A DNA stretch of 59,521 nucleotides. It comes from Burkholderiales bacterium. GTDB lineage: Bacteria; Pseudomonadota; Gammaproteobacteria; Burkholderiales; JBEEJL01. This document shows, piece by piece, positions 1 to 59,521 of the stretch. Where the stretch lies: assembly GCA_049698095.1 (NCBI GenBank), contig JBAVXA010000037.1:1-59521 (forward strand). The letters run 5' to 3'. Every line of letters begins with the position of its first letter. Positions within the stretch are counted from its first letter, which is position 1. The position numbers and the translations under genes are program-made. Under the pieces are notes generated by a model. It saw nothing but the letters and a program-made list of their open reading frames with translations. It searched no databases and was not told the origin of the DNA.

Positions 1-1140
1 ACCTTATTCGATTTGGAAATGCTGAATGAGCTGGGTTTTTGGAAAGGGATCGAAAATTATTCGCGCCACCTTTCCGGCCGTGCACCTGGCGAGCCGCCGC
101 CGACGCTGATGGAATACCTGCCGAAAAATGCGCTGATGTTTATCGACGAAAGCCATGTAACGATTCCGCAAATCGGTGCAATGTATAAGGGCGACCGTGC
201 GCGCAAGGAAAATCTGGTTGACTACGGGTTTCGATTGCCCTCGGCGCTCGATAACCGTCCGCTCAAGTTCGAAGAATTCGAACGAATGATGAAACAGACG
301 GTTTTTGTATCTGCGACGCCCTCCGAATACGAAGCAAATCATCAGGGGCAGGTGGTGGAGCAGGTGGTGAGGCCGACGGGATTGGTTGACCCGATTGTCG
401 AAGTGCGGCCGGCATCGAGTCAGGTGGATGATTTGTTCTCCGAGATCAACAAGCGAGTCGCTGCCGGTGAACGCGTTCTGGTGACGACGCTGACCAAGCG
501 AATGTCCGAAGATCTCACCGACTATTTGACGGAGCACAAGGTCAAGGTACGCTACTTGCACTCTGACGTAGAGACTGTCGAGCGGGTCGAAATCATTCGC
601 GATTTGCGCCTGGGCATATTTGATGTATTGGTCGGCATCAATTTGTTACGTGAGGGATTGGATATTCCGGAAGTGTCGCTGGTGGCGATTCTGGATGCCG
701 ACAAGGAAGGATTTTTGCGTTCTGAACGCTCTTTGATTCAGACCATGGGGCGCGCGGCCCGGCACCTGAATGGCAAGGCGATTCTGTATGCCGACAAAAT
801 CACCAATTCGATGCAGCGGGCAATGGGCGAGACCGAACGCAGGCGCAACAAACAGATTGCGTTTAACAAGCTTCACAGCATCGAACCGCGCGGTGTGGAA
901 AAGCGCATTAAGGATATCATCGATGGCATGTATGATGCAGAGTCCGCGCAAGAAGGTCGCAAGGCGGCGCAGGAGCAGGCGCGTTACGAACTGATGAGCG
1001 AAAAGCAATTGGCGCAATCGATGAAGAAGCTCGAAAAAGACATGCTCGACGCCGCTAAAAACCTCGAATTCGAGAAGGCGGCAGGTCTGCGCGACCAATT
1101 GAAAACGCTCAAGCAGCGCCTGTTTTTTAATCCGGAATGA
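1..1140 (+). CDS. uvrB: Excinuclease ABC subunit B (UvrB), 5'-truncated by window edge
   Basis: The frame is open from base 1. The translation has UvrB-type helicase motifs ([44 protein letters not shown]). It also has the C-terminal UVR coiled coil ([13 protein letters not shown]). Confidence 0.95.
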
Positions 1141-1625
1141 CCAAGATCCTGTTTGTCTGCATGGGCAACATCTGCCGCTCGCCGACGGCCGAAGCTGTAC
1201 TGCATCACTTGGTACGGAGGCAAGGCCTCGAAGAACATATTTCGGTTGATTCTGCCGGCACCATCGGATTTCATAGCGGCGAGCCGCCGGACAAACGCGC
1301 GACTTTACATGCCGCCAGGCGTGGCTATGACCTGAGCCGGATTCGTGCACGCCAGATTAATCAGCCGGACTATGAACTATTCGATTATGTTCTGGCCATG
1401 GACAAGCAGAATATTGCCTGGCTGAAAAAGCAGATTCCAAATGAGTATATGCACAAGCTTCGCCTGTTTCTCGACTTCAGTGAAAAGTATGCCGGACAGG
1501 ACGTGCCGGATCCGTATTACGGCAACGCCGACGGGTTCGAGACTGTGCTCGACATGACGGAAGATGCTGCGCGCGGTCTGCTTGCCCACCTGCAGCAAAA
1601 AGAAACGGCTTCGGAAAAGAAATAA
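1137..1625 (+). CDS. Low-molecular-weight protein-tyrosine phosphatase
   Basis: N-terminal CX5R(S/T) P-loop ([10 protein letters not shown]) and a distal DPYYG motif. The ATGA overlap with the uvrB stop suggests translational coupling. Confidence 0.9.
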
Positions 1626-1639
1626 TAAAGGGAGTTGCC

Positions 1640-2278
1640 ATGCTCGAATGGTCTGAATACATCAAGATTTTAGTTGCGCTGCTGGTTATCGTTGATCCGC
1701 TGGCCGCGATCCCGTCGTTTATCATCATGGCGGGACATTTCACCTACGTAGACCGGACGAAAATTGCGCGTGTAGCCAGTGTCGCGGTTGCGGCTGTGCT
1801 GGTGGCCGCGGCATTGATCGGCGATTCCGTTCTGGTATTTTTCGGTATTTCGATTTCGTCGTTTAAAGTGGCCGGAGCGATCCTGATATTCCTGATGGCG
1901 ATCGCAATGCTACAGGTCAAGCAGGTGCGCGATAAACAAACCGACGAAGAGGAGGCCGAGGCGCACGACAAAGACAGCATTGCCGTCGTGCCGATTGCCA
2001 TTCCGCTACTGGCGGGCCCCGGTGCCATTTCGACCACGATTATCTACGCAACCGAACTGGCAGGCTGGAAGCATCGCATGGTTATCGTGGCATGTTGCCT
2101 GATTGTCGGATTTGCCTGCTGGGTCGGCTTGCGTGCGGCGATGCCGGTGAGCAAGCTGTTGGGCAAAACCGGCATCAATATTGCCGTGCGGTTGATGGGG
2201 CTAATCCTGACCGCGGTGGCAGTAGAGATTTTCGTTAGCGGCGTCTTAGTGTTATTACCAGGCCTGAAAGCGCATTAA
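1640..2278 (+). CDS. MarC-family (UPF0056) integral membrane protein
   Basis: 212-aa polytopic membrane ORF. It has the N-terminal IVDPLAAIP motif and a charged central loop typical of the MarC family. A GGGAG RBS precedes the ATG. Confidence 0.85.
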   Translation: MLEWSEYIKILVALLVIVDPLAAIPSFIIMAGHFTYVDRTKIARVASVAVAAVLVAAALIGDSVLVFFGISISSFKVAGAILIFLMAIAMLQVKQVRDKQTDEEEAEAHDKDSIAVVPIAIPLLAGPGAISTTIIYATELAGWKHRMVIVACCLIVGFACWVGLRAAMPVSKLLGKTGINIAVRLMGLILTAVAVEIFVSGVLVLLPGLKAH

Positions 2279-2301
2279 AACGGCGATGAAAATTTTATCA
2301 G

Positions 2302-2577
2302 TTGACCGGCTTGCCTTTGCCCTCTAACGTTAACTGGTCGCATGGCGTATGGGATGCTGACGCATTTAAACATGGAACCTTGTCAGTCGTACTTTTCACC
2401 CCAAGGGCTGCGGACTTTCAATCGTCGCGTGATCAGGACGAGCCGTACGCCGTTCCGAGCGGTCGCGGAGAAATCTTGATCGAAGCAGGCCATACCAGAG
2501 CCTGGACCGGCGATGCGTTCGCCTGGGCAATATTTGGGCGCCTAAAACCGGCGAAAAATAATTGTGTAACTAATTGA
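2302..2577 (+). CDS. Hypothetical; possible truncated cupin-like remnant
   Basis: TTG-start ORF. The segment RDQDEPYAVPSGRGEILIEAG resembles cupin motif 1 (H-x-QDE-x-Y-x-V-x-G-x-G) but lacks the His, and motif 2 is absent. No clear RBS. Confidence 0.3.
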   Translation: MTGLPLPSNVNWSHGVWDADAFKHGTLSVVLFTPRAADFQSSRDQDEPYAVPSGRGEILIEAGHTRAWTGDAFAWAIFGRLKPAKNNCVTN

Positions 2578-2656
2578 TTTTATTAATTTTTTGTGCCGCA
2601 TTCGCTGTGCTGCGCTTGCGCATTTCGATACCGGTATCAAATTAACTCGGTCTTAT

Positions 2657-3010
2657 TCAACTTTTTTTGTCCGATAAGAGCAGCGTGCTGGCTGCCCAGG
2701 AAATCAAACTGAAAACTATCGCACCGAAAAACGCCGACCAAAACCCGCCGACAGAAAAGCCGTCGACAAAATACGCGACACCCCAGAATAATAAAGCGTT
2801 AATGACAAAGGTAAACAAACCGAGCGTGAGGATATTAATGGGCAAGGTGATCAACAGCGCGAGCGGACGAATGATTGCGTTGACCAACCCCAGCGCCAGC
2901 GCAGTGATGATGGCAACCTTGATATCCGTCACCTGAATCGACTGAATGATATACGGCAGCGCAAGCAGGGCGCCCGTGCTGATTGCCCAACGTATTAGTA
3001 ATCTTATCAT
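2657..3010 (-). CDS. DUF360 / phage holin 4-2 family membrane protein
   Basis: Four hydrophobic helices. The N-terminus MIRLLIRWAISTGALLALPYI is typical of the family. I chose the internal ATG at 3010, one nt after the upstream gene's TGA, over the ORF-track start at 3052. Confidence 0.8.
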   Translation of the reverse strand: MIRLLIRWAISTGALLALPYIIQSIQVTDIKVAIITALALGLVNAIIRPLALLITLPINILTLGLFTFVINALLFWGVAYFVDGFSVGGFWSAFFGAIVFSLISWAASTLLLSDKKS

Positions 3011-3011
3011 T

Positions 3012-3614
3012 TCACCATCCTCCGGTAGCCAGCCATTTTTCGACTTGATCAAGGCGGTCCGCGCCGAAAAACGGCTCGCCGTCGATAATAATATAAGGCG
3101 ATCCGAATACGCCTTTGTTCATTGCCTGCTGCACTTCGGTTTTTACTCTGTCTTTTATCGCCTGGTCGTTTAACGCAACCGACAATTCGTCGCGGTCTAT
3201 TCCGAGTTTCGCGGCAACGTCGAGCACGACTTCGACGTTTTGGATGTCGCGGTCATCGACAAAAAATGCGCCGTATAACGCTCGCGTCAATGCTTTGGCC
3301 TTTTCGGCGTCGCGGTCCTTGAGCCAGTACACCGCGCGCGACGGGGCGATGCTGGCGATGGGAAAGGTGCTGGGCTGCTTGAACGGAATATTCAGCAGGC
3401 GTGCTGTGCGCGCGAAATCCCGGGTGAAATAAGTTCCCTTGATCGGCACTCCGGCAGGAGGCTGGGCGCCGGTAACCTTGAATATTGCTCCCAGCAAAAC
3501 CGGGTACCAGTCGGTGGTGCGGCCATATCTGGCGGCGAGCAGGTCAATTTTTTCCGCCGCGACATAGCCGTACGGCGAAGAGAAATCAAAATAGAATTCA
3601 ATCGGCTTGTTCAT
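3012..3614 (-). CDS. 2-hydroxychromene-2-carboxylate isomerase family (DsbA-like) protein
   Basis: MNKPIEFYFDFSSPYGY N-terminus and C-terminal GVFGSPYIIIDGEPFFGADRL are characteristic of HCCA isomerase / DsbA-like thioredoxin-fold proteins. ATG 3614 is preferred over TTG 3641. Confidence 0.85.
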   Translation of the reverse strand: MNKPIEFYFDFSSPYGYVAAEKIDLLAARYGRTTDWYPVLLGAIFKVTGAQPPAGVPIKGTYFTRDFARTARLLNIPFKQPSTFPIASIAPSRAVYWLKDRDAEKAKALTRALYGAFFVDDRDIQNVEVVLDVAAKLGIDRDELSVALNDQAIKDRVKTEVQQAMNKGVFGSPYIIIDGEPFFGADRLDQVEKWLATGGW

Positions 3615-3666
3615 GGCGCCATTTATAACATATTTTGCCAAGCGAAGCCGCTGTGCCTGCAGGTAT

Positions 3667-3697
3667 AAAAAAACCTCCGCGCGGTCGGCTGCGGAGG
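3667..3697 (-). terminator. Rho-independent terminator downstream of rne
   Basis: On the minus strand, a 7-bp GC stem (CCTCCGC/GCGGAGG, 3674-3680 with 3691-3697) is followed by a run of 7 U (A-run 3667-3673 on plus). It lies 19 nt after the rne stop. Confidence 0.6.
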
Positions 3698-3715
3698 TTT
3701 ACGAGCAAGAAGAAA

Positions 3716-6595
3716 TTATTTCTGCGTTTCGACTTGAATTAATGCCTCGTTTTGCGGCGGCATGGCTGGCGGCAGGAGGTTGCGGCGTGCACTTGCCCTT
3801 TCACCGTATTCCGAAACGGTTGTCGATTGCGCCGCAATGCGTTTGGCGGGATGGGTTTCGACCTGGATCAAATCGTCGGCCGACGGCATTGCATCGTGAA
3901 CGATTGTACGTGGCACGCGGACGACCGGTTGGTCGCTATAGACGGCAGGCTGCGCGGCACCGGGTCGGGTCTCCACCATCGCCAGTCCGGCGGCAGCTGC
4001 TGAACCTACGACCAATTCAGGCGGCAGCAGCTTGGTACTGACGGTAGGTACCGCAGCACGACCGTTTGCTGATTCGTCATAAACGCTCGCCGCGGGTTCG
4101 GGCTGAATTGCGGGAACGGACATTGCCATAGCATGCGCAGGCGCAGTGTAGATCGGCGCATCGCGCTGGCCATGGCCCAATTCCGTGGTTGGGTTTGGTG
4201 TTTTAACGGGTGAATCTTCCTCCTGCTCGCCATGCCCGAATCCTTCAGCCGGCACAGCCGCTTGCAAATCCATTTCCTGCTGCGCAGTATGCTCTTCGCG
4301 CAGGGCGGCGGTAACGCCGGCAGCCGCAGTTGCGGCGGTGCCTCCGACCAGCAAGCCAGCTGACAACGCGGGCATCTTCTCTTGGTCGATTGGCTGAGTC
4401 GATTCAGCGCCAACTTCCGTTTGATCATCGCGCGGCGTTCGCTCACCGCGATCACCCCGGTCGCCACGGCCACGTCCGCCGCGACGGCGGCGTTGACGAC
4501 CCTCGCCCTCGAGGCGGGTTTCGACTTCCGCGACCGGCGCCGCATCCTGCTTTACGGTTTCCTCTGTTTCCGTTATGCGTGGCCGGCGCTCACCACGCGG
4601 CTCTTTCGGCTCGCGCGCCTCTCTTGGTTCGCGCGTTTCGCGAGGCGGGCGCGGCTCTCTTGGTTCCCGCGGCTCACGAATTTCCCTGGGTTCACGCGGC
4701 GGTTTGGCTGCCTGTGCAGATTCGGGTTTTGCTGCGCCGGCAGCGTCATTGCGTTCACGACGCGGATTACGATTGCGTCCGCCGTCGCGCGCGCCGTCGC
4801 GTCCCTGGCGATCACGCTCATTCTTGTTATCGCGCCGCGCAGCCGCGGCCCGATTGGCCACTGGCGTTGTGGGTTGGACCGTTTCTGACCGTCGGAAAAG
4901 ACCCAGCATGCGGCGGAAAATCGATACCTTCTGTGCCGCTTGCGGCGCCATCACTTCAACTCTTGGCGTAATCGGCGCCGGTTGCGCCGGCGTAATACCT
5001 TTGACCAGCGGGACTGGACGCACTGGTTTGGCAGTATCAGCTTTCTGTGCTGCCTTGGTTTCTTCAACCACCGGCGCAACCATGCGTTGATAGCTCGGCG
5101 TATCGTCACTTTCGGCCCCGCTGCTGTCCTGGCGCACGCGCTCGACCTCGTAATTAGGTGTTTCCAGATGGGTATTCGGAATCAACACGACATCGACCTT
5201 GAGGCGCGACTCGATCGCGTGAATTTCGGCGCGTTTTTCGTTCAGCAGGTAAGTCGCGACATCGACCGGCACTTGCGCATGCAAGGCCAGTGTATTTTCC
5301 TTCATCGCCTCTTCCTGCAGGATGCGCAGGATATGCAGCGCGGATGATTCGGTATCGCGAATGTGGCCGGTGCCGTGGCAGCGTGGGCAGGGAATATGGC
5401 TGGTTTCTCCCAGCGAGGGCTGCAGGCGCTGGCGCGACAATTCCATCAGGCCGAAACGCGAAATTTTGCCAGTCTGCACGCGTGCGCGGTCTGGCTTTAA
5501 CGCATCACGCAATCGGTTTTCCACTTCGCGCTGGTTACGCGCAGATTCCATATCGATAAAGTCGATCACTACCAGGCCGCCCAAATCGCGCAGGCGCAAC
5601 TGACGCGCCACCTCGTCGGCAGCTTCGAGGTTGGTATTGAATGCGGTGGCTTCGATGTCGGCACCTTTGGTGGCGCGCGCCGAATTGACGTCGACCGATA
5701 CCAATGCTTCGGTATGGTCGATGATGATTGCGCCGCCGGAAGGCAGCGGAACGTCGCGGCGGTAGGCGGTTTCGATCTGGTGTTCAATCTGAAAGCGTGA
5801 AAACAGCGGAACGTCGTCCTTGTAAAGTTTGACCTTGTTGACGTTGGCCGGCATCACCGTACTCATGAACGACTGCGCCTGCTCGTAAATGCTTTCTGTG
5901 TCGATCAGAATTTCGCCGATGTCCGGCTGGAACAAGTCGCGGATGGCGCGCACCACGAGGCTCGACTCGAGATAAATCAGTTCCGGCGCCTTGACGCTCT
6001 GCGCAGCGTCATCGATCGCATGCCACAATTGCAGCAGGTAATTCATGTCCCACTGCAGTTCTTCATAGCTGCGACCGATTCCGGCAGTGCGGGCGATCAG
6101 GCTCATGCCCTCGGGTACTTCTAGGCGGTCCATAATGTCGCGCAATTCGGCGCGTTCTTCTCCCTCGATGCGGCGCGATACGCCTCCGCCGCGAGGGTTA
6201 TTCGGCATCAGCACAAGGTAGCGTCCGGCGAGGCTGACAAAGGTCGTCAGGGCTGCGCCTTTGTTGCCGCGCTCGTCCTTGTCCACCTGAACGATCAGTT
6301 CGGTGCCTTCCTTGAGCGACGTGGACATGCGCGAACGGGAAAACTCGCCGTCGTCGTTCTGCATGTAGGCTTTGGAAATTTCTTTGAAGGGAAGGAAACC
6401 GTGACGGTCGGCGCCGTATTCGACAAAACAGGCTTCAAGCGACGGTTCGACGCGGGTGATGACGCCTTTGTAGATATTGCTTTTGCGTTGTTCTTTTCCT
6501 GCGTACTCGATGTCGAGGTCGATGAGTTTTTGACCGTCGACGATGGCAACTCTCAGCTCTTCAGCCTGGGTTGCATTGAATAACATGCGTTTCAT
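3716..6595 (-). CDS. rne: Ribonuclease E
   Basis: N-terminal S1/catalytic domain (MKRMLFNATQAEELRVAIVDGQKL..., NIYKGVITRVEPSLEACFVEYG, CPRCHGTGHIR Zn-link). A long Arg/Pro/Glu-rich low-complexity C-terminal half follows. The gene is divergent from rluC, as in E. coli. Confidence 0.95.
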   Translation of the reverse strand: MKRMLFNATQAEELRVAIVDGQKLIDLDIEYAGKEQRKSNIYKGVITRVEPSLEACFVEYGADRHGFLPFKEISKAYMQNDDGEFSRSRMSTSLKEGTELIVQVDKDERGNKGAALTTFVSLAGRYLVLMPNNPRGGGVSRRIEGEERAELRDIMDRLEVPEGMSLIARTAGIGRSYEELQWDMNYLLQLWHAIDDAAQSVKAPELIYLESSLVVRAIRDLFQPDIGEILIDTESIYEQAQSFMSTVMPANVNKVKLYKDDVPLFSRFQIEHQIETAYRRDVPLPSGGAIIIDHTEALVSVDVNSARATKGADIEATAFNTNLEAADEVARQLRLRDLGGLVVIDFIDMESARNQREVENRLRDALKPDRARVQTGKISRFGLMELSRQRLQPSLGETSHIPCPRCHGTGHIRDTESSALHILRILQEEAMKENTLALHAQVPVDVATYLLNEKRAEIHAIESRLKVDVVLIPNTHLETPNYEVERVRQDSSGAESDDTPSYQRMVAPVVEETKAAQKADTAKPVRPVPLVKGITPAQPAPITPRVEVMAPQAAQKVSIFRRMLGLFRRSETVQPTTPVANRAAAARRDNKNERDRQGRDGARDGGRNRNPRRERNDAAGAAKPESAQAAKPPREPREIREPREPREPRPPRETREPREAREPKEPRGERRPRITETEETVKQDAAPVAEVETRLEGEGRQRRRRGGRGRGDRGDRGERTPRDDQTEVGAESTQPIDQEKMPALSAGLLVGGTAATAAAGVTAALREEHTAQQEMDLQAAVPAEGFGHGEQEEDSPVKTPNPTTELGHGQRDAPIYTAPAHAMAMSVPAIQPEPAASVYDESANGRAAVPTVSTKLLPPELVVGSAAAAGLAMVETRPGAAQPAVYSDQPVVRVPRTIVHDAMPSADDLIQVETHPAKRIAAQSTTVSEYGERASARRNLLPPAMPPQNEALIQVETQK

Positions 6596-6840
6596 TTTAT
6601 GTCTCCCGCGCTCTTACACGAGATGACAAACCTGCCGGGCGTTTCGCCCGGTTAGGCGGGCGTTAAGCGAACTGGTCAGTGCGGGAATTGCGTCCCGGCC
6701 ATGGCAACAAGCAGGCAGAAATGCCGGGCGCGAGAATCCGCTTTGCCAGAGCATCCGTTTGCTTTGTGTTAAATTTGCCATGCATGTTCATATATATGTA
6801 GCCTGATCAGGGTGGGTAACAGTCAGCCGTTTCGGTTTGT
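6596..6840 (-). promoter_or_regulatory. Putative structured rne 5' leader
   Basis: Unusually long (about 440 bp) rne-rluC intergenic region. It contains a stable hairpin CCGGGCG-TTT-CGCCCGG (6635-6651) about 40 nt upstream of the rne ATG. In E. coli the rne leader is long and autoregulatory. Boundaries are not determined. Confidence 0.35.
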
Positions 6841-7036
6841 TCTATTGCGTGCCGCCGTCTTGGGCAACACGCTGGAAATCATTCAGTGCCTGGAGCGCGT
6901 ATAATTACTGCTTTCGCTACTTGAACCGGGTAAGCGATATAACCCGTTGCGTTGATGGCGCGCTTGGCGTACCGGAAAAACAGGGAAAATATAATTCGAC
7001 CTGCTTTCAAATCAACGAGATATAAGTATAAGTTAA

Positions 7037-8005
7037 ATGCCCGAAGTAAGCAAAGCATCAGTCCGCTGGGTTGAGGTTGACGAGCAAGGCGTTGCCCAAC
7101 GCATTGATAATTATCTGTTAAAAATCCTCAAGGGCGTCCCGAAAAGCCATATTTATCGCATATTGCGAAGCGGCGAGGTACGCGTGAACAGCGGCCGCGT
7201 GGACGCAACCTATCGGCTCGAGTTGGGCGATAAATTGCGCCTCCCGCCGGTGCGCGTGGCTGAGCCCGCGGTAAAAAGCGTATTCAGATTGCCTGCCGAC
7301 AAAGCGCGCCTGATGGAGAGGGTGATTTATCAGGACGACGCGTTAATTATCCTCGACAAGCCGGCCGGCATGGCAGTGCATGGCGGAAGCGGGGTGAGTT
7401 TGGGCATAATTGAGCAATTACGCCTGGAGCTTCCCCAACAAAAATTCCTCGAACTCGCCCACCGGCTGGACCGGGAAACCTCCGGCATATTGTTGCTGGC
7501 AAAAAAACGCGCAGCATTGGTGGCGCTGCATGAATTGATGCGGCCGGGCAGCGATGCCAGCCCAAACGCTGGCAGAATGGAAAAGCGGTATCTGGCACTG
7601 GTCGCCGGAGACTGGAAGAACCGGGTGCAGCACGTCAAATTTTCTCTGCTGAAGCAGGTCACCGCGGACGGCGAGCGACGCGTCCATGTCGATCCGGGCG
7701 GTATGGCGGCGCACACGGTTTTCCATCTACGCCAGCGTTACCCGAATTTCAGCCTGCTTGAAGCCGAGCTAAAGACCGGCCGCACCCATCAGATCAGGGT
7801 GCATTTGGCGCATTTGGGCTTTCCGATTGCGGGGGACGACAAATACGGCGATTTTGAGTTGAACCGGCAAGTTTCGCGCCGCGGCCTCAAACGCATGTTT
7901 CTTCATGCCTGGAGGGTCGTTTTGCCGCATCCGCTGACTGGCGAAACGCTGAAACTGGAGGCGCCGCCACCACCCGAGCTGGAAAAATTTCTGCAACAGT
8001 TGTGA
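7037..8005 (+). CDS. rluC: 23S rRNA pseudouridine synthase, RluA family (RluC-like)
   Basis: N-terminal S4 domain (RIDNYLLKILKGVPKSHIYRILRSGEVRVN). Catalytic HRLDRETSGILLLAK motif. Conserved position divergent from rne. Confidence 0.85.
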   Translation: MPEVSKASVRWVEVDEQGVAQRIDNYLLKILKGVPKSHIYRILRSGEVRVNSGRVDATYRLELGDKLRLPPVRVAEPAVKSVFRLPADKARLMERVIYQDDALIILDKPAGMAVHGGSGVSLGIIEQLRLELPQQKFLELAHRLDRETSGILLLAKKRAALVALHELMRPGSDASPNAGRMEKRYLALVAGDWKNRVQHVKFSLLKQVTADGERRVHVDPGGMAAHTVFHLRQRYPNFSLLEAELKTGRTHQIRVHLAHLGFPIAGDDKYGDFELNRQVSRRGLKRMFLHAWRVVLPHPLTGETLKLEAPPPPELEKFLQQL

Positions 8006-8050
8006 CTTTTTATTTAATATAATTATATAGTTATATAACATACCTAATAT

Positions 8051-8704
8051 ATGGCTTCGTATGACTTAATTGTTTTTGACTGGGACGGTACGCTGATGGA
8101 TTCGACCGCCGTCATTACATTGGCGGTGCAAAACGCTTGCGCCGATCTCGGCCTGCCGGTGCCATCGGAAAAGGAGGCCAGTCACATCATCGGTCTCGGC
8201 TTGCGCGATGCCTTGACACGTGTTGCGCCTACGCTGGATCCGTCGGATTATCCAAAAATGTCCGCCCGTTATATTCATCATTTCCACGCCAACGAAGAGA
8301 GCATGCCGTTGTTCGATGGCGCGAAGGCGCTGCTGGAACGGCTGCGCGCGCAGGATTACCTGATCGCCATCGCCACCGGTAAAAGCCGCAAAGGGCTTGA
8401 TCGCGCACTGGAAAAAACTGGCATCGGGCCGTATTTTCATGCCTCGCGCTGCGCCGACGAATGTCATTCCAAGCCGCACCCGGAAATGTTGCATGAACTG
8501 ATGACGCAATTTAACATCAGCCCGCAACGCACGCTGATGATCGGCGACACCACGCACGATCTGCAAATGGCGCACAACGCGCAGGCGCACGGGCTTGCCG
8601 TGACCTACGGCGCGCACCCGCGCCACGAATTACAGCAGCTCAATCCGATCGGCCTGATCGACGACATCAAGGAATTTGCGCCATGGCTGGCGACGCGCGG
8701 CTGA
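8051..8704 (+). CDS. HAD-superfamily hydrolase (phosphoglycolate phosphatase-like)
   Basis: HAD motif I (VFDWDGTLMDS), motif II (IATGKS) and motif IV (MIGDTTHD). Confidence 0.85.
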   Translation: MASYDLIVFDWDGTLMDSTAVITLAVQNACADLGLPVPSEKEASHIIGLGLRDALTRVAPTLDPSDYPKMSARYIHHFHANEESMPLFDGAKALLERLRAQDYLIAIATGKSRKGLDRALEKTGIGPYFHASRCADECHSKPHPEMLHELMTQFNISPQRTLMIGDTTHDLQMAHNAQAHGLAVTYGAHPRHELQQLNPIGLIDDIKEFAPWLATRG

Positions 8705-9030
8705 TTTGCCGTTCCGACGAATTGGTTGATGGCGGTAAAGGCGTGCGCTTTGAATTGCCCGGCGCCAAGCGCCCGATCGCTGCCTTTGCCGTTCGCTATG
8801 GCGGGCGGATTTACGGCTACTGGAATTTTTGTCCGCATGCGGGCAGCGAACTCGACTGGCAACCCGGTGAGTTTTTCGATGAAAGCGGCTTATACTTGAT
8901 GTGCGCGACCCACGGCGCCGTGTTCGCGCCGGAAAACGGCTATTGTCTGGGCGGTCCCTGCGCGCGGCAGAAATTGGTTTCGCTCGACATGGAAGAGCGC
9001 GATGGAAATGTTTATTTGATGAACGACTGA
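8683..9030 (+). CDS. Rieske [2Fe-2S] domain protein
   Basis: CPH (FCPHAGSEL) plus C-x2-H (MCATHGAVF) Rieske ligand boxes. The start is uncertain because it overlaps the HAD gene end by 22 nt. Confidence 0.75.
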   Translation: MAGDARLICRSDELVDGGKGVRFELPGAKRPIAAFAVRYGGRIYGYWNFCPHAGSELDWQPGEFFDESGLYLMCATHGAVFAPENGYCLGGPCARQKLVSLDMEERDGNVYLMND

Positions 9031-9037
9031 GGACAAT

Positions 9038-10030
9038 ATGGCAGATGACAATATCCCGAATTCCCCCGCCACCAACGGCAGCAACTGGGAAAGGGCGGTA
9101 CTGGAAAAACTCGCGATGAGCGCCGTAAACGAACAGCGAAAATCGCGAAACTGGGGAATTTTGTTCAAGTCCCTCGGCTTTCTCTATTTGTTCATCCTAC
9201 TGTTTGCCATCATCGGCGTAATGCGTGGCGGGAGTGAAAAAGCCATCACCGGCAAACATACGGCGATTGTCGAATTGAAAGGCGTTATCGCGCCAGAGTC
9301 AGGGGCGTCTGCCGGCCGTGTAATCGAAGGACTGCAGCACGCATTCAAAGATAAAAACGCGCAAGGCGTGATCCTGCGTATCAACAGCCCGGGGGGCAGT
9401 CCGGTGCAGGCCGGTTATATCAACGACGAAATTCATCGCCTGCGAAAAAAATATCCGGAAAAGCCGCTCTACGCCGTCGTTCAGGACATATGCGCCTCCG
9501 GGGGCTATTACGTCGCCGTTGCGGCTGACAAGATATTCGTCGACAAGGCCAGCCTGGTCGGTTCGATCGGTGTGCGCATGGACGGGTTCGGTTTGACCGG
9601 GGCAATGGAAAAAGTCGGTATCGAGCGCCGTTTGGTGACGGCGGGCGAGAACAAAGGCTTTCTCGACATGTTTTCGCCTCTCGACCCGAAACAAAAAGAA
9701 TATGCGGAAAAGATGGTCGGTGAGATTCACCAGCAGTTTATCGACGTCGTGAAAACCGGTCGCGGTGTGCGTCTGAAAGAAACGCCGGAAATGTTCAGCG
9801 GCTTAGTCTGGACGGGCGAACGCAGCGTGCAACTCGGATTGGCGGATGCGCTCGGCAGCGCAGATTATGTCGCGCGCGAAGTCATCAAGGCCGAAGAAAT
9901 GGTCGACTATACGCATCACGACAATCTGGCGGATCGTCTGGCGCGGCGCTTTGGCGCAGTCGGCGCGCAGTCATTCCTGCAGGGATTGGGGTTGGAGAGT
10001 GTGGGGCAGGGCGGGGTGGGGCTGCGATAG
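9038..10030 (+). CDS. sppA: Signal peptide peptidase SppA, 36K type (S49 peptidase)
   Basis: N-terminal TM segment. S49 motifs VILRINSPGGSPVQAG and ASGGYYVAVAADKIF. Confidence 0.9.
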   Translation: MADDNIPNSPATNGSNWERAVLEKLAMSAVNEQRKSRNWGILFKSLGFLYLFILLFAIIGVMRGGSEKAITGKHTAIVELKGVIAPESGASAGRVIEGLQHAFKDKNAQGVILRINSPGGSPVQAGYINDEIHRLRKKYPEKPLYAVVQDICASGGYYVAVAADKIFVDKASLVGSIGVRMDGFGLTGAMEKVGIERRLVTAGENKGFLDMFSPLDPKQKEYAEKMVGEIHQQFIDVVKTGRGVRLKETPEMFSGLVWTGERSVQLGLADALGSADYVAREVIKAEEMVDYTHHDNLADRLARRFGAVGAQSFLQGLGLESVGQGGVGLR

Positions 10031-10036
10031 CGATTC

Positions 10037-10067
10037 GATTCGGCGACATGGGGGGCAGAGCCGAATC
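10037..10067. terminator. Hairpin between convergent sppA and the methyltransferase gene
   Basis: 8-bp stem GATTCGGC / GCCGAATC with a 15-nt loop. No strong U-tract, so function is uncertain. Confidence 0.3.
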
Positions 10068-10074
10068 TTGCGCG

Positions 10075-10788
10075 CTAGGCCATGAGCAAAAATATTGCCG
10101 GTCGTTTATGCAAATCAGGCATTGCTTTACGCCATTGCGCAATGCTTTGCGTGCGGATGGTTTCGTTTGCTGTCGTCAGATCGCAGGCGACGCATAGCTG
10201 CGTGGCAGGTTTGCAGGCGGCGAGAATATCTTCGAGCATCGCGTTATTGCGGTAAGGGGTCTCGATGAATATTTGCGTTTGTCGGAGTTTTTTCGATTCG
10301 GCTTCCAATTGCTTCAAAGTGGTGATGCGCTCGGCTTTGCTGGCGGGCAGGTAGCCGTGAAAACAGAACCGCTGGCCGTTTAACCCACTCGCCATCAACG
10401 CCAGCAAAATCGACGACGGGCCCACCAGCGGGGCGACTCGGACGTGGTGCTGGTGCGCGAGCAGGACCAGGTTTGCGCCGGGGTCCGCAATGGCAGGGCA
10501 ACCGGCTTCGGAAACCAGGCCGACATCGTGGCCCGCCAACAATGGCGCGAGTAATGTTTTCAGTGAAGTGGCCGGCGTGTGTTCATTGAGTTCGTCGATA
10601 TGCAGGCTTTGCAGTGGCTTGCGGATTCCTGCCAGTTTGAGAAACGCGCGCGCGGTTTTGGCGTTTTCGACAATAAAGTATTCAATTAAATCAATAAGTT
10701 GTAGATTATATTTCGGGACGATTGTTTCGAGTGACGTCTCACCCAGAGGCGTCGGAATCAGGTAAAGAATTCCAGCCGTTGGCACCAT
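10075..10788 (-). CDS. SAM-dependent methyltransferase, tetrapyrrole-methylase (TP_methylase) fold
   Basis: LYLIPTPLGE N-terminus and a SEAGCPAIADPG motif are typical of the RsmI-like / TP_methylase superfamily. The start overlaps the maf stop by 1 nt. Confidence 0.75.
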   Translation of the reverse strand: MVPTAGILYLIPTPLGETSLETIVPKYNLQLIDLIEYFIVENAKTARAFLKLAGIRKPLQSLHIDELNEHTPATSLKTLLAPLLAGHDVGLVSEAGCPAIADPGANLVLLAHQHHVRVAPLVGPSSILLALMASGLNGQRFCFHGYLPASKAERITTLKQLEAESKKLRQTQIFIETPYRNNAMLEDILAACKPATQLCVACDLTTANETIRTQSIAQWRKAMPDLHKRPAIFLLMA

Positions 10789-11372
10789 TAAATGATTTCC
10801 ACGCCGGCATGCTTGAGCATGTCCACCAGCGCGATCAGCGGCAGGCCGATCAGTGCATTTGGGTCTGTACCGTGGATTTGCGCAATCAGCGCGATGCCGA
10901 GGCCTTCAGCTTTTGCCGCGCCGGCACAATGGTACGGCCGCTCTTTTTGCAAATAATTTTCGATCTGCGCATCGGTCAAATCGCGAAATAGAACCGAGGT
11001 CGGCACCAATCTGCGCTGCAGCGTCTCCTTGCGGCTGTCGTAGAGCGCGATCGCCGTATGAAATACTGCCTGCCGACCGCGCAATGCGCGCAGTTGTTTG
11101 ACCGCGTTATCGTGCGTCAACGGCTTGCCGAGCTGGGAACCCCCGAGGACAGCCACTTGGTCCGAGCCGATGATCAACGCGCCGGGGAATTGTAGCGCGA
11201 CTTTGCGTGCTTTGGCTTCAGCCAACCGGATCGCGGTATCGACGGGGGATTCACCGGTTTCCGGCGTCTCGTCGATATCGGGCGCGGCGACTTCAAATGG
11301 GATTTGCAATTTGGCGAGCAGTTCACGCCGGTAAACCGAGGTGGAAGCCAGCACGATTGGGGGATTTTTCAA
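10788..11372 (-). CDS. maf: Maf-like nucleoside triphosphate pyrophosphatase (YceF type)
   Basis: [17 protein letters not shown]..., GSDQV and GAAKAEGLG motifs. Divergent from yceD-rpmF-plsX, as in E. coli. Confidence 0.9.
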
Positions 11373-11436
11373 GGTTTCTTGTGGCTCGCAGGAGGAAAAC
11401 CATCAAAAAGAACAAGTTGTTGTAACGGGAATATTT

Positions 11437-11465
11437 TTGACATTGGCGCCTAAAAATACTATCAT
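11437..11465 (+). promoter_or_regulatory. Candidate sigma70 promoter for the yceD-rpmF-plsX-fab operon
   Basis: TTGACA (11437-11442), a 17-nt spacer, then TATCAT (11460-11465). This would give a very short leader before the annotated yceD ATG at 11475. Confidence 0.45.
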
Positions 11466-11474
11466 GCCGCCCTT

Positions 11475-11978
11475 ATGTCTGCACACCCCGCATTCACCAG
11501 AGTTATTGACGGAATGCAGTTTGCCCGAACAGAGCAGAGTGTAGAAGGCGTGTTTGCTGTCAAGGATCTGCCACGTTTGCTCGATTCCCTGATCTCCGGC
11601 GTGGGCGAAGTGCGCTACCGAATTCAAGGAAGGCATCAGGCAAATGACAAGCCGGTGCTAGAATGCGATATCAGCGGCGGAGTACAGCTGCAATGCCAGC
11701 GATGTTTGGCAGCGATCGATTACCCGCTGGACATTCATTCGCGGCTGGTGCTGGTAAGCAGTGAGGCCGCCTTGCCCGATACGCAGGATGAGCCGGATGA
11801 AGTCGATAGCATCGTTGCCAGTGCCGAAATGAGCGTGGCGGAGTTGGTGGAAGAAGAGATTCTGTTGTCGTTGCCGATGATTCCGCGTCATGAAGTATGC
11901 GAGCTGGCAGCGGCGGGAAAGCAGCAAAATACGAATGCGGGATTTGCCGCACTGGCCGAATTGAAGAAACGCCAGTAA
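11475..11978 (+). CDS. yceD: YceD / DUF177 family protein (large-subunit rRNA accumulation protein)
   Basis: Conserved position upstream of rpmF. Has the CQRCL Cys pair and an acidic C-terminus typical of DUF177. Confidence 0.85.
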   Translation: MSAHPAFTRVIDGMQFARTEQSVEGVFAVKDLPRLLDSLISGVGEVRYRIQGRHQANDKPVLECDISGGVQLQCQRCLAAIDYPLDIHSRLVLVSSEAALPDTQDEPDEVDSIVASAEMSVAELVEEEILLSLPMIPRHEVCELAAAGKQQNTNAGFAALAELKKRQ

Positions 11979-12013
11979 AGTCAATTTAGACGAATTTTTG
12001 AAGGAGCAAAATC

Positions 12014-12193
12014 ATGGCAGTTCAACAGAATAAAAAGTCACCCTCGAAACGCGGCATGCACCGCGCGCATGACTTTTTGACCGCCCCTCCCCTGGCCGTC
12101 GAGCCGACCACCGGTGAGACTCACTTGCGACATCACATCAGCCCAAGCGGTTATTATCGCGGCAAAAAAGTCATTAAATCCAAAGGCGAATAA
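12014..12193 (+). CDS. rpmF: 50S ribosomal protein L32
   Basis: Not in the ORF track because it is 59 aa. Translation: [69 protein letters not shown] 7 nt upstream. Located between yceD and plsX. Confidence 0.95.
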
Positions 12194-12245
12194 ATTCGCC
12201 GATCCGGTGATTGCCGGCATATCTTTATCATTCTAAAAAGCTCCC

Positions 12246-13286
12246 ATGACTGTCACCGTAGCTGTTGATGCCATGGGCGGCGACCATGGTCCCACAGTCA
12301 CCGTTGCGGGCGTGCTGGATTTCCTCGCCCGCACCGATGACACCAACGTAATTCTGGTCGGCATCAAAGAAAAAATCGAAGCGGAATTGCGCCGGCAAAA
12401 AGCGCATGATAATCGGCGCATAACCGTCCAGCATGCCAGCGAAGTCGTTGCAATGGACGAATCGCCGGCGACGGCAATGCGCAACAAGAAAGATTCGTCC
12501 ATGCGCATCGCGATTGATCTGGTCAAGGCCGGAACTGCGCACGCCTGTGTGAGCGCGGGTAATACCGGCGCATTGATGGCGACATCCCGTTTTGTGTTGA
12601 AAACGCTGCCCGGCATCGATCGGCCGGCAATCGCGACGACCTTGCCGACAGTCACCGGCCATACCTTGATGCTTGATCTGGGTGCGAACGTGGACAGCAC
12701 GGCGGAGCACCTTTTGCAATTCGGTGTGATGGGATCCATCCTTGTCCAAGCCGTGGAAAAAAACGAACGTCCGAGCGTCGGCCTGCTCAATATCGGCGAA
12801 GAAGAAATAAAAGGCAACGAGACCGTCAAGCTGGCAGCCGAATTATTGCGCGCCAGCCACGTCAATTTTATCGGCAATGTTGAAGGCGACGGCATTTATC
12901 ATGGTGATGCCGACGTTATCGTCTGCGACGGATTTGTCGGTAATGTGGCGCTGAAGACTTCAGAAGGCCTGGCGCAGATGATCCGAACCTTTCTGCGCGC
13001 CGAATTCGAGCGTAATGTTTTTACCAAGCTTGCCGGCTTGGTCGCGCTACCAGTGTTGAATGCGTTCAAACGCCGCGTGGATCATCGTCAATACAACGGG
13101 GCCACTTTATTGGGGCTGCGCGGCGTGGTATTGAAAAGCCACGGCTCAGCCGACCCAGTCGCGTTCTCTTACGCGCTGCAACGTGCCGCGGAAGAAGTTC
13201 GCAACGGCGTGCTCGAGCGCATCACTAACGAAATGACGGCGCTGCATGCAGATGCAGATGCGACAGCAAAGGCAGCCAATCCGTGA
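12246..13286 (+). CDS. plsX: Phosphate acyltransferase PlsX
   Basis: N-terminus [12 protein letters not shown] and [28 protein letters not shown]. Conserved operon position. Confidence 0.95.
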
Positions 13287-14248
13287 CGACCTTCTCGAGA
13301 ATTACCGGGACCGGTAGCTATTTACCTAAGAAAGTCCTGACCAACAAGGATATGGAAAAGATTGTCGATACCTCTGATGAATGGATTGTTGCGCGTACCG
13401 GCATTCGCCAACGCTATATCGCTGCTGACGATCAAAATGCAAGTGACCTCGCATATGAGGCGAGCGTCCGGGCGATTGATGCCGCCGGAATAGCGGCCGC
13501 GGAAATCGATTTGATAATCGTCGCCACCAGCACGCCAGACATGATCTTCCCGAGCACCGCGGCATTGTTGCAGGATAAACTGGGCATCAGAAACAACGGC
13601 GCAGCGTTCGACGTGCAGGCCGTTTGCAGCGGCTTTGTCTATGCGCTGGCAACAGCGGACAAGTTCATTCGCTCCGGCGATCACAAATGTGCCTTGGTTG
13701 TGGGCGCGGAAATCTTTTCGCGTATTCTTGATTGGAACGATCGCGGAACCTGCGTGCTATTCGGCGACGGTGCGGGCGCGGTTATCTTACAACCGTCGGA
13801 CAAGCCGGGCATTTTTTCTAGCCATTTGCACGCCGACGGCAGCTACCACGATATTTTATGCGTTCCCGGCACGCTCAACCGCGGGCAACCGACCGGCGAT
13901 CCATTGCTTAAGATGGACGGCGGCGCTGTGTTCAAGTTTGCAGTAAAGGTGCTGGAAGACGTGGTGCTTGAAGCACTGACGGCCAATAAAATGGGCGTTG
14001 CCGATATCGACTGGCTGATCCCACACCAGGCCAACACCCGCATTATTAAAGCCACTGGAAAAAAACTCGACCTCGCGGAAGAAAAAGTGGTCATTACCGT
14101 CGATCAACACGGCAATACGTCGGCTGCATCGATTCCCCTGGCGCTCGACGTCGCGGTACGCGATGGCAGAATTCAACCCGGACATCACGTCATGCTGGAA
14201 GGCGTCGGCGGTGGATTTACCTGGGGTGCGGTATTTTTGCGTTGGTAA
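13283..14248 (+). CDS. fabH: 3-oxoacyl-ACP synthase III
   Basis: Active-site Cys context [15 protein letters not shown], plus HQAN and GNTSAASIP motifs. Confidence 0.95.
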
Positions 14249-14255
14249 AAATATT

Positions 14256-14274
14256 AATATAATCAAATACTTAT
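14256..14274 (-). repeat. AT-rich 19-mer repeat, near-copy (18/19)
   Basis: AATATAATCAAATACTTAT is the reverse complement of ATAAgTATTTGATTATATT. It has one mismatch to the exact copies at 17636, 48151 and 59271. It fills the fabH-fabD spacer and ends 1 nt before the fabD ATG. Confidence 0.7.
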
Positions 14275-14275
14275 T

Positions 14276-15205
14276 ATGAAATTCGCATTCGTATTCCCGG
14301 GCCAGGGATCACAATCGATCGGTATGATGACCGGCTTCTCTGAGTCTGCCGCGGTCAAAAAGACGTTTGAACAGGCGTCCGATGTGCTGCAGCTCGACAT
14401 GTGGAAAATGGCGCAGGAAGGCCCGGTCGAACTGCAGAATCAAACCGTCAACACGCAACCGTTGATGTTGACTGCCAGCACGGCAATTTTTCGTGCATGG
14501 AAAAGTCTTGGTGGTGCGGATCCGGCTTTTGTTGCCGGACATAGCCTCGGGGAATACTCTGCGCTCGTTGCAGCGGGCGTCTTGTCGCTGGCGGATGCGT
14601 TGCCTTTGGTGGTCGCGCGCGCCGAAGCAATGCAGCACGCCGTGCCCGACGGCGAGGGCGCAATGGCAGCGTTGGTTGGTCTCGACGACGAGGCCGTGCG
14701 CGCCGTCTGCAGTGAAGCCGCGCAAGGACAAGTATTGGAAGCGGTGAATCTGAACTGCCCGGGGCAGGTAGTCATTGCCGGAAACAAAGCGGCGGTAGAG
14801 CGCGGCATCGGCATAGGCAAAGCCAAAGGGGCGAAAATTGCCAGAATTCTTGCGGTCTCGGTGCCGTCGCACTGCGCGTTGATGAAACCGGCTGCGGAGA
14901 AATTGGCGCTAATGCTGCAACAAATAAAAATGATTCCGCCGGCAATTCCCGTTTTGCATAATTCTGACGTGCAGAGCTATACCGATCCCGATGCGATTCG
15001 CCGGGCGCTGGTGCAACAGCTTTATAGTCCGGTGCGCTGGTCGGACATTATCCGCGCCATGGTGCAGCAGCAAGTCACGCATATTGCGGAATGCGGGCCG
15101 GGCAAAGTTCTGGCCGGATTGAACAAGCGCATCGATAGTAGCCTGCAAAGTTTTGCGCTGACCGACGCTGCGGCCCTGGCCGCGGCAAAAACTGAACTGA
15201 CATAG
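14276..15205 (+). CDS. fabD: Malonyl-CoA:ACP transacylase
   Basis: FPGQGSQ and GHSLGEYSALV motifs. Confidence 0.95.
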   Translation: MKFAFVFPGQGSQSIGMMTGFSESAAVKKTFEQASDVLQLDMWKMAQEGPVELQNQTVNTQPLMLTASTAIFRAWKSLGGADPAFVAGHSLGEYSALVAAGVLSLADALPLVVARAEAMQHAVPDGEGAMAALVGLDDEAVRAVCSEAAQGQVLEAVNLNCPGQVVIAGNKAAVERGIGIGKAKGAKIARILAVSVPSHCALMKPAAEKLALMLQQIKMIPPAIPVLHNSDVQSYTDPDAIRRALVQQLYSPVRWSDIIRAMVQQQVTHIAECGPGKVLAGLNKRIDSSLQSFALTDAAALAAAKTELT

Positions 15206-15218
15206 GCGGCTTATAACA

Positions 15219-15968
15219 ATGAATCAACCCCTGTCCGGACAAATCGCGCTGGTCACCGGCGCCACCCGCGGAATCGGTCGCGCTATTGCTACTGCGCTGG
15301 GCAAGCACGGTGCCAGCGTGATCGGCACGGCCACCAGTGAAACCGGGGCCGCCTCCATCAACGAATATTTGAAACACGAAGGGATCAGCGGCGAGGGCAG
15401 GTTGCTGAACGTCAACGACGCCGCGCAATGCGATACGCTCATCGGCGAGATCGGCACGAAATACGGCGGCGTCGGCATTCTGGTCAATAATGCCGGTATC
15501 ACGCGCGACAATCTATTGATGCGCATGAAAGACGAGGAATGGGACGACATCATCTCGACCAATCTTACTTCCGTGTTTCGATTATCGAAGGCGGTCATGC
15601 GCGGCATGATGAAAGCTCGGCAGGGCCGTATCATCAACATTACATCCGTCGTCGGGGTGGCCGGCAATCCTGGGCAGTCGAATTACGCCGCGGCAAAAGC
15701 CGGCATGATCGGGTTCAGCAAATCGCTGGCGCAGGAAATCGGCAGTCGCGGCATTACGGTCAATTGTGTCGCACCGGGTTTCATCGACACGGACATGACC
15801 CGCGCGTTGACGCCGGAACAGCAGCAGGCGTTGCTGGCGAACATCCCGCTCGGCCGATTAGGTACGGCGTACGATATCGCCGCCGCCGTGGTTTTCCTCG
15901 CGTCGCCCGGCGCGGGCTATATTACCGGCAGCACTTTACATGTTAACGGCGGTATGTATATGGTGTAG
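15219..15968 (+). CDS. fabG: 3-oxoacyl-ACP reductase
   Basis: SDR family: TGATRGIGRAIA, NNAG and the YAAAKAG catalytic Y-x3-K. Confidence 0.95.
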   Translation: MNQPLSGQIALVTGATRGIGRAIATALGKHGASVIGTATSETGAASINEYLKHEGISGEGRLLNVNDAAQCDTLIGEIGTKYGGVGILVNNAGITRDNLLMRMKDEEWDDIISTNLTSVFRLSKAVMRGMMKARQGRIINITSVVGVAGNPGQSNYAAAKAGMIGFSKSLAQEIGSRGITVNCVAPGFIDTDMTRALTPEQQQALLANIPLGRLGTAYDIAAAVVFLASPGAGYITGSTLHVNGGMYMV

Positions 15969-16057
15969 TGGAATTATCGTGTGACATGGTTTGATTTTTG
16001 TTAAAATAATGGTTGTTTCGAGTTTGTTTTTTTACCCTCAACGAGGAAAGGTCAGTC

Positions 16058-16300
16058 ATGGAAAATATTGAACAACGCGTCAAGAAAATCGTCGCCGAGC
16101 AACTGGGCGTAAACGAGGCGGAAGTTAAAAGCACCTCATCTTTTGTTGATGACCTCGGTGCGGATTCCCTCGACACCGTCGAGCTCGTGATGGCGCTTGA
16201 GGAAGAATTCGAATGCGAGATTCCTGATGAGCAGGCCGAAAAAATCACCACCGTGCAACTGGCTATCGATTACGTCAACGCCCATCTCAAAAAAGCCTGA
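16058..16300 (+). CDS. acpP: Acyl carrier protein
   Basis: [18 protein letters not shown]... with the [13 protein letters not shown] phosphopantetheinylation site. ATG 16058 sits behind a GAGGAAAGG RBS. The ORF-track start at 16013 is too far upstream. Confidence 0.95.
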
Positions 16301-16330
16301 TCTGATTTCTGAATAAGGGAATCCTCCGCC

Positions 16331-17569
16331 TTGTCCAAACGCAGAGTTGTCGTCACCGGCCTCGGCATAGTCTCCCCGGTGGGCAACACCGTTGCCGATG
16401 CCTGGGAGAACCTTAGCGCCGGCAAGTCCGGCATCACCCGCATCACGCGCTTCGATCCGTCCAGCATGCCATCGCAAATTGCCGGGGAGGTAAAAGGTTT
16501 TAACATTGCCGATTACATCTCCCCGAAAGAGGCGCGCCGCTCAGATATTTTCATCCATTACGGCATTGCTGCGAGCATGCAGGCCTTCAAGGATTCCGGG
16601 ATCGTCGTTACCGAGCAGAATGCCGAGCGCATCGGCGTCAATGTCGGGTCGGGCATCGGCGGTTTGCCGCTGATTGAAGAAACGCACAATGCCATGCTCG
16701 AAGGCGGCTGGAAAAAAATATCACCGTTCTTTATTGCCGGCAGCATCATCAATCTGATCTCCGGCCAGGTATCGATCCTGTTCGGCCTGAAGGGACCGAA
16801 CGTGTCGATGGTAAGCGCCTGCGCGACAGGAAATCACAGCATCGGCGAATCGGCGCGCATGATCGAATACGGTGACGCCGATGTCATGATCGCCGGTGGC
16901 GCCGAATCCACTATTTCTCCGCTCGCCATTGGCGGATTCTGTGCTTCGCGCGCGCTATCCACTAGCAATGACGATCCAGCAGCGGCAAGCCGTCCGTGGG
17001 ACAAGGCGCGCGACGGTTTCGTCATGGGCGAGGGCGCCGGCGTGCTGGTGCTGGAAGAGTATGAGCACGCCAAGGCCCGCGGGGCGAAAGTATATTGCGA
17101 CTTTTCCGGCTTTGGCATGAGTGCGGACGCACATCATGTCACCGCCCCGCTCGAAGATGGGGCCGGCGCCGCGCGCAGCATGACGCTTGCGCTGAAAAAC
17201 GGTGGTCTGAACCCGGAAGACGTCGACTATATTAACGCTCACGGCACGTCCACCCCGCTGGGTGATATCGCTGAAACCGTCGCGATCAAACGCGCGCTGG
17301 GCGATCACGTAAAGAAAGTTGCCATCAGTTCGAGTAAATCGATGACCGGCCATTTGCTCGGCGCGGCGGGCGGCATTGAGGCGGTATTCTCCGTGCTGGC
17401 TATCCATCATCAGGTCGCACCGCCGACCATCAACTTGCACGACCAGGATCCGCAATGCGATCTGGATTATGTGCCGAACACTGCGCGCCAGATGAAGATT
17501 CGCACCGCCATGTCGAATTCCTTCGGCTTTGGCGGTACCAATGCGACCCTGCTGTTTCGCAAAACGTAG
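16331..17569 (+). CDS. fabF: 3-oxoacyl-ACP synthase II
   Basis: KS II motifs SACATG, HGTSTPLGD and SFGFGGTNA. TTG start. Confidence 0.95.
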   Translation: MSKRRVVVTGLGIVSPVGNTVADAWENLSAGKSGITRITRFDPSSMPSQIAGEVKGFNIADYISPKEARRSDIFIHYGIAASMQAFKDSGIVVTEQNAERIGVNVGSGIGGLPLIEETHNAMLEGGWKKISPFFIAGSIINLISGQVSILFGLKGPNVSMVSACATGNHSIGESARMIEYGDADVMIAGGAESTISPLAIGGFCASRALSTSNDDPAAASRPWDKARDGFVMGEGAGVLVLEEYEHAKARGAKVYCDFSGFGMSADAHHVTAPLEDGAGAARSMTLALKNGGLNPEDVDYINAHGTSTPLGDIAETVAIKRALGDHVKKVAISSSKSMTGHLLGAAGGIEAVFSVLAIHHQVAPPTINLHDQDPQCDLDYVPNTARQMKIRTAMSNSFGFGGTNATLLFRKT

Positions 17570-17635
17570 TATTGCTGACGTCGCTTCGCGCCACTCCAAC
17601 ACGGTAACAGACTAACTGCGACTCTGCGTCAATAC

Positions 17636-17654
17636 ATAACTATTTGATTATATT
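17636..17654 (+). repeat. AT-rich 19-mer repeat, exact copy 1
   Basis: ATAACTATTTGATTATATT, located 12 nt upstream of the mltG GTG start. Identical to 48151-48169 and to the reverse complement of 59271-59289. Confidence 0.8.
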
Positions 17655-17666
17655 TAATTATTTATT

Positions 17667-18671
17667 GTGCTGCGGATATTCAAACTTGTTTCATTGTTGC
17701 TGGCAATCGCCGCGATCGGCTCGGCTGCGTGGTTGTGGAATTTCAGTTCGACGGTGCTTGTGCTGCCAGCGACGCCTTTTGAATTCCGCCTGAAAAATGG
17801 CGCGAGTTTGCGCAGTGCCGCGGCGCAATTCAAGCAGGCAGGCTTGTTGCGCAACCCGCTGTCGTTTGAACTCCTGGCGCGAATCCTCGGCAAATCGGGC
17901 AAACTCAAGGCCGGCACTTATGTGCTCGACAAGCCTGTTACCGCGCTGGCATTGCTGGAAAAAATAACCAGCGGTGAGGTAGCGCAGCTGGAAATCACCT
18001 TCATCGAAGGCCACACTTTCGCACAAATGCGCAGGCGACTCGATGAGAATGAAGACCTGAAACACGAAACAACAGATTTATCCGACGCGGAAGTATTGAA
18101 GCTCGTCGGTGCGACGGAGAGTCATCCCGAAGGGCTGTTCATGCCCGACACCTATCAGTTTTCCAAAGGCATGAGCGACGTCGCGCTGTTGAAACGCGCC
18201 TACCAGACGATGCAGACCCGGCTCAATGAAGCGTGGGACCGGCGTGCGCCGAATCTGCCGTATAAAAATCCTTATGAGGCGCTGATCATGGCCTCGATCG
18301 TAGAAAAGGAAACCGGCCTCAAGTCGGAGCGCCCCGCCATTGCCGCCGTTTTCACCAATCGCTTGCGCCTCGGCATGCGGCTGCAAACCGACCCGAGCAT
18401 TATTTACGGCCTCGGCAATAAATATCGCGGCAAGATCTATCGCAGCGATCTTGACAACGATACGCCGTACAACACTTATACGCGCGCCGGGTTAACGCCA
18501 ACGCCAATTGCCATGCCGAGCCGTGCCGCGATTGATGCTGTCATGCAGCCTGACACATCGAAAGCGATTTATTTTGTCGCCAGCCCCGCCGGAGACGGCA
18601 GTCATATTTTTTCCAGCAACTTGCAGGAGCATAATTCCGCTGTCGCCAAATATCGGGCAGCAGCGAAATGA
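17667..18671 (+). CDS. mltG: Endolytic murein transglycosylase MltG (YceG)
   Basis: N-terminal TM anchor and YceG-family motifs ([33 protein letters not shown]). Conserved position before tmk. Confidence 0.9.
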
Positions 18672-19282
18672 GCGGAAAATTCATCACCTTTGAAGGCATT
18701 GACGGCGCGGGGAAAAGCACGCATATCGGCTGGGTCGCGGAGCGCATTCGTATGGCGGGGCACAATGTGACGGTCACACGCGAGCCGGGCGGCACTGCGT
18801 TGGGGGAAAAATTGCGCGACCTGTTACTGCATTATCCGATGCACGCGGAAACTGAAGCGATGTTGATGTTTGCCGCTCGGCGCGAGCATATTTATCAGAT
18901 TATTCGCCCTGCGCTCGATCGTGGCGACTGGATTGTGTCGGACCGATTCACCGATGCGAGTTTTGCCTACCAAGGTGGGGGCAGGGGAGTGACGATGGAA
19001 AAGCTTCGCCAGTTGGAAAACTGGGTGCAGGGCGGCCTGCAGCCCGACCTGACGTTTTTGTTCGACGTGCCGGTGAGCGTCGCGCGCGACCGTCTGAACC
19101 GCAACACGCCGAATCCGGATCGGTTTGAACAGGAGCGCGACGGGTTTTTTACGCGCGTGCGCGAAGTTTACCTGCAGCGCGCGCAGGCGGCGCCGTTGCG
19201 GTTTTGTATTATCAATTCGACGCTATCTATTAACGAGGTAAACCAACAAATATCGTCCGCGTTGGCCGAGCTAGGCGTATGA
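18668..19282 (+). CDS. tmk: Thymidylate kinase
   Basis: P-loop [11 protein letters not shown] and a DRF motif. Overlaps the neighbouring genes by 4 nt on each side. Confidence 0.95.
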
Positions 19283-20301
19283 GCATTTATTCCTGGCAGC
19301 AGGCGTTATGGGATCGGCTATGGCGCGAAGGCGGCCTGAACCACCATGCGCTGTTGCTGCAAGGTCGCGCCGGAATGGGTAAGCGCGATTTTGCGTATGC
19401 GCTGGCGCAAAGCCTGTTGTGTGAAAATGTCCAGTCGAAGTCGCATCAAGCCTGCGGAACATGCGACGCCTGCCATTGGTTTTCACAAGGTAATCATCCT
19501 GATTTCCGCCTGGTTGAGCCTGCATCGATGCAGGAAGAATCCACCGATTCAGAGAGCGACGAGGCAAAAACCACCGATAAGCCGGACAAAAAAGCCAGCA
19601 GCCAGATTTCCATCGCGCAAATCCGCGAGCTGGAATCGTTCGTCAGTGTCAGTACGCACCGGGACGGGTACCGGGTCATTCTGCTCAACCCGGCGGAAGC
19701 GATGAACGCGAATGCGGCAAATGCAATTTTGAAAATGCTGGAAGAACCGCCTGCTAATACTCGCTTTTTATTAGTGACCAGCGAACCCAGGCGCTTGCTG
19801 CCGACCGTCATTAGCCGCTGCCGCCGGCTTGAAATGCCCGCGCCAGAAAAAAGTGTTGCTGCGCGTTGGCTCGCGGAACAAGGCGTTGAACACCCCGACA
19901 ACCTTTTGGCGCAATCGGGCGACGCGCCGCTCGTCGCGCTTAAGCTGGCCGACGGGGAATATCAATCCAAACGGCGTGAATGGCTGCAGGGGTTGGCGCA
20001 GGGAAAATCCACGCCGTTCATGATGCTGGCGGAAAGCCAGCAGAAACAACCTCTAGCGCAACCGGTCAACTGGATGCAAACCTGGTGTTATGATTTGCTC
20101 GCGATTAAAAGCGGGGCGGCCGCACGCTATAACCCGGATTATATTGAAGCGTTAAACAAATTATCACCAAACCTGCCAATGCATAAATTGCTTGAATGGG
20201 AATCCATGCTTAAATCGGCAAAACGTTTTGTGCATCACCCATTAAACGCGCGCCTGTTCCTCGAGCAGCTCCTGCTGTCGTATGCTGATGCTTTTCGTTG
20301 A
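19279..20301 (+). CDS. holB: DNA polymerase III delta' subunit
   Basis: [11 protein letters not shown] degenerate P-loop, CGTCDACHW zinc module and an SRC motif (ISRCRRL). Confidence 0.9.
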
Positions 20302-20306
20302 TTAAG

Positions 20307-21074
20307 ATGTTCGTTGATTCCCATTGCCATATCGATTTTCCCGAACTCGCTGCCGATATCGACGGGGTGTTGGGGAAAATGCGTGAAAATCAGGTAGATC
20401 AATGCTTGTGCATCAGCGTCAACCTGGAAGATTTTCCGCGTGTACTAAAGCTGGCGGAGATGCATGACAACATTTTCGCCACCGTCGGCGTCCACCCGGA
20501 TTATGAGGACATCGAAGAGCCCGACGTGGCGCGGCTGGTGCGACTGGCCGACCACCCGAAAATCATCGGCATAGGCGAAACCGGGCTGGATTATTACCGA
20601 CTCACCGGCGATCTCGAATGGCAACGCGAACGCTTTCGCACCCACATCCGTGCCGCCATCAAAACCCGCAAACCGCTGATTATTCATACGCGGTCGGCTG
20701 CCGAGGACACGCTGAGGATCATGCGCGAAGAAAACGCGGCTGACATCGGCGGGGTGATGCATTGCTTTACCGAAACTATGGATGTAGCCGAGCAAGCGAT
20801 GGCGATGAATTTCTATATCTCCATCTCCGGCATCGTCACCTTCAAGAACGCCGTGCAGATAAAAGCAGTCGCACAAAAAGTCCCGCTCGATCGACTATTA
20901 ATCGAAACCGACTCGCCTTATTTGGCGCCGGTGCCATTTCGCGGCAAGCTCAATCAGCCGGGTTACGTCAAACATGTCGCCGAGGAAATCGCCAGACTTC
21001 GCGGTGTCAGCGTAGGAGAAATTGCTTCCAGCACGACTAATAATTTTAATAAATTATTCAATATAAACAAATAG
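20307..21074 (+). CDS. TatD-family metal-dependent hydrolase (YcfH type)
   Basis: FVDSHCHIDF, GETGLDYY, HCF and ETDSPYLAP motifs. ATG 20307 is preferred over TTG 20298. Confidence 0.9.
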   Translation: MFVDSHCHIDFPELAADIDGVLGKMRENQVDQCLCISVNLEDFPRVLKLAEMHDNIFATVGVHPDYEDIEEPDVARLVRLADHPKIIGIGETGLDYYRLTGDLEWQRERFRTHIRAAIKTRKPLIIHTRSAAEDTLRIMREENAADIGGVMHCFTETMDVAEQAMAMNFYISISGIVTFKNAVQIKAVAQKVPLDRLLIETDSPYLAPVPFRGKLNQPGYVKHVAEEIARLRGVSVGEIASSTTNNFNKLFNINK

Positions 21075-21199
21075 ATATAATATAAAGTTAATGTGAGCTA
21101 AGATGTTCCGAAGTGTCGCCGCGGTTGGCTCGGCGGCATGATGAACTGACTGGGTGGTAAAACAGCGGGAGAAACGCTGTTCGGGCTCGCTTCCAATTA

Positions 21200-21706
21200 T
21201 TATTTTCGCGTGTATGTCCCGTCAAATGTCGTGGTCAAGATGCCTTTGGCGTCGGTAGATTGCCAGTGTTGGCGTACGCCACCATTTGAATTCGGCGTCC
21301 AAGTGATTTTATGCCTGGTTAGCTGCCTGTCAGTGCCGACCGTCTGACCTTCAAGCACCATGCTGCCGTCGCGCAAACCGCCTTCCAGTAACAGCAAGGT
21401 GCCAGTCGTATCTACCCAGGTTTGGTGCCAGGTTTTTCGCCCTGCATCGTAAATATTCAGGCTTTCGCCGCTGTAGCCGCGCCCGGTAGTGTAGCGTTCA
21501 TGGACGACACAGCCATCATATTCGCGCGAGATCCGGTTGACGCCGGCGAGTTTGGCGTCGGTCGTCCGCACCTCCCAATCGCCTAGCCAGAAGTCAAATT
21601 GGCGATGCTCAGGGTCGGAGCAATTTCCATCGGCCCTGACCGGCAGTGCGAACGGTGCCAGTAGAACCATTTGCGCAAACGTTATACAAAGCTTGGTGAC
21701 GTTCAT
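21200..21706 (-). CDS. Exported hypothetical protein
   Basis: Start at ATG 21706 behind an AAGGAAG RBS gives the signal peptide MNVTKLCITFAQMVLLAPFALPVRA. The mature part has a DFWLGDWEV motif seen in small beta-barrel DUF proteins. No function is assignable. Confidence 0.6.
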   Translation of the reverse strand: MNVTKLCITFAQMVLLAPFALPVRADGNCSDPEHRQFDFWLGDWEVRTTDAKLAGVNRISREYDGCVVHERYTTGRGYSGESLNIYDAGRKTWHQTWVDTTGTLLLLEGGLRDGSMVLEGQTVGTDRQLTRHKITWTPNSNGGVRQHWQSTDAKGILTTTFDGTYTRK

Positions 21707-22031
21707 GGTCTTCCTTTTTCGGTCCGGCCGACGACAAAGAAAGTATATGGCAATTCGTGCAGCGCACTGGGCGGAATGCTTGAATTTAGCGCGTACAAAG
21801 CCTTCCGGCAGGTAGAGCAATATTTCGTATAATTTATATTATGTTAAATAATAGCGATTTGCGCCTCTTCTGTTTCGCTTTGCCAAACCGGTGTCCATGT
21901 CACGTGGCGTTCTTCGCATCTTCATCTATAGTTAACAGGTAAGTTAATTGTTGGCGTTACATCAATCCCATCCGTAACGCGCGCAGTCTTTTTTTGCACG
22001 TTGTCAGCGCCCTGATGAAAGGAACATCAAA

Positions 22032-22301
22032 ATGTCGAATTTTCTATTGATCCGCCACAAAGTTCGCGATTATCCGCTATGGAAGCGCGGATACGACGCT
22101 CACAGGTCCAAACGCGCAGAAGCCGGGCTGACCGAAAAGCAGCTGCTTCGGAGCGAGAATGACGACAGCGAAGTGGTCATTCTGTTCGAGGCGAAAGACC
22201 TGGCCCGCGCCCGGTCCTTTACCGATTCCGCGGACCTGAAAGAGACAATGCGCCAATTGGGCGTGATGGATAAACCGGATATCTATTTTCTTCATAGCTG
22301 A
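22032..22301 (+). CDS. Small hypothetical protein (possibly ABM/Dabb-like fold)
   Basis: 89-aa ORF with a GAAAGGAA RBS. Coding-like composition. No diagnostic motif recognised. Confidence 0.5.
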   Translation: MSNFLLIRHKVRDYPLWKRGYDAHRSKRAEAGLTEKQLLRSENDDSEVVILFEAKDLARARSFTDSADLKETMRQLGVMDKPDIYFLHS

Positions 22302-22377
22302 CCGGCGATCTGCCCTGCATCTTCAAGCTAATGCAACGGCACAGTAGGTGCGCACCCCTGTAGAAGGAGATCTCGCA

Positions 22378-23052
22378 ATGAAACTCTATTACCACCCTGC
22401 TTCGACCACCAGTCGGCCAGTGGTTCTGTTTGCCGCGGAATCCGACATTCCGCTTGACCTGGAGGTGGTTGATCTGTTCACGGGCGAGCAATACAAGCCC
22501 CCATTTGAATCGGTAAACCCGAACCACCTGGTGCCGGTTTTGGATGACGACGGTTTCCGCATCACAGAAAGCTCTGCCATCCTGAAGTACCTGGCGGACA
22601 AAATCGGCTCGCCGTTATATCCAAAGGAGTTGCATCGGCGCGCCAGAGTTAACGAGCGCATGGACTGGATTAACACGCAACTTGCTCGCGACCTTTGCTA
22701 CGGGTTCGTTTACCCACAAATCCTGCCGAATCATAAGCGACGTAGCCCCGAGGCTCACGAGTCAACCCTGGAATGGGGCAAACAACGGGCGCAGAGCTGG
22801 ATGAAGGTATTGAACGACCACATACTGGGGGCAAATAATGCCTATTTATGTGGCAACGACATCACGATTGCTGACTATTTCGGCGCCTCCTTTGTTGCGC
22901 TGGCTGAGCTCACCGGGACTGACTTCACTACCTACCCGAACGTCAACCAATGGCTGGCCCGGATGAAGGCGCTGAAGCATTGGGATTCGGTGTATTCCGT
23001 AATTGCAGGTTTCGGAGCATCGTTGAAAGGCCAGCCACTGGTGGCGCTGTAG
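22378..23052 (+). CDS. Glutathione S-transferase family protein
   Basis: MKLYYHPASTTSRPV N-terminal thioredoxin-like domain and LVPVLDDDGFRITESSAILKYL (GSH site). Start at ATG 22378 behind GAAGGAGA. Confidence 0.9.
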   Translation: MKLYYHPASTTSRPVVLFAAESDIPLDLEVVDLFTGEQYKPPFESVNPNHLVPVLDDDGFRITESSAILKYLADKIGSPLYPKELHRRARVNERMDWINTQLARDLCYGFVYPQILPNHKRRSPEAHESTLEWGKQRAQSWMKVLNDHILGANNAYLCGNDITIADYFGASFVALAELTGTDFTTYPNVNQWLARMKALKHWDSVYSVIAGFGASLKGQPLVAL

Positions 23053-23077
23053 GCGCAGACTAGCGAAAGAAACTGAC

Positions 23078-23575
23078 ATGATCCGCCGACTGCACCATAA
23101 CGCTTACCGCTGCCGCAATTCCGAACAGACACGACGTTTCTATGAGGAGTTTCTTGGCATGCCGCTAGCCGGGGCGCTGGAAATCAACGAAACCAAGAGC
23201 GGTCGTGCGACACATGTGCTGCATACCTTCTATCGCCTCGACGACGGCTCGTATCTTGCATTTTTCGAGGCGCCCGACCTGCCATTCGACTTCAAATCGC
23301 AGCACGATTACGATCTGCACATTGCGCTGGAAGTCGACACGCCGGTATTGCAACAGATGTTGGCCAAAGGCCGTGCCGAGGGTATCGAAACGCGCGGTCC
23401 GTCCGACCATGGTTTCGTCGACTCGATTTACTTCCGCGACCCGAATGGCTACGTCATAGAATTGTGTGCCAGGCGCGCCAACCACGATTTGCAAATGAAT
23501 CCGGCAATCAATGGTGCGCGGGAAAAGCTTCAGCGCTGGGAGTCGTCCAAAGCGCTAACGACGAGCGAAAAGTAA
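23078..23575 (+). CDS. VOC (glyoxalase / bleomycin resistance / dioxygenase) family protein
   Basis: Paired beta-alpha-beta-beta-beta modules with HHNAYRC...FYEEFLGMPL and HIALEV...IYFRDPNGYVIEL. Confidence 0.85.
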   Translation: MIRRLHHNAYRCRNSEQTRRFYEEFLGMPLAGALEINETKSGRATHVLHTFYRLDDGSYLAFFEAPDLPFDFKSQHDYDLHIALEVDTPVLQQMLAKGRAEGIETRGPSDHGFVDSIYFRDPNGYVIELCARRANHDLQMNPAINGAREKLQRWESSKALTTSEK

Positions 23576-23659
23576 TAATGTGTGACGGCAGGTAACGCAC
23601 ATGAACGTAGAGGATCGCCGAAAAATGCGATCGTGCCCCTTGCCCCAGTTTGAAAAAGC

Positions 23660-24103
23660 CTAGCGGTAAATCAGCACTGGAATTTTGCTGTGCGTCAGCA
23701 CCTTGTTGGTTTCGCTGCCGAGCACCAGCGCACCCAAGCCGCGGCGGCCGTGCGAGGCCATGAAAATCAGATCGCAACCGTGCGTCTGCGCCACCTTGAT
23801 GATTTCTTCATACGGCTGCGCGCTTTCGCATAACTCTGTCGCACACTCGACGCCCGCGTTTTTCGCGCTCGCTTCGATGAAGCCGAGCAAGGCCTTTGCC
23901 CTCGCCTCTTCCAGTCGGGAAAATTCTTCAGGAGAAATTGGCTCGACCGGGATATATTCGCCATACACCATGACGGGATATTTTTCCGTGGCATAAAACC
24001 CGACGACCTTTGCCTTGATTTCGCTTGCGAACTGGATCCCCGCCTGCACGGCTTTGCGCGACAACTCCGAACCGTCGGTCGGGATAAGTATTTTCTTGAA
24101 CAT
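23660..24103 (-). CDS. Universal stress protein (UspA family)
   Basis: MFKKILIPTDGS N-terminus and the C-terminal ATP-binding G-x2-G-x9-G(S/T) motif (SHGRRGLGALVLGSETNKVLTHSKIPVLIYR). Confidence 0.9.
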   Translation of the reverse strand: MFKKILIPTDGSELSRKAVQAGIQFASEIKAKVVGFYATEKYPVMVYGEYIPVEPISPEEFSRLEEARAKALLGFIEASAKNAGVECATELCESAQPYEEIIKVAQTHGCDLIFMASHGRRGLGALVLGSETNKVLTHSKIPVLIYR

Positions 24104-24192
24104 GATGTCTCCTTTAGACTAATTATTTTTGCTCGCTGGCCGCAATGGCGGCGGCTCCTTCTAACAACATAACGAATTCGGTGCCAGCTGGT

Positions 24193-24206
24193 TTGATACA
24201 TGTCAA
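24193..24206 (-). promoter_or_regulatory. FNR/ANR-type box upstream of usp
   Basis: TTGATacatGTCAA (9/10 to TTGAT-N4-ATCAA). On the minus strand a TTATGT hexamer begins 20 nt past the box, which is class II geometry. The box is 96 nt from the usp ATG. Confidence 0.55.
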
Positions 24207-24324
24207 AATCATCTAACATTAGCCGCTACAGGTACCTGTTTTCTATTTCCGAAGAATTTCGGTTGTCGGCCGATTTCCGGATGTTATGTATAACATATTG
24301 ATTTTATTGAATTAATTAAAGACA

Positions 24325-25410
24325 ATGCAAGATCCTATGATTGAAGACCCGTCGAAACTGGCGACCTATGTCGGAATTATCCATGCTTCAATGGAAGCGA
24401 TTATCAGTGTGGATGAACGGCAGCAGATCGTGATGTTCAATCCGGCGGCGGAACAGATGTTTCGATGCAAAATTGAAAATGCCATCGGCTCGCCGCTATC
24501 GCGTTTTATTCCCGAGCGCTTTCGCGCGGTGCATGACCAGCACATGCAGCGTTTCGGGAAAACCGGTACCAGCGAACGCCGTATGGGCAAGCAGCTCGCG
24601 CTGTTCGGCCTGCGCGCCGACGGAGAAGAATTCCCGATTGAAGCGTCCATTTCGCAAATCGAGCAGAATGAAAAAAAGCTGTTTACCGTTATGCTGCGCG
24701 ACATCACGCAACGTAAACGCTATGAGCACGAACTCGAAGCCTCGCGCCACCAATTACGCGAATTGGCCGCCAGCGTTCAAGCCGCGCGCGAGGAGGAAAA
24801 AGCGCGCATCGCGCGCGAGTTGCACGACGACCTCGGGCAACAGCTCACCGCATTGAAAATGGATTTGAGTTGGTTGGCTCACAGACTGCCGCAGGACAGC
24901 CCGGATTTGGCGGAAAAAATCAGGGCCATGCAGGCGTTGACTGACACCAGTGTCGCGTCCCTCAGACGCATTGCTTCAGATTTGCGACCGACCATGCTTG
25001 ACGATCTCGGATTGGCGCCCGCCATTGAGTGGCTGGCACAGGATTTTTCCCGGCGTACCGATATCAACGTTCACTTGAACATGGTGCAGCGCGCGCAACG
25101 GTTGACCAAGAATGCAGAAACCGCCATTTACCGCATCGTCCAGGAGTCGCTCACCAACGTGATGCGTCATGCCCGCGCGACCAACGTATATATTACGACG
25201 GAGTATACTGCGAATGGCTTCCTGCTCAAGATCCGTGACGACGGGGTCGGCATCAGTCCGGCGTCGCGCCGCAAGGCAAATTCTTTTGGCCTGCTGGGCA
25301 TGAAAGAGCGGGTGCACGGGTTTGGCGGTGCCATCAGTTTTTCCGCAGTGCCCGATCGCGGCACGACGATCGAAGTCGAATTGCCGCGCAACATAATTCA
25401 AGAGGAATAG
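24325..25410 (+). CDS. Cytoplasmic PAS-domain sensor histidine kinase (HisKA_3 / NarX-DegS class)
   Basis: No TM segments. PAS domain (EAIISVDERQQIVMFNPAAEQMF...FTVMLRDITQRK). H-box ARELHDDLGQQLT. HATPase_c N and G boxes (QESLTNVMRHA, DDGVGI, GLLGMKERV). Confidence 0.9.
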   Translation: MQDPMIEDPSKLATYVGIIHASMEAIISVDERQQIVMFNPAAEQMFRCKIENAIGSPLSRFIPERFRAVHDQHMQRFGKTGTSERRMGKQLALFGLRADGEEFPIEASISQIEQNEKKLFTVMLRDITQRKRYEHELEASRHQLRELAASVQAAREEEKARIARELHDDLGQQLTALKMDLSWLAHRLPQDSPDLAEKIRAMQALTDTSVASLRRIASDLRPTMLDDLGLAPAIEWLAQDFSRRTDINVHLNMVQRAQRLTKNAETAIYRIVQESLTNVMRHARATNVYITTEYTANGFLLKIRDDGVGISPASRRKANSFGLLGMKERVHGFGGAISFSAVPDRGTTIEVELPRNIIQEE

Positions 25411-25417
25411 ACGCAGC

Positions 25418-26071
25418 ATGATAAAGGTTCTGATAGCCGACGACCACGCCATTGTGCGGCAAGGGCTGAAACAGGTGCTCGCCGAGGCCGACGACATGCA
25501 GGTTGGCGGCGAGGCCACCAATGGCCTCGAAACGCTGGAGCAAATCCGCAATCACGATTGGAGTGTCGTGGTCATGGATATGTCCATGCCTGGTCGCAGC
25601 GGTATCGAACTCATCAAACTGGCAAAGGCCGAACGACCCAAACTGCCGATATTGATTCTCACCATGCATAGCGAAGACCAGTACGCCATGCGGGCGCTGC
25701 AGGCCGGCGCATCAGGATATATGACCAAAGAAAGCGCGCCGGAACAACTGGTCAACGCGATCCGCAAGGTGGCGGCCGGTGGCGTTTATGTCAGTGCTGC
25801 CACGGCAGAAAAACTGGCACAGAATATCAGGCCGGGCAATGAGGCATTGCCGCACACGCGCTTATCCAACCGCGAGTTCGAGGTTTTTCAGATGCTCACT
25901 ACAGGAATCAGTTTGTCTGAGGCGGCGCAAAAACTGTCGCTGAGCGTGAAAACCATCAGCACTCACAAGACCCATATTCTGGCAAAACTCAATCTTGCCA
26001 ACCAGACCGAACTCGTTCGCTATGCGATCAAACATGGGTTGGCCGACGAAGCGGGCTCCCAGACACACTGA
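25418..26071 (+). CDS. NarL/FixJ-family response regulator (REC + LuxR-type HTH)
   Basis: Receiver (VLIADDH, VVVMDMSMPG, K in YMTKE) and C-terminal LSNREFEVFQMLTTGISLSEAAQKLSLSVKTISTHK. Lies 7 nt after the kinase gene. Confidence 0.95.
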   Translation: MIKVLIADDHAIVRQGLKQVLAEADDMQVGGEATNGLETLEQIRNHDWSVVVMDMSMPGRSGIELIKLAKAERPKLPILILTMHSEDQYAMRALQAGASGYMTKESAPEQLVNAIRKVAAGGVYVSAATAEKLAQNIRPGNEALPHTRLSNREFEVFQMLTTGISLSEAAQKLSLSVKTISTHKTHILAKLNLANQTELVRYAIKHGLADEAGSQTH

Positions 26072-26074
26072 TCT

Positions 26075-26533
26075 CTACTGCGTTTTCCAGCCGCCGTCGG
26101 CCTGCCGGCAAGCCGTTCCGGTAACTTTTTCTTTATTGCCGCCAATCGTCGCATCGACCGTGTATTCGCGGCACGCACCGCTGGCATTTTCGATGGTTCT
26201 GGTCGGAACCACAGTATAGCGGTTACCCGAATCCGGATTGCGCCAGCTGGATGCCACACCGGTTCGCACATTCTCCAGTGCATGCGCCGTTTTCAGACGA
26301 TCGGTATCGTCCATCGATCTGCCTACCGATCCACCAATAGAGCTACCGATCAGCGTACCGAGAATGGTGGCGGTCGTGCGGCCGGTGCCCTGCCCTATCT
26401 CTGACCCGACAACGCCGCCCAATACGCCGCCGATTACCATGCCCGTTTGCTCACGCGGCGGCGGCGACGTACATGCCGTTGGTAGCGACGCACAGAATGC
26501 GATTACTAAAGCCAATGGTGATAATTTCATCAT
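26075..26533 (-). CDS. Outer-membrane lipoprotein, glycine-zipper / 17-kDa surface-antigen-like
   Basis: Lipobox LPTAC after the signal peptide. Gly-zipper GGVLGGVVGSEIGQGTGRTTATILGTLIGSSIGGSVG. C-terminal CREY...ACRQADGGW module typical of this family. Confidence 0.8.
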   Translation of the reverse strand: MMKLSPLALVIAFCASLPTACTSPPPREQTGMVIGGVLGGVVGSEIGQGTGRTTATILGTLIGSSIGGSVGRSMDDTDRLKTAHALENVRTGVASSWRNPDSGNRYTVVPTRTIENASGACREYTVDATIGGNKEKVTGTACRQADGGWKTQ

Positions 26534-26541
26534 GCGCCTTA

Positions 26542-26549
26542 TTAATTAA
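26542..26549. repeat. Target-site duplication (left) of the IS1595-family element
   Basis: TTAATTAA immediately outside the left IR. An identical octamer lies at 27400-27407. 8-bp duplications are the norm for IS1595-family elements. Confidence 0.65.
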
Positions 26550-27399
26550 GGTAATTAGGGCGACACGTAACCAAAATAGAGTTTCAGGAACTGCTTAAAC
26601 AGGTTCTCGCCACGATGATTATAACGATACTCAATTTCCTTCAGACACATCGGGAAATAATACTTTGACACACAGCGGTAGTTATACCAAATATGTTTGG
26701 CATAGCTCCAGAAACCTTCGATGCCGTTAATGTGATTCTTGGTGCGCTTATACTCAAACGATTTACTGTGACTCACCACATGATGCTTGCCATAACGCTG
26801 CAACGATTGGTACCCGCGAAAGGCATCGGTGTAAAATACCGAGCCCTTGCGCGTGCGTTGCTCGATGTGGCGCATCAAGGTCGCGGCGCTGACATTCTCC
26901 ACCACCTTGGTATAGACCCGACCGTCCCGCTTCAAGAGGCCAAACACGATACTTTTACCCGCCGCACCACGTCCGCGCATCCCTTTGCGATGGCCACCAA
27001 AGTACGATTCATCCAATTCAATCTCAACGGCCAGCTTGCTGCCTTTGAGTTCTGCCATGTGATACAGCGCTTCGCGCAAGCGCTGGTAAATACGCGTCAC
27101 CACCTTGACGTCCACCGCCAAGTCGTTGGCCAGGCGATACGCCGGTTGTTGCTTGTAGAACCCCATCAGGATGGCGATCTCTCGGCGCAACCGCGACAGA
27201 CTCTTTTGCTTGGCGCACAATCGGCACTTGACGTACCCACGGGCGGTCTTGTTCACCTTGAACGAGCCGCAATAAAGGCACTTGCGCACCCGCAAATAGT
27301 TGGCCGCACAATTAAACACGCTCCATTTACCGGTCGTTTTGCCTATGGTAACCATACCTATCTCCTAGGATACTCTGGTTACGAAACGCCCTAATTACC
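26550..27399 (-). mobile_element. IS1595-family insertion sequence (850 bp), apparently intact
   Basis: Terminal inverted repeats GGTAATTAGGGCGACACGTAACC (26550-26572) and GGTTACGAAACGCCCTAATTACC (27377-27399) match at 20/23. There is a single transposase ORF. The element is flanked by 8-bp direct repeats TTAATTAA. Confidence 0.85.
26555..27355 (-). CDS. IS1595-family (ISXO2-like) DDE transposase
   Basis: N-terminal zinc ribbon (CLYCGS...CRLC). DDE_Tnp_IS1595-type core (IELDESYFGG..., VFYTDAFRGYQSL, INGIEGFWSYAKH). Confidence 0.9.
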   Translation of the reverse strand: MVTIGKTTGKWSVFNCAANYLRVRKCLYCGSFKVNKTARGYVKCRLCAKQKSLSRLRREIAILMGFYKQQPAYRLANDLAVDVKVVTRIYQRLREALYHMAELKGSKLAVEIELDESYFGGHRKGMRGRGAAGKSIVFGLLKRDGRVYTKVVENVSAATLMRHIEQRTRKGSVFYTDAFRGYQSLQRYGKHHVVSHSKSFEYKRTKNHINGIEGFWSYAKHIWYNYRCVSKYYFPMCLKEIEYRYNHRGENLFKQFLKLYFGYVSP

Positions 27400-27407
27400 T
27401 TAATTAA
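27400..27407. repeat. Target-site duplication (right) of the IS1595-family element
   Basis: TTAATTAA immediately outside the right IR. Confidence 0.65.
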
Positions 27408-27457
27408 TCGCAGGAAAATTCCTATGAATAAGATAATTAAGTTGAACATCGGCCCGT

Positions 27458-27471
27458 TTGATATAGATCAG
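27458..27471 (-). promoter_or_regulatory. FNR-type box (9/10), likely the former promoter element of the lipoprotein gene
   Basis: TTGATatagATCAg. On the minus strand a TATCTT hexamer begins 22 nt past the box. The IS now lies between this site and the lipoprotein gene. Confidence 0.4.
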
Positions 27472-27569
27472 ACTTCGTGCATAGAGGTTTGTCGGTTGTC
27501 TATGATCCAAGGTCAAAATAAAGGGCGGCGCAATTGAGATGACCGCCGCGCCTTGTATTTTCAATTTCC

Positions 27570-27583
27570 TTGATCCAAGTCAA
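27570..27583 (+). promoter_or_regulatory. FNR-type box upstream of the cytochrome c gene
   Basis: TTGATccaaGTCAA. A GATATT hexamer begins 21 nt downstream. The box centre is about 156 nt upstream of the ATG at 27733. Confidence 0.45.
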
Positions 27584-27732
27584 TATTTATTGGGTTCTTA
27601 GGAGGATATTTCCTTTTAATACGACGCGACCCGCAGAACGGGGGTTTTACTTGGGAATGTGGCAACGCGGCGTAGAAGAAGACATTGTTTTCAACTGATC
27701 TTTTATTACAAGCAAATGAAAAGGATTCCAAC

Positions 27733-28158
27733 ATGAAAATTTCAAAAATTGGAGCAGCTCTGATTGGCGTCGTGCTGGCTGCGATGTCTGCAATGGTTTT
27801 AGCGGCGGATAAGGTTGACCTGGGCAAGAAGGAGTTTGAAGCCAATTGCGCGGGTTGCCACGGCGTCAAAGCGAAAGGCGATGGGCCATTTAAGCCGTAC
27901 CTGAACAAGATCGCCCCGGACTTGACAGTGCTCACAAAAAACAACGGAGGAGCATTTCCGTTCGCCCGCGTCTATGAAACGATAGATGGCACGAGCGAAG
28001 CATCGGTCCATGGCACGCGCGACATGCCTATTTGGGGGACGGTGTATAAGATCAAGGCGGGCGAGTATTATGGAGATGTGGACTACGTGCCGGATTACTT
28101 TGTGCGCAGCCGGGTTCTGGCGCTGATCGATTATATAAACCGGCTGCAGGTGAAGTAA
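27733..28158 (+). CDS. Class I c-type cytochrome (monoheme), exported
   Basis: Start at ATG 27733 behind AAAGGA. Signal peptide MKISKIGAALIGVVLAAMSAMVLAA. Single heme motif CAGCHG, and a distal Met (RDMPIWG) as the likely sixth ligand. Confidence 0.85.
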   Translation: MKISKIGAALIGVVLAAMSAMVLAADKVDLGKKEFEANCAGCHGVKAKGDGPFKPYLNKIAPDLTVLTKNNGGAFPFARVYETIDGTSEASVHGTRDMPIWGTVYKIKAGEYYGDVDYVPDYFVRSRVLALIDYINRLQVK

Positions 28159-28210
28159 CACACGCCTGCGATCGCAAAAGTTTCTGAAAAGCCCGGTATT
28201 TGGGTTAATC

Positions 28211-28228
28211 GGCGCTGTGTGCAGCGCC
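28211..28228 (+). terminator. Possible terminator after the cytochrome c gene
   Basis: GGCGCTG-TGTG-CAGCGCC (7-bp stem, 4-nt loop) followed by a T-containing tract (GTTATCGGGCGTTGTTT). Confidence 0.4.
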
Positions 28229-28402
28229 GTTATCGGGCGTTGTTTCGGACGTACGCCGACCATTTTCTTTTTACATAGATCATTTCATCAGGCCGAACCG
28301 GCGTGACAGGGAATAGCGTTTGCCAGGCGCTGGTTCGATGGCCGGGTGATTTAATAAAAACTTTACTTTGATTTATAAGCTTGTTGCGCATAGGGCGACA
28401 AA

Positions 28403-28864
28403 ATGAAAAAAGAAATTCGCCGCTTCATCAATGAAATTATGGATCATCAGCCTGATCTGACGCTCGCGACATTGCGCGCGGACGGCTGGCCGCAGGCAAA
28501 TACCGTGAGCTATGCACACGACGGTCTGGTGATTTATTTTGGCACCGCGAAAGACAGCCAGAAAGTCAAGAATATCAAACATTGCGACAAGGTTTCGTTA
28601 ACGATCAATGAAGAATACGGTGGAGACTGGAACAAAATCAAAGGAATTTCGATGGCGGCCACGGCCACTATCCTGCGAGATAAGAAAAGCGTGCAATATG
28701 CCATCGATTGCATTATCAAACGTTTTCCTGTTGCCGCCGATTGGGCAAGCGTGGATGACTTGGCCAATATGGTTTATTTGAAAGTGACGCCGAGCGTGAT
28801 TTCCGTGCTGGATTATGCCCAGGGATTTGGCCACACGGAATATATAACCGTGCGAAAAGGGTAA
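28403..28864 (+). CDS. Pyridoxamine 5'-phosphate oxidase family (FMN-binding split-barrel) protein
   Basis: 153-aa ORF with LTLATLRADGWPQANTVSY...VIYFGTAKDSQKVKNI, the typical PNPOx-like split-barrel N-terminal pattern. Confidence 0.8.
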   Translation: MKKEIRRFINEIMDHQPDLTLATLRADGWPQANTVSYAHDGLVIYFGTAKDSQKVKNIKHCDKVSLTINEEYGGDWNKIKGISMAATATILRDKKSVQYAIDCIIKRFPVAADWASVDDLANMVYLKVTPSVISVLDYAQGFGHTEYITVRKG

Positions 28865-28988
28865 TCGTACTTTTTGGAATTTCCTAGCCCTAACGACCTC
28901 ACATTCCCTGTTTTCAACTGCAAACTCGATTTACGCTGGCAAACGGCAAATGTCATTACCCGCAAGCCCAACAATTGGGGCGATTAGT

Positions 28989-29002
28989 TTGATGCAGATC
29001 AA
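28989..29002 (+). promoter_or_regulatory. Perfect FNR/ANR box
   Basis: TTGATgcagATCAA (10/10). A TAcgtT hexamer lies at 29025-29030. The box centre is about 141 nt upstream of the ATG at 29137. Confidence 0.55.
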
Positions 29003-29136
29003 CGCCGGTCGGGATTCATGATGGTACGTTTTAAGCTGGCCAGAATGGATTTATTCAATGCTATCAACGAATCATCTCTCGCAAGTGTGAAGGCACCATC
29101 TGCCGGATTCCGTACTTCGAAAATCAGGAGTTCAAC

Positions 29137-29640
29137 ATGAATAAGCAGGCAAACCCGATCGGAAAATTTCGCCCAATTCAGCGCGAGCAACTGTTTCCGG
29201 AGAAAATTCATGATCCCTACATGCACCGCCTCAAACCGTCCGAGCCGACTGTATGCCCGGATTGCAGGGCGAATTTCAGCAAAGGCCGATGGCAATGGGG
29301 ACACTTCCAAGGGGATGCTCAGGAAGAATTATGCCCAGCTTGCCATCGTATTCGCGACAATTTCCCCGCAGGTTACGTCGCGCTTGAGGGCACGTTTTTT
29401 GCTGAGAACCGCGACGAAATTCTACATCTGGCGCGAAATGTGGAGGCACGCGAAAAAGCGGAACATCCGCTTGAGCGTATTATGGCCGTAGCGAACGCCG
29501 CTTCGGGTGTGTTGATCACTACCACAGGCATTCACCTTGCCCGCGATATTGGCGACGCGGCGAAGCATGCCTATCAGGGAAGCCTGGAGTTTCACTACAA
29601 CGACGACGAAAACCTGTTGCGGGTGCGTTGGTCGCGTTAG
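29137..29640 (+). CDS. Conserved hypothetical protein with two CxxC pairs (zinc-ribbon-like; resembles the 'BCAM0308 family')
   Basis: AGGAG RBS. CPDC...CPAC pairs in the N-terminal third. Conserved-looking C-terminal half (LITTTGIHLARDIGDAAKHAYQG). The family name is from memory only. Confidence 0.65.
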   Translation: MNKQANPIGKFRPIQREQLFPEKIHDPYMHRLKPSEPTVCPDCRANFSKGRWQWGHFQGDAQEELCPACHRIRDNFPAGYVALEGTFFAENRDEILHLARNVEAREKAEHPLERIMAVANAASGVLITTTGIHLARDIGDAAKHAYQGSLEFHYNDDENLLRVRWSR

Positions 29641-29765
29641 GTAAAACGTCAATTCGCAACGTTCGATGTGTCTTATGTGCCGCGACTTTATGAGAAGGCT
29701 GGTATATTGCGCAAAGCGGTAAGCGCCAAACCAATAGCAAGACTGTCATTACAGAAAGAAAAATC

Positions 29766-29939
29766 ATGATTAAAAATCGCCGCCGACGCCGCATATTATC
29801 GTTTGGCATGGTACTGCTTGGCGGCCTGCTGATATTTCTGGCGCCGGATGATGTTTGGATCGGTATCGTGCTTGCTCTTCTCGGCGTCGGCATCGAAGTC
29901 GCTGGTATTTTATTGGCTCACGATAATACGGGGAAATAA
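29766..29939 (+). CDS. Small (57 aa) two-helix membrane protein, not in the ORF track
   Basis: MIKNRRRRRILSFGMVLLGGLLIFLAPDDVWIGIVLALLGVGIEVAGILLAHDNTGK. Positive-inside N-terminus and two hydrophobic helices. Its TAA stop directly abuts the trxC ATG at 29940. Confidence 0.5.
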   Translation: MIKNRRRRRILSFGMVLLGGLLIFLAPDDVWIGIVLALLGVGIEVAGILLAHDNTGK

Positions 29940-30362
29940 ATGAACCTGGTTTGTCCGACTTGCGGGTCGCTAAATCGGGTTCTGGACGAGCGGCTGCAAG
30001 ACGAGCCGATCTGTGGCAGATGCAAGACCAGGCTATTGCCCGAGAGCCCGATCGCATTAGATGATATCAGCTTTGAACGATACGCCAACAGAAGCGAATT
30101 AATCCTCGTTGTCGATTTTTGGGCCGAATGGTGCGGTCCGTGCAAGTCCATGGCGCCCGAGTTTGCAAACGCGGCGAGCCAAATGCGCGGTCGAGCGTTG
30201 TTTGCAAAAGTTGATACCGAAGCTGCAGCGAAAACTTCTGTGCGCTTTAGAGTGCGCAGCATTCCCACCATGGTTTTAATGCGCGGCGGGAAGGAAATTG
30301 ACCGGGCCGTTGGCGCACGTTCCGCGCGCGAGATTACTGCCTGGGTGGAGCAACTGCGCTAG
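29940..30362 (+). CDS. trxC: Thioredoxin 2 (zinc-finger thioredoxin)
   Basis: N-terminal CPTC-x15-CGRC zinc finger followed by a thioredoxin fold with the WCGPC active site. Confidence 0.9.
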   Translation: MNLVCPTCGSLNRVLDERLQDEPICGRCKTRLLPESPIALDDISFERYANRSELILVVDFWAEWCGPCKSMAPEFANAASQMRGRALFAKVDTEAAAKTSVRFRVRSIPTMVLMRGGKEIDRAVGARSAREITAWVEQLR

Positions 30363-30408
30363 GTCTGCGGCACTATTTGTATTTACAGAATAATAAAGGA
30401 TATTACTC

Positions 30409-30852
30409 ATGGCAGGAATCGAAAACTTACATCTACGGCAAATTGAGAACTATCGGTTTGAAGTCATATTCAACACCAGCCAGGCTCCGTTTATAGTCGA
30501 TGAAGCGCCGCCTTTAGGCGATGGAGTGGGCCCTACTCCGGTTCAGTTGCTCACCGCAGCGATTGCCAACTGTTTATCGGCATCAATACTTTTTGCGCTG
30601 CGCAAGTTCAAGCTTGATCCAGGCACTGTTAGCGCAGATGCTTTTGCTAGCGTCGGACGTAATGCGGAAAACTTATTACGTGTGCAAAAAATTACCGTGA
30701 ATCTTAAGTTGGGCAAGTCTGCCGCATCATTTGACTACCTTGACCGGGTGCTGACGCAGTTTGAAAAATATTGCACGGTAACGCAAAGCATCAATCAGTC
30801 GATTGCTGTAGAGGTTTCCGTTTTCGACGTTAACGGAAAAAAGCTGAAATAA
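30409..30852 (+). CDS. OsmC/Ohr-family peroxiredoxin-like protein
   Basis: Two conserved Cys contexts (AAIANCLSASI and FEKYCTVTQS) at OsmC-like spacing. Confidence 0.8.
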   Translation: MAGIENLHLRQIENYRFEVIFNTSQAPFIVDEAPPLGDGVGPTPVQLLTAAIANCLSASILFALRKFKLDPGTVSADAFASVGRNAENLLRVQKITVNLKLGKSAASFDYLDRVLTQFEKYCTVTQSINQSIAVEVSVFDVNGKKLK

Positions 30853-30962
30853 TTCCCATGCCGTCCATTTGTTTGAATTGCCGAAACGTGTAAACGAACT
30901 ATCGGCTATGCCAGCGCAACACCGTGAACGACATAAGCCGCCTGCGCCGCGCCTGCAGCTTG

Positions 30963-31535
30963 TCAGGTCTGGTTTTCGCGCTTTCGCCACTCACGAATAA
31001 TATATACAAGCCAAACCATAATCCCGCCAATCGACAGCGTCAGAAAAGCCCGGCCTTCGTATTGTCGCAGTTCGCCCAGAAGCAGCGTCATGGCATTTCC
31101 AAAAACATAGCCAAGACCCGCGATCAGAATAGCCCAAACCACCGCGCCAAGCAGGTTCAGGATCAAATAGCGGAGCCACGACACGTCGGTCATTCCCAGC
31201 GCGATCGGGCCGGCAATCCGCAGGCCATACAGAAATCGTAAGGAAAGAATGACAGGCACATGATATAGGTCCAGCAATTTCCGAAAGCGCTCGACCCGCT
31301 TATTCAGGCCTGGAAACCGGCCGGTCAGACGATTCCCATAGCGCCGGCCAAGAAAAAAATATAATTGATCGCCCATGAAGCTGGCCAGACACGCGATTGC
31401 CATGACGCCGGGCAGAGACAAATAACCGCGGTGCGCGGCGAAGCCGGCAAGCAGCAGAATCGTCTCTCCTTCAAGAAAGGTTCCGACAAAAACGGCTATA
31501 TAGCCGTAGGATTGAATCAGTTCAGTTAAATTCAC
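30963..31535 (-). CDS. DedA-family membrane protein
   Basis: IAVFVGTFLEGETILLLAG and FLGRRYG motifs. GTG 31535 (VNLTELIQSYGY...) gives a family-typical N-terminus. The ORF stays open up to 31682, so the start is uncertain. Confidence 0.8.
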   Translation of the reverse strand: MNLTELIQSYGYIAVFVGTFLEGETILLLAGFAAHRGYLSLPGVMAIACLASFMGDQLYFFLGRRYGNRLTGRFPGLNKRVERFRKLLDLYHVPVILSLRFLYGLRIAGPIALGMTDVSWLRYLILNLLGAVVWAILIAGLGYVFGNAMTLLLGELRQYEGRAFLTLSIGGIMVWLVYIIREWRKRENQT

Positions 31536-31710
31536 GAATTGTATTTCGGCCTCGGGATGACTTTTTTCGGTGAATAAGCAGAATTGCCGATCTTTTACAG
31601 AATACCAATGAAACGACAGTTGAAGTTCACAGTAAAATCTTTTTTTCATGCTGAGCAGGTCTTCCCCCATGCCCGAAAGCATGGTTAATCCGGGTCACTC
31701 ATAGTAGTAT

Positions 31711-33444
31711 TTGCCACAATATGATAATTCTATCGTCGTCACTCAAGTGATCGCACTGCTGGACGCCCATCGCGCTGGCCTGCTGCGGCGTGACCACTGG
31801 CTACCCAATATTATTTCCGGTGTCATTGTTGGCGTCGTAGCGCTGCCGCTCGCGATGGCGTTTGCAATCGCCTCAGGCGCCAAGCCGGAACAAGGGCTTT
31901 ATACGGCAATCGTGGCCGGTCTGCTGGTATCGATATTTGGCGGGAGCCGCTTGCAGATCGCCGGGCCGACCGGTGCATTTATCGTAATCCTCGCCGGCGT
32001 TACCGCAAAACACGGCATTGACGGCCTGCAGATTGCCACTATGCTGGCAGGAATCATGTTATTGCTGCTAGGGATCGCTCGCCTTGGTGCAATCATCAAG
32101 TTCATCCCCGATCCGGTCATTGTCGGCTTCACTGCCGGGATAGGGGTGATCATCTGGGTGGGACAATGGAAGGATTTCTTCGGCTTACCGCCTGTGGCGG
32201 GACAACATTTTCACGATAAATTGTGGTTACAGTTGCAGGCACTGCCGCAATTTCACCCTGCCACCACGGTGCTCGCAACATTTTCGTTGCTGGCGGTTAT
32301 TTTCACACCGAGGTTGCCATTGATTAAACGCGTGCCGGGGCCGCTGGTAGCGCTGGTTGCTGCGACGGCATTGCAATCCTTGTTCCATTTTGACGGGGTC
32401 GCCACGATCGGCAGCGCGTTTGGAGGGATCCCGCGTGGGTTGCCCACATTGCATTGGCCGGAAATCACCGCAGCCCGGGTGATCGAATTGATTGGTCCGG
32501 CATTCACTATTGCGATGCTAGGCGCAATCGAGTCTTTGCTGTCTGCCGTAGTGGCGGACGGAATGGCGGGCACTCGACATGACTCGAATCAGGAACTGAT
32601 CGGACAGGGGATTGCCAACATTGCCGCGCCCTTATTCGGCGGCTTTGCCGCGACCGGCGCGCTCGCCCGCACTGCCACCAACGTTCGCAACGGCGGCACC
32701 AGCCCGCTGGCCGGAATAGCGCATGTGGTTACGCTTGTTCTGATCGTATTATTCCTGGCGCCGCTGGCCGTTCACGTTCCGCTGGCCGTCCTGGCGGCTA
32801 TCCTGTTTGTTGTTGCGTGGAATATGAGTGAAGCAAGGCACTTCGTCAAAATGGTCAAGCGCGCACCACGTGCCGACGTGGCTATTCTGCTGGTGACATT
32901 CGGCCTGACGGTATTTGCGGATTTGGTAGTGGCAGTCAATATCGGTGTGATTCTGGCTACCCTTCAATTCCTGCGGCGCATGGCGGCGAGCGTTGAGGTA
33001 CGCGAGGCGACCGAACAGGAGCTGAAAAACGAATTTGCCAGCTACGGTTTTACCTCATTGCCGCCAGGCGTTCTGGTTTATCTGGTCGAAGGGCCGTTCT
33101 TTTTCGGTGCCGTCGAGAATTTTGAGCGTGCGCTGGCAAGCACGCATACGGACCCGCATGTTTTGATTATTCGGCTGCTGCGTGTGCCCTTCATTGACAT
33201 CACCGGCCTGCAGACTCTGGAGGAAGTGATTCAGGATCTGCACAGGCGGAACGTGCGCGTGATGTTGACCGAGGCGAATTCACGCATACAAAACAAATTG
33301 AAAAAAGCCGGGATTATTGACCTCGTCAGAGCGGAAAATGTCTTCGATCAATTCCCCGCCTCTGTTGCTGCTTCCGCTGATCCCGCCCGACTTTCTTCGT
33401 ACCCGATAAACTCCGCGCCAGCATCGCCAAAAGACAACCACTAG
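31711..33444 (+). CDS. SulP-family anion permease with C-terminal STAS domain
   Basis: Polytopic N-terminal domain (GVIVGVVALPLAMAFAIASGA...) and STAS domain (LVYLVEGPFFFGAVENFERAL...IIRLLRVPFIDITGLQTLEEV). TTG start, so the start is uncertain. Confidence 0.9.
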   Translation: MPQYDNSIVVTQVIALLDAHRAGLLRRDHWLPNIISGVIVGVVALPLAMAFAIASGAKPEQGLYTAIVAGLLVSIFGGSRLQIAGPTGAFIVILAGVTAKHGIDGLQIATMLAGIMLLLLGIARLGAIIKFIPDPVIVGFTAGIGVIIWVGQWKDFFGLPPVAGQHFHDKLWLQLQALPQFHPATTVLATFSLLAVIFTPRLPLIKRVPGPLVALVAATALQSLFHFDGVATIGSAFGGIPRGLPTLHWPEITAARVIELIGPAFTIAMLGAIESLLSAVVADGMAGTRHDSNQELIGQGIANIAAPLFGGFAATGALARTATNVRNGGTSPLAGIAHVVTLVLIVLFLAPLAVHVPLAVLAAILFVVAWNMSEARHFVKMVKRAPRADVAILLVTFGLTVFADLVVAVNIGVILATLQFLRRMAASVEVREATEQELKNEFASYGFTSLPPGVLVYLVEGPFFFGAVENFERALASTHTDPHVLIIRLLRVPFIDITGLQTLEEVIQDLHRRNVRVMLTEANSRIQNKLKKAGIIDLVRAENVFDQFPASVAASADPARLSSYPINSAPASPKDNH

Positions 33445-33685
33445 CGATGCCTTTTGGGCGTAAATTCCGTGGCGCGTCTGCTCAATGCAGGGCTTGCATG
33501 CCAGTAATGTTGTCCGCGCCGCTTCCGCACACCGCCTGATCTCGGAACCGACGGTAGGAATTTTCCTACGCCTCCCCCCTTTTCTTCCGATGCAAATTTC
33601 AGCATTCGCTGAATGATTTCTGCAAAACCGCCGGCCATACTGGATGCACAAGCCGGATCTGGCAGGGTTTTCGCAGGGAGAAAAT

Positions 33686-34060
33686 ATGAACGTATATCTG
33701 GTCGAAGATTCTGAACTGGTTCGCCAGCGGCTCAGGGCAATGGTGAACGATATCAGCGGCATGTGCGTCACGGGTGAGGCCGAAACACCCATGCGCGCGA
33801 TCGATTCCATTGTGCGCACCAAGCCCGACGCGGTAGTCCTCGATATTGGATTGGTTGGCGGCAGCGGAATGTCTGTTCTGCGCCAGGTGCATGAACTTGA
33901 GCCGCTGTTACCCTTTATCGTATTGACGAATTATTTCAGTCAGGAGTTTGGGCGGGAGTGTTTGCGTGCCGGGGCAAAATATTTTTTCGATAAAACCAAC
34001 GAATTCGAGAAGATTGGAAGTGCGTTGGTTCAGATTGCAACATCAAAAACAGCGAATTAA
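33686..34060 (+). CDS. Stand-alone response-regulator receiver (CheY-like)
   Basis: MNVYLVEDSELVRQRL..., phospho-acceptor context DAVVLDIGL, and a T/K pair (IVLTN..., AKYFFDK). No output domain. GGGAG RBS before ATG 33686. Confidence 0.85.
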   Translation: MNVYLVEDSELVRQRLRAMVNDISGMCVTGEAETPMRAIDSIVRTKPDAVVLDIGLVGGSGMSVLRQVHELEPLLPFIVLTNYFSQEFGRECLRAGAKYFFDKTNEFEKIGSALVQIATSKTAN

Positions 34061-34088
34061 TTAATATTATTTCATCCAGGAGAAGGCC

Positions 34089-34892
34089 ATGTTTTCGAAT
34101 GCCACGATTTCATCAGCACACAGCACGACCGCTACTCCCTTACGTAACGCACGAAGCAAAAACGACGCCGCGCCAGTGGCGCCGAATCCCGAATTGACGA
34201 CAAAATGCTCAAATTGCCATATGCGGCAGATTTGTCTGCCGCCAGATCTTTCCGCCTCTGAGCAGGAACAGCTTGACTCGCTGGTAACTATACACAAACG
34301 GATTGCCAAGGGAGAGTCGCTGTACCGTGAAACGGAGAAATTCGACTCCCTTTATGCAGTTCGCAGCGGTTTTTTCAAAACCACCGTGCTGATTGCAGAT
34401 GGACGCGATCAGGTCACCGGTTTTCATATGGCAGGCGATCTTATGGGGTTGGACGGATTAAGCAGCGGCAGCCATTCCTGCGATGCCGTGGCGTTAGAAG
34501 ATTCCGAAGTATGCGTGATTCCGTTCCGCCAGTACGAAAAATTGAGCCGTAAGGTCGAATCGCTGCACCAGCACCTGTATAAAATGTTGAGCCGCGAAAT
34601 CGTGCGCGATTACAGCATGATGTTGCTGCTCGGAACCATGCGCGCTGAGGAGCGTCTGGCGGCCTTTTTGCTCAATCTCGCCGAGCGCTTTACCGCTCGA
34701 GGCTATTCGCCGCGCGAATTTAATCTGCGCATGACGCGCGAAGAGATCGGCAGTTATCTTGGTCTCAAGCTCGAAACGGTCAGTCGCATGTTTTCCAAAT
34801 TTCATGACGAGGGGCTGGTCAATGCGCAACAGAAAAATATCAACATCCTGGATGCGGCCAAGCTACAGAAAGTCATTGGCGATTGTCATTGA
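34089..34892 (+). CDS. fnr: FNR/ANR-type oxygen-sensing Crp-family transcription regulator
   Basis: N-terminal C-x2-C-x5-C (KCSNCHMRQIC) plus a fourth Cys in EVCVIPF, which are the [4Fe-4S] ligands. cNMP-like barrel. HTH with the FNR-specific E--SR (GLKLETVSRMFSKF). Confidence 0.9.
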   Translation: MFSNATISSAHSTTATPLRNARSKNDAAPVAPNPELTTKCSNCHMRQICLPPDLSASEQEQLDSLVTIHKRIAKGESLYRETEKFDSLYAVRSGFFKTTVLIADGRDQVTGFHMAGDLMGLDGLSSGSHSCDAVALEDSEVCVIPFRQYEKLSRKVESLHQHLYKMLSREIVRDYSMMLLLGTMRAEERLAAFLLNLAERFTARGYSPREFNLRMTREEIGSYLGLKLETVSRMFSKFHDEGLVNAQQKNINILDAAKLQKVIGDCH

Positions 34893-34936
34893 TCGCGGCT
34901 GGCTGGATTGACGGGGATACCAATTTGAACAGAATA

Positions 34937-35230
34937 ATGAACGTCGTTGCCATGCTTGTCATCGTGCCCACGCCGGCATGGGCCGGTGATGCGGAACGCG
35001 GAAAGAGCCTGCACGATTCCCAATGCATACGCTGCCATGACGTGAAAATGTATCAGCGCGAGCAACACCGTGCCCACGACTGGAACAGCCTGCAGGGCGT
35101 CGTCGATCACTGGCAGAAAGAAATAAAGGCACAGTGGACGCCCGCGGATATTGACGACGTCACGACCTATCTCAACCAACAGTTTTTTCGTTTTCCGCCG
35201 CCGGTCAAGATAAGCAAAGCGGGTAATTAA
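34937..35230 (+). CDS. Small exported c-type cytochrome
   Basis: Short signal peptide [16 protein letters not shown], then [18 protein letters not shown] (CxxCH). The stop overlaps the ABC ATPase ATG (TAATG). Confidence 0.6.
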
Positions 35231-35946
35231 TGCAGCGCGAGCGCGAATCGGTATTCGTCGCGCGCGGATTGACCAAGATCTATCACATGGGCGAAGTGGA
35301 AGTGCACGCCCTGCGAGCCGTCGATCTGGAAATCTTTGAAGGCGAATTCATCGTATTGCTCGGTCCCTCCGGCAGCGGCAAATCCACGCTGCTGAATATT
35401 CTGGGTGGTCTCGACACGCCGACCAGCGGCACGACATTCTGGCGCGACCATGACCTGGCATGCGCCGATGAAGCGGAACTGACGCGCTACCGCCGCGAAC
35501 ATGTCGGTTTCGTATTTCAGTTCTACAACCTGATCCCCAGCCTGACCGTGCGCGAGAACGTTGCGCTGGTAACGGATATTTCGCTTAAACCGATGGATGT
35601 GGATGAAGCGATCGATCTGGTTGGATTGATGCCACGCGCCGATCATTTTCCTTCGCAATTGTCGGGCGGCGAACAACAGCGTGTGGCGATTGCACGCGCG
35701 ATTGCCAAAAGCCCGGATGTGCTGTTGTGCGACGAACCGACCGGCGCGCTGGATTATGTGACCGGCAAGGTCGTGTTGGAGGTGATTGCAAAGATCAATC
35801 AGGAGTTGGGCACTACCGCAGTCGTCATTACGCATAATGCCTCGATAGCAGGGATGGCCGATCGCGTTTTGCGACTCAATGACGGGCGCATCACGTCGGT
35901 GGAAATCAATTCCAATAAGGTGACGCCCTCACAGCTTTCATGGTGA
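35230..35946 (+). CDS. ABC transporter ATP-binding protein (MacB/LolD-type)
   Basis: Walker [10 protein letters not shown], signature [14 protein letters not shown], Walker [12 protein letters not shown]. Confidence 0.95.
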
Positions 35947-36141
35947 ATTAGTCAATAAAAACAATAAGATATATATATGAAAGTCATGCTGCCGAGAAAA
36001 TGCAAAAGGAGCACGGTACAGATTGTCGAACGGATACGCTTTCCTGATCTGTGCCGCATTGATATTTACCTGTACTGGAGATTTGAATAATTCGCTGCGC
36101 CTGATCCGGCGACGGTTCTTCGGGTTGGAATAAAACACAAA

Positions 36142-38502
36142 ATGAAAGCGATCAACCGCAAGTTACTGCGCGATCTGTGGAGTATGAAAAGCCAGGTGAT
36201 CACCATCGCGCTGGTGGTGGCCGCCGGCATGGCGGGCGTCATCGGCCCGGTATCGACTTACGATTCATTGCAGTCACTGCTGACTGGTTATTACGAGGAG
36301 GCGCGCTTCGCCCAGGTATTTGCTGAGCTCAAACGCGCGCCGAAAGCGGTGGAACAATCCATCGCACGTATCCCCGGTGTCGCCGACGTGGAAACCACGT
36401 TAGCGTTTGACGTCGTGCTCGACCTGCCGGGGGTCAATCAACCGGTGATCGGGCGGCTGATCGGTTTGGCGGATGCAACGCAACCAAGACTCAATCAGCT
36501 TTTTATTCGTCGTGGACGAATGGTGGAAGCAGGCCACGCCGGCGAGGTGGTGATATCCGAAGCCTTCGCCAAGACGCACAAACTGGCCCCCGGCTCGCAC
36601 ATCGACGCCGTGTTGAACGGCAGGCGACAAACTTTTGATATTGTCGGCATCGGCCTGTCGCCCGAATACGTCTTCGGTACTGCCGGCGGCGCCTTCCCTG
36701 ACGATAGCGGGTTCGGCGTTTTGTGGCTGGATCGCGCGCAGCTCGCCGCCACGTATAACATGGAGGGTGCGTTTAACCGCGTGGCAATCCGGCTGTCGCC
36801 CGGTGCGTCGGAGCGGGCGATTATCGATGAGATCGATAGATTGCTTGAGCCCTTCGGCGGTCTGCATGCCTATGGCCGTGCCGATCAGATATCGAATAAA
36901 ATCATCAGCCAGGAGATCAACCAGCAGAAAATCATGGGTACCACGCTGCCGATTCCGTTTTTCGGGGTAGCGGCATTTCTGCTCAATGTCGTTCTCGCGC
37001 GGATCGTCGCCACCCAGCGCGAACAAATTGCCGCGCTCAAAGCCCTGGGTTATTCCAATGCCGACATCGCCGCGCATTACCTGAAGTTTGTATTACTGAT
37101 CGTGGTCGTCGGCATGGCCGTCGGCATCGGCTTCGGCGCCTGGTTCGGAAATTACATGACGGCCATGTATGCAGATTTTTTTCACTTCCCTTACCTGACC
37201 TATCATTTGCAACCTTGGATCGTAATATCTGCGGCCACGGTTAGCCTTATCGCTGCGGTCGGCGGTAGCCTTGCGACCGTTCGGCGAGTAGTGAAGCTTG
37301 CGCCTGCCGAAGCCATGCGCCCGCCCTACCCGCCGCGCTACAGAAAGTTGTTGCTCGAACGGATGGGGCTTACCCATTGGTTGTCGCCCGCAACGCGTAT
37401 GGTGGCGCGAAACCTGGAGCGTCGACCGCTGCGCGCGCTGATTACCGTTGCCGGAATCGCCAGCGCGGTCGGCGTGTTGATTTCCGGTACATTCTGGAAC
37501 GACTCGCTCGAATACCTGATCGATTCCCAATTTCGGGTGACGCAGGTAGCAGATGCCGACGTCGCGTTGATCGAACCAACTGCAGCCAACGTGGAGACGG
37601 ATATCAGCCGCCTTCCCGGCGTCATGCAGACCGAAGGGGCACGCTATGTTGCGGTAAAGCTCGTTGCGGGGCACCGAAGTTATCGCACATTGATCCAAGG
37701 ACTGCCCCGGCAGGCTCAACTAAAAAGGCTGCTCGACGATAACCTGCAGGAGGTGACGCTACCGGCCGATGGCTTGTTGCTTGCCAAGCGGCTGGCCGAT
37801 CGTCTGGGCGTGCGAACCGGGGACACAATCTGGGTCGAAACGCTGCAAGGTAAGCGCCGTCAGCGCGAGCTGACTGTCGCGGGTACTGTCGGTGAGTTGA
37901 TCGGCATGTCGGTTTACATGGATATCGATTCATTGAACCGGCTCATGGGCGAGGCGCCATCTGTGTCGAGCGTGGCGGTGACGCTCGACCGTACGCGCGA
38001 GGCGGAGTTTTTTGCTGCAACGAAAAAACATCCGCGCATCGCCACGGTGGCAAGCAAATCCGCCATGCTGAAGAGTTTTAAGGAAAATTCGGCAAAAAAT
38101 ATCCTGTTTTTCACCACTGTGTTTACCGGTTTCGCCGCTGTCATTGCGTTCGGCGTGGTCTATAATGCCGCGCGTATTACGCTGGCCGAACGCGCATGGG
38201 AACTGGCCAGTTTGCGCGTACTCGGCTTTACTCGCGGCGAGGTGTCGATATTTCTGCTCGGCGAGCTGGCAATCGAAATCGCGATCGGCATTCCGCTCGG
38301 CTTACCCTTCGGTTATTTCATTGCCTGGGGCCTGATTCAACTTATGCCCCACGACACGATGTCGCTGCCCATTATTATCCACGCATCGACGTATGCTTAT
38401 GCCGCCGTCGCGATACTAATCGCAGGCCTTATCAGCGCGCTGGTGGTGCGCAATCGAATCGACCGGCTGGACATGGTCGGTGTATTGAAAACACGAGAAT
38501 AA
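36142..38502 (+). CDS. FtsX-like ABC permease with duplicated FtsX/MacB domains (YbbP type)
   Basis: 786 aa. Two repeats, each an N-terminal TM, a large periplasmic domain and three TMs. FtsX-type loops (REQIAALKALGYS and ERAWELASLRVLGFT). Confidence 0.9.
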   Translation: MKAINRKLLRDLWSMKSQVITIALVVAAGMAGVIGPVSTYDSLQSLLTGYYEEARFAQVFAELKRAPKAVEQSIARIPGVADVETTLAFDVVLDLPGVNQPVIGRLIGLADATQPRLNQLFIRRGRMVEAGHAGEVVISEAFAKTHKLAPGSHIDAVLNGRRQTFDIVGIGLSPEYVFGTAGGAFPDDSGFGVLWLDRAQLAATYNMEGAFNRVAIRLSPGASERAIIDEIDRLLEPFGGLHAYGRADQISNKIISQEINQQKIMGTTLPIPFFGVAAFLLNVVLARIVATQREQIAALKALGYSNADIAAHYLKFVLLIVVVGMAVGIGFGAWFGNYMTAMYADFFHFPYLTYHLQPWIVISAATVSLIAAVGGSLATVRRVVKLAPAEAMRPPYPPRYRKLLLERMGLTHWLSPATRMVARNLERRPLRALITVAGIASAVGVLISGTFWNDSLEYLIDSQFRVTQVADADVALIEPTAANVETDISRLPGVMQTEGARYVAVKLVAGHRSYRTLIQGLPRQAQLKRLLDDNLQEVTLPADGLLLAKRLADRLGVRTGDTIWVETLQGKRRQRELTVAGTVGELIGMSVYMDIDSLNRLMGEAPSVSSVAVTLDRTREAEFFAATKKHPRIATVASKSAMLKSFKENSAKNILFFTTVFTGFAAVIAFGVVYNAARITLAERAWELASLRVLGFTRGEVSIFLLGELAIEIAIGIPLGLPFGYFIAWGLIQLMPHDTMSLPIIIHASTYAYAAVAILIAGLISALVVRNRIDRLDMVGVLKTRE

Positions 38503-38533
38503 TCATGATAGAAGTCATTTTTCGAGGTTTGCC

Positions 38534-39736
38534 ATGAAGTGGATAAAAAGAATCGTTTCGGTAGTCCTTTTGCTGGCACTGGCCGGCCTGCTTGCGTGGT
38601 CGTTCATGCCGCGTCCGCTGGAAGTGGAAATTGCGCAGGTAATTAAAGGCCGATTCGTGCAAACCATCGACGAAGACGGGCGCACGCGCGTGCGTAACCG
38701 CTTTATTGTGTCAGCGCCGCTCGCGGGGAGGCTGGAGCGTATAAGTCTGCTCGAAGGCGATAAGGTGGAAAAAAACGCCGTATTGGCCAATATATACCCT
38801 TCCGTTCCGGCGTTGCTTGATGTGCGCACGGAGCAGGAATTGAAAGCGCGCGTGGGTGCCGCGGAAGCCGGCAAGCTGCGTGCCGCGGTCAACGTCGAAC
38901 GGGCGCAGGTCGCTTTGTTGCAGGCCAAAGCCGACTATGAACGAACGCGCAAGCTTGCATCGGAATCATTTGTTTCGCCGACCAAACTCGAGGCTGACAG
39001 GCTGAACGTCGCATTGAGCGAAAAAGGGCTCGATTCGGCAAAGCAGGAAGTCCATTTGGCCGAGCATGACCTCGAGGTCGCGCGCTCTGCGTTGATGCAG
39101 GTACGTAATCCTGCCGCTGCTTCATCCGGAAAATTATGGCCGGTGCGCTCGCCAGTAACCGGCCGGGTACTTAAAGTCGTACAGCAAAACGAGACCGTGG
39201 TAAATGTCGGCACGCCGCTACTTGAACTGGGCAACGCGCACGACCTGGAAGTGCTGGTGGATGTGTTGACCAGCGAGGCGGTTCGCATCGCACCCGGCGC
39301 GACCGTCCTGTTCGAACGCTGGGGCGGCGCGGAAAAACTGGAAGGCCTGGTGCGGCTGATCGAGCCATCGGCGTTTACCAAGATATCCGCCCTCGGCGTC
39401 GAAGAGCAAAGGGTGAATGTGATTATCGACATCATTTCTGAGCCGGAAAAATGGCGCGCTGTCGGCGACGGTTATCGTGTCGAGGCCCGCATTGTCGTCA
39501 ATGCGCTTGCCGATGCTACGCTGGTTCCGGTGAGCGCGTTGTTTCGCGATGGCGAGCGGTGGGCGGTGTTTGCATTGGCCGACGGGCGCGCAGTTAAACG
39601 CAATGTGCAAACCGGTGCGCGCAGCGGTTTGGTGGCAGTCGTGGAGCAAGGGTTGCAGCCGGGAGATAACGTCATCATCTATCCGGGCGACGCAGTCAAG
39701 AATGAAGCAAAGGTCAAAGTTCGCGTGCGCGAATGA
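38534..39736 (+). CDS. Periplasmic adaptor (HlyD/MFP family) subunit
   Basis: N-terminal anchor, lipoyl half-motifs (VSAPLAGRLERISLLEGDKV / VRSPVTGRVLKV), and a coiled-coil hairpin between them. Confidence 0.9.
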   Translation: MKWIKRIVSVVLLLALAGLLAWSFMPRPLEVEIAQVIKGRFVQTIDEDGRTRVRNRFIVSAPLAGRLERISLLEGDKVEKNAVLANIYPSVPALLDVRTEQELKARVGAAEAGKLRAAVNVERAQVALLQAKADYERTRKLASESFVSPTKLEADRLNVALSEKGLDSAKQEVHLAEHDLEVARSALMQVRNPAAASSGKLWPVRSPVTGRVLKVVQQNETVVNVGTPLLELGNAHDLEVLVDVLTSEAVRIAPGATVLFERWGGAEKLEGLVRLIEPSAFTKISALGVEEQRVNVIIDIISEPEKWRAVGDGYRVEARIVVNALADATLVPVSALFRDGERWAVFALADGRAVKRNVQTGARSGLVAVVEQGLQPGDNVIIYPGDAVKNEAKVKVRVRE

Positions 39737-39785
39737 TGAGATATCTGTTTAATTTTATTTAATTATTTAGTGGAAGCTGGCAGCC

Positions 39786-40352
39786 ATGAATGATCAAAAA
39801 CCAATCGGAAATCGCACCTGTCTATACTCCACCATGCAACTCGACGGCGTCATCGGCAACATGGCGCGCCAGGCGGCAGGCCTGCTCACCGCGCGCACGC
39901 TGATCACCGTGGTCGGCATATTACGCCGTGGCGCCCCGCTCGCGGATCGCCTCTGTGCAAAACTGAAACAGGATTATGGGGGCGGTAATATACGACGCCT
40001 CGATCTTTCCATCAAGCGCTATGCCGACGACTTGACGCTGTTGCACCCAGAAACGAAACTTACAGAGGCGCCCGAGCAGGCGCTGCTCGACCTGACCGGC
40101 CATACTGTGTTGGTGGTGGATGACGTCATGTATCAGGGGCACTCCATGTTGCGCGCGGTGCAGTATCTGGCGCAGAAAAAACCGGCGGAAATACGGACTG
40201 TGGTGCTGGTCGACCGTGGTGTGGCAAAACTGCCTGTGCGCACCGATGTGATCGGTGTACGTCTGGACGTCGCACAAGGGGATATTATCGAATGCAACGT
40301 CCCGCCGTATGAAGATGAATTCAAAATTGAATTGCTGCAGCCGCTACGTTGA
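39786..40352 (+). CDS. PyrR-like phosphoribosyltransferase family protein
   Basis: PRPP loop VLVVDDVMYQGHSM. PyrR-like segments LDLSIKRYADDL and VVLVDRGVAKLPVRTDVIG. Not next to pyr genes here. Confidence 0.75.
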   Translation: MNDQKPIGNRTCLYSTMQLDGVIGNMARQAAGLLTARTLITVVGILRRGAPLADRLCAKLKQDYGGGNIRRLDLSIKRYADDLTLLHPETKLTEAPEQALLDLTGHTVLVVDDVMYQGHSMLRAVQYLAQKKPAEIRTVVLVDRGVAKLPVRTDVIGVRLDVAQGDIIECNVPPYEDEFKIELLQPLR

Positions 40353-40404
40353 CAAAGCCGTGCCATGGCTGGATCCGTAATGCATTCGTAAGGATGCCGA
40401 CAAA

Positions 40405-40770
40405 ATGCCGAACTCAAAAAATATCGCGGGTCTACTTGGGCCAACGCTGATTGCCATAAGTGCGTCGGAAGCGCTGAATTTTCATATCTGGGCGACCAAT
40501 AGTGCGGCGGTGATTTATTTAAACGGGACGCTGTTATGGATAGGCGGTCTGGCCATCGTTCGTGCGCATAATCATTGGGTGCGCGGCTGGCCAGTGATCA
40601 TCAGTCTCATCGGCTGGTTCATTATGATTCTGGGGTTATTCAGAATGTTTTTTCCCGAGGCGCAGCAGCTGGGCCAAGGCCGCCTAACGTATGCCGGGCT
40701 GACGGCGCTTTGCGCGATCGGCGTCTTCCTGACCGTCAAAGGCTACAGCCGGAAAGAGCAGCATATTTGA
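40405..40770 (+). CDS. Hypothetical membrane protein (4 predicted helices)
   Basis: 121-aa hydrophobic ORF with coding-like composition. No recognised motif. Confidence 0.55.
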   Translation: MPNSKNIAGLLGPTLIAISASEALNFHIWATNSAAVIYLNGTLLWIGGLAIVRAHNHWVRGWPVIISLIGWFIMILGLFRMFFPEAQQLGQGRLTYAGLTALCAIGVFLTVKGYSRKEQHI

Positions 40771-40914
40771 GCCCTGACCGCATCAAAATTGATCCAAATC
40801 ATTTGCCAGTCGATCCCTTACATTATTATCCAATCTGGCGCTGCGGCATTTACGCTGCCTGCTCCCAACCGCCATTCTTGCGCAGCAATAAGTACTTCAT
40901 GCAGGACGCTGAAC

Positions 40915-41505
40915 ATGAAAACAATCCTCATGGCAGTCGTGGCCATTCTGGTAATCGGATTGACCGTCGTCACGCTCAGCGTCGAATCTGAGGCGAAGTA
41001 CCAGCTTGAAGTTCTCGAAAGCCACGGCAACGCCAAAGCGTTGATCCTGTTTCATCCCAGCCGCGATGCGCATTTCAGCGACGAACTTTCGCTCGCAATC
41101 GCAGACGGGTTGAAAACGGCTGGATTTTCCGTGCAGCGAGCGACCGTTACCAGAAGCACGCCGGGAGCGCCCAAGGAGTTTGCGCTGATAGCAGTGGTGG
41201 GTAACACATACTGGTGGACACCCGATCTCCCTACCCTGCGCTATCTGGCGCGGGCACGCCTCGACAATATTCCCGCGGTCGGGATAATCGGTGGTGCAGG
41301 CGCAACCGAAAGATCACAGCGCATGTTGGACGAAGCGCTGCGCAAAACCGGGGCGAACGTGATTCAGACGCGCGCATTCTGGCTCTTCCGCTCCAACGAC
41401 GAGGCACGCATGAACGAACCGAACCGGCAAGTGGCGCTGCAAATGGCCATGCAGTTTGGTGCGAGCGCAGGGAAAAACGCGTTAGCACCAGGCAAACAGC
41501 GATAG
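40915..41505 (+). CDS. Membrane-anchored hypothetical protein (flavodoxin-like fold suspected)
   Basis: ATG 40915 behind AGGA gives an N-terminal TM (MKTILMAVVAILVIGLTVVTL). This is followed by alternating beta/alpha-like segments (ALILFHPS..., ALIAVVGNTYWW). The assignment is tentative. Confidence 0.45.
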   Translation: MKTILMAVVAILVIGLTVVTLSVESEAKYQLEVLESHGNAKALILFHPSRDAHFSDELSLAIADGLKTAGFSVQRATVTRSTPGAPKEFALIAVVGNTYWWTPDLPTLRYLARARLDNIPAVGIIGGAGATERSQRMLDEALRKTGANVIQTRAFWLFRSNDEARMNEPNRQVALQMAMQFGASAGKNALAPGKQR

Positions 41506-41511
41506 CGGTTA

Positions 41512-42492
41512 TTGGGGGAAACCGTAAAGCGTCGCTCTGTTACCGTGGTTATCGCGATTCTTCTGTTGATCGTGGTGTTTTTGGTGTCGTGGCGGTTTGA
41601 CGCCGACATCAAGGCCGCCGCCGTCCGGGCGTCAAACGGGAGCGTTGTGGTCGCAACGCGTTGCGGCGCGATTGAGTACCAGGAGGCGGGCACTGGCGTA
41701 CCCCTTCTAATGATCCACGGCAGCGGTGGCGGGCATGACCAGGGAATGGCATTCGCAGAGCCGCTGGCAAAGCGCGGAATCAGGTTGATCGCGATGTCAC
41801 GCTTCGGTTACCTGCGCACACCCATGCCAGTCGACGCGTCGCCGGCCGCCCAAGCGGATGCCAATGTGTGCCTGCTCGACGCGCTAGGCATTCAGCAAGC
41901 TGCAGTACTAGGGGTTTCGGCGGGCGGGCCGTCGGCAATGCAGACTGCCATCCGTCATCCAGATCGCGTACTGGCGCTGGCGCTGGTCGTGCCATTAGCT
42001 TACAAACCCGGTTCGGCAGCTGACTCGGCGGCGCCGATGTCGCCATGGGCGCAGACGGTGCTGATGCAGTTGATTGGGTCGGACTTCCTCTTCTGGTCCG
42101 CGCTTCACCTGGCACGTGAGCAGGTAATCAGGCGTGTATTGGCCACCCCGCCCGAATTGCTCGCGCACGCCGATCCGGCGGAACACCAGCGAGTAAGTTC
42201 GATACTCGAAAAAATTCTGCCCGTATCCATCCGCGCACAGGGCTTGCGCGATGACTCGGTGCTGGGGATAAATATTGCACGTTACCCGCTAGAGACGATT
42301 CGCGTGCCGACGCTGGTGATCAGCGCGCGCGACGACGGCTTCGGCACCTACGCCAGGGCGGAATACACGGCGAGTCAAATAGGAAATGCAAGGTTTATCG
42401 GATTCGAGAAAGGCGGACACGTCCTGGTAGGCCATAACGACGTGGTTATGGCGGCAATCGCAAACCTGGTTGTTTCCCGCGCTTTGCCGTGA
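41512..42492 (+). CDS. Alpha/beta-fold hydrolase, membrane-anchored
   Basis: N-terminal TM, oxyanion HGSGGG, nucleophile elbow GVSAGG, C-terminal GGHVLVGH. TTG start. Confidence 0.85.
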   Translation: MGETVKRRSVTVVIAILLLIVVFLVSWRFDADIKAAAVRASNGSVVVATRCGAIEYQEAGTGVPLLMIHGSGGGHDQGMAFAEPLAKRGIRLIAMSRFGYLRTPMPVDASPAAQADANVCLLDALGIQQAAVLGVSAGGPSAMQTAIRHPDRVLALALVVPLAYKPGSAADSAAPMSPWAQTVLMQLIGSDFLFWSALHLAREQVIRRVLATPPELLAHADPAEHQRVSSILEKILPVSIRAQGLRDDSVLGINIARYPLETIRVPTLVISARDDGFGTYARAEYTASQIGNARFIGFEKGGHVLVGHNDVVMAAIANLVVSRALP

Positions 42493-42586
42493 ACATTGAA
42501 CTTTGTCGGAACTGCCCACGTCCGGTTTCATTGTGCGGACGGTTGCGGACCACAGGCAAATTCCCGAGTAGTCGCGCGAGCTGTCT

Positions 42587-42997
42587 TTACTGGTTTTCTC
42601 CGGCAGCTTGCCGCCACAGAGAAATGAAAAATGGCGCGCAGGCAAACAACAGCAGACTCAAACTGTATGCGGTGCCCGATACAGGGTCTCGACTGGCGAA
42701 ATATTCGTTAATGGTCAAGCCTCGAAGTGCGAGGACCAGGGTAAATTCTGTCGCGAGCATGAAGGCGAGCGCGAGCAAGCCGACAACCAGCCAGCGGGAA
42801 AGAGCAGATTGCACGTGACGTTGCACCAGCCAGCGCGCGATAATAAAGACTGCGGCCAGCATAAAGGGAATCTCGATCAGTTCAGCCGTTCTCGCGCCCA
42901 GCCCGGGAACCATCCATAGCGTGCGGATGACGCCCAGCACGAAGCCGACAGCGAATACCATAGAAAAATAAACAAATGCAGGTTTCAGAAGGCGCAA
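42587..42997 (-). CDS. Hypothetical membrane protein (4 helices)
   Basis: 136-aa hydrophobic ORF. No diagnostic motif. Confidence 0.55.
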   Translation of the reverse strand: MRLLKPAFVYFSMVFAVGFVLGVIRTLWMVPGLGARTAELIEIPFMLAAVFIIARWLVQRHVQSALSRWLVVGLLALAFMLATEFTLVLALRGLTINEYFASRDPVSGTAYSLSLLLFACAPFFISLWRQAAGENQ

Positions 42998-43114
42998 TGT
43001 TGTTTAAGACAGCAATTTAGCGGATTGCGGCATTTACTTCAGCCTATCAATTATTAGATGAAAAAAATCAGTACCATGATTTGCAACGTTCACGTGGCAA
43101 TCAAAAATATTCGT

Positions 43115-43540
43115 TCAGCTTCTTTCGCGCTGCGCATCGCGGTTAGCCTGCAGCTCACGTTGCAATGCCATGACTTCCCGCCGAAGCTCGCGGATATCTT
43201 TGTGTAGTTCCTGCTCGAGACTCTTTTCGTCCTGTCCGACGAACATGGCCGCTATCGCTGCGGTTGCCACGGAAAGTATGCTGAAACCGAGCAGGACCAT
43301 GATGACTGCAAACAGACGGGACAAGAATGTCGTCGGAACAAAGTCGCCGTAACCCACTGTTGCGCCGGTCGTGAACGCGAGCCAAAGCCCGTCGACATAA
43401 GTCCCGACCGTCGGCTCCAGCAGATAAAATCCCAGCCCGGCAAAAGCCCAGGTGATGAGGCCGAAAGCGAATATCGCCACCGTGCGTGAGTGTAGCTTGT
43501 CTTTGAGATTCATTCGCAACATGTTATTGCTAACGGACAT
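43115..43540 (-). CDS. Two-TM potassium channel with C-terminal coiled coil
   Basis: K+ selectivity filter TTGATVGYGD between two TM helices. The charged helical tail (EQELHKDIRELRREVMALQRELQANRD) suggests tetramerisation or gating. Confidence 0.85.
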   Translation of the reverse strand: MSVSNNMLRMNLKDKLHSRTVAIFAFGLITWAFAGLGFYLLEPTVGTYVDGLWLAFTTGATVGYGDFVPTTFLSRLFAVIMVLLGFSILSVATAAIAAMFVGQDEKSLEQELHKDIRELRREVMALQRELQANRDAQRERS

Positions 43541-43598
43541 TTGCTTTGAATTTCTTTACGTTTAGACGTCGCGGGAGAAAGCGCAAAATGCCATGCAT

Positions 43599-43967
43599 TT
43601 ATCCCAGGGGCTTACTTTTTTTCCACAAGCCAACGGCAAGCGGGCTGAGGAAGGTCACTGCGTAATACAGATACACGTCCAGTTTATAGTATCCATCCGG
43701 CGGCTGGAACAATTTGACCAGGAACAGGTAGTCGAAAACAATCGCTATCGCCGTTCAAACGGCCGCCAGCTGCAAGTAGTATTGAAAGCCATTCGCCTTC
43801 ACTTTCCTGAGCAGCACCCAAAAAGTTATTATTATTCCTATTGGCATAATTATCCAACCAATCACCGCTGGAGAAACAACAAAGAAAAAAATGATCCCAA
43901 GCAAGTAGCCGATAAGCCAGAGGGCTATTCCCCAACCAAACGCATCTCGCCAAAATTGTCTGCTCAC
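43599..43967 (-). pseudogene. Membrane-protein gene interrupted by an in-frame TGA (codon 71)
   Basis: A GTG-start 70-aa ORF (43758-43967) ends at TGA (43755-43757). The same frame then continues without any start codon for 51 more hydrophobic-pattern codons (TAIAIVFDYLFLVKLFQPPDGYYKLDVYLYYAVTFLSPLAVGLWKKSKPLG) to TAA at 43599. Confidence 0.5.
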
Positions 43968-44010
43968 GCGAACCTATATCCCTGATTGACTACATGGATT
44001 TAGAATCAAG

Positions 44011-44289
44011 TCATGGCTTCTTCATTATTTCATCAATCTTCTTTTTCTCCCATTCAGATCCAAACCTGCCGCCAAAACCGAACGTACCAACCGCCTGGGC
44101 GACAATCGCTATTCCCCAGCCAAATACGACCCACAGAAACCACCAAGGCCCGCCGCTTGAAAGATTGATCAGAAAAAGCATGGAGATCACCAGCAGGTAA
44201 ATCGTCAGGTGAATATAAAAGTCCTTGATTTTTGCCACTTGCCGTTTCGCGGCCAGATATTTCTCTTCCTGTTCCATGTTTCTCTCCAT
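44011..44289 (-). CDS. 2TM-domain small membrane protein
   Basis: An amphipathic N-terminus (AKRQVAKIKDFYIHL) followed by two TM helices matches the '2TM domain' family pattern. Confidence 0.7.
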   Translation of the reverse strand: MERNMEQEEKYLAAKRQVAKIKDFYIHLTIYLLVISMLFLINLSSGGPWWFLWVVFGWGIAIVAQAVGTFGFGGRFGSEWEKKKIDEIMKKP

Positions 44290-44346
44290 ATGCCCAAAGT
44301 CTGCAAATTTCGTTGAACTATTTCACGGTTCTCGCTCCGAGAATTT

Positions 44347-45159
44347 TTACGCATGACGCCGGTAAATCAGGTAATACACCAATGCCACCATGACACTGCC
44401 ACCGACAATATTGCCTAAGGTGACGGGCAACAGATTTTGCGCGAAGCCGAGCCAGCTCAGTTCCGCGCCGGATGCTCCGTATCCCGCACCCTGAAGCAAA
44501 ATACCGAGGGGAACAAAGAACATATTGGCGACGCTATGTTCGAAGCCGGCGGCGACAAAGGCAGAGATCGGAAATATCACCGCAAGGATTTTGTCGGTGA
44601 CAGTATGGCCGGCAAGGCTCAACCACACGGCCATACATACAAGCGCGTTGCATAGGACGCCTTTGAAAAACGCCTCCGCAAACGGCATAGCGGTTTTGGT
44701 AGCTGCAATTTTTACGTATTGCCCGCCGACTCCTCCGCCAGCCATATCGGCATGGTGAGACCAGTAGACCAGCAGTGCAAGACCGATTGCCCCGGCCGCG
44801 TTGGAAATATAAACCAGCCCCCAATTGCGCAGGACTTCTACAGTGGAAATTTTTCCGTCGGCCCATGCCATCACCAACATGTTATTGCCGGTGAATAATT
44901 CCGCGCCGGCCACGACAACCAGCACCAGACCGAGTGAAAATGTCAGCCCCATCAACAATCGCTGTAGGGCAAACCCAAGCGAGGCATCGCTGGAAACCAG
45001 AGTCGAAAATATTGCGCCGAAACCGATAAATGCACCCGCCAGGATGCCGAGAAGGATCAACGGAACCAGCGGCAAGTGCGCCTTGGCTACGCCTACAGTT
45101 TCGACCCGCTCGGCAATTTGCGCTGGAGAGTAAGCATCGAATCCAAATAATTCGGGCAT
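44347..45159 (-). CDS. Formate/nitrite transporter (FNT) family channel
   Basis: 270 aa, six TMs. FNT hallmarks (AGAELFTGNN, GFEHSVANMF, LGNIVGG). Confidence 0.9.
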   Translation of the reverse strand: MPELFGFDAYSPAQIAERVETVGVAKAHLPLVPLILLGILAGAFIGFGAIFSTLVSSDASLGFALQRLLMGLTFSLGLVLVVVAGAELFTGNNMLVMAWADGKISTVEVLRNWGLVYISNAAGAIGLALLVYWSHHADMAGGGVGGQYVKIAATKTAMPFAEAFFKGVLCNALVCMAVWLSLAGHTVTDKILAVIFPISAFVAAGFEHSVANMFFVPLGILLQGAGYGASGAELSWLGFAQNLLPVTLGNIVGGSVMVALVYYLIYRRHA

Positions 45160-45165
45160 ATGGAG

Positions 45166-45615
45166 CTATCTGCGCGATTGCATTTCACGGCGCTGCTCTT
45201 TCAGCGTGAGTTTCGATATTTCGGTGAGTTCCAGCGCCAGCTCTCCTATCAGGTCGTCCACGGTCACAATCCCGACAAGGCTGCCGGCGACATTGACAAC
45301 CGGCATCCGGCGGATTCCTTTCAGGCACATCAGGCGTAGCGTATCATCGCGTTCGTCCAATTCGTCCGCCGTCAACAGGTTGCCAACCAGAATATCACCA
45401 AGGGTGATGACCTTTGGATCAAGGCCCATCGCCACGACTTCAACCACGATGTCGCGGTCGGTCACAATGCCGACGGGAAGACGCTCCCCGTCAACAGTGT
45501 CGATGACAACCAAGTCACCCACATGCTGGTGACGCATGAGGTCGGAGGCTTCGGCAATCGTGGTGTCGCGCGTAGCGAACACCACATTGCGGTTGCACAG
45601 ACTGCCTATCGGCAT
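45166..45615 (-). CDS. CBS-pair domain protein
   Basis: Two CBS repeats (VGDLVVID...GIVTDRDIV and IRRMPVVN...GIVTVDDLI). No other domain. Lies 6 nt upstream of the FNT gene. Confidence 0.9.
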   Translation of the reverse strand: MPIGSLCNRNVVFATRDTTIAEASDLMRHQHVGDLVVIDTVDGERLPVGIVTDRDIVVEVVAMGLDPKVITLGDILVGNLLTADELDERDDTLRLMCLKGIRRMPVVNVAGSLVGIVTVDDLIGELALELTEISKLTLKEQRREMQSRR

Positions 45616-45669
45616 GCTAACGACTCCTTGGTTGAATTGGCAGACAAAAATTATGCCGACATTTTCCCG

Positions 45670-46008
45670 TCAAATATCGGATTCGGCGACATCATCTCCA
45701 CCTTCATTCAGCAAATTATCCAGATCCTCGCTCCCATCAGCAACACCGCCGTCTTCCTCTGCAGCTTGCAAATTTTGCCGCTTCGCGTCGGAGAGTGCCG
45801 TCAGGGGCGTGTGGCGTTCCGCAGGATCAAACGGCGCGGTGAACTTGTCCTCGTCGGCACCTTGCGGATCAACCGCATTCCTCGCTCTGGCGCGCTGGCG
45901 GACTGACGGCTTACGCGCCGCATTCGCATCGGAAGGTTTCGATGTTTTTGCCCCCCGGGCGAGTCTTGTTCCCGAGTGTGCAATGTGCTTGTCAATGGTT
46001 CCTGGCAT
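45670..46008 (-). CDS. Hypothetical low-complexity protein (basic N-half, acidic C-half)
   Basis: AGGAG RBS 8 nt before ATG 46008. 112 aa, predicted disordered. First gene after a perfect FNR box with a TATAAT -10. Confidence 0.6.
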   Translation of the reverse strand: MPGTIDKHIAHSGTRLARGAKTSKPSDANAARKPSVRQRARARNAVDPQGADEDKFTAPFDPAERHTPLTALSDAKRQNLQAAEEDGGVADGSEDLDNLLNEGGDDVAESDI

Positions 46009-46146
46009 GCCTGGCTCCTGATCGAAATCGGGAAGACCTGCTTCTGACGTGCATCACCGATACTATTGCAGGGCGTCGCTTTCGCCAACCCAATCAGAAA
46101 CAAATCGTTCTCAAAGATAATTATATGAGGCTGCATTGCAGGAATA

Positions 46147-46160
46147 TTGATCTATATCAA
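46147..46160 (-). promoter_or_regulatory. Perfect FNR/ANR box with consensus -10
   Basis: TTGATctatATCAA (10/10). On the minus strand TATAAT (46125-46120) begins 21 nt past the box, placing the box centre near -41.5. Confidence 0.7.
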
Positions 46161-46179
46161 TCAAACCGGATTGCGCATT

Positions 46180-47988
46180 TTATTGTATCGAAGAGGGACA
46201 GCAGGCGGATTCAGCGTCCGTGTTTGCTGGCCGCAACACCGCCCCGCGCACTGAATTCGGTCGATAGGCGGTACAGCCCTTGAGGCCGAGCGTATACGCA
46301 AGGTCGAATACGGTATGAAAATCCGCAAACTCCGTCGCCGGCGGGATATAGACGGTTTTTGAAATGGCATTGTCGACAAAACGCTGCAATGCCGCCTGCA
46401 TGGAAAGCTGCGCCGCCGGGCTGATATGGTCAGCAGTCATAAATGCTGACGGCAATGGTGCGGCTGAGCCGTGCATCCGGCTGTATAAGTCGCTGGCATA
46501 ATCAGTCATCCTTGCGCTTCTGGCGCTGCCATCCGATTGAACGATATCGCGCCGGTAGTCAAAGGCGAATACCGGCTCCAGGCCGCTGGAAACGTTATTG
46601 GCCAACAGGCTTATCGTACCGGTGGGCGCGATGGCGATGAGATGGCTGTTGCGAATTCCCTGAGCAGCTATGCCGTCGGAAATATCCTGCGGCAGTGCGC
46701 GGATGAATTCACCCTGCAGATATTTTGCCGTGTCGAAACACCCGAATGCCCCCTTCTCTTTTGCCAACGCAATCGACGCGCGGTAGGCGCTATGGCAAAT
46801 CGTTTGCATGACCGCCTCCGCCTGAATTATCGACTCGGCGGAGCCGTAAATCTGTCCGAGCATAATCAGTGCATCGGCGAGGCCGGTGATGCCGAGGCCG
46901 ATGCGCCGCGAAGCGATCGCGGTTTCCGCCTGCTGCGGCAGCGGAAACTTAGACAGATCGTAAACGTTATCGAGCATGCGCACGGCGATGGCGGCGGTAT
47001 CGGCAATGGCGCCAAGATCCATTCGTGCAGTCGGGGTAAACGGCTCCTGCACAAACTGCGTCAGGTTGATCGAGCCGAGGTCGCATGCGCCGTAAGGCGG
47101 CAGGGGAATCTCGCCACAAGGGTTGGTCGCGCTGATTTGCTCGCAATAACGCAGATTATTTGCACGTTGCACGCGGTCGATGAAGAGGACGCCCGGCTCA
47201 GAAAAATTGTAGTTGGCACGTAGCAGTTTCTGCCATAGCGCGCGTGCACCGACGTGGTGAAACACTTTGCACTGGACCGGCGCGGCGTATCCCGGCCATT
47301 CGCGCATGACAGTTTCGCCGCTGCCGACGTCCGGCTTACCCGCCAGCGGAAATATCAGCGGCCAGTTTTCGTCACGTTGTACCGCCTGCATGAATGCATC
47401 GCTTACCAGTACTGACAGATTGAAGTTTCGAAGCGCGCCGGTTTCGTGTTTTGCGTCAATGAACAGGCCAATATCCGGATGGTCGCAGCGGAGGGTCGCC
47501 ATCATGGCGCCGCGGCGCGCGCCGGTGGAAAGAATGGTCCCGCACATGCTGTCCCAGATATGCATGAAAGATACCGGCCCTGAAGCGACAGAACCCACGC
47601 TCGCCGCAAGCGTGCCGGCCGGACGCAGAGTGGAAAAATCATAGCCGACTCCGCCGCCCTGCTGCATGGTGATGGCGCCCTGCTTGAGTGCGTCAAAAAT
47701 GCCGTCCATTGAATCGTCGATAGTGCCCATGACAAAACAATTGAACAGCGTGACACGGCGCCCGGTACCGGCGCCGGCCTGGATGCGTCCGCCAGGCAGG
47801 AAGCAAAAGTTTTCCAGCGCGCCGTAGAAACGCGCCTCCCATTCCGCCGAATGCATGGGCTCAACCGATGCCAGCGCGTGCGCTACTCTGCGCCAGGTAT
47901 CGGCAATCGTGTTATCGGTCTCACGCCAGCGGTACTTGCTGTCCCATATCTGTTCGGAAACCTCGGAGGAAAAATGACGTGCGCGCAT
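46180..47988 (-). CDS. nrdJ: Class II (adenosylcobalamin-dependent) ribonucleotide reductase
   Basis: 602 aa. Segments LPGGRIQAGAGT, LFNCFV, QGGGVGYDFSTLRP, GARRGAMMATL and NPCGEIPLPPYGACDLGSINL, with the catalytic Cys/Asn/Glu context. No class I R2-interaction tail. Confidence 0.9.
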   Translation of the reverse strand: MRARHFSSEVSEQIWDSKYRWRETDNTIADTWRRVAHALASVEPMHSAEWEARFYGALENFCFLPGGRIQAGAGTGRRVTLFNCFVMGTIDDSMDGIFDALKQGAITMQQGGGVGYDFSTLRPAGTLAASVGSVASGPVSFMHIWDSMCGTILSTGARRGAMMATLRCDHPDIGLFIDAKHETGALRNFNLSVLVSDAFMQAVQRDENWPLIFPLAGKPDVGSGETVMREWPGYAAPVQCKVFHHVGARALWQKLLRANYNFSEPGVLFIDRVQRANNLRYCEQISATNPCGEIPLPPYGACDLGSINLTQFVQEPFTPTARMDLGAIADTAAIAVRMLDNVYDLSKFPLPQQAETAIASRRIGLGITGLADALIMLGQIYGSAESIIQAEAVMQTICHSAYRASIALAKEKGAFGCFDTAKYLQGEFIRALPQDISDGIAAQGIRNSHLIAIAPTGTISLLANNVSSGLEPVFAFDYRRDIVQSDGSARSARMTDYASDLYSRMHGSAAPLPSAFMTADHISPAAQLSMQAALQRFVDNAISKTVYIPPATEFADFHTVFDLAYTLGLKGCTAYRPNSVRGAVLRPANTDAESACCPSSIQ

Positions 47989-48022
47989 GCGATCAACGAA
48001 TGTGTTCCATGAACTGATTTTT

Positions 48023-48043
48023 TCAGTATCAAATTAATACTGA
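48023..48043. promoter_or_regulatory. Inverted repeat overlapping the predicted nrdJ -10 region
   Basis: TCAGTAT-caaatta-ATACTGA (7-bp arms). It lies between the FNR box and the nrdJ ATG. Operator-like, but the binding factor is unknown. Confidence 0.3.
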
Positions 48044-48051
48044 TGGAAACA

Positions 48052-48065
48052 TTGATATGCATCAA
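48052..48065. promoter_or_regulatory. Perfect FNR/ANR box between divergent nrdJ and the PRTase gene
   Basis: TTGATatgcATCAA (10/10). The box centre is 70 nt from the nrdJ ATG (47988). GATACT begins 21 nt past the box toward nrdJ, and cAGAAT begins 21 nt past it toward 48170. Confidence 0.7.
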
Positions 48066-48150
48066 CTCATGCATGCCTACTCGGCTCAGAATGAAAAAAT
48101 GAATCTCCTCTGTAGACGAGCGTCGCTCGTTCGTAAGTTTACTTATATTC

Positions 48151-48169
48151 ATAACTATTTGATTATATT
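48151..48169 (+). repeat. AT-rich 19-mer repeat, exact copy 2
   Basis: ATAACTATTTGATTATATT directly abuts the ATG at 48170. No Shine-Dalgarno sequence is present. Confidence 0.8.
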
Positions 48170-48814
48170 ATGATTTTTTCGAACAGGAATCAAGCCGCCG
48201 CGCTGCTCGCACAACGTTTGCAGGAATATGGCGGCGGCCCGCTGGTTCTAGCCATCCCGCGCGGGGCAGTGCCGATGGGCAAAATCATTGCCGATGCATT
48301 GGGCGGCGAGCTTGATGTCGTGCTCACGCGCAAACTGCGCGCACCGGGAAATCCGGAATATGCAATCGGCGCAATCGATGAGACTGGCTGGGCGTACATC
48401 TCGGAATTCGCGTCATCCGCAGGTGCCACGCCCGAATATATTGAGGAAGAAAAAAAGACTCAACTCGATACCATTCGCCGTCGCCGCAAACAATATACGC
48501 CAATACATAAAGCCGCCGATCCTGAAGGCCGCACGGTAATAGTGGTCGACGATGGGCTGGCCACAGGCGCTACCATGATCGCGGCCCTGCATGCATTGCG
48601 TGCGCGCGCTCCAAAAATACTGATTTGTGCCGTGCCCGTGGCGCATCCGGAAACCTTGAAGAAAGTGGCGCTCTATGCGGATAAAGTCATTTGTCTGCAT
48701 AGCCCTCCGGATTTTTATGCCGTCGGCCAGTTTTACCGCGATTTTCCCCAGGTTGAGGACGATGAAGTGATCGGAATCTTAGCCAGTACAGGCAGCGACA
48801 AATCCAGCCCCTGA
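48170..48814 (+). CDS. Phosphoribosyltransferase-family protein
   Basis: N-terminus FSNRNQAAALLAQRL...VLAIPRGAVPMG and PRPP loop VIVVDDGLATGATM. This is the same architecture as the PRTase half of PRTase/hydrolase pairs. Confidence 0.85.
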   Translation: MIFSNRNQAAALLAQRLQEYGGGPLVLAIPRGAVPMGKIIADALGGELDVVLTRKLRAPGNPEYAIGAIDETGWAYISEFASSAGATPEYIEEEKKTQLDTIRRRRKQYTPIHKAADPEGRTVIVVDDGLATGATMIAALHALRARAPKILICAVPVAHPETLKKVALYADKVICLHSPPDFYAVGQFYRDFPQVEDDEVIGILASTGSDKSSP

Positions 48815-48869
48815 AAATTCCGAAGGCCCGTGTCGCAAATTGAAACTCTTGGCGTTTTTCTACGCTCGT

Positions 48870-48883
48870 TTGATCTAGGTCAA
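48870..48883 (+). promoter_or_regulatory. FNR-type box upstream of the second usp
   Basis: TTGATctagGTCAA (9/10). GATAAT/TAATCT lies 19-21 nt downstream. The box centre is 70 nt from the ATG at 48947. Confidence 0.6.
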
Positions 48884-48946
48884 ATATCGATAAAAGCCTT
48901 GCGATAATCTGAAAACGTCGTAATTCATTCACTAAAGGAGATAAAA

Positions 48947-49384
48947 ATGTTTAAGACAATCCTGATTCCGACTGACGGCTCGGCGCTTTCAGAAAATGCC
49001 GCAAAAAAATCACTGCAATTGGCCAAATCGCTGAACGCAAAAGCGGTGGGATTCTATTCTATTGAGCCGTTTCACATCCTGGCCGCCAATACGGAAATGA
49101 TGAGTGATACGCGCGAAGTTTATGAACGGGATTCGAAATTGCGCGCAAGCTCCTCGTTAGCAAAAATTGAAGATTTCGCGCGTTCAGCGGGTGTTGCCTG
49201 TGAATGCGTCAGCGGGCAGGACGATAGCCCCTGGCAAGGCATCATCAAGGCCGCGCAATCCAAAGGTTGTGACCTTATAGCCATGGCTTCGCACGGTCGC
49301 ACCGGAATGCAGGGCATTTTGATCGGCAGTCAGGCCAACCACGTCTTGACGCATTCGAAAATCCCGGTTCTGATTTTTAGATAA
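48947..49384 (+). CDS. Universal stress protein (UspA family)
   Basis: MFKTILIPTDGS N-terminus and C-terminal SHGRTGMQGILIGSQANHVLTHSKIPVLIFR. GGAG RBS. Confidence 0.9.
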   Translation: MFKTILIPTDGSALSENAAKKSLQLAKSLNAKAVGFYSIEPFHILAANTEMMSDTREVYERDSKLRASSSLAKIEDFARSAGVACECVSGQDDSPWQGIIKAAQSKGCDLIAMASHGRTGMQGILIGSQANHVLTHSKIPVLIFR

Positions 49385-49497
49385 CCCGCCTATCGACACA
49401 CGGCCGGTCACCAGCTGGCGCGATTCGGGTGAATTCAGGCGCAGTTGCCTGCTTGATAAACGGCATGAGCGCACCCTTTTTTCTCGCCTCAATAAAT

Positions 49498-49528
49498 AAA
49501 AAGATCCCGAAACGATTGGGATCTTTTT
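49498..49528. terminator. Bidirectional rho-independent terminator
   Basis: AAAAAGATCCC-gaaacgatt-GGGATCTTTTT. The stem is flanked by an A-run and a T-run, between convergent usp (+) and the hydrolase gene (-). Confidence 0.8.
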
Positions 49529-49529
49529 A

Positions 49530-50192
49530 TTACAACCTGCCTTTAAACCATTCCGCTGCCAACCGCGCCGCCTCTTCCAATGTTCCCGGCTCCTCGAACA
49601 GGTGAGTTGCTCCCGGGATAATCTGCATTTGTTTTTCGCAGCTTAGATATTCATAGGCGATCTGGTTAAGCTGAATGACCTCGGCGTCATCGCCGCCTAC
49701 AATCAGCATCGTAGGCGCGAGCACTTTGCGTAACGAATCCTCGCCGGCTAGATCAGGGCGACCGCCGCGCGATACGACGGCACCGATTTCTCCACCGAAC
49801 TGCGCCGCGGCGCGCAATGCCGCCGCCGCACCGGTACTGGCGCCGAAATAACCGATTCGCATCCCGGCGGTCCGACTGGCGGTAGCCAGCCAGTAAGTGG
49901 CGCCGATGAGCCTTGACGTTAACAATGCGATATCGAAGCGCGTCGCGTAGTTTGCGTCTTCCGCGGGCGTCAGCAAATCGATCAACAGGCTGCCGATACG
50001 AGCCGCGTGCAGCACATCGGCGACAAAGATATTGCGCGGGCTGAAGCGGGAACTGCCGCTGCCGTGGGCAAACAGAACGACTGCCTTTGCGCCAACCGGC
50101 AGTGTCAGCGTGCCCTTCAATTGGACGTTCCCAGTCGAAATGACGACTGTGGAAGCGTGCGAAAAATCCTGAACGTCGCCCGGCGGGTTCAT
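49530..50192 (-). CDS. Dienelactone-hydrolase-type alpha/beta hydrolase
   Basis: VVLFAHGSGSSRFSPRN, nucleophile elbow GASTGAAAAL, and C-terminal GATHLFEEPG (His). Confidence 0.85.
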   Translation of the reverse strand: MNPPGDVQDFSHASTVVISTGNVQLKGTLTLPVGAKAVVLFAHGSGSSRFSPRNIFVADVLHAARIGSLLIDLLTPAEDANYATRFDIALLTSRLIGATYWLATASRTAGMRIGYFGASTGAAAALRAAAQFGGEIGAVVSRGGRPDLAGEDSLRKVLAPTMLIVGGDDAEVIQLNQIAYEYLSCEKQMQIIPGATHLFEEPGTLEEAARLAAEWFKGRL

Positions 50193-50211
50193 CGCGTTTT
50201 GCAGCTGTCGC

Positions 50212-50700
50212 TTATTTTCGCGGGCTCTCGCCTGCGCTTTTCTGTTCCTGCATTTCGCGTTCGATCATTTGCTGCATCATCGATTGCATCATGTCCATGC
50301 GTTTTTCCATCATCTCATGGTGTTTCATCATGCCGCCCTGCATCATACCGCCTGGCTTCATCGCGCCTTCTTTCATTCCGCCGCCCATCATTCCTCCGCC
50401 CATGCAACCGCCGCCGCCGCTCATGCCGCACATCATGCCCATGCCATCGCGCATGGCCTGCATGTGTTCCTGCATGAGTTTCTGCTTCTCGGCCGGGTCG
50501 GACGTGGCGCGAATTTTTTCCATCTGCATTTGCATTTTTTTCATGTGGTCCTGCATGGCAGATTGCGCCGCGTCCGCGCTGCCAGGCGCAGTTGCTGCTG
50601 CGGCGCCGTGTCCGGCATGGCTTCCGGCGGATGGCGGGGCGGCACAGCCAAATTGTAGAAGTGCAACGGCCAGACCAGACAATTTCAGTAGATTTTTCAT
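50212..50700 (-). CDS. Methionine/glycine-rich lipoprotein
   Basis: Signal peptide with lipobox LLQFGC. The mature part is dominated by M-x-M / MM motifs plus His and two Cys (GMGMMCGMSGGGGCMGGGMMGGGM). By my count there are 31 Met in 162 residues. GAGGA RBS. Confidence 0.7.
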   Translation of the reverse strand: MKNLLKLSGLAVALLQFGCAAPPSAGSHAGHGAAAATAPGSADAAQSAMQDHMKKMQMQMEKIRATSDPAEKQKLMQEHMQAMRDGMGMMCGMSGGGGCMGGGMMGGGMKEGAMKPGGMMQGGMMKHHEMMEKRMDMMQSMMQQMIEREMQEQKSAGESPRK

Positions 50701-50757
50701 CTCATATCCTCAGCAAAACTCGTTCGGACAATTTACTTCCTGAGGTGGATTTGTTTG

Positions 50758-50771
50758 TTGATACAGATCAA
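50758..50771 (-). promoter_or_regulatory. Perfect FNR/ANR box upstream of the Met-rich lipoprotein gene
   Basis: TTGATacagATCAA (10/10). The box centre is 64.5 nt from the ATG at 50700. A TAAATT hexamer begins 22 nt past the box on the minus strand. Confidence 0.7.
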
Positions 50772-50809
50772 AAACTGTTGATTGAGCATTTGCCCGGTGT
50801 GACTGAGGT

Positions 50810-53401
50810 TTATGGTTTGAACGGGTTGAAGCGTCGGGCTAACTCAAACCAAAGCAAGCCGGCGACCGCCGCGGCGAGACAAAGGGCGATGCCCTCAGGC
50901 GGCATGCTCGCAAAGCGGAATATCGACTGCATCTGGGGCACATAGATCGCCAGTGCAAGAGCGAAGAGGGTTCCGCTGACTATCCACCAAAGCGCCGGGT
51001 TGGGTGTGCGCAGTACGGTGATAAAGCTTTGATGCCGCGCCAGATTAGTGAGTATCAGCCCGATATTGCCGAACACGATTGTCGTAAAGGCATAGGTTCT
51101 TGCCAGTTCATCGGACATTCCGGTTTGCAGCACGCCCCAGTACAGGAGCCAAATCGCGGCAAGCACGCCTGCCCCTTGAAGCAGGCTGGTCAACACAATA
51201 TCGGCATTCAGTAAATGATCGTCCGTCCGGCGCGGCGCCCGCTGCATGGCGTTTTTTTCTGCAGGCTCAGCCTCAAATGCAATTGAACAGGCCGGGTCGA
51301 TTATGAATTCCAGAAATACAATATGAACCGGATAAAAAACCAGTGGCCAGCCGAACAATAACGGGACCAGCGCCATGCCGGCCGTCGGCACGTGCACCGC
51401 GATGATGTAGCACATCGCTTTCTGGATATTGTCAAAAATTTGCCTGCCCAATTTGACGGCATGCACAATCGAGGCGAAATCATCGCGCAGCAGCACCAGT
51501 GCCGCCGCTTCACGCGCCACATCGGTGCCGCGCTGCCCCATCGCGACGCCAATATGCGCGGCTTTGAGCGCCGGCGCGTCGTTAACCCCATCGCCGGTCA
51601 TCGCGACGATTTCCCCTGCGCTTTTGAATGCCTGCACCAGTCGCAATTTTTGTTCCGGCATGATGCGTGCAAAAATATTCACGCTGCCAATGCGCGCCTG
51701 CAATTCAGAATCGCTCATTTGCTGTAATTCGGCACCGGTAATCGCATGCTCATTGGGATGCAGGCCAATCTGGCGCGCGATGGCCTGCGCGGTGACGGGG
51801 TAATCGCCGGTAATCATCACCGTGCGGATGCCGGCCTGATAACACTCCTTCAACGCCGGCACCACGCTGGGCCGCACCGGATCTGCCAGCCCGATCAAGC
51901 CGACAAAACTGAAATCGAAGCCGTGCGGCGTCGGAGGCCACGCGCCGCTTTGGAAGTTGGCCATGGCAGACGCTTTTGCTACCGCCAATACACGCAGGCC
52001 GTTACTCGCCATGCGCTGCACCTCTGCTTCAAGATGTTCCCATTGCCGGGGATCCAGATGGCATAACCCTGCAATCGCTTCCGGCGCACCTTTGCTCGCG
52101 ATAATATATAACTCATTGTTTTTATTATATTTTGCGTGCCAGACGTGAGTGCGCGCGAGCAGTTGCGTTGTCAGGGAATACTCGTGTACCAATTCACGCT
52201 GCGTATGTTGCTGTGGGAAATCATGCAGATGGTCTTTGCCCAATGCATGAAATGCTTTTTCCATCGGGTCGAACGGCTCGGCCGCGCTGGATAGGATGCT
52301 GTACTCGACTAACGCGTGAAATTCTTCCGGCAGGGTTCGTTTTGCCAATCCGTCGATCAGGCAGCCTTTACCGTTCGCGTACAACTCGCGCACCGCCATC
52401 TGGTTTTGCGTGATGGTGCCGGTTTTATCCACACAAAGCACGGTTGCCGAACCCAATGTTTCAATGGCAGGCATGCGGCGCGTGAGGACGTGCTGTTTTG
52501 AAATGCGCCAGGCGCCGAGCGCCATGAATACCGTCAGCACCACGGGAAACTCTTCCGGTAGATTTGCCATCGCCAGGGTAATGCCGGCGAGCAGACCGCC
52601 AATCCAGTCCTGCCGCGTGATGCCGTAAAGGGCCACCACCGCGGCGCATAACGTCAGGCCGATTAGCGCGAACACCATCACTGCGCGCCGCGTCTCCAGC
52701 TGCATCGGGCTGGCCTCCTGCGTCACCGACTGCAGCGCCTTGCCTATTTTGCCCATTTCCGTTGCCAGGCCGGTGGCCAGCACCTGCGCCGTAGCGTGGC
52801 CTTGCACCGCGAGGGTGCCCGAATATACGAACGGCAGGTCATCGCCCCCGGGCCGCTGCATCGGCTGCGCAACACTGCCGGCGATTTTTGCCACCGCCAC
52901 GGACTCCCCGGTCAACAATGATTCATCGGTCTTGAAATCATTGCAGGAAAGCAGGACCGCGTCGGCTGGTACCCGGTCGCCTTCTTTTAGCAGCATGATG
53001 TCGCCGCGCACCACGTCGCGTCCGGCAATGCGGCGCGCTTCACCGTCGCGCAGCACAAGCGCGCGCGGGCTTGACAGGTCGCGCAAGGCTTCCAGCGCGC
53101 GCTCGGTCTTGCGCTCCTGAAAAAACGTGATGCCGAGCATAACCAGCACCGAGACCATCAACACCAGCGCCTCGCGCACATCCCCCAGAAAGAGATAAAT
53201 GGTCGCCGCAGCGATCAGCAGCAGGAACATCGGTTCGCGCACGACCTCCAGCGCGATGCGCCAGAGGCTGCGCGGCCTGGACGAGGGCAACTCATTTGCA
53301 CCGTCCTTGTGCAAGCGTGCAGCCGCCTGCGTTGCACTGAGCCCGGTCGCGGGGTCGGTGGCGATACTGGCTGGTTCCTGTGTAGCAGGCTCGTTATCCA
53401 T
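50810..53401 (-). CDS. P-type cation-transporting ATPase (P2-type, Ca2+/PacL-like)
   Basis: TGES, DKTGTITQN, MITGD, GDGVNDAPALK. 863 aa with 10-TM architecture. Ion specificity cannot be determined from the sequence alone. Confidence 0.9.
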   Translation of the reverse strand: MDNEPATQEPASIATDPATGLSATQAAARLHKDGANELPSSRPRSLWRIALEVVREPMFLLLIAAATIYLFLGDVREALVLMVSVLVMLGITFFQERKTERALEALRDLSSPRALVLRDGEARRIAGRDVVRGDIMLLKEGDRVPADAVLLSCNDFKTDESLLTGESVAVAKIAGSVAQPMQRPGGDDLPFVYSGTLAVQGHATAQVLATGLATEMGKIGKALQSVTQEASPMQLETRRAVMVFALIGLTLCAAVVALYGITRQDWIGGLLAGITLAMANLPEEFPVVLTVFMALGAWRISKQHVLTRRMPAIETLGSATVLCVDKTGTITQNQMAVRELYANGKGCLIDGLAKRTLPEEFHALVEYSILSSAAEPFDPMEKAFHALGKDHLHDFPQQHTQRELVHEYSLTTQLLARTHVWHAKYNKNNELYIIASKGAPEAIAGLCHLDPRQWEHLEAEVQRMASNGLRVLAVAKASAMANFQSGAWPPTPHGFDFSFVGLIGLADPVRPSVVPALKECYQAGIRTVMITGDYPVTAQAIARQIGLHPNEHAITGAELQQMSDSELQARIGSVNIFARIMPEQKLRLVQAFKSAGEIVAMTGDGVNDAPALKAAHIGVAMGQRGTDVAREAAALVLLRDDFASIVHAVKLGRQIFDNIQKAMCYIIAVHVPTAGMALVPLLFGWPLVFYPVHIVFLEFIIDPACSIAFEAEPAEKNAMQRAPRRTDDHLLNADIVLTSLLQGAGVLAAIWLLYWGVLQTGMSDELARTYAFTTIVFGNIGLILTNLARHQSFITVLRTPNPALWWIVSGTLFALALAIYVPQMQSIFRFASMPPEGIALCLAAAVAGLLWFELARRFNPFKP

Positions 53402-55991
53402 GGGTTCGCCGTGCGTAATATTTATAGAAGCCGCGTTTGACCAATTCGACCAGCGCCAGATAAATCACCACCATTCCAGCTAAAATCAGGAAAAACTTCA
53501 ATGGCGGCGCGACGAAGCCGAAATAGGCGCCAAGCGGCGAAAACGGCAACCATGCCGCCACCACGACCACCAGGCAGGAAGTCGCCACCAGCACCGGACT
53601 CGGCAGATTGACCAGCGGATTGCCGCGCGTACGGATGACGAATATGACCAGGGTTTGTGTCGCCAGCGATTCGATAAACCAACCGGTCTGAAACAATGCT
53701 TCATTCGCTTCAAGCACCACCAGCATCACATAAAAGGTCAGGAAATCGAAAAGCGAACTGACCGGGCCGATGGTCCACATGAAATTGCGGATGAATGCCA
53801 TGTCCCATGCCTGCGGCCGTTTCACTTCTTCCTCGTCCACCCGGTCGAGGGGAATCGCCGCCTCGGATAAATCGTACAGCATATTATTGAGCAGTATCTG
53901 CGTCGGCAGCATGGGTAAAAAAGGCAGCAGCAACGACGCCCCCGCCATGCTGAACATATTGCCGAAGTTGGAACTTGTCCCCATCAGGATATATTTGCGG
54001 ATATTGCCGAATGTCTCACGGCCGATTATCACCCCTTCATGCAACACATTCAGGTCGCGTTTAAGCAATATCATGTCCGCCGACTCTTTCGCCACATCCA
54101 CTGCGCTTTCGACGGACAATCCGACGTCGGCAGAGTGCAAAGCCGGTGCGTCGTTGATGCCGTCACCAAGATAACCGACTGTGTGCCCGCGCTGCTTCAG
54201 CGCCAGGATGATGCGGTTTTTCTGCGCAGGATTGACGCGGCAGAATAAATTGGTCTGTTCCACGCGCGCGCGCAATGCCGTGTCGCCCATATGCTCCAGC
54301 TCGTCGCCGCGCAGCACACCGGTAATGGCGATGCCGAGCTGTGCGCAGATATGCTGGGTGACCAATTCATTGTCGCCGGTGACGATCTTTACCATAACCC
54401 CACTTGCACCCAATGCCGCCATCGCTTTGGCGGCATCTTCCTTGGGCGGATCGAGAAACGCCGCGAGCCCGGCGAAAACCAGCTCGGTTTCGTCGTTGAC
54501 GACTGCGTGCGGGTAATCCAGCGCAACCTTTTTCCATGCGATACCGAGCACGCGAAAGCCGTCGCGCGCCAGGGAATCACACTGGCTCTGCAATCGTGCG
54601 CGCGTATCGCTGTCGACAATGCCGGTTTTGCCGTCAATCCCCGTTTCGTATTGCGCCGACAGGCGCAAAATATCCTCCGGCGCGCCTTTTACCACCAGTT
54701 GGCGCGAAGCGCCGTTCTCCACCAACACCGACACGCGCCGGCGTTCGAAGTCGAACGGCACTTCATCGATTTTTTTCCACTCGGAAACATCGATTTCCTC
54801 GTGCGCCAGAATCGCGTCGTCGAGAGGGCTCCTCACGCCGGTTTCGAAAAAACTGTTGATATAGGCAAGCTGCAGCACCCGCTCGCTTTCATGGCCCGTG
54901 GCGTCGACATGGCGCTCAAGTCGGATTTTTGCCTCGGTCAGTGTGCCGGTCTTGTCCGTACACAATACGTCCATGCCACCGAGATTTTCAATGGCGGACA
55001 GGCGTTTTACGATGACGTTTCGGCGCGCCATGCGCATCGCGCCGCGCGACAAGGTAACCGATATCACCATCGGTAACAGTTCCGGGGTAAGGCCGACTGC
55101 CAGCGCGATGGCAAACAAAAATGATTCCAGTAACGGTTTGTGCGACATAGTGTTCACCAAAAGCACAAACAGCACGAGGAACACGGTAAGGCGCATGATC
55201 AGCATGCCGAATTGTCGCGTGCCGATTTCAAATGAGGTCGGCGGCGGCGGCGCTTCCAGGGTTTCGGCAATTTCGCCCATCGCCGTGTTGGTGCCCGTGC
55301 GGCAGACCAGAATGCTCGCCGTGCCGCTCACAACCGAGGTGCCCATGAAGACGGCGGTCGCCGACTCCAGCATGGCTCCTGCCTGGTCGCCCGAATCGCC
55401 GCAATGCTTTTCCGCCGGGTAAGCCTCGCCGGTCAACAATGCCTGTTTTACAAACAAGTCGCGCGACTCGATCAACCTGCCGTCTGCGGGAATCAGGTCG
55501 CCCGCCGCCACCACCGCCACATCGCCCGGCACCACGTCGGCGACCGGCACTTCGCACTCGACACCGTCGCGCAATACGCTGACCTTCAGCGCAACCGATT
55601 GACGTAATTTGTCCGCCGCCCGCGCCGCCCGCGTTTCCTGAATAAAATCGATGGTTACCGACATGACAATCATGGCGGTGATAATCACGAAGCTGGTTAT
55701 TTCTCCGGTCAGAGCTGATACAAAACTGGCAGCGAGCAGAATAAGGACCAGAGGATTGCGAAACCGGCGCAGGAATTCGAGCCACAACAGGCGTTTCGGC
55801 TCGTCGCGGAAAATGTTTGGCCCCCAGCGGGTCAATCGAACCGCAGCTTGCGCACCCGGCAATCCCCGCGGCGCGCTTTGCAGAACGTCGAACAGTCTAT
55901 CGAGCGGTATGCGCCACCATTCGCTCAGGGTCGATTCTTGGGCGCGTTGGGCGTCATTGTTGCGCGCAAGGTTGTTAATCGGATTGGCCAC
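53394..55991 (-). CDS. mgtA: Magnesium-translocating P-type ATPase (MgtA type)
   Basis: Long collinear similarity to E. coli MgtA as I recall it. Shared segments are LTGEAYPAEK, GLTPELLPMVISVTL, DKTGTLTEAKI, IDEVPFDFERRRVSV, GDGINDAPAL and SSNFGNMFSMAGASLLLPFLPMLP. Overlaps the downstream ATPase gene by 8 nt. Confidence 0.9.
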   Translation of the reverse strand: MANPINNLARNNDAQRAQESTLSEWWRIPLDRLFDVLQSAPRGLPGAQAAVRLTRWGPNIFRDEPKRLLWLEFLRRFRNPLVLILLAASFVSALTGEITSFVIITAMIVMSVTIDFIQETRAARAADKLRQSVALKVSVLRDGVECEVPVADVVPGDVAVVAAGDLIPADGRLIESRDLFVKQALLTGEAYPAEKHCGDSGDQAGAMLESATAVFMGTSVVSGTASILVCRTGTNTAMGEIAETLEAPPPPTSFEIGTRQFGMLIMRLTVFLVLFVLLVNTMSHKPLLESFLFAIALAVGLTPELLPMVISVTLSRGAMRMARRNVIVKRLSAIENLGGMDVLCTDKTGTLTEAKIRLERHVDATGHESERVLQLAYINSFFETGVRSPLDDAILAHEEIDVSEWKKIDEVPFDFERRRVSVLVENGASRQLVVKGAPEDILRLSAQYETGIDGKTGIVDSDTRARLQSQCDSLARDGFRVLGIAWKKVALDYPHAVVNDETELVFAGLAAFLDPPKEDAAKAMAALGASGVMVKIVTGDNELVTQHICAQLGIAITGVLRGDELEHMGDTALRARVEQTNLFCRVNPAQKNRIILALKQRGHTVGYLGDGINDAPALHSADVGLSVESAVDVAKESADMILLKRDLNVLHEGVIIGRETFGNIRKYILMGTSSNFGNMFSMAGASLLLPFLPMLPTQILLNNMLYDLSEAAIPLDRVDEEEVKRPQAWDMAFIRNFMWTIGPVSSLFDFLTFYVMLVVLEANEALFQTGWFIESLATQTLVIFVIRTRGNPLVNLPSPVLVATSCLVVVVAAWLPFSPLGAYFGFVAPPLKFFLILAGMVVIYLALVELVKRGFYKYYARRTHG

Positions 55992-56118
55992 TGGTTGCGT
56001 CCCTGTTATTAATTGGAGCGTTAACGCATTATTCGAATGCCATTCCGGCGCACGGTATCGGCCGGCAAAAAACCACTTTCAGGTCTCGAACGGTAAAATT
56101 GGTTATTGCGGATAGCAC

Positions 56119-57342
56119 TTATTCGTGCCGCAACGCCTCCACCGGGCGCAACGCCGCGCCGCGCCATGCCGGATAGAATCCGAAAAATACGCCGGTTCCG
56201 GCTGCGACGCCGAATGCCATGAGCATCGCCGATGCGCTAAGCTGGACTTCCATTTTCAGCATGTATGCGACTAGATATGCACCGAGCGCCCCGAACGCCA
56301 CGCCGAGCAGGCCGCCAATAACGCATATCATCAAGGCTTCGAGCAAAAATTGCAGCAGAATGTCGCGCTTGCGCGCGCCGATGGCGAGCCGGATACCGAT
56401 TTCGCGGGTGCGCTCGGTGACCGAAACCAGCATGATATTCATGATGCCGATGCCGCCGACCAAAAGCGAAATGGAGCCGATTGCGCCGAGCATCAGCGAC
56501 AGGGCACGGGCAGTGCCGCTGGCGGCTTCGGCGACGGCGGTGAGGTTACGCACGCTGAAGTCATCGTCTGCGCCGGGCTGGATGCGGTGGCGCTGCCGCA
56601 GCAACTGATTAATGTCGGCCTCCGCTTCGCTCATTTTTTCGGCGGATTGCGCCTGTATCGAAATAAAGCGCACCGTGCCGGGAAATCGGTTACCGAATAA
56701 TTTGTTCTGTGCCGTGGTAATCGGCACCAGAATGGTGTCGTCCTGATCGCGACCGTCAAGGCTCTGGCCTTTACCGGCCAATACACCGACGACGGTGAAC
56801 GGGCTGCCTTTAATGCGTATGGTCTTGCCTACGGCCGATTCGTCACCGAACAGATTCGTCACCACCGTACTGCCAAGCACGGCAACCCTGCTTTGCGAGC
56901 GTACATCGGCATCGTTGAAAATTTCTCCCTGATCCACATCCCAATCGCGCACGGCGAAGTACTCCGGCGTGGCGCCGAGCACCTGGGTTCCCCAGTTATT
57001 CACTCCGTATGCCGCCTGCGCATTGCCGGGGAAACTTGGCGCGACCAGTTTCACCGAAGGCAATTTTGCCATCGCTTCGCCGTCGGCCAGAGTCAGCGTG
57101 GGCGCCGAGCCGCCGCCCATACGCAAGCCGCCTGCCGAAGTGCTGCCGGATAAAACGATCAGCAGGTTGCTGCCCATCGAAGCGACCGAACGGTTGACGC
57201 TCGACTGCGCACCCTGCCCCACGGCAAGCATCAGCACCACGGCGAGCACACCGATAATCATGCCCAGCATGGTCAGCGCCGTGCGCAGGCGGTTGATACC
57301 AAGGGCGCGGAAAGCTTCGGCGAACGTGGCGAAAAAATTCAT
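56119..57342 (-). CDS. MacB-type ABC permease (FtsX domain with periplasmic MacB_PCD)
   Basis: 407 aa. N-terminal TM, large periplasmic domain, then three TMs with TERTREIGIRLAIGARKRDIL. Confidence 0.9.
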   Translation of the reverse strand: MNFFATFAEAFRALGINRLRTALTMLGMIIGVLAVVLMLAVGQGAQSSVNRSVASMGSNLLIVLSGSTSAGGLRMGGGSAPTLTLADGEAMAKLPSVKLVAPSFPGNAQAAYGVNNWGTQVLGATPEYFAVRDWDVDQGEIFNDADVRSQSRVAVLGSTVVTNLFGDESAVGKTIRIKGSPFTVVGVLAGKGQSLDGRDQDDTILVPITTAQNKLFGNRFPGTVRFISIQAQSAEKMSEAEADINQLLRQRHRIQPGADDDFSVRNLTAVAEAASGTARALSLMLGAIGSISLLVGGIGIMNIMLVSVTERTREIGIRLAIGARKRDILLQFLLEALMICVIGGLLGVAFGALGAYLVAYMLKMEVQLSASAMLMAFGVAAGTGVFFGFYPAWRGAALRPVEALRHE

Positions 57343-58070
57343 ACCGTTGCTTCTGCCTGCTTAATGTCGACACCGCCGTCGTGTATCACGCGGCCGTCCT
57401 TGAAGCGAATCAGGCGCTTTGCGTAGGCGGCGACGTCCGGCTCGTGCGTAACCAATACGATGGTCATCCCGGCATCGCGATTTAGCTGGGTAAACAGGTC
57501 CATGATATCGGCGCTGGTTTTGGTATCGAGGTTGCCGGTCGGTTCGTCGGCGAGAATCAATTCGGGATTATTGGTCAGCGCCCGCGCGATAGCCACCCTT
57601 TGCTGTTGTCCGCCGGACAATCGATTCGGCAGCGAGTCGATATATTTTTCCAGGCCGGTTTTTTTCAGTGCCTCGGAGGCGCGCTTTCTCCGCTCTGCCC
57701 GCGCCACGCCGGCATACATCAGCGGCAGCGCCACATTATCGACGGCGCTGATTCTTTTCAACAGGTTAAATCCCTGAAAAACAAAACCGAAAAATTTATT
57801 CCGAATCTGCGCTAATTCGTCGTTGCTCAGACGCGCCACGTTTCGCCCGTTAAGATAATAATTTCCCGCCGTCGGCGTATCGAGGCAGCCGAGAATATTC
57901 ATGAAAGTCGATTTACCCGAGCCGGACGGCCCCATGATGGCGACGAATTCGCCGCGCCGGATTTCCAGTGTCACATCGCGCAAGGCAGGCGGTGTGTCCG
58001 GCGCAGCGCTTTCATACTGCTTGGTCAGTCCTTCGACGCGGATCAGCGGCGCAGCAGCGGTTTCCATCAC
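57339..58070 (-). CDS. ABC transporter ATP-binding protein (MacB/LolD type)
   Basis: Walker [24 protein letters not shown], Walker [13 protein letters not shown]. 4-nt overlaps with both neighbours. Confidence 0.95.
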
Positions 58071-59221
58071 ATGGCACGCAGGCGAAAGCCGTTGGTCTTG
58101 TCGTCGGTTGTGGTCATTTCGCGCGTCACCAGCTTATCGCCCTCCTTGATGTCGCCCTCGACGATCTCGGTGAAGGTGTTGTCGTTGATGCCGGTTTTGA
58201 TGGTTACTGCCTGCAATTGGCCGTTCACCAGCTTGTAAACTTTGGCGCCCGGTTCGCGCTTGCCTGGAGTCTTGGCATCTGCGGTGACGTCTTTGGGCTT
58301 GAACCGCAACGCCGCGTTCGGCACGCGCAGCACATTGTCGCGCTGGTTGGCGGTGACGGATACCCGCGCCGTCATGCCGGGCATCAGTGTCCCTTCCGAA
58401 TTGTCCGCGGCGACCACGACGTTATAGCTGACCACGTTTTGCTGAATGCTCGGGTTGAGCCGAATTTGTTTGACCGCGCCCTTGAACATGCGATCGGCGA
58501 AAGCATCGACACTGAAGCGCACCGGCAGGCCGACCTTGACCGCGCCGATATCGGCTTCCGCAAGGCTGGTATCGATCTGCATGTCCTTCAGGTCCTGCGC
58601 GATCTGGAAAATCGTCGGCGTTTGAAAGCTTGCCGCGACGGTGGTGCCGACATCGACATTGCGCGCGATCACGACGCCCGAGATGGGCGAGCGGATCACG
58701 GTATAGCGCAAATTGGTCTTGTCCTTGTCCAATTGGGCACGCGCGACGTTGACCTGCGCGCGTGCGGCGTCGAGGGTTTGCACCGCCTGGTCGAGTTCCT
58801 GCGGCGCAATGAATCCTTTGGCGACGAGATCGCGCGAACGTGCTTCCTTGGTTTGTGCAAGCTTGAGCGACGCAAGAGCGCTGTTGAGATTCGCTTCCGA
58901 TTGCTTGACTTGGGCGTTGAACAGCGAGGGGTCGAGTTCGGCCAGCACCTGGCCCGCGGTTACCGGTGAATTGAAGTCTGCGTGAATCTTGAGAACGGTC
59001 CCCGAGACCTGGGTGCCGACGTTGACAAGCACCACCGGATTCAGCGTGCCATTTGCGGTAAGGACCTGCACCACTTTGCCGCGATCGACGGTCTGCGTCT
59101 GGTATTTATCCTGGGCAGCGACGGGATTGCGCTTGGTCCAGAAATAATAACCGCCGCCAAGCAGCAGTATTAACAACGCCCACACAATATAGGTGGGTTT
59201 CAAGCTGCCGGTTAACGCCAT
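58067..59221 (-). CDS. Periplasmic adaptor (MacA/HlyD family) subunit
   Basis: N-terminal anchor, lipoyl halves (VGTQVSGTVLKIHADFNSPV / IRSPISGVVIARNV), and a coiled-coil hairpin. Confidence 0.9.
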   Translation of the reverse strand: MALTGSLKPTYIVWALLILLLGGGYYFWTKRNPVAAQDKYQTQTVDRGKVVQVLTANGTLNPVVLVNVGTQVSGTVLKIHADFNSPVTAGQVLAELDPSLFNAQVKQSEANLNSALASLKLAQTKEARSRDLVAKGFIAPQELDQAVQTLDAARAQVNVARAQLDKDKTNLRYTVIRSPISGVVIARNVDVGTTVAASFQTPTIFQIAQDLKDMQIDTSLAEADIGAVKVGLPVRFSVDAFADRMFKGAVKQIRLNPSIQQNVVSYNVVVAADNSEGTLMPGMTARVSVTANQRDNVLRVPNAALRFKPKDVTADAKTPGKREPGAKVYKLVNGQLQAVTIKTGINDNTFTEIVEGDIKEGDKLVTREMTTTDDKTNGFRLRAM

Positions 59222-59270
59222 GGAGCCTCACACAGTAATTATTCTGCACCCCATGCAAGCCAATTAATTC

Positions 59271-59289
59271 AATATAATCAAATAGTTAT
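59271..59289 (-). repeat. AT-rich 19-mer repeat, exact copy 3 (reverse orientation)
   Basis: AATATAATCAAATAGTTAT is the reverse complement of ATAACTATTTGATTATATT. It lies 49 nt upstream of the adaptor-gene ATG (59221) and in the same orientation as that gene. Confidence 0.8.
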
Positions 59290-59521
59290 ATCGGCACACG
59301 TATGTGCAGGGTGCGCGTTTTTGCTTCTTGTTTGATGGGGGAAGATTGTGCGAGTTCAACCTTTCGGTCGTTTCGAAAAAAATTAATCAATCTGTCGATG
59401 CGTCAGATCAAAATCACCGCACGCGCTTTTGTGAACGAATAGTTTTATACACCGTCATTCCGAGCCACGCGCGACGCATCCAGCCCAACAACATCTTTGG
59501 CCGCCATACCAAGGCGGCGGC

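Follow-up and report, generated by a model that had tools for sequence, protein, structure and literature searches.

The window, meaning the whole stretch of 59,521 nucleotides that was analysed, comes from an uncultured Burkholderiales bacterium represented by a metagenome-assembled genome alone. Between approximately 23.6 and 56 kb it holds a cluster of genes interspersed with inverted repeats of the form TTGAT-N4-ATCAA, here termed FNR boxes. The preliminary description of this DNA had assigned a number of these genes to protein families, and searches against Pfam, NCBIfam and the PDB bore out all of its family calls. The FNR gene, the MgtA-type ATPase, the second PRTase, the BCAM0308-family gene and the insertion sequence had been missed. 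The features are the following (boxes carry no strand):

23660-24103, minus strand: USP1, a single-domain universal stress protein (USP; Pfam Usp, 2.8e-29)
24193-24206: FNR box TTGATACATGTCAA, common to the divergent USP1 and PAS-kinase genes
24325-26071, plus strand: cytoplasmic PAS-HisKA_3 histidine kinase (24325-25410) and NarL-family response regulator with REC and GerE domains (25418-26071), both by Pfam
26075-26533: glycine-zipper gene, parted from the orphan FNR box by the insertion sequence
26541-27408, minus strand: IS1595-family insertion sequence (Pfam DDE_Tnp_IS1595), with 38-nt terminal inverted repeats at 26541-26578 and 27371-27408
27458-27471: orphan FNR box TTGATATAGATCAG, adjoining the insertion sequence
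27570-27583: FNR box TTGATCCAAGTCAA, upstream of the cytochrome c gene
27733-28158, plus strand: cytochrome c gene (Pfam)
28403-28864, plus strand: PNPOx-family gene (Pfam), below all specific NCBIfam cutoffs
28989-29002: perfect FNR box TTGATGCAGATCAA, downstream of the PNPOx gene and serving the BCAM0308-family gene
29137-29640, plus strand: BCAM0308-family zinc-ribbon protein, whose family takes its name from an lxa gene of B. cenocepacia (orf167; NCBIfam NF040826 'lxa_BCAM0308' equivalog, 202 bits, cutoff 100)
31711-33444, plus strand: SulP-family anion transporter (Pfam, NCBIfam), no box upstream
33644-34060, plus strand: stand-alone receiver-domain protein (Pfam Response_reg only), directly upstream of the FNR gene
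34089-34892, plus strand: FNR/Anr-type regulator gene (267 aa; NCBIfam Fnr subfamily, 247 bits, cutoff 228)
39786-40352: second PRTase gene
40789-40802: FNR box TTGATCCAAATCAT, about 117 bp upstream of 40912, the likely start of the flavodoxin-like gene
41512-42492: alpha/beta hydrolase gene, next after the flavodoxin-like gene
44011-46008, minus strand: gene string orf112 (45670-46008), CBS-pair protein (45166-45615), FNT channel (44347-45159; above the TIGR00790 cutoff) and 2TM protein (44011-44289), by Pfam and NCBIfam
46147-46160: perfect FNR box TTGATCTATATCAA, heading orf112-CBS-FNT, with a TATAAT hexamer 22 nt past the box
46180-47988, minus strand: NrdJ, adenosylcobalamin-dependent (class II) RNR (TIGR02504 NrdJ_Z equivalog, 548 bits, cutoff 400)
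48052-48065: perfect FNR box TTGATATGCATCAA, common to the divergent NrdJ and PRTase genes
48170-48814, plus strand: TT1426-type PRTase (Pfam; PDB 1wd5 at 2e-45)
48870-48883: FNR box TTGATCTAGGTCAA, upstream of USP2
48947-49384, plus strand: USP2, a single-domain universal stress protein (Pfam, PDB)
49530-50192, minus strand: DLH-type serine hydrolase (PDB 2o2g 'dienelactone hydrolase' at 1e-63)
50212-50700, minus strand: orf162, a Met-rich lipoprotein, in a predicted operon with the DLH gene
50758-50771: perfect FNR box TTGATACAGATCAA, upstream of orf162-DLH and downstream of both ATPase genes
50810-53401, minus strand: P2-type ATPase gene (Pfam, NCBIfam), overlapping the MgtA-type gene
53394-55991, minus strand: MgtA-type ATPase gene (Pfam, NCBIfam)

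The window contains 12 boxes with at most one mismatch, against 2.1 expected, a count reached in none of 100 shuffles. Ten of them lie within 24193-50771, and nine of these ten are intergenic, while intergenic DNA makes up 14% of that stretch (binomial P=1.7e-7); the box at 30573, within the OsmC gene, is probably a chance occurrence. Judging from the layout, the boxes would head about eight transcription units. Start codons follow 64-146 bp downstream of the box centres (96.5 bp for USP1), and the likely true start of the flavodoxin-like gene, whose product is membrane-anchored, is 40912. Moreover, a -10-like hexamer begins 20-23 nt past each box, with a mean match to TATAAT of 4.2/6 as compared to 2.86 for controls, a value reached in none of 5000 resamples; class II FNR promoters have this fixed distance too. 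When the intergenic DNA was searched for palindromes without a preset motif, TTGAT-N4-ATCAA alone emerged, with no recurring NarL-type candidate; the DosR box (GGGACTTWAGTCCC) is absent from the window.

The translation of the FNR gene has the arrangement C40-x2-C43-x5-C49, with a fourth cysteine in GSHSCDA and an ETVSR recognition helix (E--SR), and its product is presumably the master activator of the cluster. With the enriched intergenic boxes, their class II spacing, this gene signature and the retention of boxes in relatives, the FNR wiring proposed in the preliminary description is well supported. The PAS domain of the kinase aligns with the haem-PAS domain of FixL at 3e-13 and resembles the O2-binding domains of FixL and DosP; the proximal His is kept, and a Leu occupies the position of the distal Arg220. 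The response regulator ranks its PDB matches in the order VraR, NarL, DevR. Both USPs are MJ0577-like, the best PDB matches of USP1 being 4wny and MJ0577.

The earlier list of genes behind or beside FNR boxes stood for the USPs, the kinase/regulator pair, CBS-FNT, NrdJ, the PRTase and the DLH, but not for the P-type ATPases and PNPOx, none of which has a good box of its own. Upstream of both ATPase genes there is no box at one mismatch or fewer, and the sole ATPase-related candidate is a two-mismatch site at 59268, ahead of an MFP-ABC-MacB-ATPase gene string. Likewise, 28159-28402 contains no box for PNPOx, and a box could act on this gene only if transcripts starting at the cytochrome c promoter ran on into it. 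Boxes are missing from the ATPases, PNPOx, SulP and Trx2/OsmC, and even from the FNR gene, so that a single regulon covers just a part of the island.

We then compared the region with related contigs. Three close relatives (L006, L007 and L008) all retain the ATPase pair, DLH, PRTase, orf112/113, HSP20, CBS and FNT, and the first two additionally keep OsmC, USP2 and an orf162 homologue immediately upstream of DLH. Identity to the window proteins is mostly 72-92%, and 44-59% for OsmC, orf112 and orf162. The boxes of related contigs occupy matching intergenic slots, and the orthologous USP2 box in L006 has an identical 70.5-bp spacing to the start codon. L006 and L008 share the order orf112-CBS-FNT-2TM, with an HSP20 gene inserted, the synteny of the ATPase pair with the cluster, and the presence of PhaC genes, an FtsH fragment and HSP20; the orf162-DLH order also occurs in L006, and the gene calls of contig L002 agree with the orf112 string. 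Two GC-rich relatives, L093 and L094, have boxes ahead of BCAM0308-HSP20-CBS-DLH-archease-RtcB and of a tandem USP; L094 carries two CRP/FNR genes. Co-conservation as neighbours is strong among close relatives; across 80 genomes of many phyla, only PRTase-DLH are retained as neighbours, and within 10 kb of the 80 DLH genes we counted USP 5, HSP20 7, ATPase 4-5, NrdJ 2, CBS 1 and FNT 0.

The idea of a parallel between DosR and Anr has already been published (Sass et al. 2013, PMC3721108; 2025 review, PMC12071387). Between them, the two cover the Burkholderia lxa locus, which its own authors set beside DosR (PMC3721108), and the Pseudomonas Anr regulon. Because the window carries an NCBIfam 'lxa_BCAM0308' equivalog, lxa is its closest known system. 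In B. cenocepacia J2315 this locus (BCAM0275a-BCAM0323) is induced by low O2 and required for anoxic survival, and 17 of its intergenic positions carry an FNR-like motif (PMC3721108). The likeness in gene content comprises a large chromosomal cluster in a Burkholderiales host, multiple USPs, a class II RNR, a cation-transporting ATPase, SulP, cytochrome c, an Anr-related CRP/FNR regulator, two-component kinase/regulator pairs, and ABC transporters with a membrane-fusion protein, together with the FNR-like inverted repeat at numerous intergenic points and the BCAM0308-family equivalog itself. Nevertheless, USPs number two in the window and six in lxa, and the window lacks alpha-crystallin, PHA, acetate kinase/Pta, alcohol dehydrogenase, ribokinase and FtsH, whereas alpha-crystallin, PHA and acetate kinase genes are prominent in lxa (PMC3721108); conversely, the PRTase, DLH, CBS-FNT, PNPOx and MgtA-type ATPase go unmentioned in the main text on lxa (PMC3721108). 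Overall, we consider it quite probable that the DNA between about 23.6 and 56 kb forms a chromosomal island for the response to low oxygen and belongs to one class with lxa of B. cenocepacia.

A more distant likeness exists to the P. aeruginosa Anr regulon, which includes several USPs, a P-type ATPase (PA1429) and an anaerobic RNR (PMC8087004). Shared with the window are a regulator of FNR type with a [4Fe-4S] cluster, whose sites are TTGAT-N4-ATCAA (Trunk et al. 2010, via PMC3721108 and PMC8087004), USPs, which in Pseudomonas are needed for anaerobic survival, a P-type ATPase and an oxygen-independent RNR (PMC3721108, PMC8087004). However, the Anr genes are scattered round the chromosome (PMC3721108, PMC8087004), they cover respiration and fermentation (denitrification, arginine deiminase, cbb3 oxidase), which the window lacks, the RNR is of class III (nrdD) instead of class II, and neither PRTase/DLH nor CBS-FNT is among the subset of targets considered. 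With the FixLJ-FixK systems of rhizobia and the Burkholderia cepacia complex, the window shares a PAS domain that is FixL-like and includes the proximal His, as well as a regulator of LuxR/NarL type and a member of the CRP/FNR family that acts on TTGAT-N4-ATCAA boxes; it differs in its kinase core, which is HisKA_3 (DesK/NarX-like) and not of FixL type, and in a CRP/FNR protein with its own Fe-S cysteines, which FixK lacks. Moreover, the order is apparently reversed, since a box precedes the kinase operon.

That oxygen controls the island, that this control is activating and not repressing, how the genes form operons and what they do physiologically are all inferred, and we propose the following course of events. 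When O2 falls, the FNR/Anr-type regulator (34089-34892) would use its four cysteines to hold a [4Fe-4S] cluster, dimerise and bind boxes centred about 41 bp upstream of transcription starts. Once bound, it would activate at least eight transcription units, with USP1, the haem-PAS kinase/NarL-type regulator pair, cytochrome c, the BCAM0308-family gene, the flavodoxin-like and hydrolase genes, orf112-CBS-FNT-2TM, NrdJ with the divergent PRTase, USP2 and orf162-DLH. NrdJ would then sustain dNTP synthesis without oxygen, the USPs and the CBS pair would provide nucleotide-binding growth-arrest functions, the FNT channel would transport small anions, and PRTase and DLH would form a two-part enzyme. 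Jointly, these products would help an aerobe or microaerobe to survive anoxia.

Boxes for FNR, Anr, Dnr, NnrR and FixK are indistinguishable by sequence, so that a paralogue sensing NO or another signal could use the island sites. The boxes might accordingly belong to another CRP/FNR-family protein encoded elsewhere, such as a Dnr/NnrR-type NO sensor or a FixK-type factor under a FixLJ-like system, and the response would be to NO or a phosphorelay instead of directly to O2 via the local FNR. Sites for Anr, Dnr and FixK all share TTGAT-N4-ATCAA, and a cascade from FixLJ to FixK to lxa has been proposed in Burkholderia (PMC12071387); the FixL-like kinase with its proximal His, the orphan receiver beside the FNR gene and the two CRP/FNR genes of L094 agree with such a scheme. 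We regard it as distinctly unlikely, given that all FNR cysteines are present in the local regulator, which also scores above the Fnr model cutoff, that no second motif is enriched, and that the kinase operon has an upstream box of its own, which places the kinase downstream, and not upstream, of the box-binding factor. Still less likely is that the haem-PAS kinase/NarL-type regulator pair is the main controller, as an analogue of DosS/DosR, with FNR merely fine-tuning. By its HisKA_3 core and NarL-family regulator the pair falls into the DosS/DosR classes, its PAS domain is like those of the O2 binders FixL and DosP, and genomes of Binatia and Balneolales have homologous pairs close to both PRTase and DLH, as one Geobacteraceae genome has close to DLH only (L074, L055, L064); yet the intergenic regions hold neither a recurring NarL-type motif nor a DosR box, the distal Arg needed for FixL O2 signalling is replaced by Leu, and most promoters are explained by FNR boxes.

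The likeness to the M. tuberculosis DosR regulon claimed in the preliminary description has to be read family by family, direct alignment having covered the M. tuberculosis proteins deposited in the PDB. It held at subfamily level for NrdJ and NrdZ, which fall under one equivalog model, for the CBS pair, whose best solved-structure match is Rv2626c, and for PRTase plus DLH, the halves of natural fusions, the PRTase-containing Rv0571c adjoining nrdZ. For the remainder it is weaker or fails. The single-domain USPs share only the superfamily with the tandem USPs of the DosR regulon, matching Rv2623 (about 50 residues, E=0.006) and actinomycete tandem USPs (L075) over 40-50 C-terminal residues only. 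The FNT channel has its counterpart in NarK2, which we take to be an MFS protein, and the two differ in family by assignment. The PNPOx likeness, under every specific NCBIfam cutoff, is of family level, and that of the P2-type ATPase to ctpF of class level, both without a box; the HisKA_3 kinase with NarL-family regulator is common to both systems, but its sensor is PAS and not GAF as in DosS/DosT, and the regulator is no nearer DevR than VraR or NarL. The regulator and motif differ as well, and the nitroreductase (acg), tgs1, narX and fdxA of the DosR regulon are all absent from the window.

USP, CBS, PRTase, PNPOx and P-type ATPase families are so abundant that any stress island might overlap a 48-gene list by chance, and the likeness would then be superficial, with no shared module; the weak USP and PNPOx matches, the FNT/NarK2 discrepancy, the differing sensor, the missing DosR box and the few DosR-type neighbours at the 80 DLH-bearing loci (NrdJ 2, CBS 1) would fit. 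We nonetheless find this unlikely in view of the NrdJ/NrdZ and Rv2626c matches and the fusions described below, and because further DosR-regulon families, namely HSP20, archease-RtcB and a hibernation factor (PMC5309233), turn up in relatives of the window, besides an erythromycin-esterase link. The DosR overlap reflects the reuse of some protein families under another O2-responsive regulator, and is no sign of a DosR system.

The window encodes PRTase and DLH in separate genes; in the DosR regulon, and in many organisms, they are fused. The window DLH has no Pfam match, PF01738 being found in its relatives, and keeps the Ser, Asp and His positions in our alignment (A1). Natural fusions of the two halves measure 430-470 aa, a size that Rv0571c would also have, judging from published SNP coordinates; in one of them (P0124), the N-terminal half is 54% identical to the window PRTase and the C-terminal half 61% identical to the window DLH. 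In the actinomycete Catelliglobosispora, the gene of a PRTase-DLH fusion has a DosR-type box at a distance of 40-60 bp and belongs to a 16-kb stretch that also encodes two tandem USPs, HSP20, erythromycin esterase and a CBS protein, and that contains three DosR-type boxes against 0.07 expected.

Housekeeping genes occupy the first 21 kb of the window: uvrB, RNase E, rluC, plsX-fab genes, mltG and holB. The cluster, which extends from about 22-23.6 kb to the window end, is therefore chromosomal. The ten family assignments made in the preliminary description all proved right when compared with Pfam, NCBIfam and PDB. The RNR passes the NCBIfam equivalog TIGR02504 "NrdJ_Z" (548 bits, cutoff 400), and the FNT protein scores over the TIGR00790 cutoff. 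The DLH-type ORF has no Pfam match; it matches PDB 2o2g, "dienelactone hydrolase", at 1e-63, and in an alignment of 34 relatives its Ser, Asp and His positions are conserved within the GASTG, RGGRPD and GATHLFE motifs. In addition, several features had been overlooked, namely an MgtA-type ATPase, an FNR-type regulator, a second PRTase, two MacB-type ABC systems and an IS1595 element. The features referred to below are the following:

23660-24103, minus strand, USP1
24325-25410, plus strand, PAS kinase
25418-26071, plus strand, NarL-family regulator
26075-26533, glycine-zipper lipoprotein
26541-27408, IS1595-family element
28403-28864, plus strand, PNPOx-family protein
29137-29640, orf167
34089-34892, FNR-type regulator, with an orphan receiver gene upstream
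39786-40352, second PRTase
44347-45159, minus strand, FNT channel
45166-45615, minus strand, CBS-pair protein
45670-46008, minus strand, orf112
46180-47988, minus strand, class II RNR (NrdJ)
48170-48814, plus strand, PRTase
48947-49384, plus strand, USP2
49530-50192, minus strand, DLH-type protein
50212-50700, minus strand, orf162
50810-53401, minus strand, P2-type ATPase, generic by NCBIfam/Pfam
53394-55991, minus strand, MgtA-type ATPase (916 bits, cutoff 611)

Scans of the whole window for tRNAs and Rfam families returned no match, and there is therefore neither a B12 riboswitch ahead of nrdJ nor a tRNA island boundary. Three ORFs (27799-28263, minus strand; 42489-42818 and 43593-43985, plus strand) were not counted as genes, as their translations look non-coding and have no family match. 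A small gene for a K+ channel (43115-43540), which the syntenic region of the metagenome contig L006 lacks, lies between two long gene-poor gaps (42493-43114, 622 bp, and 43541-44010, 470 bp), in which the contained ORFs look non-coding and no RNA family match was found.

The preliminary description had proposed that the cluster is wired to FNR boxes (TTGAT-N4-ATCAA), and this proposal is well supported. Allowing at most one mismatch, 12 sites were found in the window against 2.1 expected, a number reached in none of 100 shuffles. Ten of these sites lie within 24193-50771, where nine of the ten are intergenic, as compared with 14% of intergenic DNA in that stretch (P = 1.7e-7). Boxes head the genes of USP1, the PAS kinase, a cytochrome c, orf167, a flavodoxin-like protein, orf112-CBS-FNT, NrdJ, PRTase, USP2 and orf162-DLH, with 64-146 bp between start codon and box centre in every case. 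Moreover, a -10-like hexamer begins 20-23 nt past every box, its mean match to TATAAT being 4.2 of 6 versus 2.86 at random intergenic positions, a value that none of 5000 resamples equalled. Such spacing agrees, as far as sequence can tell, with that of class II FNR promoters, in which the site is centred near -41.5. A second regulatory motif was rejected, as only the FNR box and its sub-patterns recurred in an unbiased palindrome search of all 4- and 5-mers with gaps of 0-8 across 25 intergenic regions. The FNR-type regulator itself carries the C40-x2-C43-x5-C49 arrangement with a fourth, central Cys in GSHSCDA, has the E--SR DNA-recognition helix in the form ETVSR, and exceeds the NCBIfam Fnr subfamily cutoff (247 bits versus 228).

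Two of the entries that had been listed as lying behind or beside the boxes are not directly behind a good one. The box at 28989 lies downstream of the PNPOx gene, and the ATPase pair has no good box upstream, the box at 50758 being downstream of the pair. For the ATPases, the only upstream candidate is a site with two mismatches at 59268, ahead of MFP-ABC-MacB genes, which reads TTCAATATAATCAA, or TTGATTATATTGAA on the gene's strand. Because the G of TTGAT is missing from one of its half-sites, we treat regulon membership of the ATPases through this site as unproven.

The IS1595-family element (868 bp, with 38-nt inverted repeats and no target-site duplication visible at its ends) lies 8 bp upstream of the start of the glycine-zipper lipoprotein gene. 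Without it, an orphan box at 27458-27471 would stand approximately 64 bp from this start, a spacing equal to that at USP2 and orf162. By inserting here, the element seems to have separated a regulon member, the glycine-zipper gene, from its promoter.

Conservation was evaluated in two independent relatives, one represented by the metagenome contigs L006 and L007, the other by L008 (GCA_043744215.1). The expectation that these genes would be conserved as neighbours holds in such close relatives: both keep the ATPase pair, DLH, PRTase, orf112/113, CBS, FNT and an HSP20 (alpha-crystallin) gene that has no counterpart in the window, while L006 and L007 additionally keep OsmC, a homologue of orf162 directly 5' of DLH, USP2, a 2TM protein, a hydrolase and PRTase-2. 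Identities to the proteins of the window are 72-92% for most of them, and 41-59% for OsmC, orf112 and orf162. The FNR boxes of the relatives occupy the same intergenic slots as those of the window, and the spacing of the USP2 box (70.5 bp) is identical in L006. PhaC and an FtsH fragment are found nearby in L008, and in Ferrigenium kumadai only the DLH-PRTase pair remains, without boxes.

The two ATPase genes overlap by 8 bp, and their tandem is kept in L006, L007 and L008. In L008 the pair comes after a DUF883/holin-like/YqjK operon with two FNR boxes, and in the window after a MacB-type efflux operon without a good box. The orf162 product is lipoprotein-like and extremely rich in Met, Gly and Gln, with MMxxM repeats reminiscent of Met-rich periplasmic copper-binding proteins, and has no Pfam or NCBIfam match; its gene, with a perfect FNR box ahead, is predicted to be co-transcribed with that of DLH, an adjacency conserved in L006 and L007. 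The orf112 product, first in the box-headed orf112-CBS-FNT series, is of low complexity, acidic and probably disordered, and matched no family; it is 44% identical in L006, where HSP20 comes next.

The closest described counterpart is the lxa (low-oxygen-activated) locus of B. cenocepacia, a 50-gene cluster that comprises six USPs, an alpha-crystallin, a class II RNR, a cation ATPase, SulP, a cytochrome c, Anr-related CRP regulators, two-component systems and ABC transporters; its expression rises strongly at low O2, and survival of anoxia depends on it (Sass et al. 2013, PMC3721108). At the family level only, the window likewise presents, as a contiguous cluster, several USPs, an Anr-like CRP/FNR gene, two-component systems, a class II RNR, a cation ATPase, SulP, a cytochrome c and ABC transporters. 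Inverted repeats of the FNR type (TGA-N6-TCA) occur as nine intergenic boxes in the window, and at 17 intergenic points in lxa (PMC3721108). A link specific to lxa comes from orf167, downstream of the perfect box at 28989, which is an equivalog of NF040826 "lxa_BCAM0308" (202 bits, cutoff 100), a family named for a gene of that locus. The neighbourhoods of other members of this family resemble that of the window. At one comparison locus (L093 10001-14936, 66% GC), a perfect FNR box heads BCAM0308-HSP20-CBS-DLH-archease-RtcB, followed by a ribosome hibernation factor. Another (L094, 70% GC) has three intergenic boxes and encodes two CRP/FNR proteins, a PAS-HisKA_3 kinase paired with a NarL regulator, FtsH, a glycine-zipper protein, a homologue of BCAM0308, a hibernation factor and a tandem USP. 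PRTase, CBS and DLH receive no mention in the 2018 lxa paper. Plasmid-borne NrdJ genes, obtained by tblastn against a plasmid collection as a lead to lxa (B. vietnamiensis pBVIE01, Sulfuricystis and Cupriavidus), were discarded as unrelated, being surrounded by conjugation and replication genes and not by hypoxia islands.

Overall, the cluster is a real, well-defined environmental member of the lxa/Anr-type low-oxygen islands, and it broadens the range of such survival islands, known from cystic-fibrosis pathogens, to include uncultured Burkholderiales of the environment, with relatives near Nitrosomonas and Gallionella. This suggests that aerobic betaproteobacteria of oxic-anoxic transition zones share, as a general trait, a tolerance of anoxia conferred by these genes. 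The gene families, the boxes, their spacing and their conservation are observed; oxygen dependence, activation and operon structure we infer, the most likely mechanism being that at low O2 the local FNR gains its Fe-S cluster and switches on the class II promoters. NrdJ would substitute for the class I RNR, which depends on oxygen, the USPs and the CBS pair would serve as nucleotide-binding factors in growth arrest, FNT would transport formate, nitrite or a similar anion, and PRTase and DLH would form a two-part enzyme. The box-preceded haem-PAS kinase and its NarL regulator may supply a second sensory layer.

The preliminary description had likened these families to the DosR dormancy regulon of M. 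tuberculosis, and had read them as a hypoxic-persistence module. Overlaps between lxa and the DosR regulon were explicitly listed by Sass et al. (PMC3721108), a 2025 review raises convergence versus common ancestry for the likeness of lxa/Anr to DosR (PMC12071387), and the P. aeruginosa Anr regulon includes four USPs, the P-type ATPase PA1429 and nrdD (PMC8087004). That interpretation is therefore essentially a rediscovery; the general idea has already been published and the gain is incremental.

The DosR parallel is partly genuine. It stands for NrdJ, which falls with NrdZ under one equivalog model (TIGR02504), for the CBS protein, whose best solved-structure match is Rv2626c/hrp1 (3.5e-11), and for PRTase and DLH, which agree with the Rv0571c subfamily by architecture and indirect evidence. 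For other families it is weaker or breaks down. The USPs are single-domain, MJ0577-like proteins related at the superfamily level, aligning with Rv2623 and with the tandem USPs of the actinomycete locus L075 over their last 40-50 residues only, and the PNPOx protein stays under every specific model cutoff, matching mycobacterial PNPOx-like structures weakly. The FNT protein, assigned to the formate/nitrite transporter family, is a mismatch by family assignment to NarK2, which we take to be an MFS protein. Whereas the DosR system uses the haem-GAF kinases DosS/DosT, the sensor of the window combines a FixL-like PAS domain, in which the equivalents of the FixL proximal His and Arg206 are conserved and the distal Arg220 position is Leu, with a DesK/NarX-like HisKA_3 core; its match to DosT (1e-4) is confined to the ATPase domain. 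We found no description of this haem-PAS/HPK7 combination in the literature. The partner regulator is a generic NarL-family protein, for which DevR ranks sixth among the PDB matches, after VraR, NarL and ChrA. DosR-type boxes (GGGACTTWAGTCCC) are absent from the window at up to two mismatches. The genes of L093 bear on the parallel as well: archease and a hibernation-factor-like protein (Rv0079) are presumably DosR regulon members, and RtcB (Rv2631) is listed among them (PMC5309233). This makes the set of families shared with DosR larger than had been listed. Homologues of the kinase-regulator pair have both PRTase and DLH nearby in Binatia (L074) and Balneolales (L055); in Geobacteraceae (L064) they have DLH alone.

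The more useful by-product of the analysis is the pair of PRTase and DLH genes, which are split in the window, each behind its own FNR box. When 1.84 billion representative proteins were searched, 9633 relatives of DLH were obtained, many of them of 420-470 aa; a PRTase domain was detected by Pfam in all seven proteins of this size that were checked, N-terminally in six (P0124, P0126, P0133, P0137, P0158 and P0179) and C-terminally in P0152. In the fusion P0124, the N-terminal half is 54% identical to the PRTase of the window and the C-terminal half 61% identical to its DLH; judged by these alignments, the two proteins are halves of one unit. We take Rv0571c to be 443 aa long, with a DLH-type C-terminus. 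It is annotated as a phosphoribosyl transferase and lies within ~1 kb of nrdZ, just as the PRTase of the window neighbours nrdJ, and coding SNPs reach up to its codon 339, so that it must be much longer than a lone PRTase (PMC7753917). The length of the widespread fusion would then match the size class of this uncharacterised DosR-regulon protein. With the split genes behind FNR boxes in the window and a fusion behind a DosR-type box in an actinomycete (below), PRTase-DLH is a concrete candidate for a conserved, uncharacterised biochemical step of hypoxic persistence.

To examine the neighbourhood more widely, the DLH alignment was used as query against 185,579 species genomes, which returned 80 loci (L010-L089) from many bacterial phyla and archaea, at 52-67% identity. 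A PRTase lies within 10 kb of DLH in 43 of the 80, often adjacent or fused, and the other families are scarce (HSP20 in 7, USP in 5, ATPase in 4-5, NrdJ in 2, CBS in 1 and FNT in none). Conservation of the whole toolkit as a neighbourhood across phyla was accordingly rejected: the large cluster is lineage-specific, and the conserved core is PRTase-DLH only. DLH lineages include Betaproteobacteria, Nitrospirota, Bacteroidota, Actinomycetota, Patescibacteria and Cyanobacteria, with Bathyarchaeota, Woesearchaeota and Nanoarchaeia among the archaea. Such identity across domains is unusually high for an uncharacterised hydrolase, and suggests either horizontal transfer or strong constraint.

In the actinomycete Catelliglobosispora koreensis (L075), the genes of a 447-aa fusion and a tandem USP are divergent, and the 61 bp between them contain AGGACTTAAGTCCC; with two further boxes nearby, the locus has three of the DosR type against 0.07 expected. 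It also contains a second tandem USP, HSP20, an erythromycin esterase and a CBS-pair gene, and identities to the proteins of the window or of L006 are 42% for PRTase, 53% for DLH (window DLH against that half of the fusion), 41% for CBS and 35% for HSP20. In an actinomycete these same families therefore follow DosR-type boxes, and in the window FNR boxes, which gives a clear case of the rewiring of one gene set between oxygen-sensing regulators that are unrelated to each other. The split versus fused state of PRTase-DLH and this alternative wiring are the only modestly new points.

A broader reading, which we regard as possible but rather doubtful, is that of a loose, recurrent pool of anoxic-dormancy genes, spread horizontally across bacterial phyla and some archaea and repeatedly captured by different oxygen-responsive regulators, with PRTase-DLH as its conserved core. 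Its members would be the Rv0571c-type PRTase-DLH, CBS-pair, HSP20, USP, NrdJ/NrdZ, P2-type ATPase and BCAM0308-family proteins, archease-RtcB and the hibernation factor; capture would have been through DosR boxes in Actinomycetota, through FNR boxes in Betaproteobacteria and, possibly, through haem-PAS/NarL systems in Binatia and Balneolales. If so, the biochemistry of PRTase-DLH would be an unrecognised key step of oxygen-free bacterial persistence.

A further DLH-family protein, P0149 (663 aa), has its DLH domain fused to an erythromycin-esterase domain. In L075, the stand-alone erythromycin esterase gene (18182-19387) adjoins HSP20, which echoes the position of Rv2030c beside hspX in M. tuberculosis. 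Such arrangements connect three domains, those of DLH, PRTase and erythromycin esterase, within a single functional network.

Follow-up and report, generated by a model that had tools for sequence, protein, structure and literature searches.

FNR-type boxes clustered around an fnr gene in an lxa-like locus of an uncultured Burkholderiales bacterium

The DNA studied here (the window, 59,521 nucleotides) is one contig of a metagenome-assembled genome from a Burkholderiales bacterium of an uncultured lineage with 55% GC. The left half of the window carries housekeeping genes (uvrB, rne, rluC, plsX-fabHDG-fabF, mltG, tmk, holB and tatD), and the remainder holds a cluster (Table 1) encoding universal stress proteins (USPs), a cytochrome c, a PPOX protein, a BCAM0308-family protein, Trx2, OsmC, DedA, SulP, a receiver protein (REC) with FNR, a MacB-type ABC exporter with HlyD, two phosphoribosyltransferases (PRTases), an alpha/beta hydrolase, a K+ channel, a FocA/NirC-type channel, a CBS protein, NrdJ, two P-type ATPases and a second HlyD-ABC-MacB set. 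Because the contig ends, this cluster has no defined right edge.

Table 1 Positions of the cluster, its regulators and the nine boxes, with -10-like hexamers and predicted targets
Feature	Position	Strand	-10-like hexamer	Context, predicted targets or basis
lxa-like cluster	23660..59221	.		Gene content
PAS sensor histidine kinase (HisKA_3) and NarL/LuxR-type response regulator	24325..26071	+		Domain content
fnr, [4Fe-4S]-type FNR/Anr regulator, 267 aa	34089..34892	+		NF008365 match and structure alignment
FNR box TTGATACATGTCAA	24193..24206	.	TATGTT, 24171-24166	USP(-)/PAS-kinase(+) divergent region; predicted: USP gene 23660-24103 (-)
FNR-like box TTGATATAGATCAG	27458..27471	.	TATCTT, 27435-27430	Orphan
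FNR box TTGATCCAAGTCAA	27570..27583	+	GATATT, 27605-27610	Upstream of cytochrome c gene 27733-28158
Perfect FNR box TTGATGCAGATCAA	28989..29002	+	TACGTT, 29025-29030	Upstream of BCAM0308-family gene 29137-29640
Ninth box TTGATCCAAATCAT	40789..40802	+	TATTAT, 40824-40829	Intergenic; predicted: membrane-anchored 196-aa protein 40915-41505, then alpha/beta hydrolase 41512-42492
Perfect FNR box TTGATCTATATCAA	46147..46160	-	TATAAT (consensus), 46125-46120	Predicted (-): 112-aa protein 45670-46008, CBS-pair protein 45166-45615, FocA/NirC-type channel 44347-45159, 2TM protein 44011-44289
Perfect FNR box TTGATATGCATCAA	48052..48065	.	GATACT, 48030-48025 (nrdJ side); CAGAAT, 48087-48092 (PRTase side)	Common to two divergent promoters: nrdJ 46180-47988 (-), PRTase 48170-48814 (+)
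FNR box TTGATCTAGGTCAA	48870..48883	+	GATAAT, 48903-48908	Upstream of USP gene 48947-49384
Perfect FNR box TTGATACAGATCAA	50758..50771	-	TAAATT, 50735-50730	Predicted (-): Met/Gly-rich lipoprotein 50212-50700, 220-aa gene 49530-50192

The product of the fnr gene exceeds the cut-off of the NCBIfam Fnr model NF008365 (246.7 bits, cut-off 228) and aligns with A. fischeri FNR (5cvr/5e44) over 243 residues (E = 4.6e-58). The signatures to which the initial annotation had pointed are all present, namely C40-x2-C43-x5-C49, a fourth cysteine in SEVCVIPF and an E--SR recognition helix (ETVSR), and the four cysteine ligands and ETxSR are in register with the A. fischeri crystal structure. By these features of its sequence, the protein is a bona fide FNR. 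The gene is probably co-transcribed with the single-domain receiver gene at 33644-34060. The PAS kinase and NarL-type regulator encoded further upstream are a candidate second oxygen/redox input.

At no more than one mismatch to TTGAT-N4-ATCAA, the window contains 12 matches compared to 2.1 expected, a number reached in none of 100 shuffles. Three of these, at 628 (uvrB), 15516 (fabG-like) and 30573 (OsmC), are intragenic, which is the level expected by chance. The other nine lie in the 6,090 bp of intergenic DNA, where composition-matched first-order Markov simulations (n = 2000) gave an expectation of 0.40 and a maximum of 4; for perfect boxes, of which there are four, the expectation was 0.024. 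These comparisons take the intergenic DNA of this one contig and the simulations as background. All nine boxes fall between 23.6 and 51 kb, a section with 3.9 kb of intergenic DNA, and none in the 2.2 kb of intergenic DNA elsewhere (P about 0.02 under uniformity, derived from the intergenic counts), in agreement with the earlier observation that boxes are concentrated in the fnr-bearing part and that the intergenic regions of the housekeeping half have none, which the motif scan bore out at up to one mismatch. All eight boxes recorded by eye in the initial annotation were recovered at their positions and with their sequences, the four perfect ones included; a ninth, box 40789, had been overlooked. 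Sequences flanking the nine boxes show no mutual similarity, and the boxes are thus independent sites rather than repeat copies.

In E. coli class II FNR promoters, the 14-bp dyad TTGAT-N4-ATCAA lies near -41.5 in place of the -35 element. A -10-like hexamer starts 19-22 nt beyond each of the nine boxes, as had been proposed for the first eight, and at 21-22 nt in seven of them; this is class II FNR promoter spacing. The mean -10 weight-matrix score of the nine hexamers is 5.15 bits, with the direction for three of the nine boxes chosen after scores were seen, compared to -1.6 at random intergenic positions, and none of 20,000 random sets of nine positions reached it. A generic sigma-70 -35/-10 scan found no -35 partner for any of these nine -10 hexamers. 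The consensus TATAAT singled out by the initial annotation is indeed present at box 46147, and the -10 of box 48870, an extended one (TGcGATAAT), sits at a gap of 19, i.e. 2-3 nt short of ideal, as had been noted. The suggestion that the boxes face the nearest genes needs a small correction for box 27458, the weakest of the nine, which faces an IS1595 copy (26541-27408) rather than a normal target gene and lies 50 nt outside its right inverted repeat. A sequence nearly identical to box 27570, but with 5 nt in the spacer, occurs at 27502-27516. The TTG within box 40789 was considered as an ORF start and rejected, the actual start being the ATG at 40915.

The spacing recurs in relatives. In a relative that is 91-94% identical and has no IS copy, three boxes are kept: the sequence of box 24193 is unchanged, the 14-mer of box 27570 is identical despite diverged flanks and stands at a similar distance from the gene, and the stretch from box to -10 before the BCAM0308-family gene is 100% identical; box 27458 was not found in this relative. 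A population variant differs in the region of box 48870 in the spacer only. Of 71 BCAM0308-family metagenomic loci, 50 carry a TTGAY-N4-RTCAA box in the 300 nt upstream of the gene (about 0.10 expected). In 38 of 46 non-identical promoters of this family, the box is followed by TAnnnT at a gap of 21 (34 promoters) or 22 (4 promoters), with no occurrence at any other gap from 8 to 31, and the same spacing peak was observed for 257 other box sides. The one-box, two-promoter layout of box 48052 is conserved in four Casimicrobiaceae loci. There, a single box, TTGACnnnnGTCAA, between CBS and PRTase-nrdJ is followed by TAGATT (gap 22) in one direction and by TAAGGT, TAACGT or CAAGAT (gap 21) in the opposite direction. 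In the nearest cultured relatives (Sulfuricella and Nitrosomonas), most nrdJ loci show neither synteny nor boxes, suggesting that this control is specific to the lineage or the island.

All parts of the proposed local FNR regulon that could be tested computationally stood up. The reading is supported at the level of sequence, where the regulon island appears real and well supported. We consider it highly probable that 23.6-59 kb is an lxa-type low-oxygen survival island in which the class II FNR/Anr-dependent promoters number at least eight and probably nine. When O2 drops, the locally encoded FNR would retain its [4Fe-4S] cluster, held by C40, C43, C49 and the cysteine of SEVCVIPF, dimerise and contact the boxes through the ETVSR helix, with the start site about 41 bp downstream of the box centre. 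Because a box at this distance would overlap the -35 position, FNR may recruit RNA polymerase directly to promoters with only a -10. For the O2 response, the chemistry of the cluster, dimerisation and the contacts with polymerase, this model follows what is known of the family. The predicted targets are two USPs, the zinc-ribbon protein of the BCAM0308 family, the cytochrome c, the O2-independent class II ribonucleotide reductase (RNR) NrdJ together with the divergent PRTase (one box, two promoters), the CBS/FocA-type channel operon, the membrane protein/hydrolase pair and the Met-rich lipoprotein. The intergenic scan of the window found no box before the REC-fnr operon or before the ABC-exporter operon; FNR dependence is therefore not visible for much of the cluster.

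Two readings would deny that the boxes are FNR sites. One takes the 14-mers for A/T-rich palindromes that arose by chance, or for fragments of dispersed repeats (REP/MITE or IS-associated), without a regulatory role. It could draw on the A/T-richer intergenic DNA (46% GC), the IS1595 copy adjoining two boxes and the near-copy of box 27570; however, it is extremely improbable given the composition-matched excess, the unrelated flanks, the location of the boxes outside the IS inverted repeats and the retention of a box at a fixed distance from TAnnnT in dozens of unrelated contigs whose spacers differ. Confusion with binding sites of cAMP-CRP or with the TTGACA-like -35 elements of ordinary sigma-70 promoters is conceivable, in that a -35 hexamer begins much like TTGAC/TTGAT and the TGA-N6-TCA core is common to CRP and FNR sites. 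Yet all 18 half-sites of the nine boxes are TTGAT or TTGAC and none contains the GTGA of the CRP consensus TGTGA-N6-TCACA, the half-site nearest to the -10 lies at 19-22 nt rather than the 16-18 nt of a -35 hexamer, the generic scan paired none of the boxes, and the local regulator has E--SR, not the CRP-type RE--R helix, an assignment of helix to site that we take to be established FNR/CRP knowledge; we regard this explanation as very improbable.

As to which protein binds the boxes, we lean towards the FNR encoded in the cluster over a paralogue elsewhere in the genome. It has all the sequence features that box binding and O2 sensing would call for, fnr co-localises with boxes in the window, in Casimicrobiaceae and in Burkholderia lxa, and the cluster's intergenic regions contain no second common dyad motif indicative of another regulator. 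Nevertheless, TTGAY-N4-RTCAA is also recognised by Dnr/FixK-type paralogues. The boxes could be real and bound by another CRP/FNR member, be it an NO-responsive Dnr/NnrR-type or FixK-type protein encoded elsewhere or the product of a FixLJ-FixK-like cascade; in the cascade form, the PAS kinase and NarL-type regulator would control fnr. The local FNR would then be one of the targets, or a co-regulator, and not the master switch. Taken jointly, these versions are possible but rather unlikely. In their favour, the REC-fnr operon has no upstream FNR box, the kinase, NarL-type regulator, receiver and FNR, the same four regulators as in the window, are kept contiguous in Casimicrobiaceae, and fnr is nearby in only 3 of 84 BCAM0308 loci, suggesting that box-bearing promoters commonly rely on a distal regulator. 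Further, P. aeruginosa Dnr was judged the likelier direct nrdJ activator, with the same consensus as Anr (PMC4860495), the roles of several Anr paralogues overlap in B. cenocepacia, and FixLJ of B. dolosa induces a FixK/Anr homologue (PMC9104464).

The cluster is a real but ordinary relative of the low-oxygen-activated (lxa) locus of B. cenocepacia J2315, BCAM0275a-BCAM0323 (Sass et al. 2013, PMC3721108), for which the interpretation as an FNR-regulon island has already been published and is thus not new. Expression of that locus rises 2- to 240-fold when O2 is low; the locus contains 17 Anr/Fnr-like motifs and encodes an Anr-like regulator of its own, and strains lacking it survive anoxia less well (PMC3721108). 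The two clusters have in common several USPs, a class II RNR, a transporter of the SulP family, an ABC exporter and its membrane-fusion protein, a cation P-type ATPase, PRTases, a two-component system (PAS kinase/NarL-type), a BCAM0308-family gene, an internal Anr-like CRP/FNR regulator beside a response regulator and many intergenic Anr/Fnr-like inverted repeats. In B. stagnalis, the BCAM0308, OsmC and NrdJ homologues lie within 8 kb of each other. However, the hosts differ (lxa belongs to Burkholderia), gene order is not kept, identities are only 39-44%, and the window boxes match strict TTGAT-N4-ATCAA, a tighter consensus than the TGA-N6-TCA published for lxa. Of the genes listed for lxa, those for PHA, acetate kinase/Pta, alcohol dehydrogenase, alpha-crystallin and lysine decarboxylase are missing from the window cluster, which additionally has the cytochrome c, Trx2, FocA/NirC channel, K+ channel, second P-type ATPase and Met-rich lipoprotein.

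In P. aeruginosa, Anr and Dnr have the common consensus TTGAY-N4-RTCAA, mutation of the Anr/Dnr box of PnrdJ abolishes anaerobic induction (Crespo et al. 2016, PMC4860495), and the Anr regulon includes USPs (Trunk et al. 2010, as cited in PMC3721108). The window shares this consensus, the USPs and a box upstream of the class II RNR gene, centred at -70.5 relative to the start codon compared to -84 in P. aeruginosa, where, however, targets are scattered on the chromosome under a global regulator rather than gathered with fnr in one island. The analogy between lxa and the M. tuberculosis DosR regulon has been drawn before (PMC3721108) and extends to multiple USPs, a class II RNR, PRTases, a CBS-pair protein, a P-type ATPase, a sulphate transporter and the HisKA_3 kinase and NarL-family regulator encoded in the window cluster, but here the recurring promoter motif is the FNR box, not the DosR box, and the sensor domain of the kinase is of the PAS type, not GAF. 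E. coli FNR has the same four-Cys [4Fe-4S] sensor, E--SR helix and dyad; it mainly switches respiratory and fermentative pathways, whereas the predicted window regulon is a stress/persistence set. Compared to E. coli and A. fischeri FNR, the window FNR carries about 20 additional N-terminal residues.

The 59,521-bp window is one complete contig of a metagenome-assembled genome (MAG). When the pattern TTGATNNNNATCAA was searched with at most one mismatch across it, 12 matches were found, compared with a mean of 2.1 in dinucleotide-preserving shuffles (n = 100), none of which reached 12. The pattern search recovered all eight FNR boxes of the initial annotation, with identical coordinates and sequences. 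Three of the four additional matches, at 628 (uvrB), 15516 (a FabG-type reductase gene) and 30573 (an OsmC-family gene), are intragenic and represent chance background; the fourth, TTGATCCAAATCAT at 40789-40802, contains a TTG that only resembles an ORF start, the plausible start judged from the translation being ATG 40915 (MKTILMAVV...), and the independent gene call of a sister assembly also begins at the matching position. With the gene starting at ATG 40915, this site is intergenic, so that the window holds nine intergenic boxes, among them the four perfect ones initially claimed.

In the intergenic set derived from a curated gene map (6,090 bp, 46% GC), nine boxes with at most one mismatch were observed against 0.40 expected under first-order Markov simulations (maximum 4 in 2000 simulations), and four perfect boxes against 0.024 expected. 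The nine all fall between 23.6 and 51 kb, a stretch with 3.9 kb of intergenic DNA, whereas the other 2.2 kb of intergenic DNA has no box (P ~ 0.02 under a uniform distribution). The left 21 kb, which had been described as a housekeeping region devoid of comparable intergenic boxes, indeed encodes uvrB, rne, rluC, sppA, plsX, fabH, fabD, fabG, fabF, mltG, tmk, holB and tatD, and no intergenic box was found there at the same threshold. The TGA core (positions 2-4) is invariant in 18 of 18 half-sites and the full TTGAT or TTGAC is present in 16; three of the apparent mismatches are GTCAA, a variant permitted by the Anr/Dnr consensus TTGAY-N4-RTCAA (PMC4860495). The boxes are therefore predicted FNR/Anr binding sites in the usual sense of 14-bp inverted repeats with at most one or two mismatches that are intergenic and more frequent than expected by chance.

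Genes of the island (23.6-59 kb, left to right) and FNR boxes, named by window start coordinate, with the best -10-like hexamer and its gap from the box
Feature	Coordinates	Family match or -10-like hexamer	Gap (nt)
Universal stress protein (USP)			
PAS/HisKA_3 kinase and NarL-type regulator	24325-26071		
Glycine-zipper lipoprotein	26075-26533		
IS1595 transposase	26555-27355		
Cytochrome c; PPOX-class protein			
BCAM0308-family protein	29137-29640	NCBIfam NF040826 'lxa_BCAM0308', 202 bits (cut-off 100)	
Thioredoxin 2, OsmC, DedA, SulP transporter			
Receiver-FNR pair	33644-34892		
fnr (267 residues)	34089-34892	NCBIfam NF008365 (Fnr), 246.7 bits (cut-off 228)	
MacB-type ABC exporter and HlyD partner			
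Phosphoribosyltransferase, two small proteins, alpha/beta hydrolase			
K+ channel, 2TM protein, FocA/NirC channel, CBS-pair protein			
Class II ribonucleotide reductase NrdJ			
Second phosphoribosyltransferase; second USP			
Two proteins without family, one a Met/Gly-rich lipoprotein	50212-50700 (-) (lipoprotein)		
Two P-type ATPases	50810-55991		
Second HlyD-ABC-MacB set	56119-59221 (-)		
Box 24193	24193	TATGTT	21
Box 27458	27458	TATCTT	22
Box 27570	27570	GATATT	21
Box 28989	28989	TACGTT	22
Box 40789	40789-40802	TATTAT	21
Box 46147	46147	TATAAT (46125-46120)	21
Box 48052, toward nrdJ	48052	GATACT	21
Box 48052, toward phosphoribosyltransferase	48052	CAGAAT	21
Box 48870	48870	GATAAT, TGc before hexamer	19
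Box 50758	50758	TAAATT	22

In class II FNR promoters, the box is centred at about -41.5, with about 21-22 nt to the -10 element and no functional -35 element. We scored, for each box, the best -10-like hexamer starting 20-24 nt past it on the side of the downstream gene. The mean hexamer score was 5.15 bits compared to -1.6 over all intergenic positions, and among 20,000 randomly drawn sets of nine no set scored as high as the boxes. A caveat is that three of the boxes lie in divergent regions and had their direction picked after the scores had been seen. The proposed -10-like hexamer some 19-22 nt beyond each box was found for all nine, including the consensus TATAAT beyond box 46147. Because gaps of 21-22 nt put the box centres at about -40.5 to -41.5, the geometry is that predicted for class II activation, as initially suggested, when the distance from box to -10 is taken as a proxy for the transcription start. 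The predicted 5' UTRs span 23-115 nt. A generic -35/-10 scan paired none of the box-linked -10s with a -35 partner, as expected for activator-dependent promoters. In generic sigma-70 promoter and terminator scans, counts were near the shuffle expectation (promoter-like matches at most ~2 sd above), so operons cannot be delimited by these scans. An Rfam scan of the whole window gave no match at gathering thresholds, and thus no riboswitch or known sRNA accounts for the intergenic conservation.

Several other readings of the boxes were weighed. The 15-nt flanks on either side of the boxes show no similarity to each other, which argues against an origin of the boxes from a longer dispersed repeat, and this reading was rejected. 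So was the reading of the boxes as -35 elements, given the outcome of the generic -35/-10 scan. An identity as CRP sites was likewise considered and rejected. As to the protein involved, the boxes may be bound by the FNR encoded in the island or by a Dnr- or FixK-type paralogue. The local regulator, initially annotated as bearing the FNR signatures, passes the Fnr family cut-off; the runner-up family, FixK, scores 110 bits, below its cut-off of 300. In HMMER searches, 243 residues align with the crystal structure of Aliivibrio fischeri FNR (5cvr/5e44; E = 4.6e-58). In E. coli FNR, the [4Fe-4S] ligands are C20, C23, C29 and C122, and E--SR is the DNA-recognition motif. In the alignment to A. 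fischeri FNR (5cvr), C40, C43 and C49 of the window protein are in register with the C-x2-C-x5-C ligands, SEVCVIPF, with the fourth Cys ligand, aligns to SMVCEIPY, and ETVSR aligns to ETISR, so that all four cysteines and the E--SR motif are in place. The analysis gives direct support for the sites themselves, for their excess, spacing and conservation, and for the family membership of the regulator.

A single-domain receiver gene (33644-34060) precedes fnr at a distance of 29 nt, and no FNR box was found upstream of this pair. The box-less operons of the island comprise the receiver-fnr pair, the ABC exporters, SulP and Trx2/OsmC. A crude exact-dyad and 8-mer search of the cluster intergenic DNA with FNR boxes masked, which degenerate sites would escape, returned no recurrent second motif such as a NarL-type regulator site or a DosR-like box. 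In four Casimicrobiaceae nrdJ loci from GTDB genomes (L035, L041, L045 and L059, at ~4300-7700), the PAS/HisKA_3 kinase, NarL-type regulator, single-domain receiver and FNR are contiguous (45-56% identity); the window has the same four regulators as two pairs separated by 8 kb. Conservation of this set, together with the lack of a box before the receiver-fnr pair, points to a two-component input that would act upstream of FNR or alongside it, as in FixLJ-FixK systems.

A metagenome scan with the BCAM0308-family protein yielded 80 loci (54-63% identity) with many different gene neighbourhoods. Among the 71 loci with enough upstream DNA, 50 carry TTGAY-N4-RTCAA (at most one mismatch) within 300 nt upstream, where ~0.10 boxes per upstream stretch would be expected even allowing for the raised box density of these loci; the boxes are mostly centred 74-100 nt before the start of the match. 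In the 46 non-identical promoters, TAnnnT (usually TATGTT) occurs at gap 21 in 34 and at gap 22 in 4; all other gaps between 8 and 31 lack it, and gap 32 has a single case. The spacer between box and -10 is GC-rich and divergent. For the 257 other box sides in the same loci, TAnnnT was found 38 times at gap 21, 13 times at gap 22 and 0-2 times elsewhere. The recurrence of the box with TAnnnT at gap 21-22 across metagenomic loci provides strong comparative evidence that, in this group of organisms, activation from the box follows the class II mode. The BCAM0308-family gene is a very widely conserved predicted FNR target; this target and the strictness of the class II architecture in numerous environmental relatives are the useful additions of the analysis.

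The BCAM0308-family protein itself contains two CxxC pairs (CPDC...CPAC) and has faint NMD3 Pfam matches. Its predicted class II FNR promoter is kept in ~70% of the 71 loci, whatever the neighbourhood, and in one metagenomic locus (L063) the gene is found among genes for FtsH, two S30AE ribosome-hibernation factors, a release-factor-like protein, a USP and a CRP/FNR regulator. The retention of the promoter and the L063 neighbours hint at a ribosome-related role of this protein in hypoxic dormancy.

In GTDB genomes, NrdJ homologues are at most 64-65% identical, most of the 60 loci, among them those of Sulfuricella and Nitrosomonas, show no synteny around nrdJ, and their strict box density is 0.5 per 10 kb, which is the chance level, vs 3.7 per 10 kb at 24-51 kb of the window. 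The non-syntenic loci are usable only as negative background, and the informative ones among the 60 are four Casimicrobiaceae loci (72% GC), which encode a PAS kinase, a NarL-type regulator, a receiver, FNR, a CBS protein on the opposite strand and phosphoribosyltransferase (PRTase)-NrdJ. In all four, TTGACnnnnGTCAA lies between the CBS and PRTase genes; on the PRTase-NrdJ side TAGATT follows at gap 22, and on the CBS side TAAGGT, TAACGT or CAAGAT follows at gap 21, a one-box, two-promoter design that is the same as predicted for box 48052. Among the nearest cultured relatives (Sulfuricella, Nitrosomonas and Sulfuriferula; within L001-L060), nrdJ has neither an FNR box nor neighbours of the type found in lxa, the low-oxygen-activated locus of Burkholderia cenocepacia J2315. 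The box-less nrdJ of cultured relatives implies that the predicted FNR control of this gene belongs to the island and not to the gene family.

A close relative of the window, locus L061, shows 91-94% nucleotide identity and the same gene order without the IS1595 copy. Because its IS-bearing intergenic region is too diverged for global alignment, boxes were compared by scanning: boxes 24193, 27570 and 28989 are retained, and box 27458 is missing. Box 28989 differs from its L061 counterpart only in the spacer, and the stretch from this box through the -10 is 100% identical vs 91% over the whole intergenic region; the 14-mer of box 27570 is unchanged although its flanks no longer align. Loci of the same population (L147-L152) share at least 99% identity with the window and add nothing to the footprinting.

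The IS1595-family element occupies 26541-27408 and is bounded by inverted repeats of 38 nt (26541-26578 and 27371-27408). It has inserted 8 nt ahead of the glycine-zipper lipoprotein start codon, and this gene is probably cut off from its promoter; the copy is absent in L061 and present in a >99% identical sister MAG (L147). Box 27458 is an orphan whose -10 side faces the IS1595 copy and no normal gene. As it is also missing in L061, its status as a functional site is doubtful. Downstream of this box, ATGATCCAAGGTCAA (27502-27516) is nearly a copy of box 27570, its spacer being 5 nt long, and is followed by a GC-rich hairpin with a T-run (~27523-27561) that resembles a bidirectional terminator; the intergenic part 27458-27561 does not align with L061. 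GC content is 50-51% at 26000-32000 compared to 55-58% elsewhere in the window, a dip that coincides with the IS1595 copy and would fit a mosaic origin, or acquisition by horizontal transfer, for part of the island.

The lxa locus comprises 50 genes induced 2- to 240-fold at 6% O2, including six USPs, a class II ribonucleotide reductase (RNR), a sulphate transporter, ABC transporter genes, a cation ATPase and two two-component systems; its Anr-like regulator BCAM0287 adjoins a response regulator gene, 17 intergenic motif copies have TGA-N6-TCA in common with Anr/Fnr sites, its deletion lowers anoxic survival, and it has been likened to the mycobacterial DosR regulon (PMC3721108). In B. cenocepacia H111, anoxic survival needs both anr genes jointly (PMC9104464), and mutation of the Anr/Dnr box in the P. 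aeruginosa nrdJ promoter abolishes anaerobic induction (PMC4860495). Like lxa, the window island combines USPs, a class II RNR, an Anr-like regulator, two-component systems, SulP, an ABC exporter, a cation ATPase and a BCAM0308-family gene with multiple Anr-like motifs, and so shares this co-located set with the lxa locus sensu Sass et al. 2013 (PMC3721108). In a tblastn comparison, a Burkholderia stagnalis (Bcc) replicon encodes homologues of BCAM0308 (39%), OsmC (44%) and NrdJ (40%) within 8 kb; synteny and orthology were not found, these being the only three homologues, in a different order, in a 40-kb B. stagnalis segment covering part of lxa. Thus, the cluster is lxa-like and not an orthologous copy. 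Judged from sequence, the initial reading of an FNR-controlled low-oxygen regulon is supported and agrees with the published biology of lxa, and the island is a predicted lxa-like, FNR-controlled low-oxygen island, a kind of system already known and unsurprising to the specialist. To our knowledge, lxa-type islands have so far been studied only in Burkholderia cepacia complex pathogens. The present analysis adds Casimicrobiaceae and an environmental, uncultured lineage of Burkholderiales to the carriers of this type of low-oxygen survival island. In these islands the predicted regulatory logic is that of canonical class II FNR activation, and the nine promoters with predicted starts form a clean list of candidate targets; how FNR regulons are understood is unchanged.

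Canonical FNR activation is the best-supported model for the island. At low O2, a holo-FNR dimer would bind the boxes and recruit RNA polymerase to promoters lacking a -35 element. Switched on in this way would be stress proteins, dNTP synthesis that does not need O2, nucleotide salvage, channels and a few uncharacterised proteins. We infer the response to oxygen, the cluster chemistry and the contacts with polymerase from knowledge of the FNR family. Hints of mobility are the IS1595 copy and the lowered GC content at 26-32 kb. A broader reading, which we consider rather unlikely, would make the island a self-contained, possibly mobile hypoxia-persistence module of obligately respiring Betaproteobacteria with its own sensors (FNR, the PAS kinase/NarL-type regulator and the orphan receiver), whose most conserved FNR target, the BCAM0308-family NMD3-like zinc-ribbon protein, would be a ribosome-associated dormancy factor.

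The Met/Gly-rich protein encoded directly downstream of the perfect box 50758 has a lipoprotein signal (…LLQFGC) and long repeats (MGMMCGMSGGGGCMGGGMMGGGM…) like those of periplasmic Cu(I)/Ag(I)-binding Met-rich proteins, and its gene adjoins the two P-type ATPase genes; it has no Pfam or NCBIfam match, and its exact sequence is absent from a collection of 15 billion proteins. Four intergenic FNR-like sites with two mismatches were also noted (24298, 29054, 48019 and 59268). Sites 29054 and 48019 sit just downstream of the perfect boxes 28989 and 48052, and site 59268 (TTCAATATAATCAA) lies ~50 nt upstream of the HlyD-ABC-MacB operon at the contig end.

Follow-up and report, generated by a model that had tools for sequence, protein, structure and literature searches.

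Met-rich periplasmic binders of copper and silver are already known. In the E. coli copper chaperone CusF, oxidation of Met and its repair by MsrPQ are documented (PMC9302797), and therefore the roles of a metal binder and of an oxidant sink need not exclude each other. MrpX of Azospira suillum, with 20% Met and 44% charged residues, is co-transcribed with yedY1Z1 under SigF/NrsF and works with YedY1Z1/MsrPQ (PMC4436054). Under anaerobic conditions Cu+ predominates, and the copper content of anaerobic cells is up to 20-fold higher (PMC12510620).

Here we analyze a Met-rich gene of a Burkholderiales bacterium, located at positions 50212-50700 (minus strand) of the window, that is, of the whole analyzed stretch of 59,521 nucleotides. 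A preliminary description had named two precedents for the product, Met/His-rich Cu(I)/Ag(I) binders and MrpX-type oxidant sinks, and had chosen neither. Our results agree with it in part: the first precedent is supported at the level of the protein family, the second is not.

The Met-rich gene, its promoter and its neighbours

The 162-aa product contains 31 Met, 25 Gly, 6 His and 3 Cys; translation and composition confirmed the length and the Met count given earlier, and all peptide strings quoted in the preliminary description were found. Among the 9291 genomic ORFs that encode 80 aa or more, this one has the highest Met fraction (19.1%; median 2.0%, runner-up 12.0%). Gly accounts for about 15% and charged residues for about 20% of the protein. 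In a 95%-identical relative, neither the gene order nor the sequence of the FNR box differs. Between the two genes there are 18 synonymous and 8 non-synonymous differences, with dS of 0.225 and dN/dS of 0.09, and on these substitutions the intact gene is under purifying selection in the window lineage. Two His-rich ORFs mirroring it on the plus strand (50269-50658 and 50291-50743) were rejected as real genes because the substitutions fit the minus frame and the homologues are minus-frame proteins. An Rfam search around the gene yielded no RNA elements. The locus has the following features:

34089-34892, plus strand: fnr gene; the translation has the cluster ligands C40-x2-C43-x5-C49...C131 and an E-x2-SR recognition helix
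49530-50192, minus strand: dienelactone-hydrolase-type alpha/beta hydrolase gene; PDB 2o2g at E 1e-63, weak Pfam DLH match
50212-50700, minus strand: gene of the Met-rich protein, from the ORF, composition, dN/dS and family matches
50707-50711, minus strand: Shine-Dalgarno sequence GAGGA, read from the sequence, 6 nt before the ATG
50730-50735, minus strand: -10 hexamer TAAATT, read from the sequence, 22 nt after the FNR box
50758-50771, no strand assigned: perfect FNR box TTGATN4ATCAA, sequence TTGATacagATCAA, centred 64 nt before the ATG
50810-53401, minus strand: P2-like P-type ATPase with the TM4 motif PEEFP, immediately upstream (Pfam, NCBIfam)
53394-55991, minus strand: MgtA-type P-type ATPase (TIGR01524, 916 bits, above the cut-off)

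The perfect FNR box had already been noticed and is indeed present; the window holds four such boxes, compared with 0.10 expected. With TAAATT as the -10 hexamer, the box lies at about -41.5, which is class II geometry. The strand of the Met-rich gene showed no stand-alone sigma-70 promoter. Judging from the ligands and the recognition helix, the fnr gene encodes a genuine FNR. A perfect box, the -10 spacing and an fnr gene in the window are features of an FNR-activated class II promoter, and transcription of the Met-rich gene would be FNR-dependent. The box also precedes an intact orthologue (L011, 64-65% identity) and decayed stubs of the gene in three congeners (G002-G004). In the same genome, on contig C257, a perfect FNR box is located ahead of a DUF5676 gene, a Cu-type P1B ATPase gene and a SHOCT gene; in the congener G003, the 80.6%-identical orthologue of this ATPase is encoded in the hypoxia island, where its gene comes right behind that of a second Met-rich paralogue.

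The stop of the Met-rich gene and the start of the hydrolase gene are separated by 19 nt, as described before, and the hydrolase is of the true dienelactone-hydrolase type. No minus-strand terminator was found between the two genes, which are probably co-transcribed. The proposed coupling is real in the window but local, as outside it only the 95%-identical relative and one metagenomic orthologue showed it; G002-G004 retain the hydrolase gene behind the same FNR box, with a stub of the Met-rich gene. The two cation ATPases reported upstream are an MgtA-type and a P2-like pump, and their ions are predicted to be hard cations, which Met does not bind. There is no Cu/Ag gene within 6 kb of the window copy and, in agreement with the earlier account, neither a Cu-efflux gene nor msrPQ is adjacent.

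The positional orthologues in G002, G003 and G004, which belong to the same genus, carry three different lesions, and the function is therefore dispensable in close relatives. The incomplete genomes G001 and G005 gave no match to the gene. Thus, the absence or frameshifting in close relatives that the preliminary description had held to speak against its reading applies to three congeners, but not to the window lineage with its intact gene.

A helical protein family and its genomic context

By its sequence matches, the Met-rich protein belongs to a large, unnamed and undescribed helical family, with 326 word-index matches and 1358 clusters at E<=1e-10, chiefly from Beta- and Gammaproteobacteria. 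Cultivable carriers include Duganella violaceipulchra, Variovorax sp. and Dechloromonas sp. A34. The best relatives of the window protein have E-values of 3e-87, 2e-43 and 4e-27. In two family alignments (A1 and A2) the members share a signal peptide, a helix-cap-helix unit with DPxE(R/K)QxLMQEH, a Met/Gly-rich loop and a C-terminal helix with MMEKRMDMMQMMMEQM; DPxERQxLMQEH and the latter motif are not compositional. Invariant or nearly invariant positions include D68, P69, E71, L75, H79, R134, M137, M138 and M141, and the window protein retains every such residue. At least one Cys beyond residue 40 is found in 37 of the 89 aligned members, and an N-terminal HHP/HHT motif, absent from the window protein, in 35 of them.

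Pfam and NCBIfam scans of the window protein and Pfam scans of 28 relatives produced nothing significant, a PDB sequence search with the family profile gave nothing below E 0.4, and all Foldseek matches of the model to PDB had E >1. A search of plasmids returned a single partial match, a Variovorax hypothetical protein. Our literature search found no paper on the family, on a described member or on an FNR-controlled Met-rich protein. Along the minus strand, the protein is divided as follows:

50644-50700, minus strand: signal peptide MKNLLKLSGLAVALLQFGC with a non-canonical lipobox and Cys19, read from the sequence
50581-50643, minus strand: disordered Ala/Pro/Ser/Gly/His tether, residues 20-40, including SHAGHG (AlphaFold2 pLDDT <50 in both models)
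50422-50580, minus strand: helical hairpin, residues 41-65 and 69-93, with a conserved SDP cap at the turn (block-mean pLDDT up to 93)
50335-50421, minus strand: disordered Met/Gly/Cys loop, residues 94-122 (pLDDT <50)
50233-50334, minus strand: C-terminal amphipathic helix, residues 123-156, with the family motif MMEKRMDMMQSMMQQM (block-mean pLDDT about 85-88)

Export of the protein is well supported. The lipobox claimed earlier, LLQFGC, is non-canonical because Gln at -3 breaks the PROSITE-type rule [LVI][ASTVI][GAS]C. Since the orthologue P0002 (64-65% identical) has a canonical LLAAC and both proteins share the Ala/Pro/Ser/Gly tether after Cys, lipidation is nevertheless plausible. The predicted build comprises three amphipathic helices, with apolar faces consisting almost entirely of Met, and a disordered Met/Gly/Cys loop. 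The hairpin carries the DPxE(K/R)QxLMQEH motif with the near-invariant His79, and Met is nearly its sole apolar residue; Cys91 is at the end of helix 2, just ahead of the loop, and Cys99 lies inside the loop. The packing of the helices is of low confidence (pTM 0.33-0.35); a second AlphaFold2 model from a deeper alignment of 89 sequences had identical helices and no better pTM.

We surveyed the genes within 6 kb of 91 family loci. A Cu/Ag marker was present in 56 of them, with P1B ATPases, CusCBA-type pumps and multicopper oxidases among the neighbours, which supports the Cu(I)/Ag(I)-binder precedent for the family. P-type ATPases occur at 43 loci, with 38 CPx-type and three APC-type genes; 44 of the 46 genes are on the same strand as the family member and 15 lie within 400 nt. 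Other neighbours are RND (15 loci), CusB (12), OEP (11), multicopper oxidases and ICMT-like proteins (ten each), CusS-like kinases and DUF302 (nine each), and DUF2933 and MerR (five each). Only six of the 91 loci, including the window copy, are of the hypoxia-island type, and the context was rightly called unusual relative to the family. In the tree, which is weakly supported owing to the short sequences, the window protein and L011 form a clade nested among members with copper context.

Readings of the function

Family genes are usually found beside Cu/Ag export pumps, and therefore the protein most likely soaks up toxic copper on the outer side of the cell membrane once oxygen is exhausted. 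Gene association alone cannot tell a metal binder from a protein guarding against damage caused by copper. Our best reading, for which we would claim slightly better than even confidence, is that the protein serves in anoxia as a periplasmic buffer of Cu(I)/Ag(I), induced by FNR and probably anchored by lipid. When oxygen falls, FNR would switch on the gene, and the class II promoter would transcribe it together with the downstream hydrolase gene. Under low oxygen most copper is Cu(I), its level in the cells is higher, and cuprous oxidation, which depends on O2, is limited. The protein would then bind and buffer Cu(I), and possibly Ag(I), with the thioethers of its Met residues, the conserved His79 and the cysteines of the loop serving as ligands. 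That metal is bound, in what stoichiometry, and whether it would be passed to a pump or only buffered, we infer.

Against the copper reading speak the lack of a Cu/Ag gene within 6 kb of the window copy, the hard cations predicted for its nearest pumps, the missing HHP/HHT motif, the decay of the gene in congeners and the low pTM.

A bolder proposal is possible, though we put it forward only tentatively. The family may be the missing periplasmic protein that accepts and buffers Cu(I) from pumps of the CopA type in many Beta- and Gammaproteobacteria; in this lineage it would have joined the FNR regulon as an oxygen-gated device. The protein would be made only in anoxia, when Cys91 and Cys99 would remain in the reduced state and supplement the Met/His sites with thiolate ligands. 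Were this true, anaerobic copper defence would be part of a dormancy-like hypoxia programme.

An MrpX-like sacrificial sink appears unlikely. Such a protein would absorb HOCl, H2O2 or reactive oxygen species from copper catalysis, for example at re-oxygenation, and would be recycled by a periplasmic Met sulfoxide reductase. Three Mo-oxidoreductase genes do exist in the genome on other contigs, but when they were used as queries, no Mo-oxidoreductase was found in the 20-kb family loci or in the window. The Met content of 19% is close to the 20% of MrpX, and the gene lies in a stress island that also encodes Usp; the related loci L011 and L013 add OsmC and HSP20. Nevertheless, the charged fraction is less than half of the 44% in MrpX, no repeat model of NCBIfam or Pfam was matched, and the promoter is predicted from its FNR box to respond to the lack of oxygen, not to oxidants and not via SigF/NrsF. 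A mere sink would not need conserved His, Glu and Arg or a defined helical build, and the family context is copper rather than chlorine or reactive oxygen species.

We consider it quite improbable that the protein is a dedicated partner of P-type ATPases, docking at the periplasmic face, accepting or gating the exported ion and here re-used by the upstream PEEFP-type P2-like pump. Many family members adjoin RND pumps or oxidases in the absence of an ATPase, although P-type ATPases are the commonest neighbours, nearly all co-directional and 15 of them within 400 nt. A PEEFP-type ATPase gene lies ahead of the family gene at three loci (the window, L011 and L045); in the tree, for which the short sequences give weak support, the L045 protein branches apart from those of the window and L011. 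In congeners the PEEFP ATPase persists with a decayed stub, and therefore the pump does not need the Met-rich protein.

A periplasmic holdase or chaperone, whose Met-lined helices would bind unfolded envelope proteins during hypoxia or metal stress in the manner of the SRP54/Ffh groove or of Spy/CpxP, has still poorer prospects. It would leave the specific adjacency to Cu/Ag pumps unexplained, whereas the amphipathic helices with Met faces and the general stress proteins in the island would suit it. The JGI label of P0002 is "CpxP/Spy", but membership in the Spy/CpxP/ZraP (LTXXQ) group was rejected, as the hhalign probability was 0.2% for E. coli Spy (query verified against PDB) and 0.2% for a putative E. 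coli CpxP sequence, and Pfam LTXXQ reached E 0.67 in just two of 28 members. Weak Foldseek matches to Skp helices are, like all the others, at E >1.

Finally, a low-complexity ORF on its way out, kept by chance and with no current function, is barely credible: the three different lesions in congeners and the lack of a match in the incomplete G001 and G005 would fit, but dN/dS is 0.09 over dS of 0.225, all family-invariant residues are kept, promoter, Shine-Dalgarno sequence and signal peptide are intact, and so is the L011 orthologue with its FNR box.

Returning to the Cu(I)/Ag(I) buffer, what is new is the family, for which we found no Pfam or NCBIfam model, solved relative or paper. It is large (at least 1300 clusters) and adjoins copper pumps in many environmental Proteobacteria. 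If Cu(I) is bound, the family would fill a gap in metal handling after the pump in bacteria without CusF or SilE, and the FNR-wired copy would exemplify how defence against copper can be matched to anoxia, the state in which the metal is most toxic. For helices with an all-Met apolar face, too, the family is a clean test case.

Comparison with described systems

MrpX resembles the Met-rich protein in being exported, in having about 20% Met and in its origin from a Rhodocyclales-type betaproteobacterium. It differs in composition, since the window protein has about 20% charged residues and 15% Gly, and in setting, as no Msr gene is nearby and the promoter is of the FNR type. The Met-rich domain of the multicopper oxidase CueO is likewise flexible and captures periplasmic Cu(I) (PMC12510620, PMC12041951), but it is part of an enzyme, whereas the Met-rich protein stands alone and has no catalytic domain.

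CopM of Synechocystis (DUF305) is also a helical periplasmic protein from a copper-resistance locus, with an interior lined by Met and His. Membership in DUF305 was rejected: PF03713 was absent from the Pfam families listed, and the hhalign probability against a DUF305 protein was 4.6%, covering the signal peptide only.

SilE and PcoE are similar as small exported proteins of about 140-160 aa, partly disordered, whose abundant Met and His residues recur at the i, i+3/4 spacing of a helix. In SilE/PcoE, binding of Ag(I)/Cu(I) by His/Met pairs induces folding. In both groups, relatives are encoded near Cu/Ag efflux genes, and the presumed role is that of a metal sponge. The Met-rich protein is far higher in Met and adds Gly runs, Cys and conserved acidic and basic residues, and the promoter of the window copy points to FNR, not a metal sensor, as its regulator. 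Homology to SilE was rejected (hhalign probability 0.5% with a SilE query 100% identical to annotated silE; no NCBIfam match).

CusF, the Cu(I)/Ag(I) chaperone of CusCFBA, is a small OB-type beta-barrel, whereas the Met-rich family is predicted to be all-helical in both AlphaFold2 models; in some family loci CusF-type domains and DUF305 proteins are encoded by separate genes. CusF and the family have in common a periplasmic location, genes that accompany those of HME-RND pumps and P1B ATPases, and His plus Met as likely ligands. By this analogy, the Met-rich protein could, as CusF, accept Cu(I) leaving a CopA-type pump.

The Met-rich gene and its relatives

The minus-strand ORF at 50212–50700 is present as the preliminary description had it, and encodes a protein of 162 aa with 31 Met, 25 Gly, 20 Ala, 14 Gln, 6 His and 3 Cys. 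Ranked by Met fraction against every ORF of 80 aa or more in a six-frame translation of the 2.8-Mb genome, it came first of 9291 with 19.1% (second-ranked ORF 12.0%, median 2.0%). The perfect FNR box, the two cation ATPase genes and the 19-nt gap to a hydrolase gene, all claimed earlier, were recovered:

19 nt downstream of the Met-rich gene: DLH-like gene, 220 aa, homologous to 2o2g
6 nt ahead of the Met-rich ATG: GAGGA
50730–50735: TAAATT, 22 nt after the FNR box
50758–50771: FNR box TTGATacagATCAA, in the 109-nt spacer upstream of the ATG
50810–53401: P2-like ATPase, upstream (Pfam, NCBIfam)
53394–55991: MgtA-type ATPase, upstream (TIGR01524, 916 bits)

The hydrolase gene matches Pfam DLH weakly (E 1.6e-3, under the cut-off) and owes its DLH-type identity to clear homology with the structural-genomics 'dienelactone hydrolase' 2o2g (E 1e-63). 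In the P2-like ATPases of the window, of L011 (42–2408; the locus with an intact orthologue) and of the family locus L045 (6669–9347), the unusual PEEFP replaces PEGLP as the TM4 motif, and all three score under every NCBIfam equivalog cut-off. The proposed lipobox LLQFGC exists as a string but fails a PROSITE-type rule, having Q at -3; the 64–65% identical orthologue P0002 has LLAAC at this position, and in both proteins an Ala/Pro/Ser/Gly tether, typical of lipoproteins, follows the lipobox Cys.

A word-index search found 326 related proteins at E≤1e-3, and a profile searched against 1.84 billion representatives found 2716 clusters at E≤1e-3, of which 1358 passed E≤1e-10. Most belong to Betaproteobacteria (Burkholderiales, Nitrosomonadales, Rhodocyclales) and Gammaproteobacteria, a few to other groups; 11 of 41 sampled genomes of the window's order have a member, and tandem pairs occur in some. 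No Pfam or NCBIfam model matched, and a PDB sequence search gave no match to the family. The likeness is more than compositional, since two alignments, one with 28 members and one with 89, reveal a common architecture: a signal peptide is followed by a helix with a (T/S)xDP end, E(R/K)QxLMQEH, a Met/Gly-rich linker often containing one or two Cys, and MMEKRMDMMQMMMEQM. HHP or HHT occurs in the mature N-terminus of 35 of the 89 members. The window protein retains all nine invariant or near-invariant residues (D68, P69, E71, L75, H79, R134, M137, M138 and M141).

Two database labels are unsupported: the JGI label 'CpxP/Spy' on P0002, which did not stand up to profile comparison, and the UniRef label 'DNA-binding protein YbaB' on the related protein P0120, which probably reflects a resemblance of the YbaB N-terminus to helix 1 of the family (MKQAQQMQENMKKMQEQL in a YbaB-like ORF on contig C50 of the window's genome). 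This genome also encodes a second exported Met/His-rich protein (contig C115, 10233–10727, minus strand; 164 aa, 10% Met; GMGHHGMHGAGMHQNMM... then LNLTGEQ), which resembles proteins of the LTXXQ (Spy/CpxP/ZraP) type.

AlphaFold2, run with the 28-row and with the 89-row alignment, gave the same picture:

20–40: tether, disordered
41–65 and 69–93: helical hairpin, block-mean pLDDT up to 93
94–122: disordered loop with Met, Gly and Cys99; Cys91 lies just before it, at the end of helix 2
123–156: long C-terminal helix

Helix packing is uncertain (pTM 0.33–0.35), and Foldseek returned no significant match for the predicted model. Since the apolar residues of the three helices are almost all Met (sole exceptions I63, L75 and I146), any core or surface that the predicted helices form would be built of thioethers and include the conserved His79. 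In helix 2 and in helix 3, Met and His gather on a single face (permutation p = 0.013 and 0.028, respectively).

Gene neighbourhoods of the family

In 91 non-redundant family loci, the family gene was placed first, ORFs were called within 6 kb, neighbours were clustered, and the commonest clusters were named by Pfam.

Genes within 6 kb of family genes (loci of 91)
P-type ATPase: 43
AcrB-type RND pump: 15
CusB-type adaptor: 12
Outer-membrane factor (OEP): 11
Multicopper oxidase: 10
ICMT-like methyltransferase: 10
CusS-like kinase: 9
DUF302: 9 (median distance 45 nt)
DUF2933: 5
MerR: 5

Thirty-eight of the P-type ATPase genes encode CPx-type P1B pumps and three APC-type ones; the cluster representative carries YHS and HMBD domains, and 44 of 46 ATPase genes are co-stranded with the family gene. 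For random genes, we would expect a P1B ATPase within 6 kb in about 1% of cases. Small membrane proteins (SHOCT, DUF5676) also recur. A Cu/Ag marker was found in 56 loci, many of the remaining ones being short contigs, and hypoxia-island markers (Usp, DLH-like, PRTase, PEEFP-type ATPase, FNT, CBS, HSP20, hemerythrin) in only six: the window, L011, L013, L045, L072 and L089, the last two with copper genes too. The 89-member tree, which is weak, as expected with short, biased sequences, pairs the window with L011 (SH-aLRT 93) among copper-context members and requires at least three changes of the hypoxia label.

Directly upstream of Met-rich genes in copper islands (L049, L051, L056, L065; L016, 9050–9580) lies a family of ORFs of ~155–176 aa with a single TM segment, a CC pair, the motifs HHP and SPC, and (Q/S)RLLI in the C-terminal part; Pfam gave no match for them.

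Predicted oxygen control and loss in congeners

The window has four perfect FNR boxes against 0.10 expected, and the genome 24. Centred 64 nt from the Met-rich ATG, the box would sit at about -41.5, a class II FNR geometry, as TAAATT lies 22 nt past it. On the minus strand from the ATPase gene to the end of the Met-rich gene, we found no stand-alone sigma-70 promoter and no terminator, so that read-through from the ATPase genes and co-transcription with the hydrolase gene are both possible. The window's own fnr product, with C40-x2-C43-x5-C49...C131 and an E-x2-SR recognition helix, is a genuine FNR. The L011 orthologue has a perfect box, and the copper-context loci L089 and L019 have one-mismatch boxes.

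Copper export in this genome also appears FNR-linked. On contig C257 (locus L107, 585–3473), a perfect FNR box precedes DUF5676, a Cu-type P1B ATPase with a His-rich N-terminus (TIGR01511, 601 bits, above the cut-off) and a SHOCT protein. It shares 80.6% identity, as an ATPase, with the one inside the hypoxia island of the congener G003, where the order is PRTase, one-mismatch FNR box, 176-aa ORF, Met-rich paralogue, DUF5676, DUF2933, ICMT and P1B ATPase, the whole run lying inside the island. Contig C121 (22.7 kb) holds seven of the genome's 24 perfect boxes, apparent cbb3-oxidase-type genes and an 858-aa CcoI/FixI-like P1B ATPase.

The mycobacterial DosR dormancy set includes CtpF and HspX, and Rv0571c is a PRTase–hydrolase fusion. 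The window's FNR island (43115–55991) is akin to this set: it contains NrdJ (B12-type ribonucleotide reductase), a PRTase and a DLH-type hydrolase, Usp, a CBS pair, an FNT channel and the P2-like ATPase, and related loci have HSP20 and OsmC. A review counts Rv0570 (B12-dependent RNR) and Rv0571c (PRTase) among dormancy genes (PMC5309233).

The preliminary description took absence or frameshift in close relatives as an argument against the gene. Such damage is what close relatives show: in the congeners G002, G003 and G004, the P2 ATPase and DLH-like genes are adjacent with an FNR or FNR-like box retained, but the intervening Met-rich gene carries a different lesion in each:

G004: 39-aa in-frame stub without signal peptide, MNLGDEMRGKRMDMMQNMTPQMLEYPLQKDKAAAEAQRK
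G003: 37-aa signal-peptide stub, then out-of-frame ...GGMMQQMLEHQKAAKTK
G002: 51-aa N-terminal stub with ...AMQEHMK as its end; a secreted ORF of 104 aa is inserted

The gene was thus present at this site in the genus ancestor, with repeated loss since, and this decay shows an accessory function. As the box is kept before the hydrolase gene where the Met-rich gene is broken, the promoter probably serves the hydrolase as well. The G002 insertion (L116; MNIRTILW...EEERQQIQADHHRQMQERAKQQGY...) lies between the FNR-like box and the stub, and had no Pfam match.

The 95% identical relative P0001 is encoded on Logan contigs in the window's gene order (MgtA, P2 ATPase, Met-rich, DLH-like, Usp, PRTase; further on NrdJ, CBS, FNT). 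Its gene differs from the window's by 18 synonymous and 8 non-synonymous substitutions (dS 0.225, dN 0.021, dN/dS 0.09), and the FNR boxes are identical. Decay in congeners does not turn the window copy into a pseudogene; in its own lineage, this copy is a real gene.

Candidate function

On balance, we favour an FNR-induced, exported, probably lipid-anchored candidate Cu(I) (perhaps Ag(I)) binder, the putative metal binding being suggested by composition and by the family's gene neighbours. FNR would switch the gene on at low oxygen; the product would be exported and probably lipid-tethered; its Met faces, His79 and Met/Cys loop may bind Cu(I), perhaps Ag(I) as well, and the bound Cu(I) would be kept from periplasmic targets. 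Anoxic induction would be sensible because Cu+ is the prevailing form when oxygen is absent, and copper accumulation in E. coli rises up to 20-fold under anaerobic conditions (PMC12510620). In anoxia, the Cys pair would have a better chance of staying reduced.

An oxidant sink of the MrpX type is unlikely, as its defining Msr partner is absent from all 20-kb family loci searched, the window protein is unlike MrpX in composition, and the promoter is of the wrong kind. A role as dedicated partner of P-type ATPases would explain why family members recur beside PEEFP-type pumps in the window, L011 and L045, but this pump persists in congeners without the Met-rich protein, and we consider such a role quite unlikely. 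A Spy-like holdase, for which homology tests failed, is improbable, and pure decay, contradicted by the dN/dS ratio, is hardly credible.

The candidate binder is unusual in its FNR wiring within a dormancy-like island and in its repeated loss in congeners. In way of working, SilE/PcoE, CusF, CopM and CueO's Met-rich arm are the closest known systems, though the window protein is a member of none of them.
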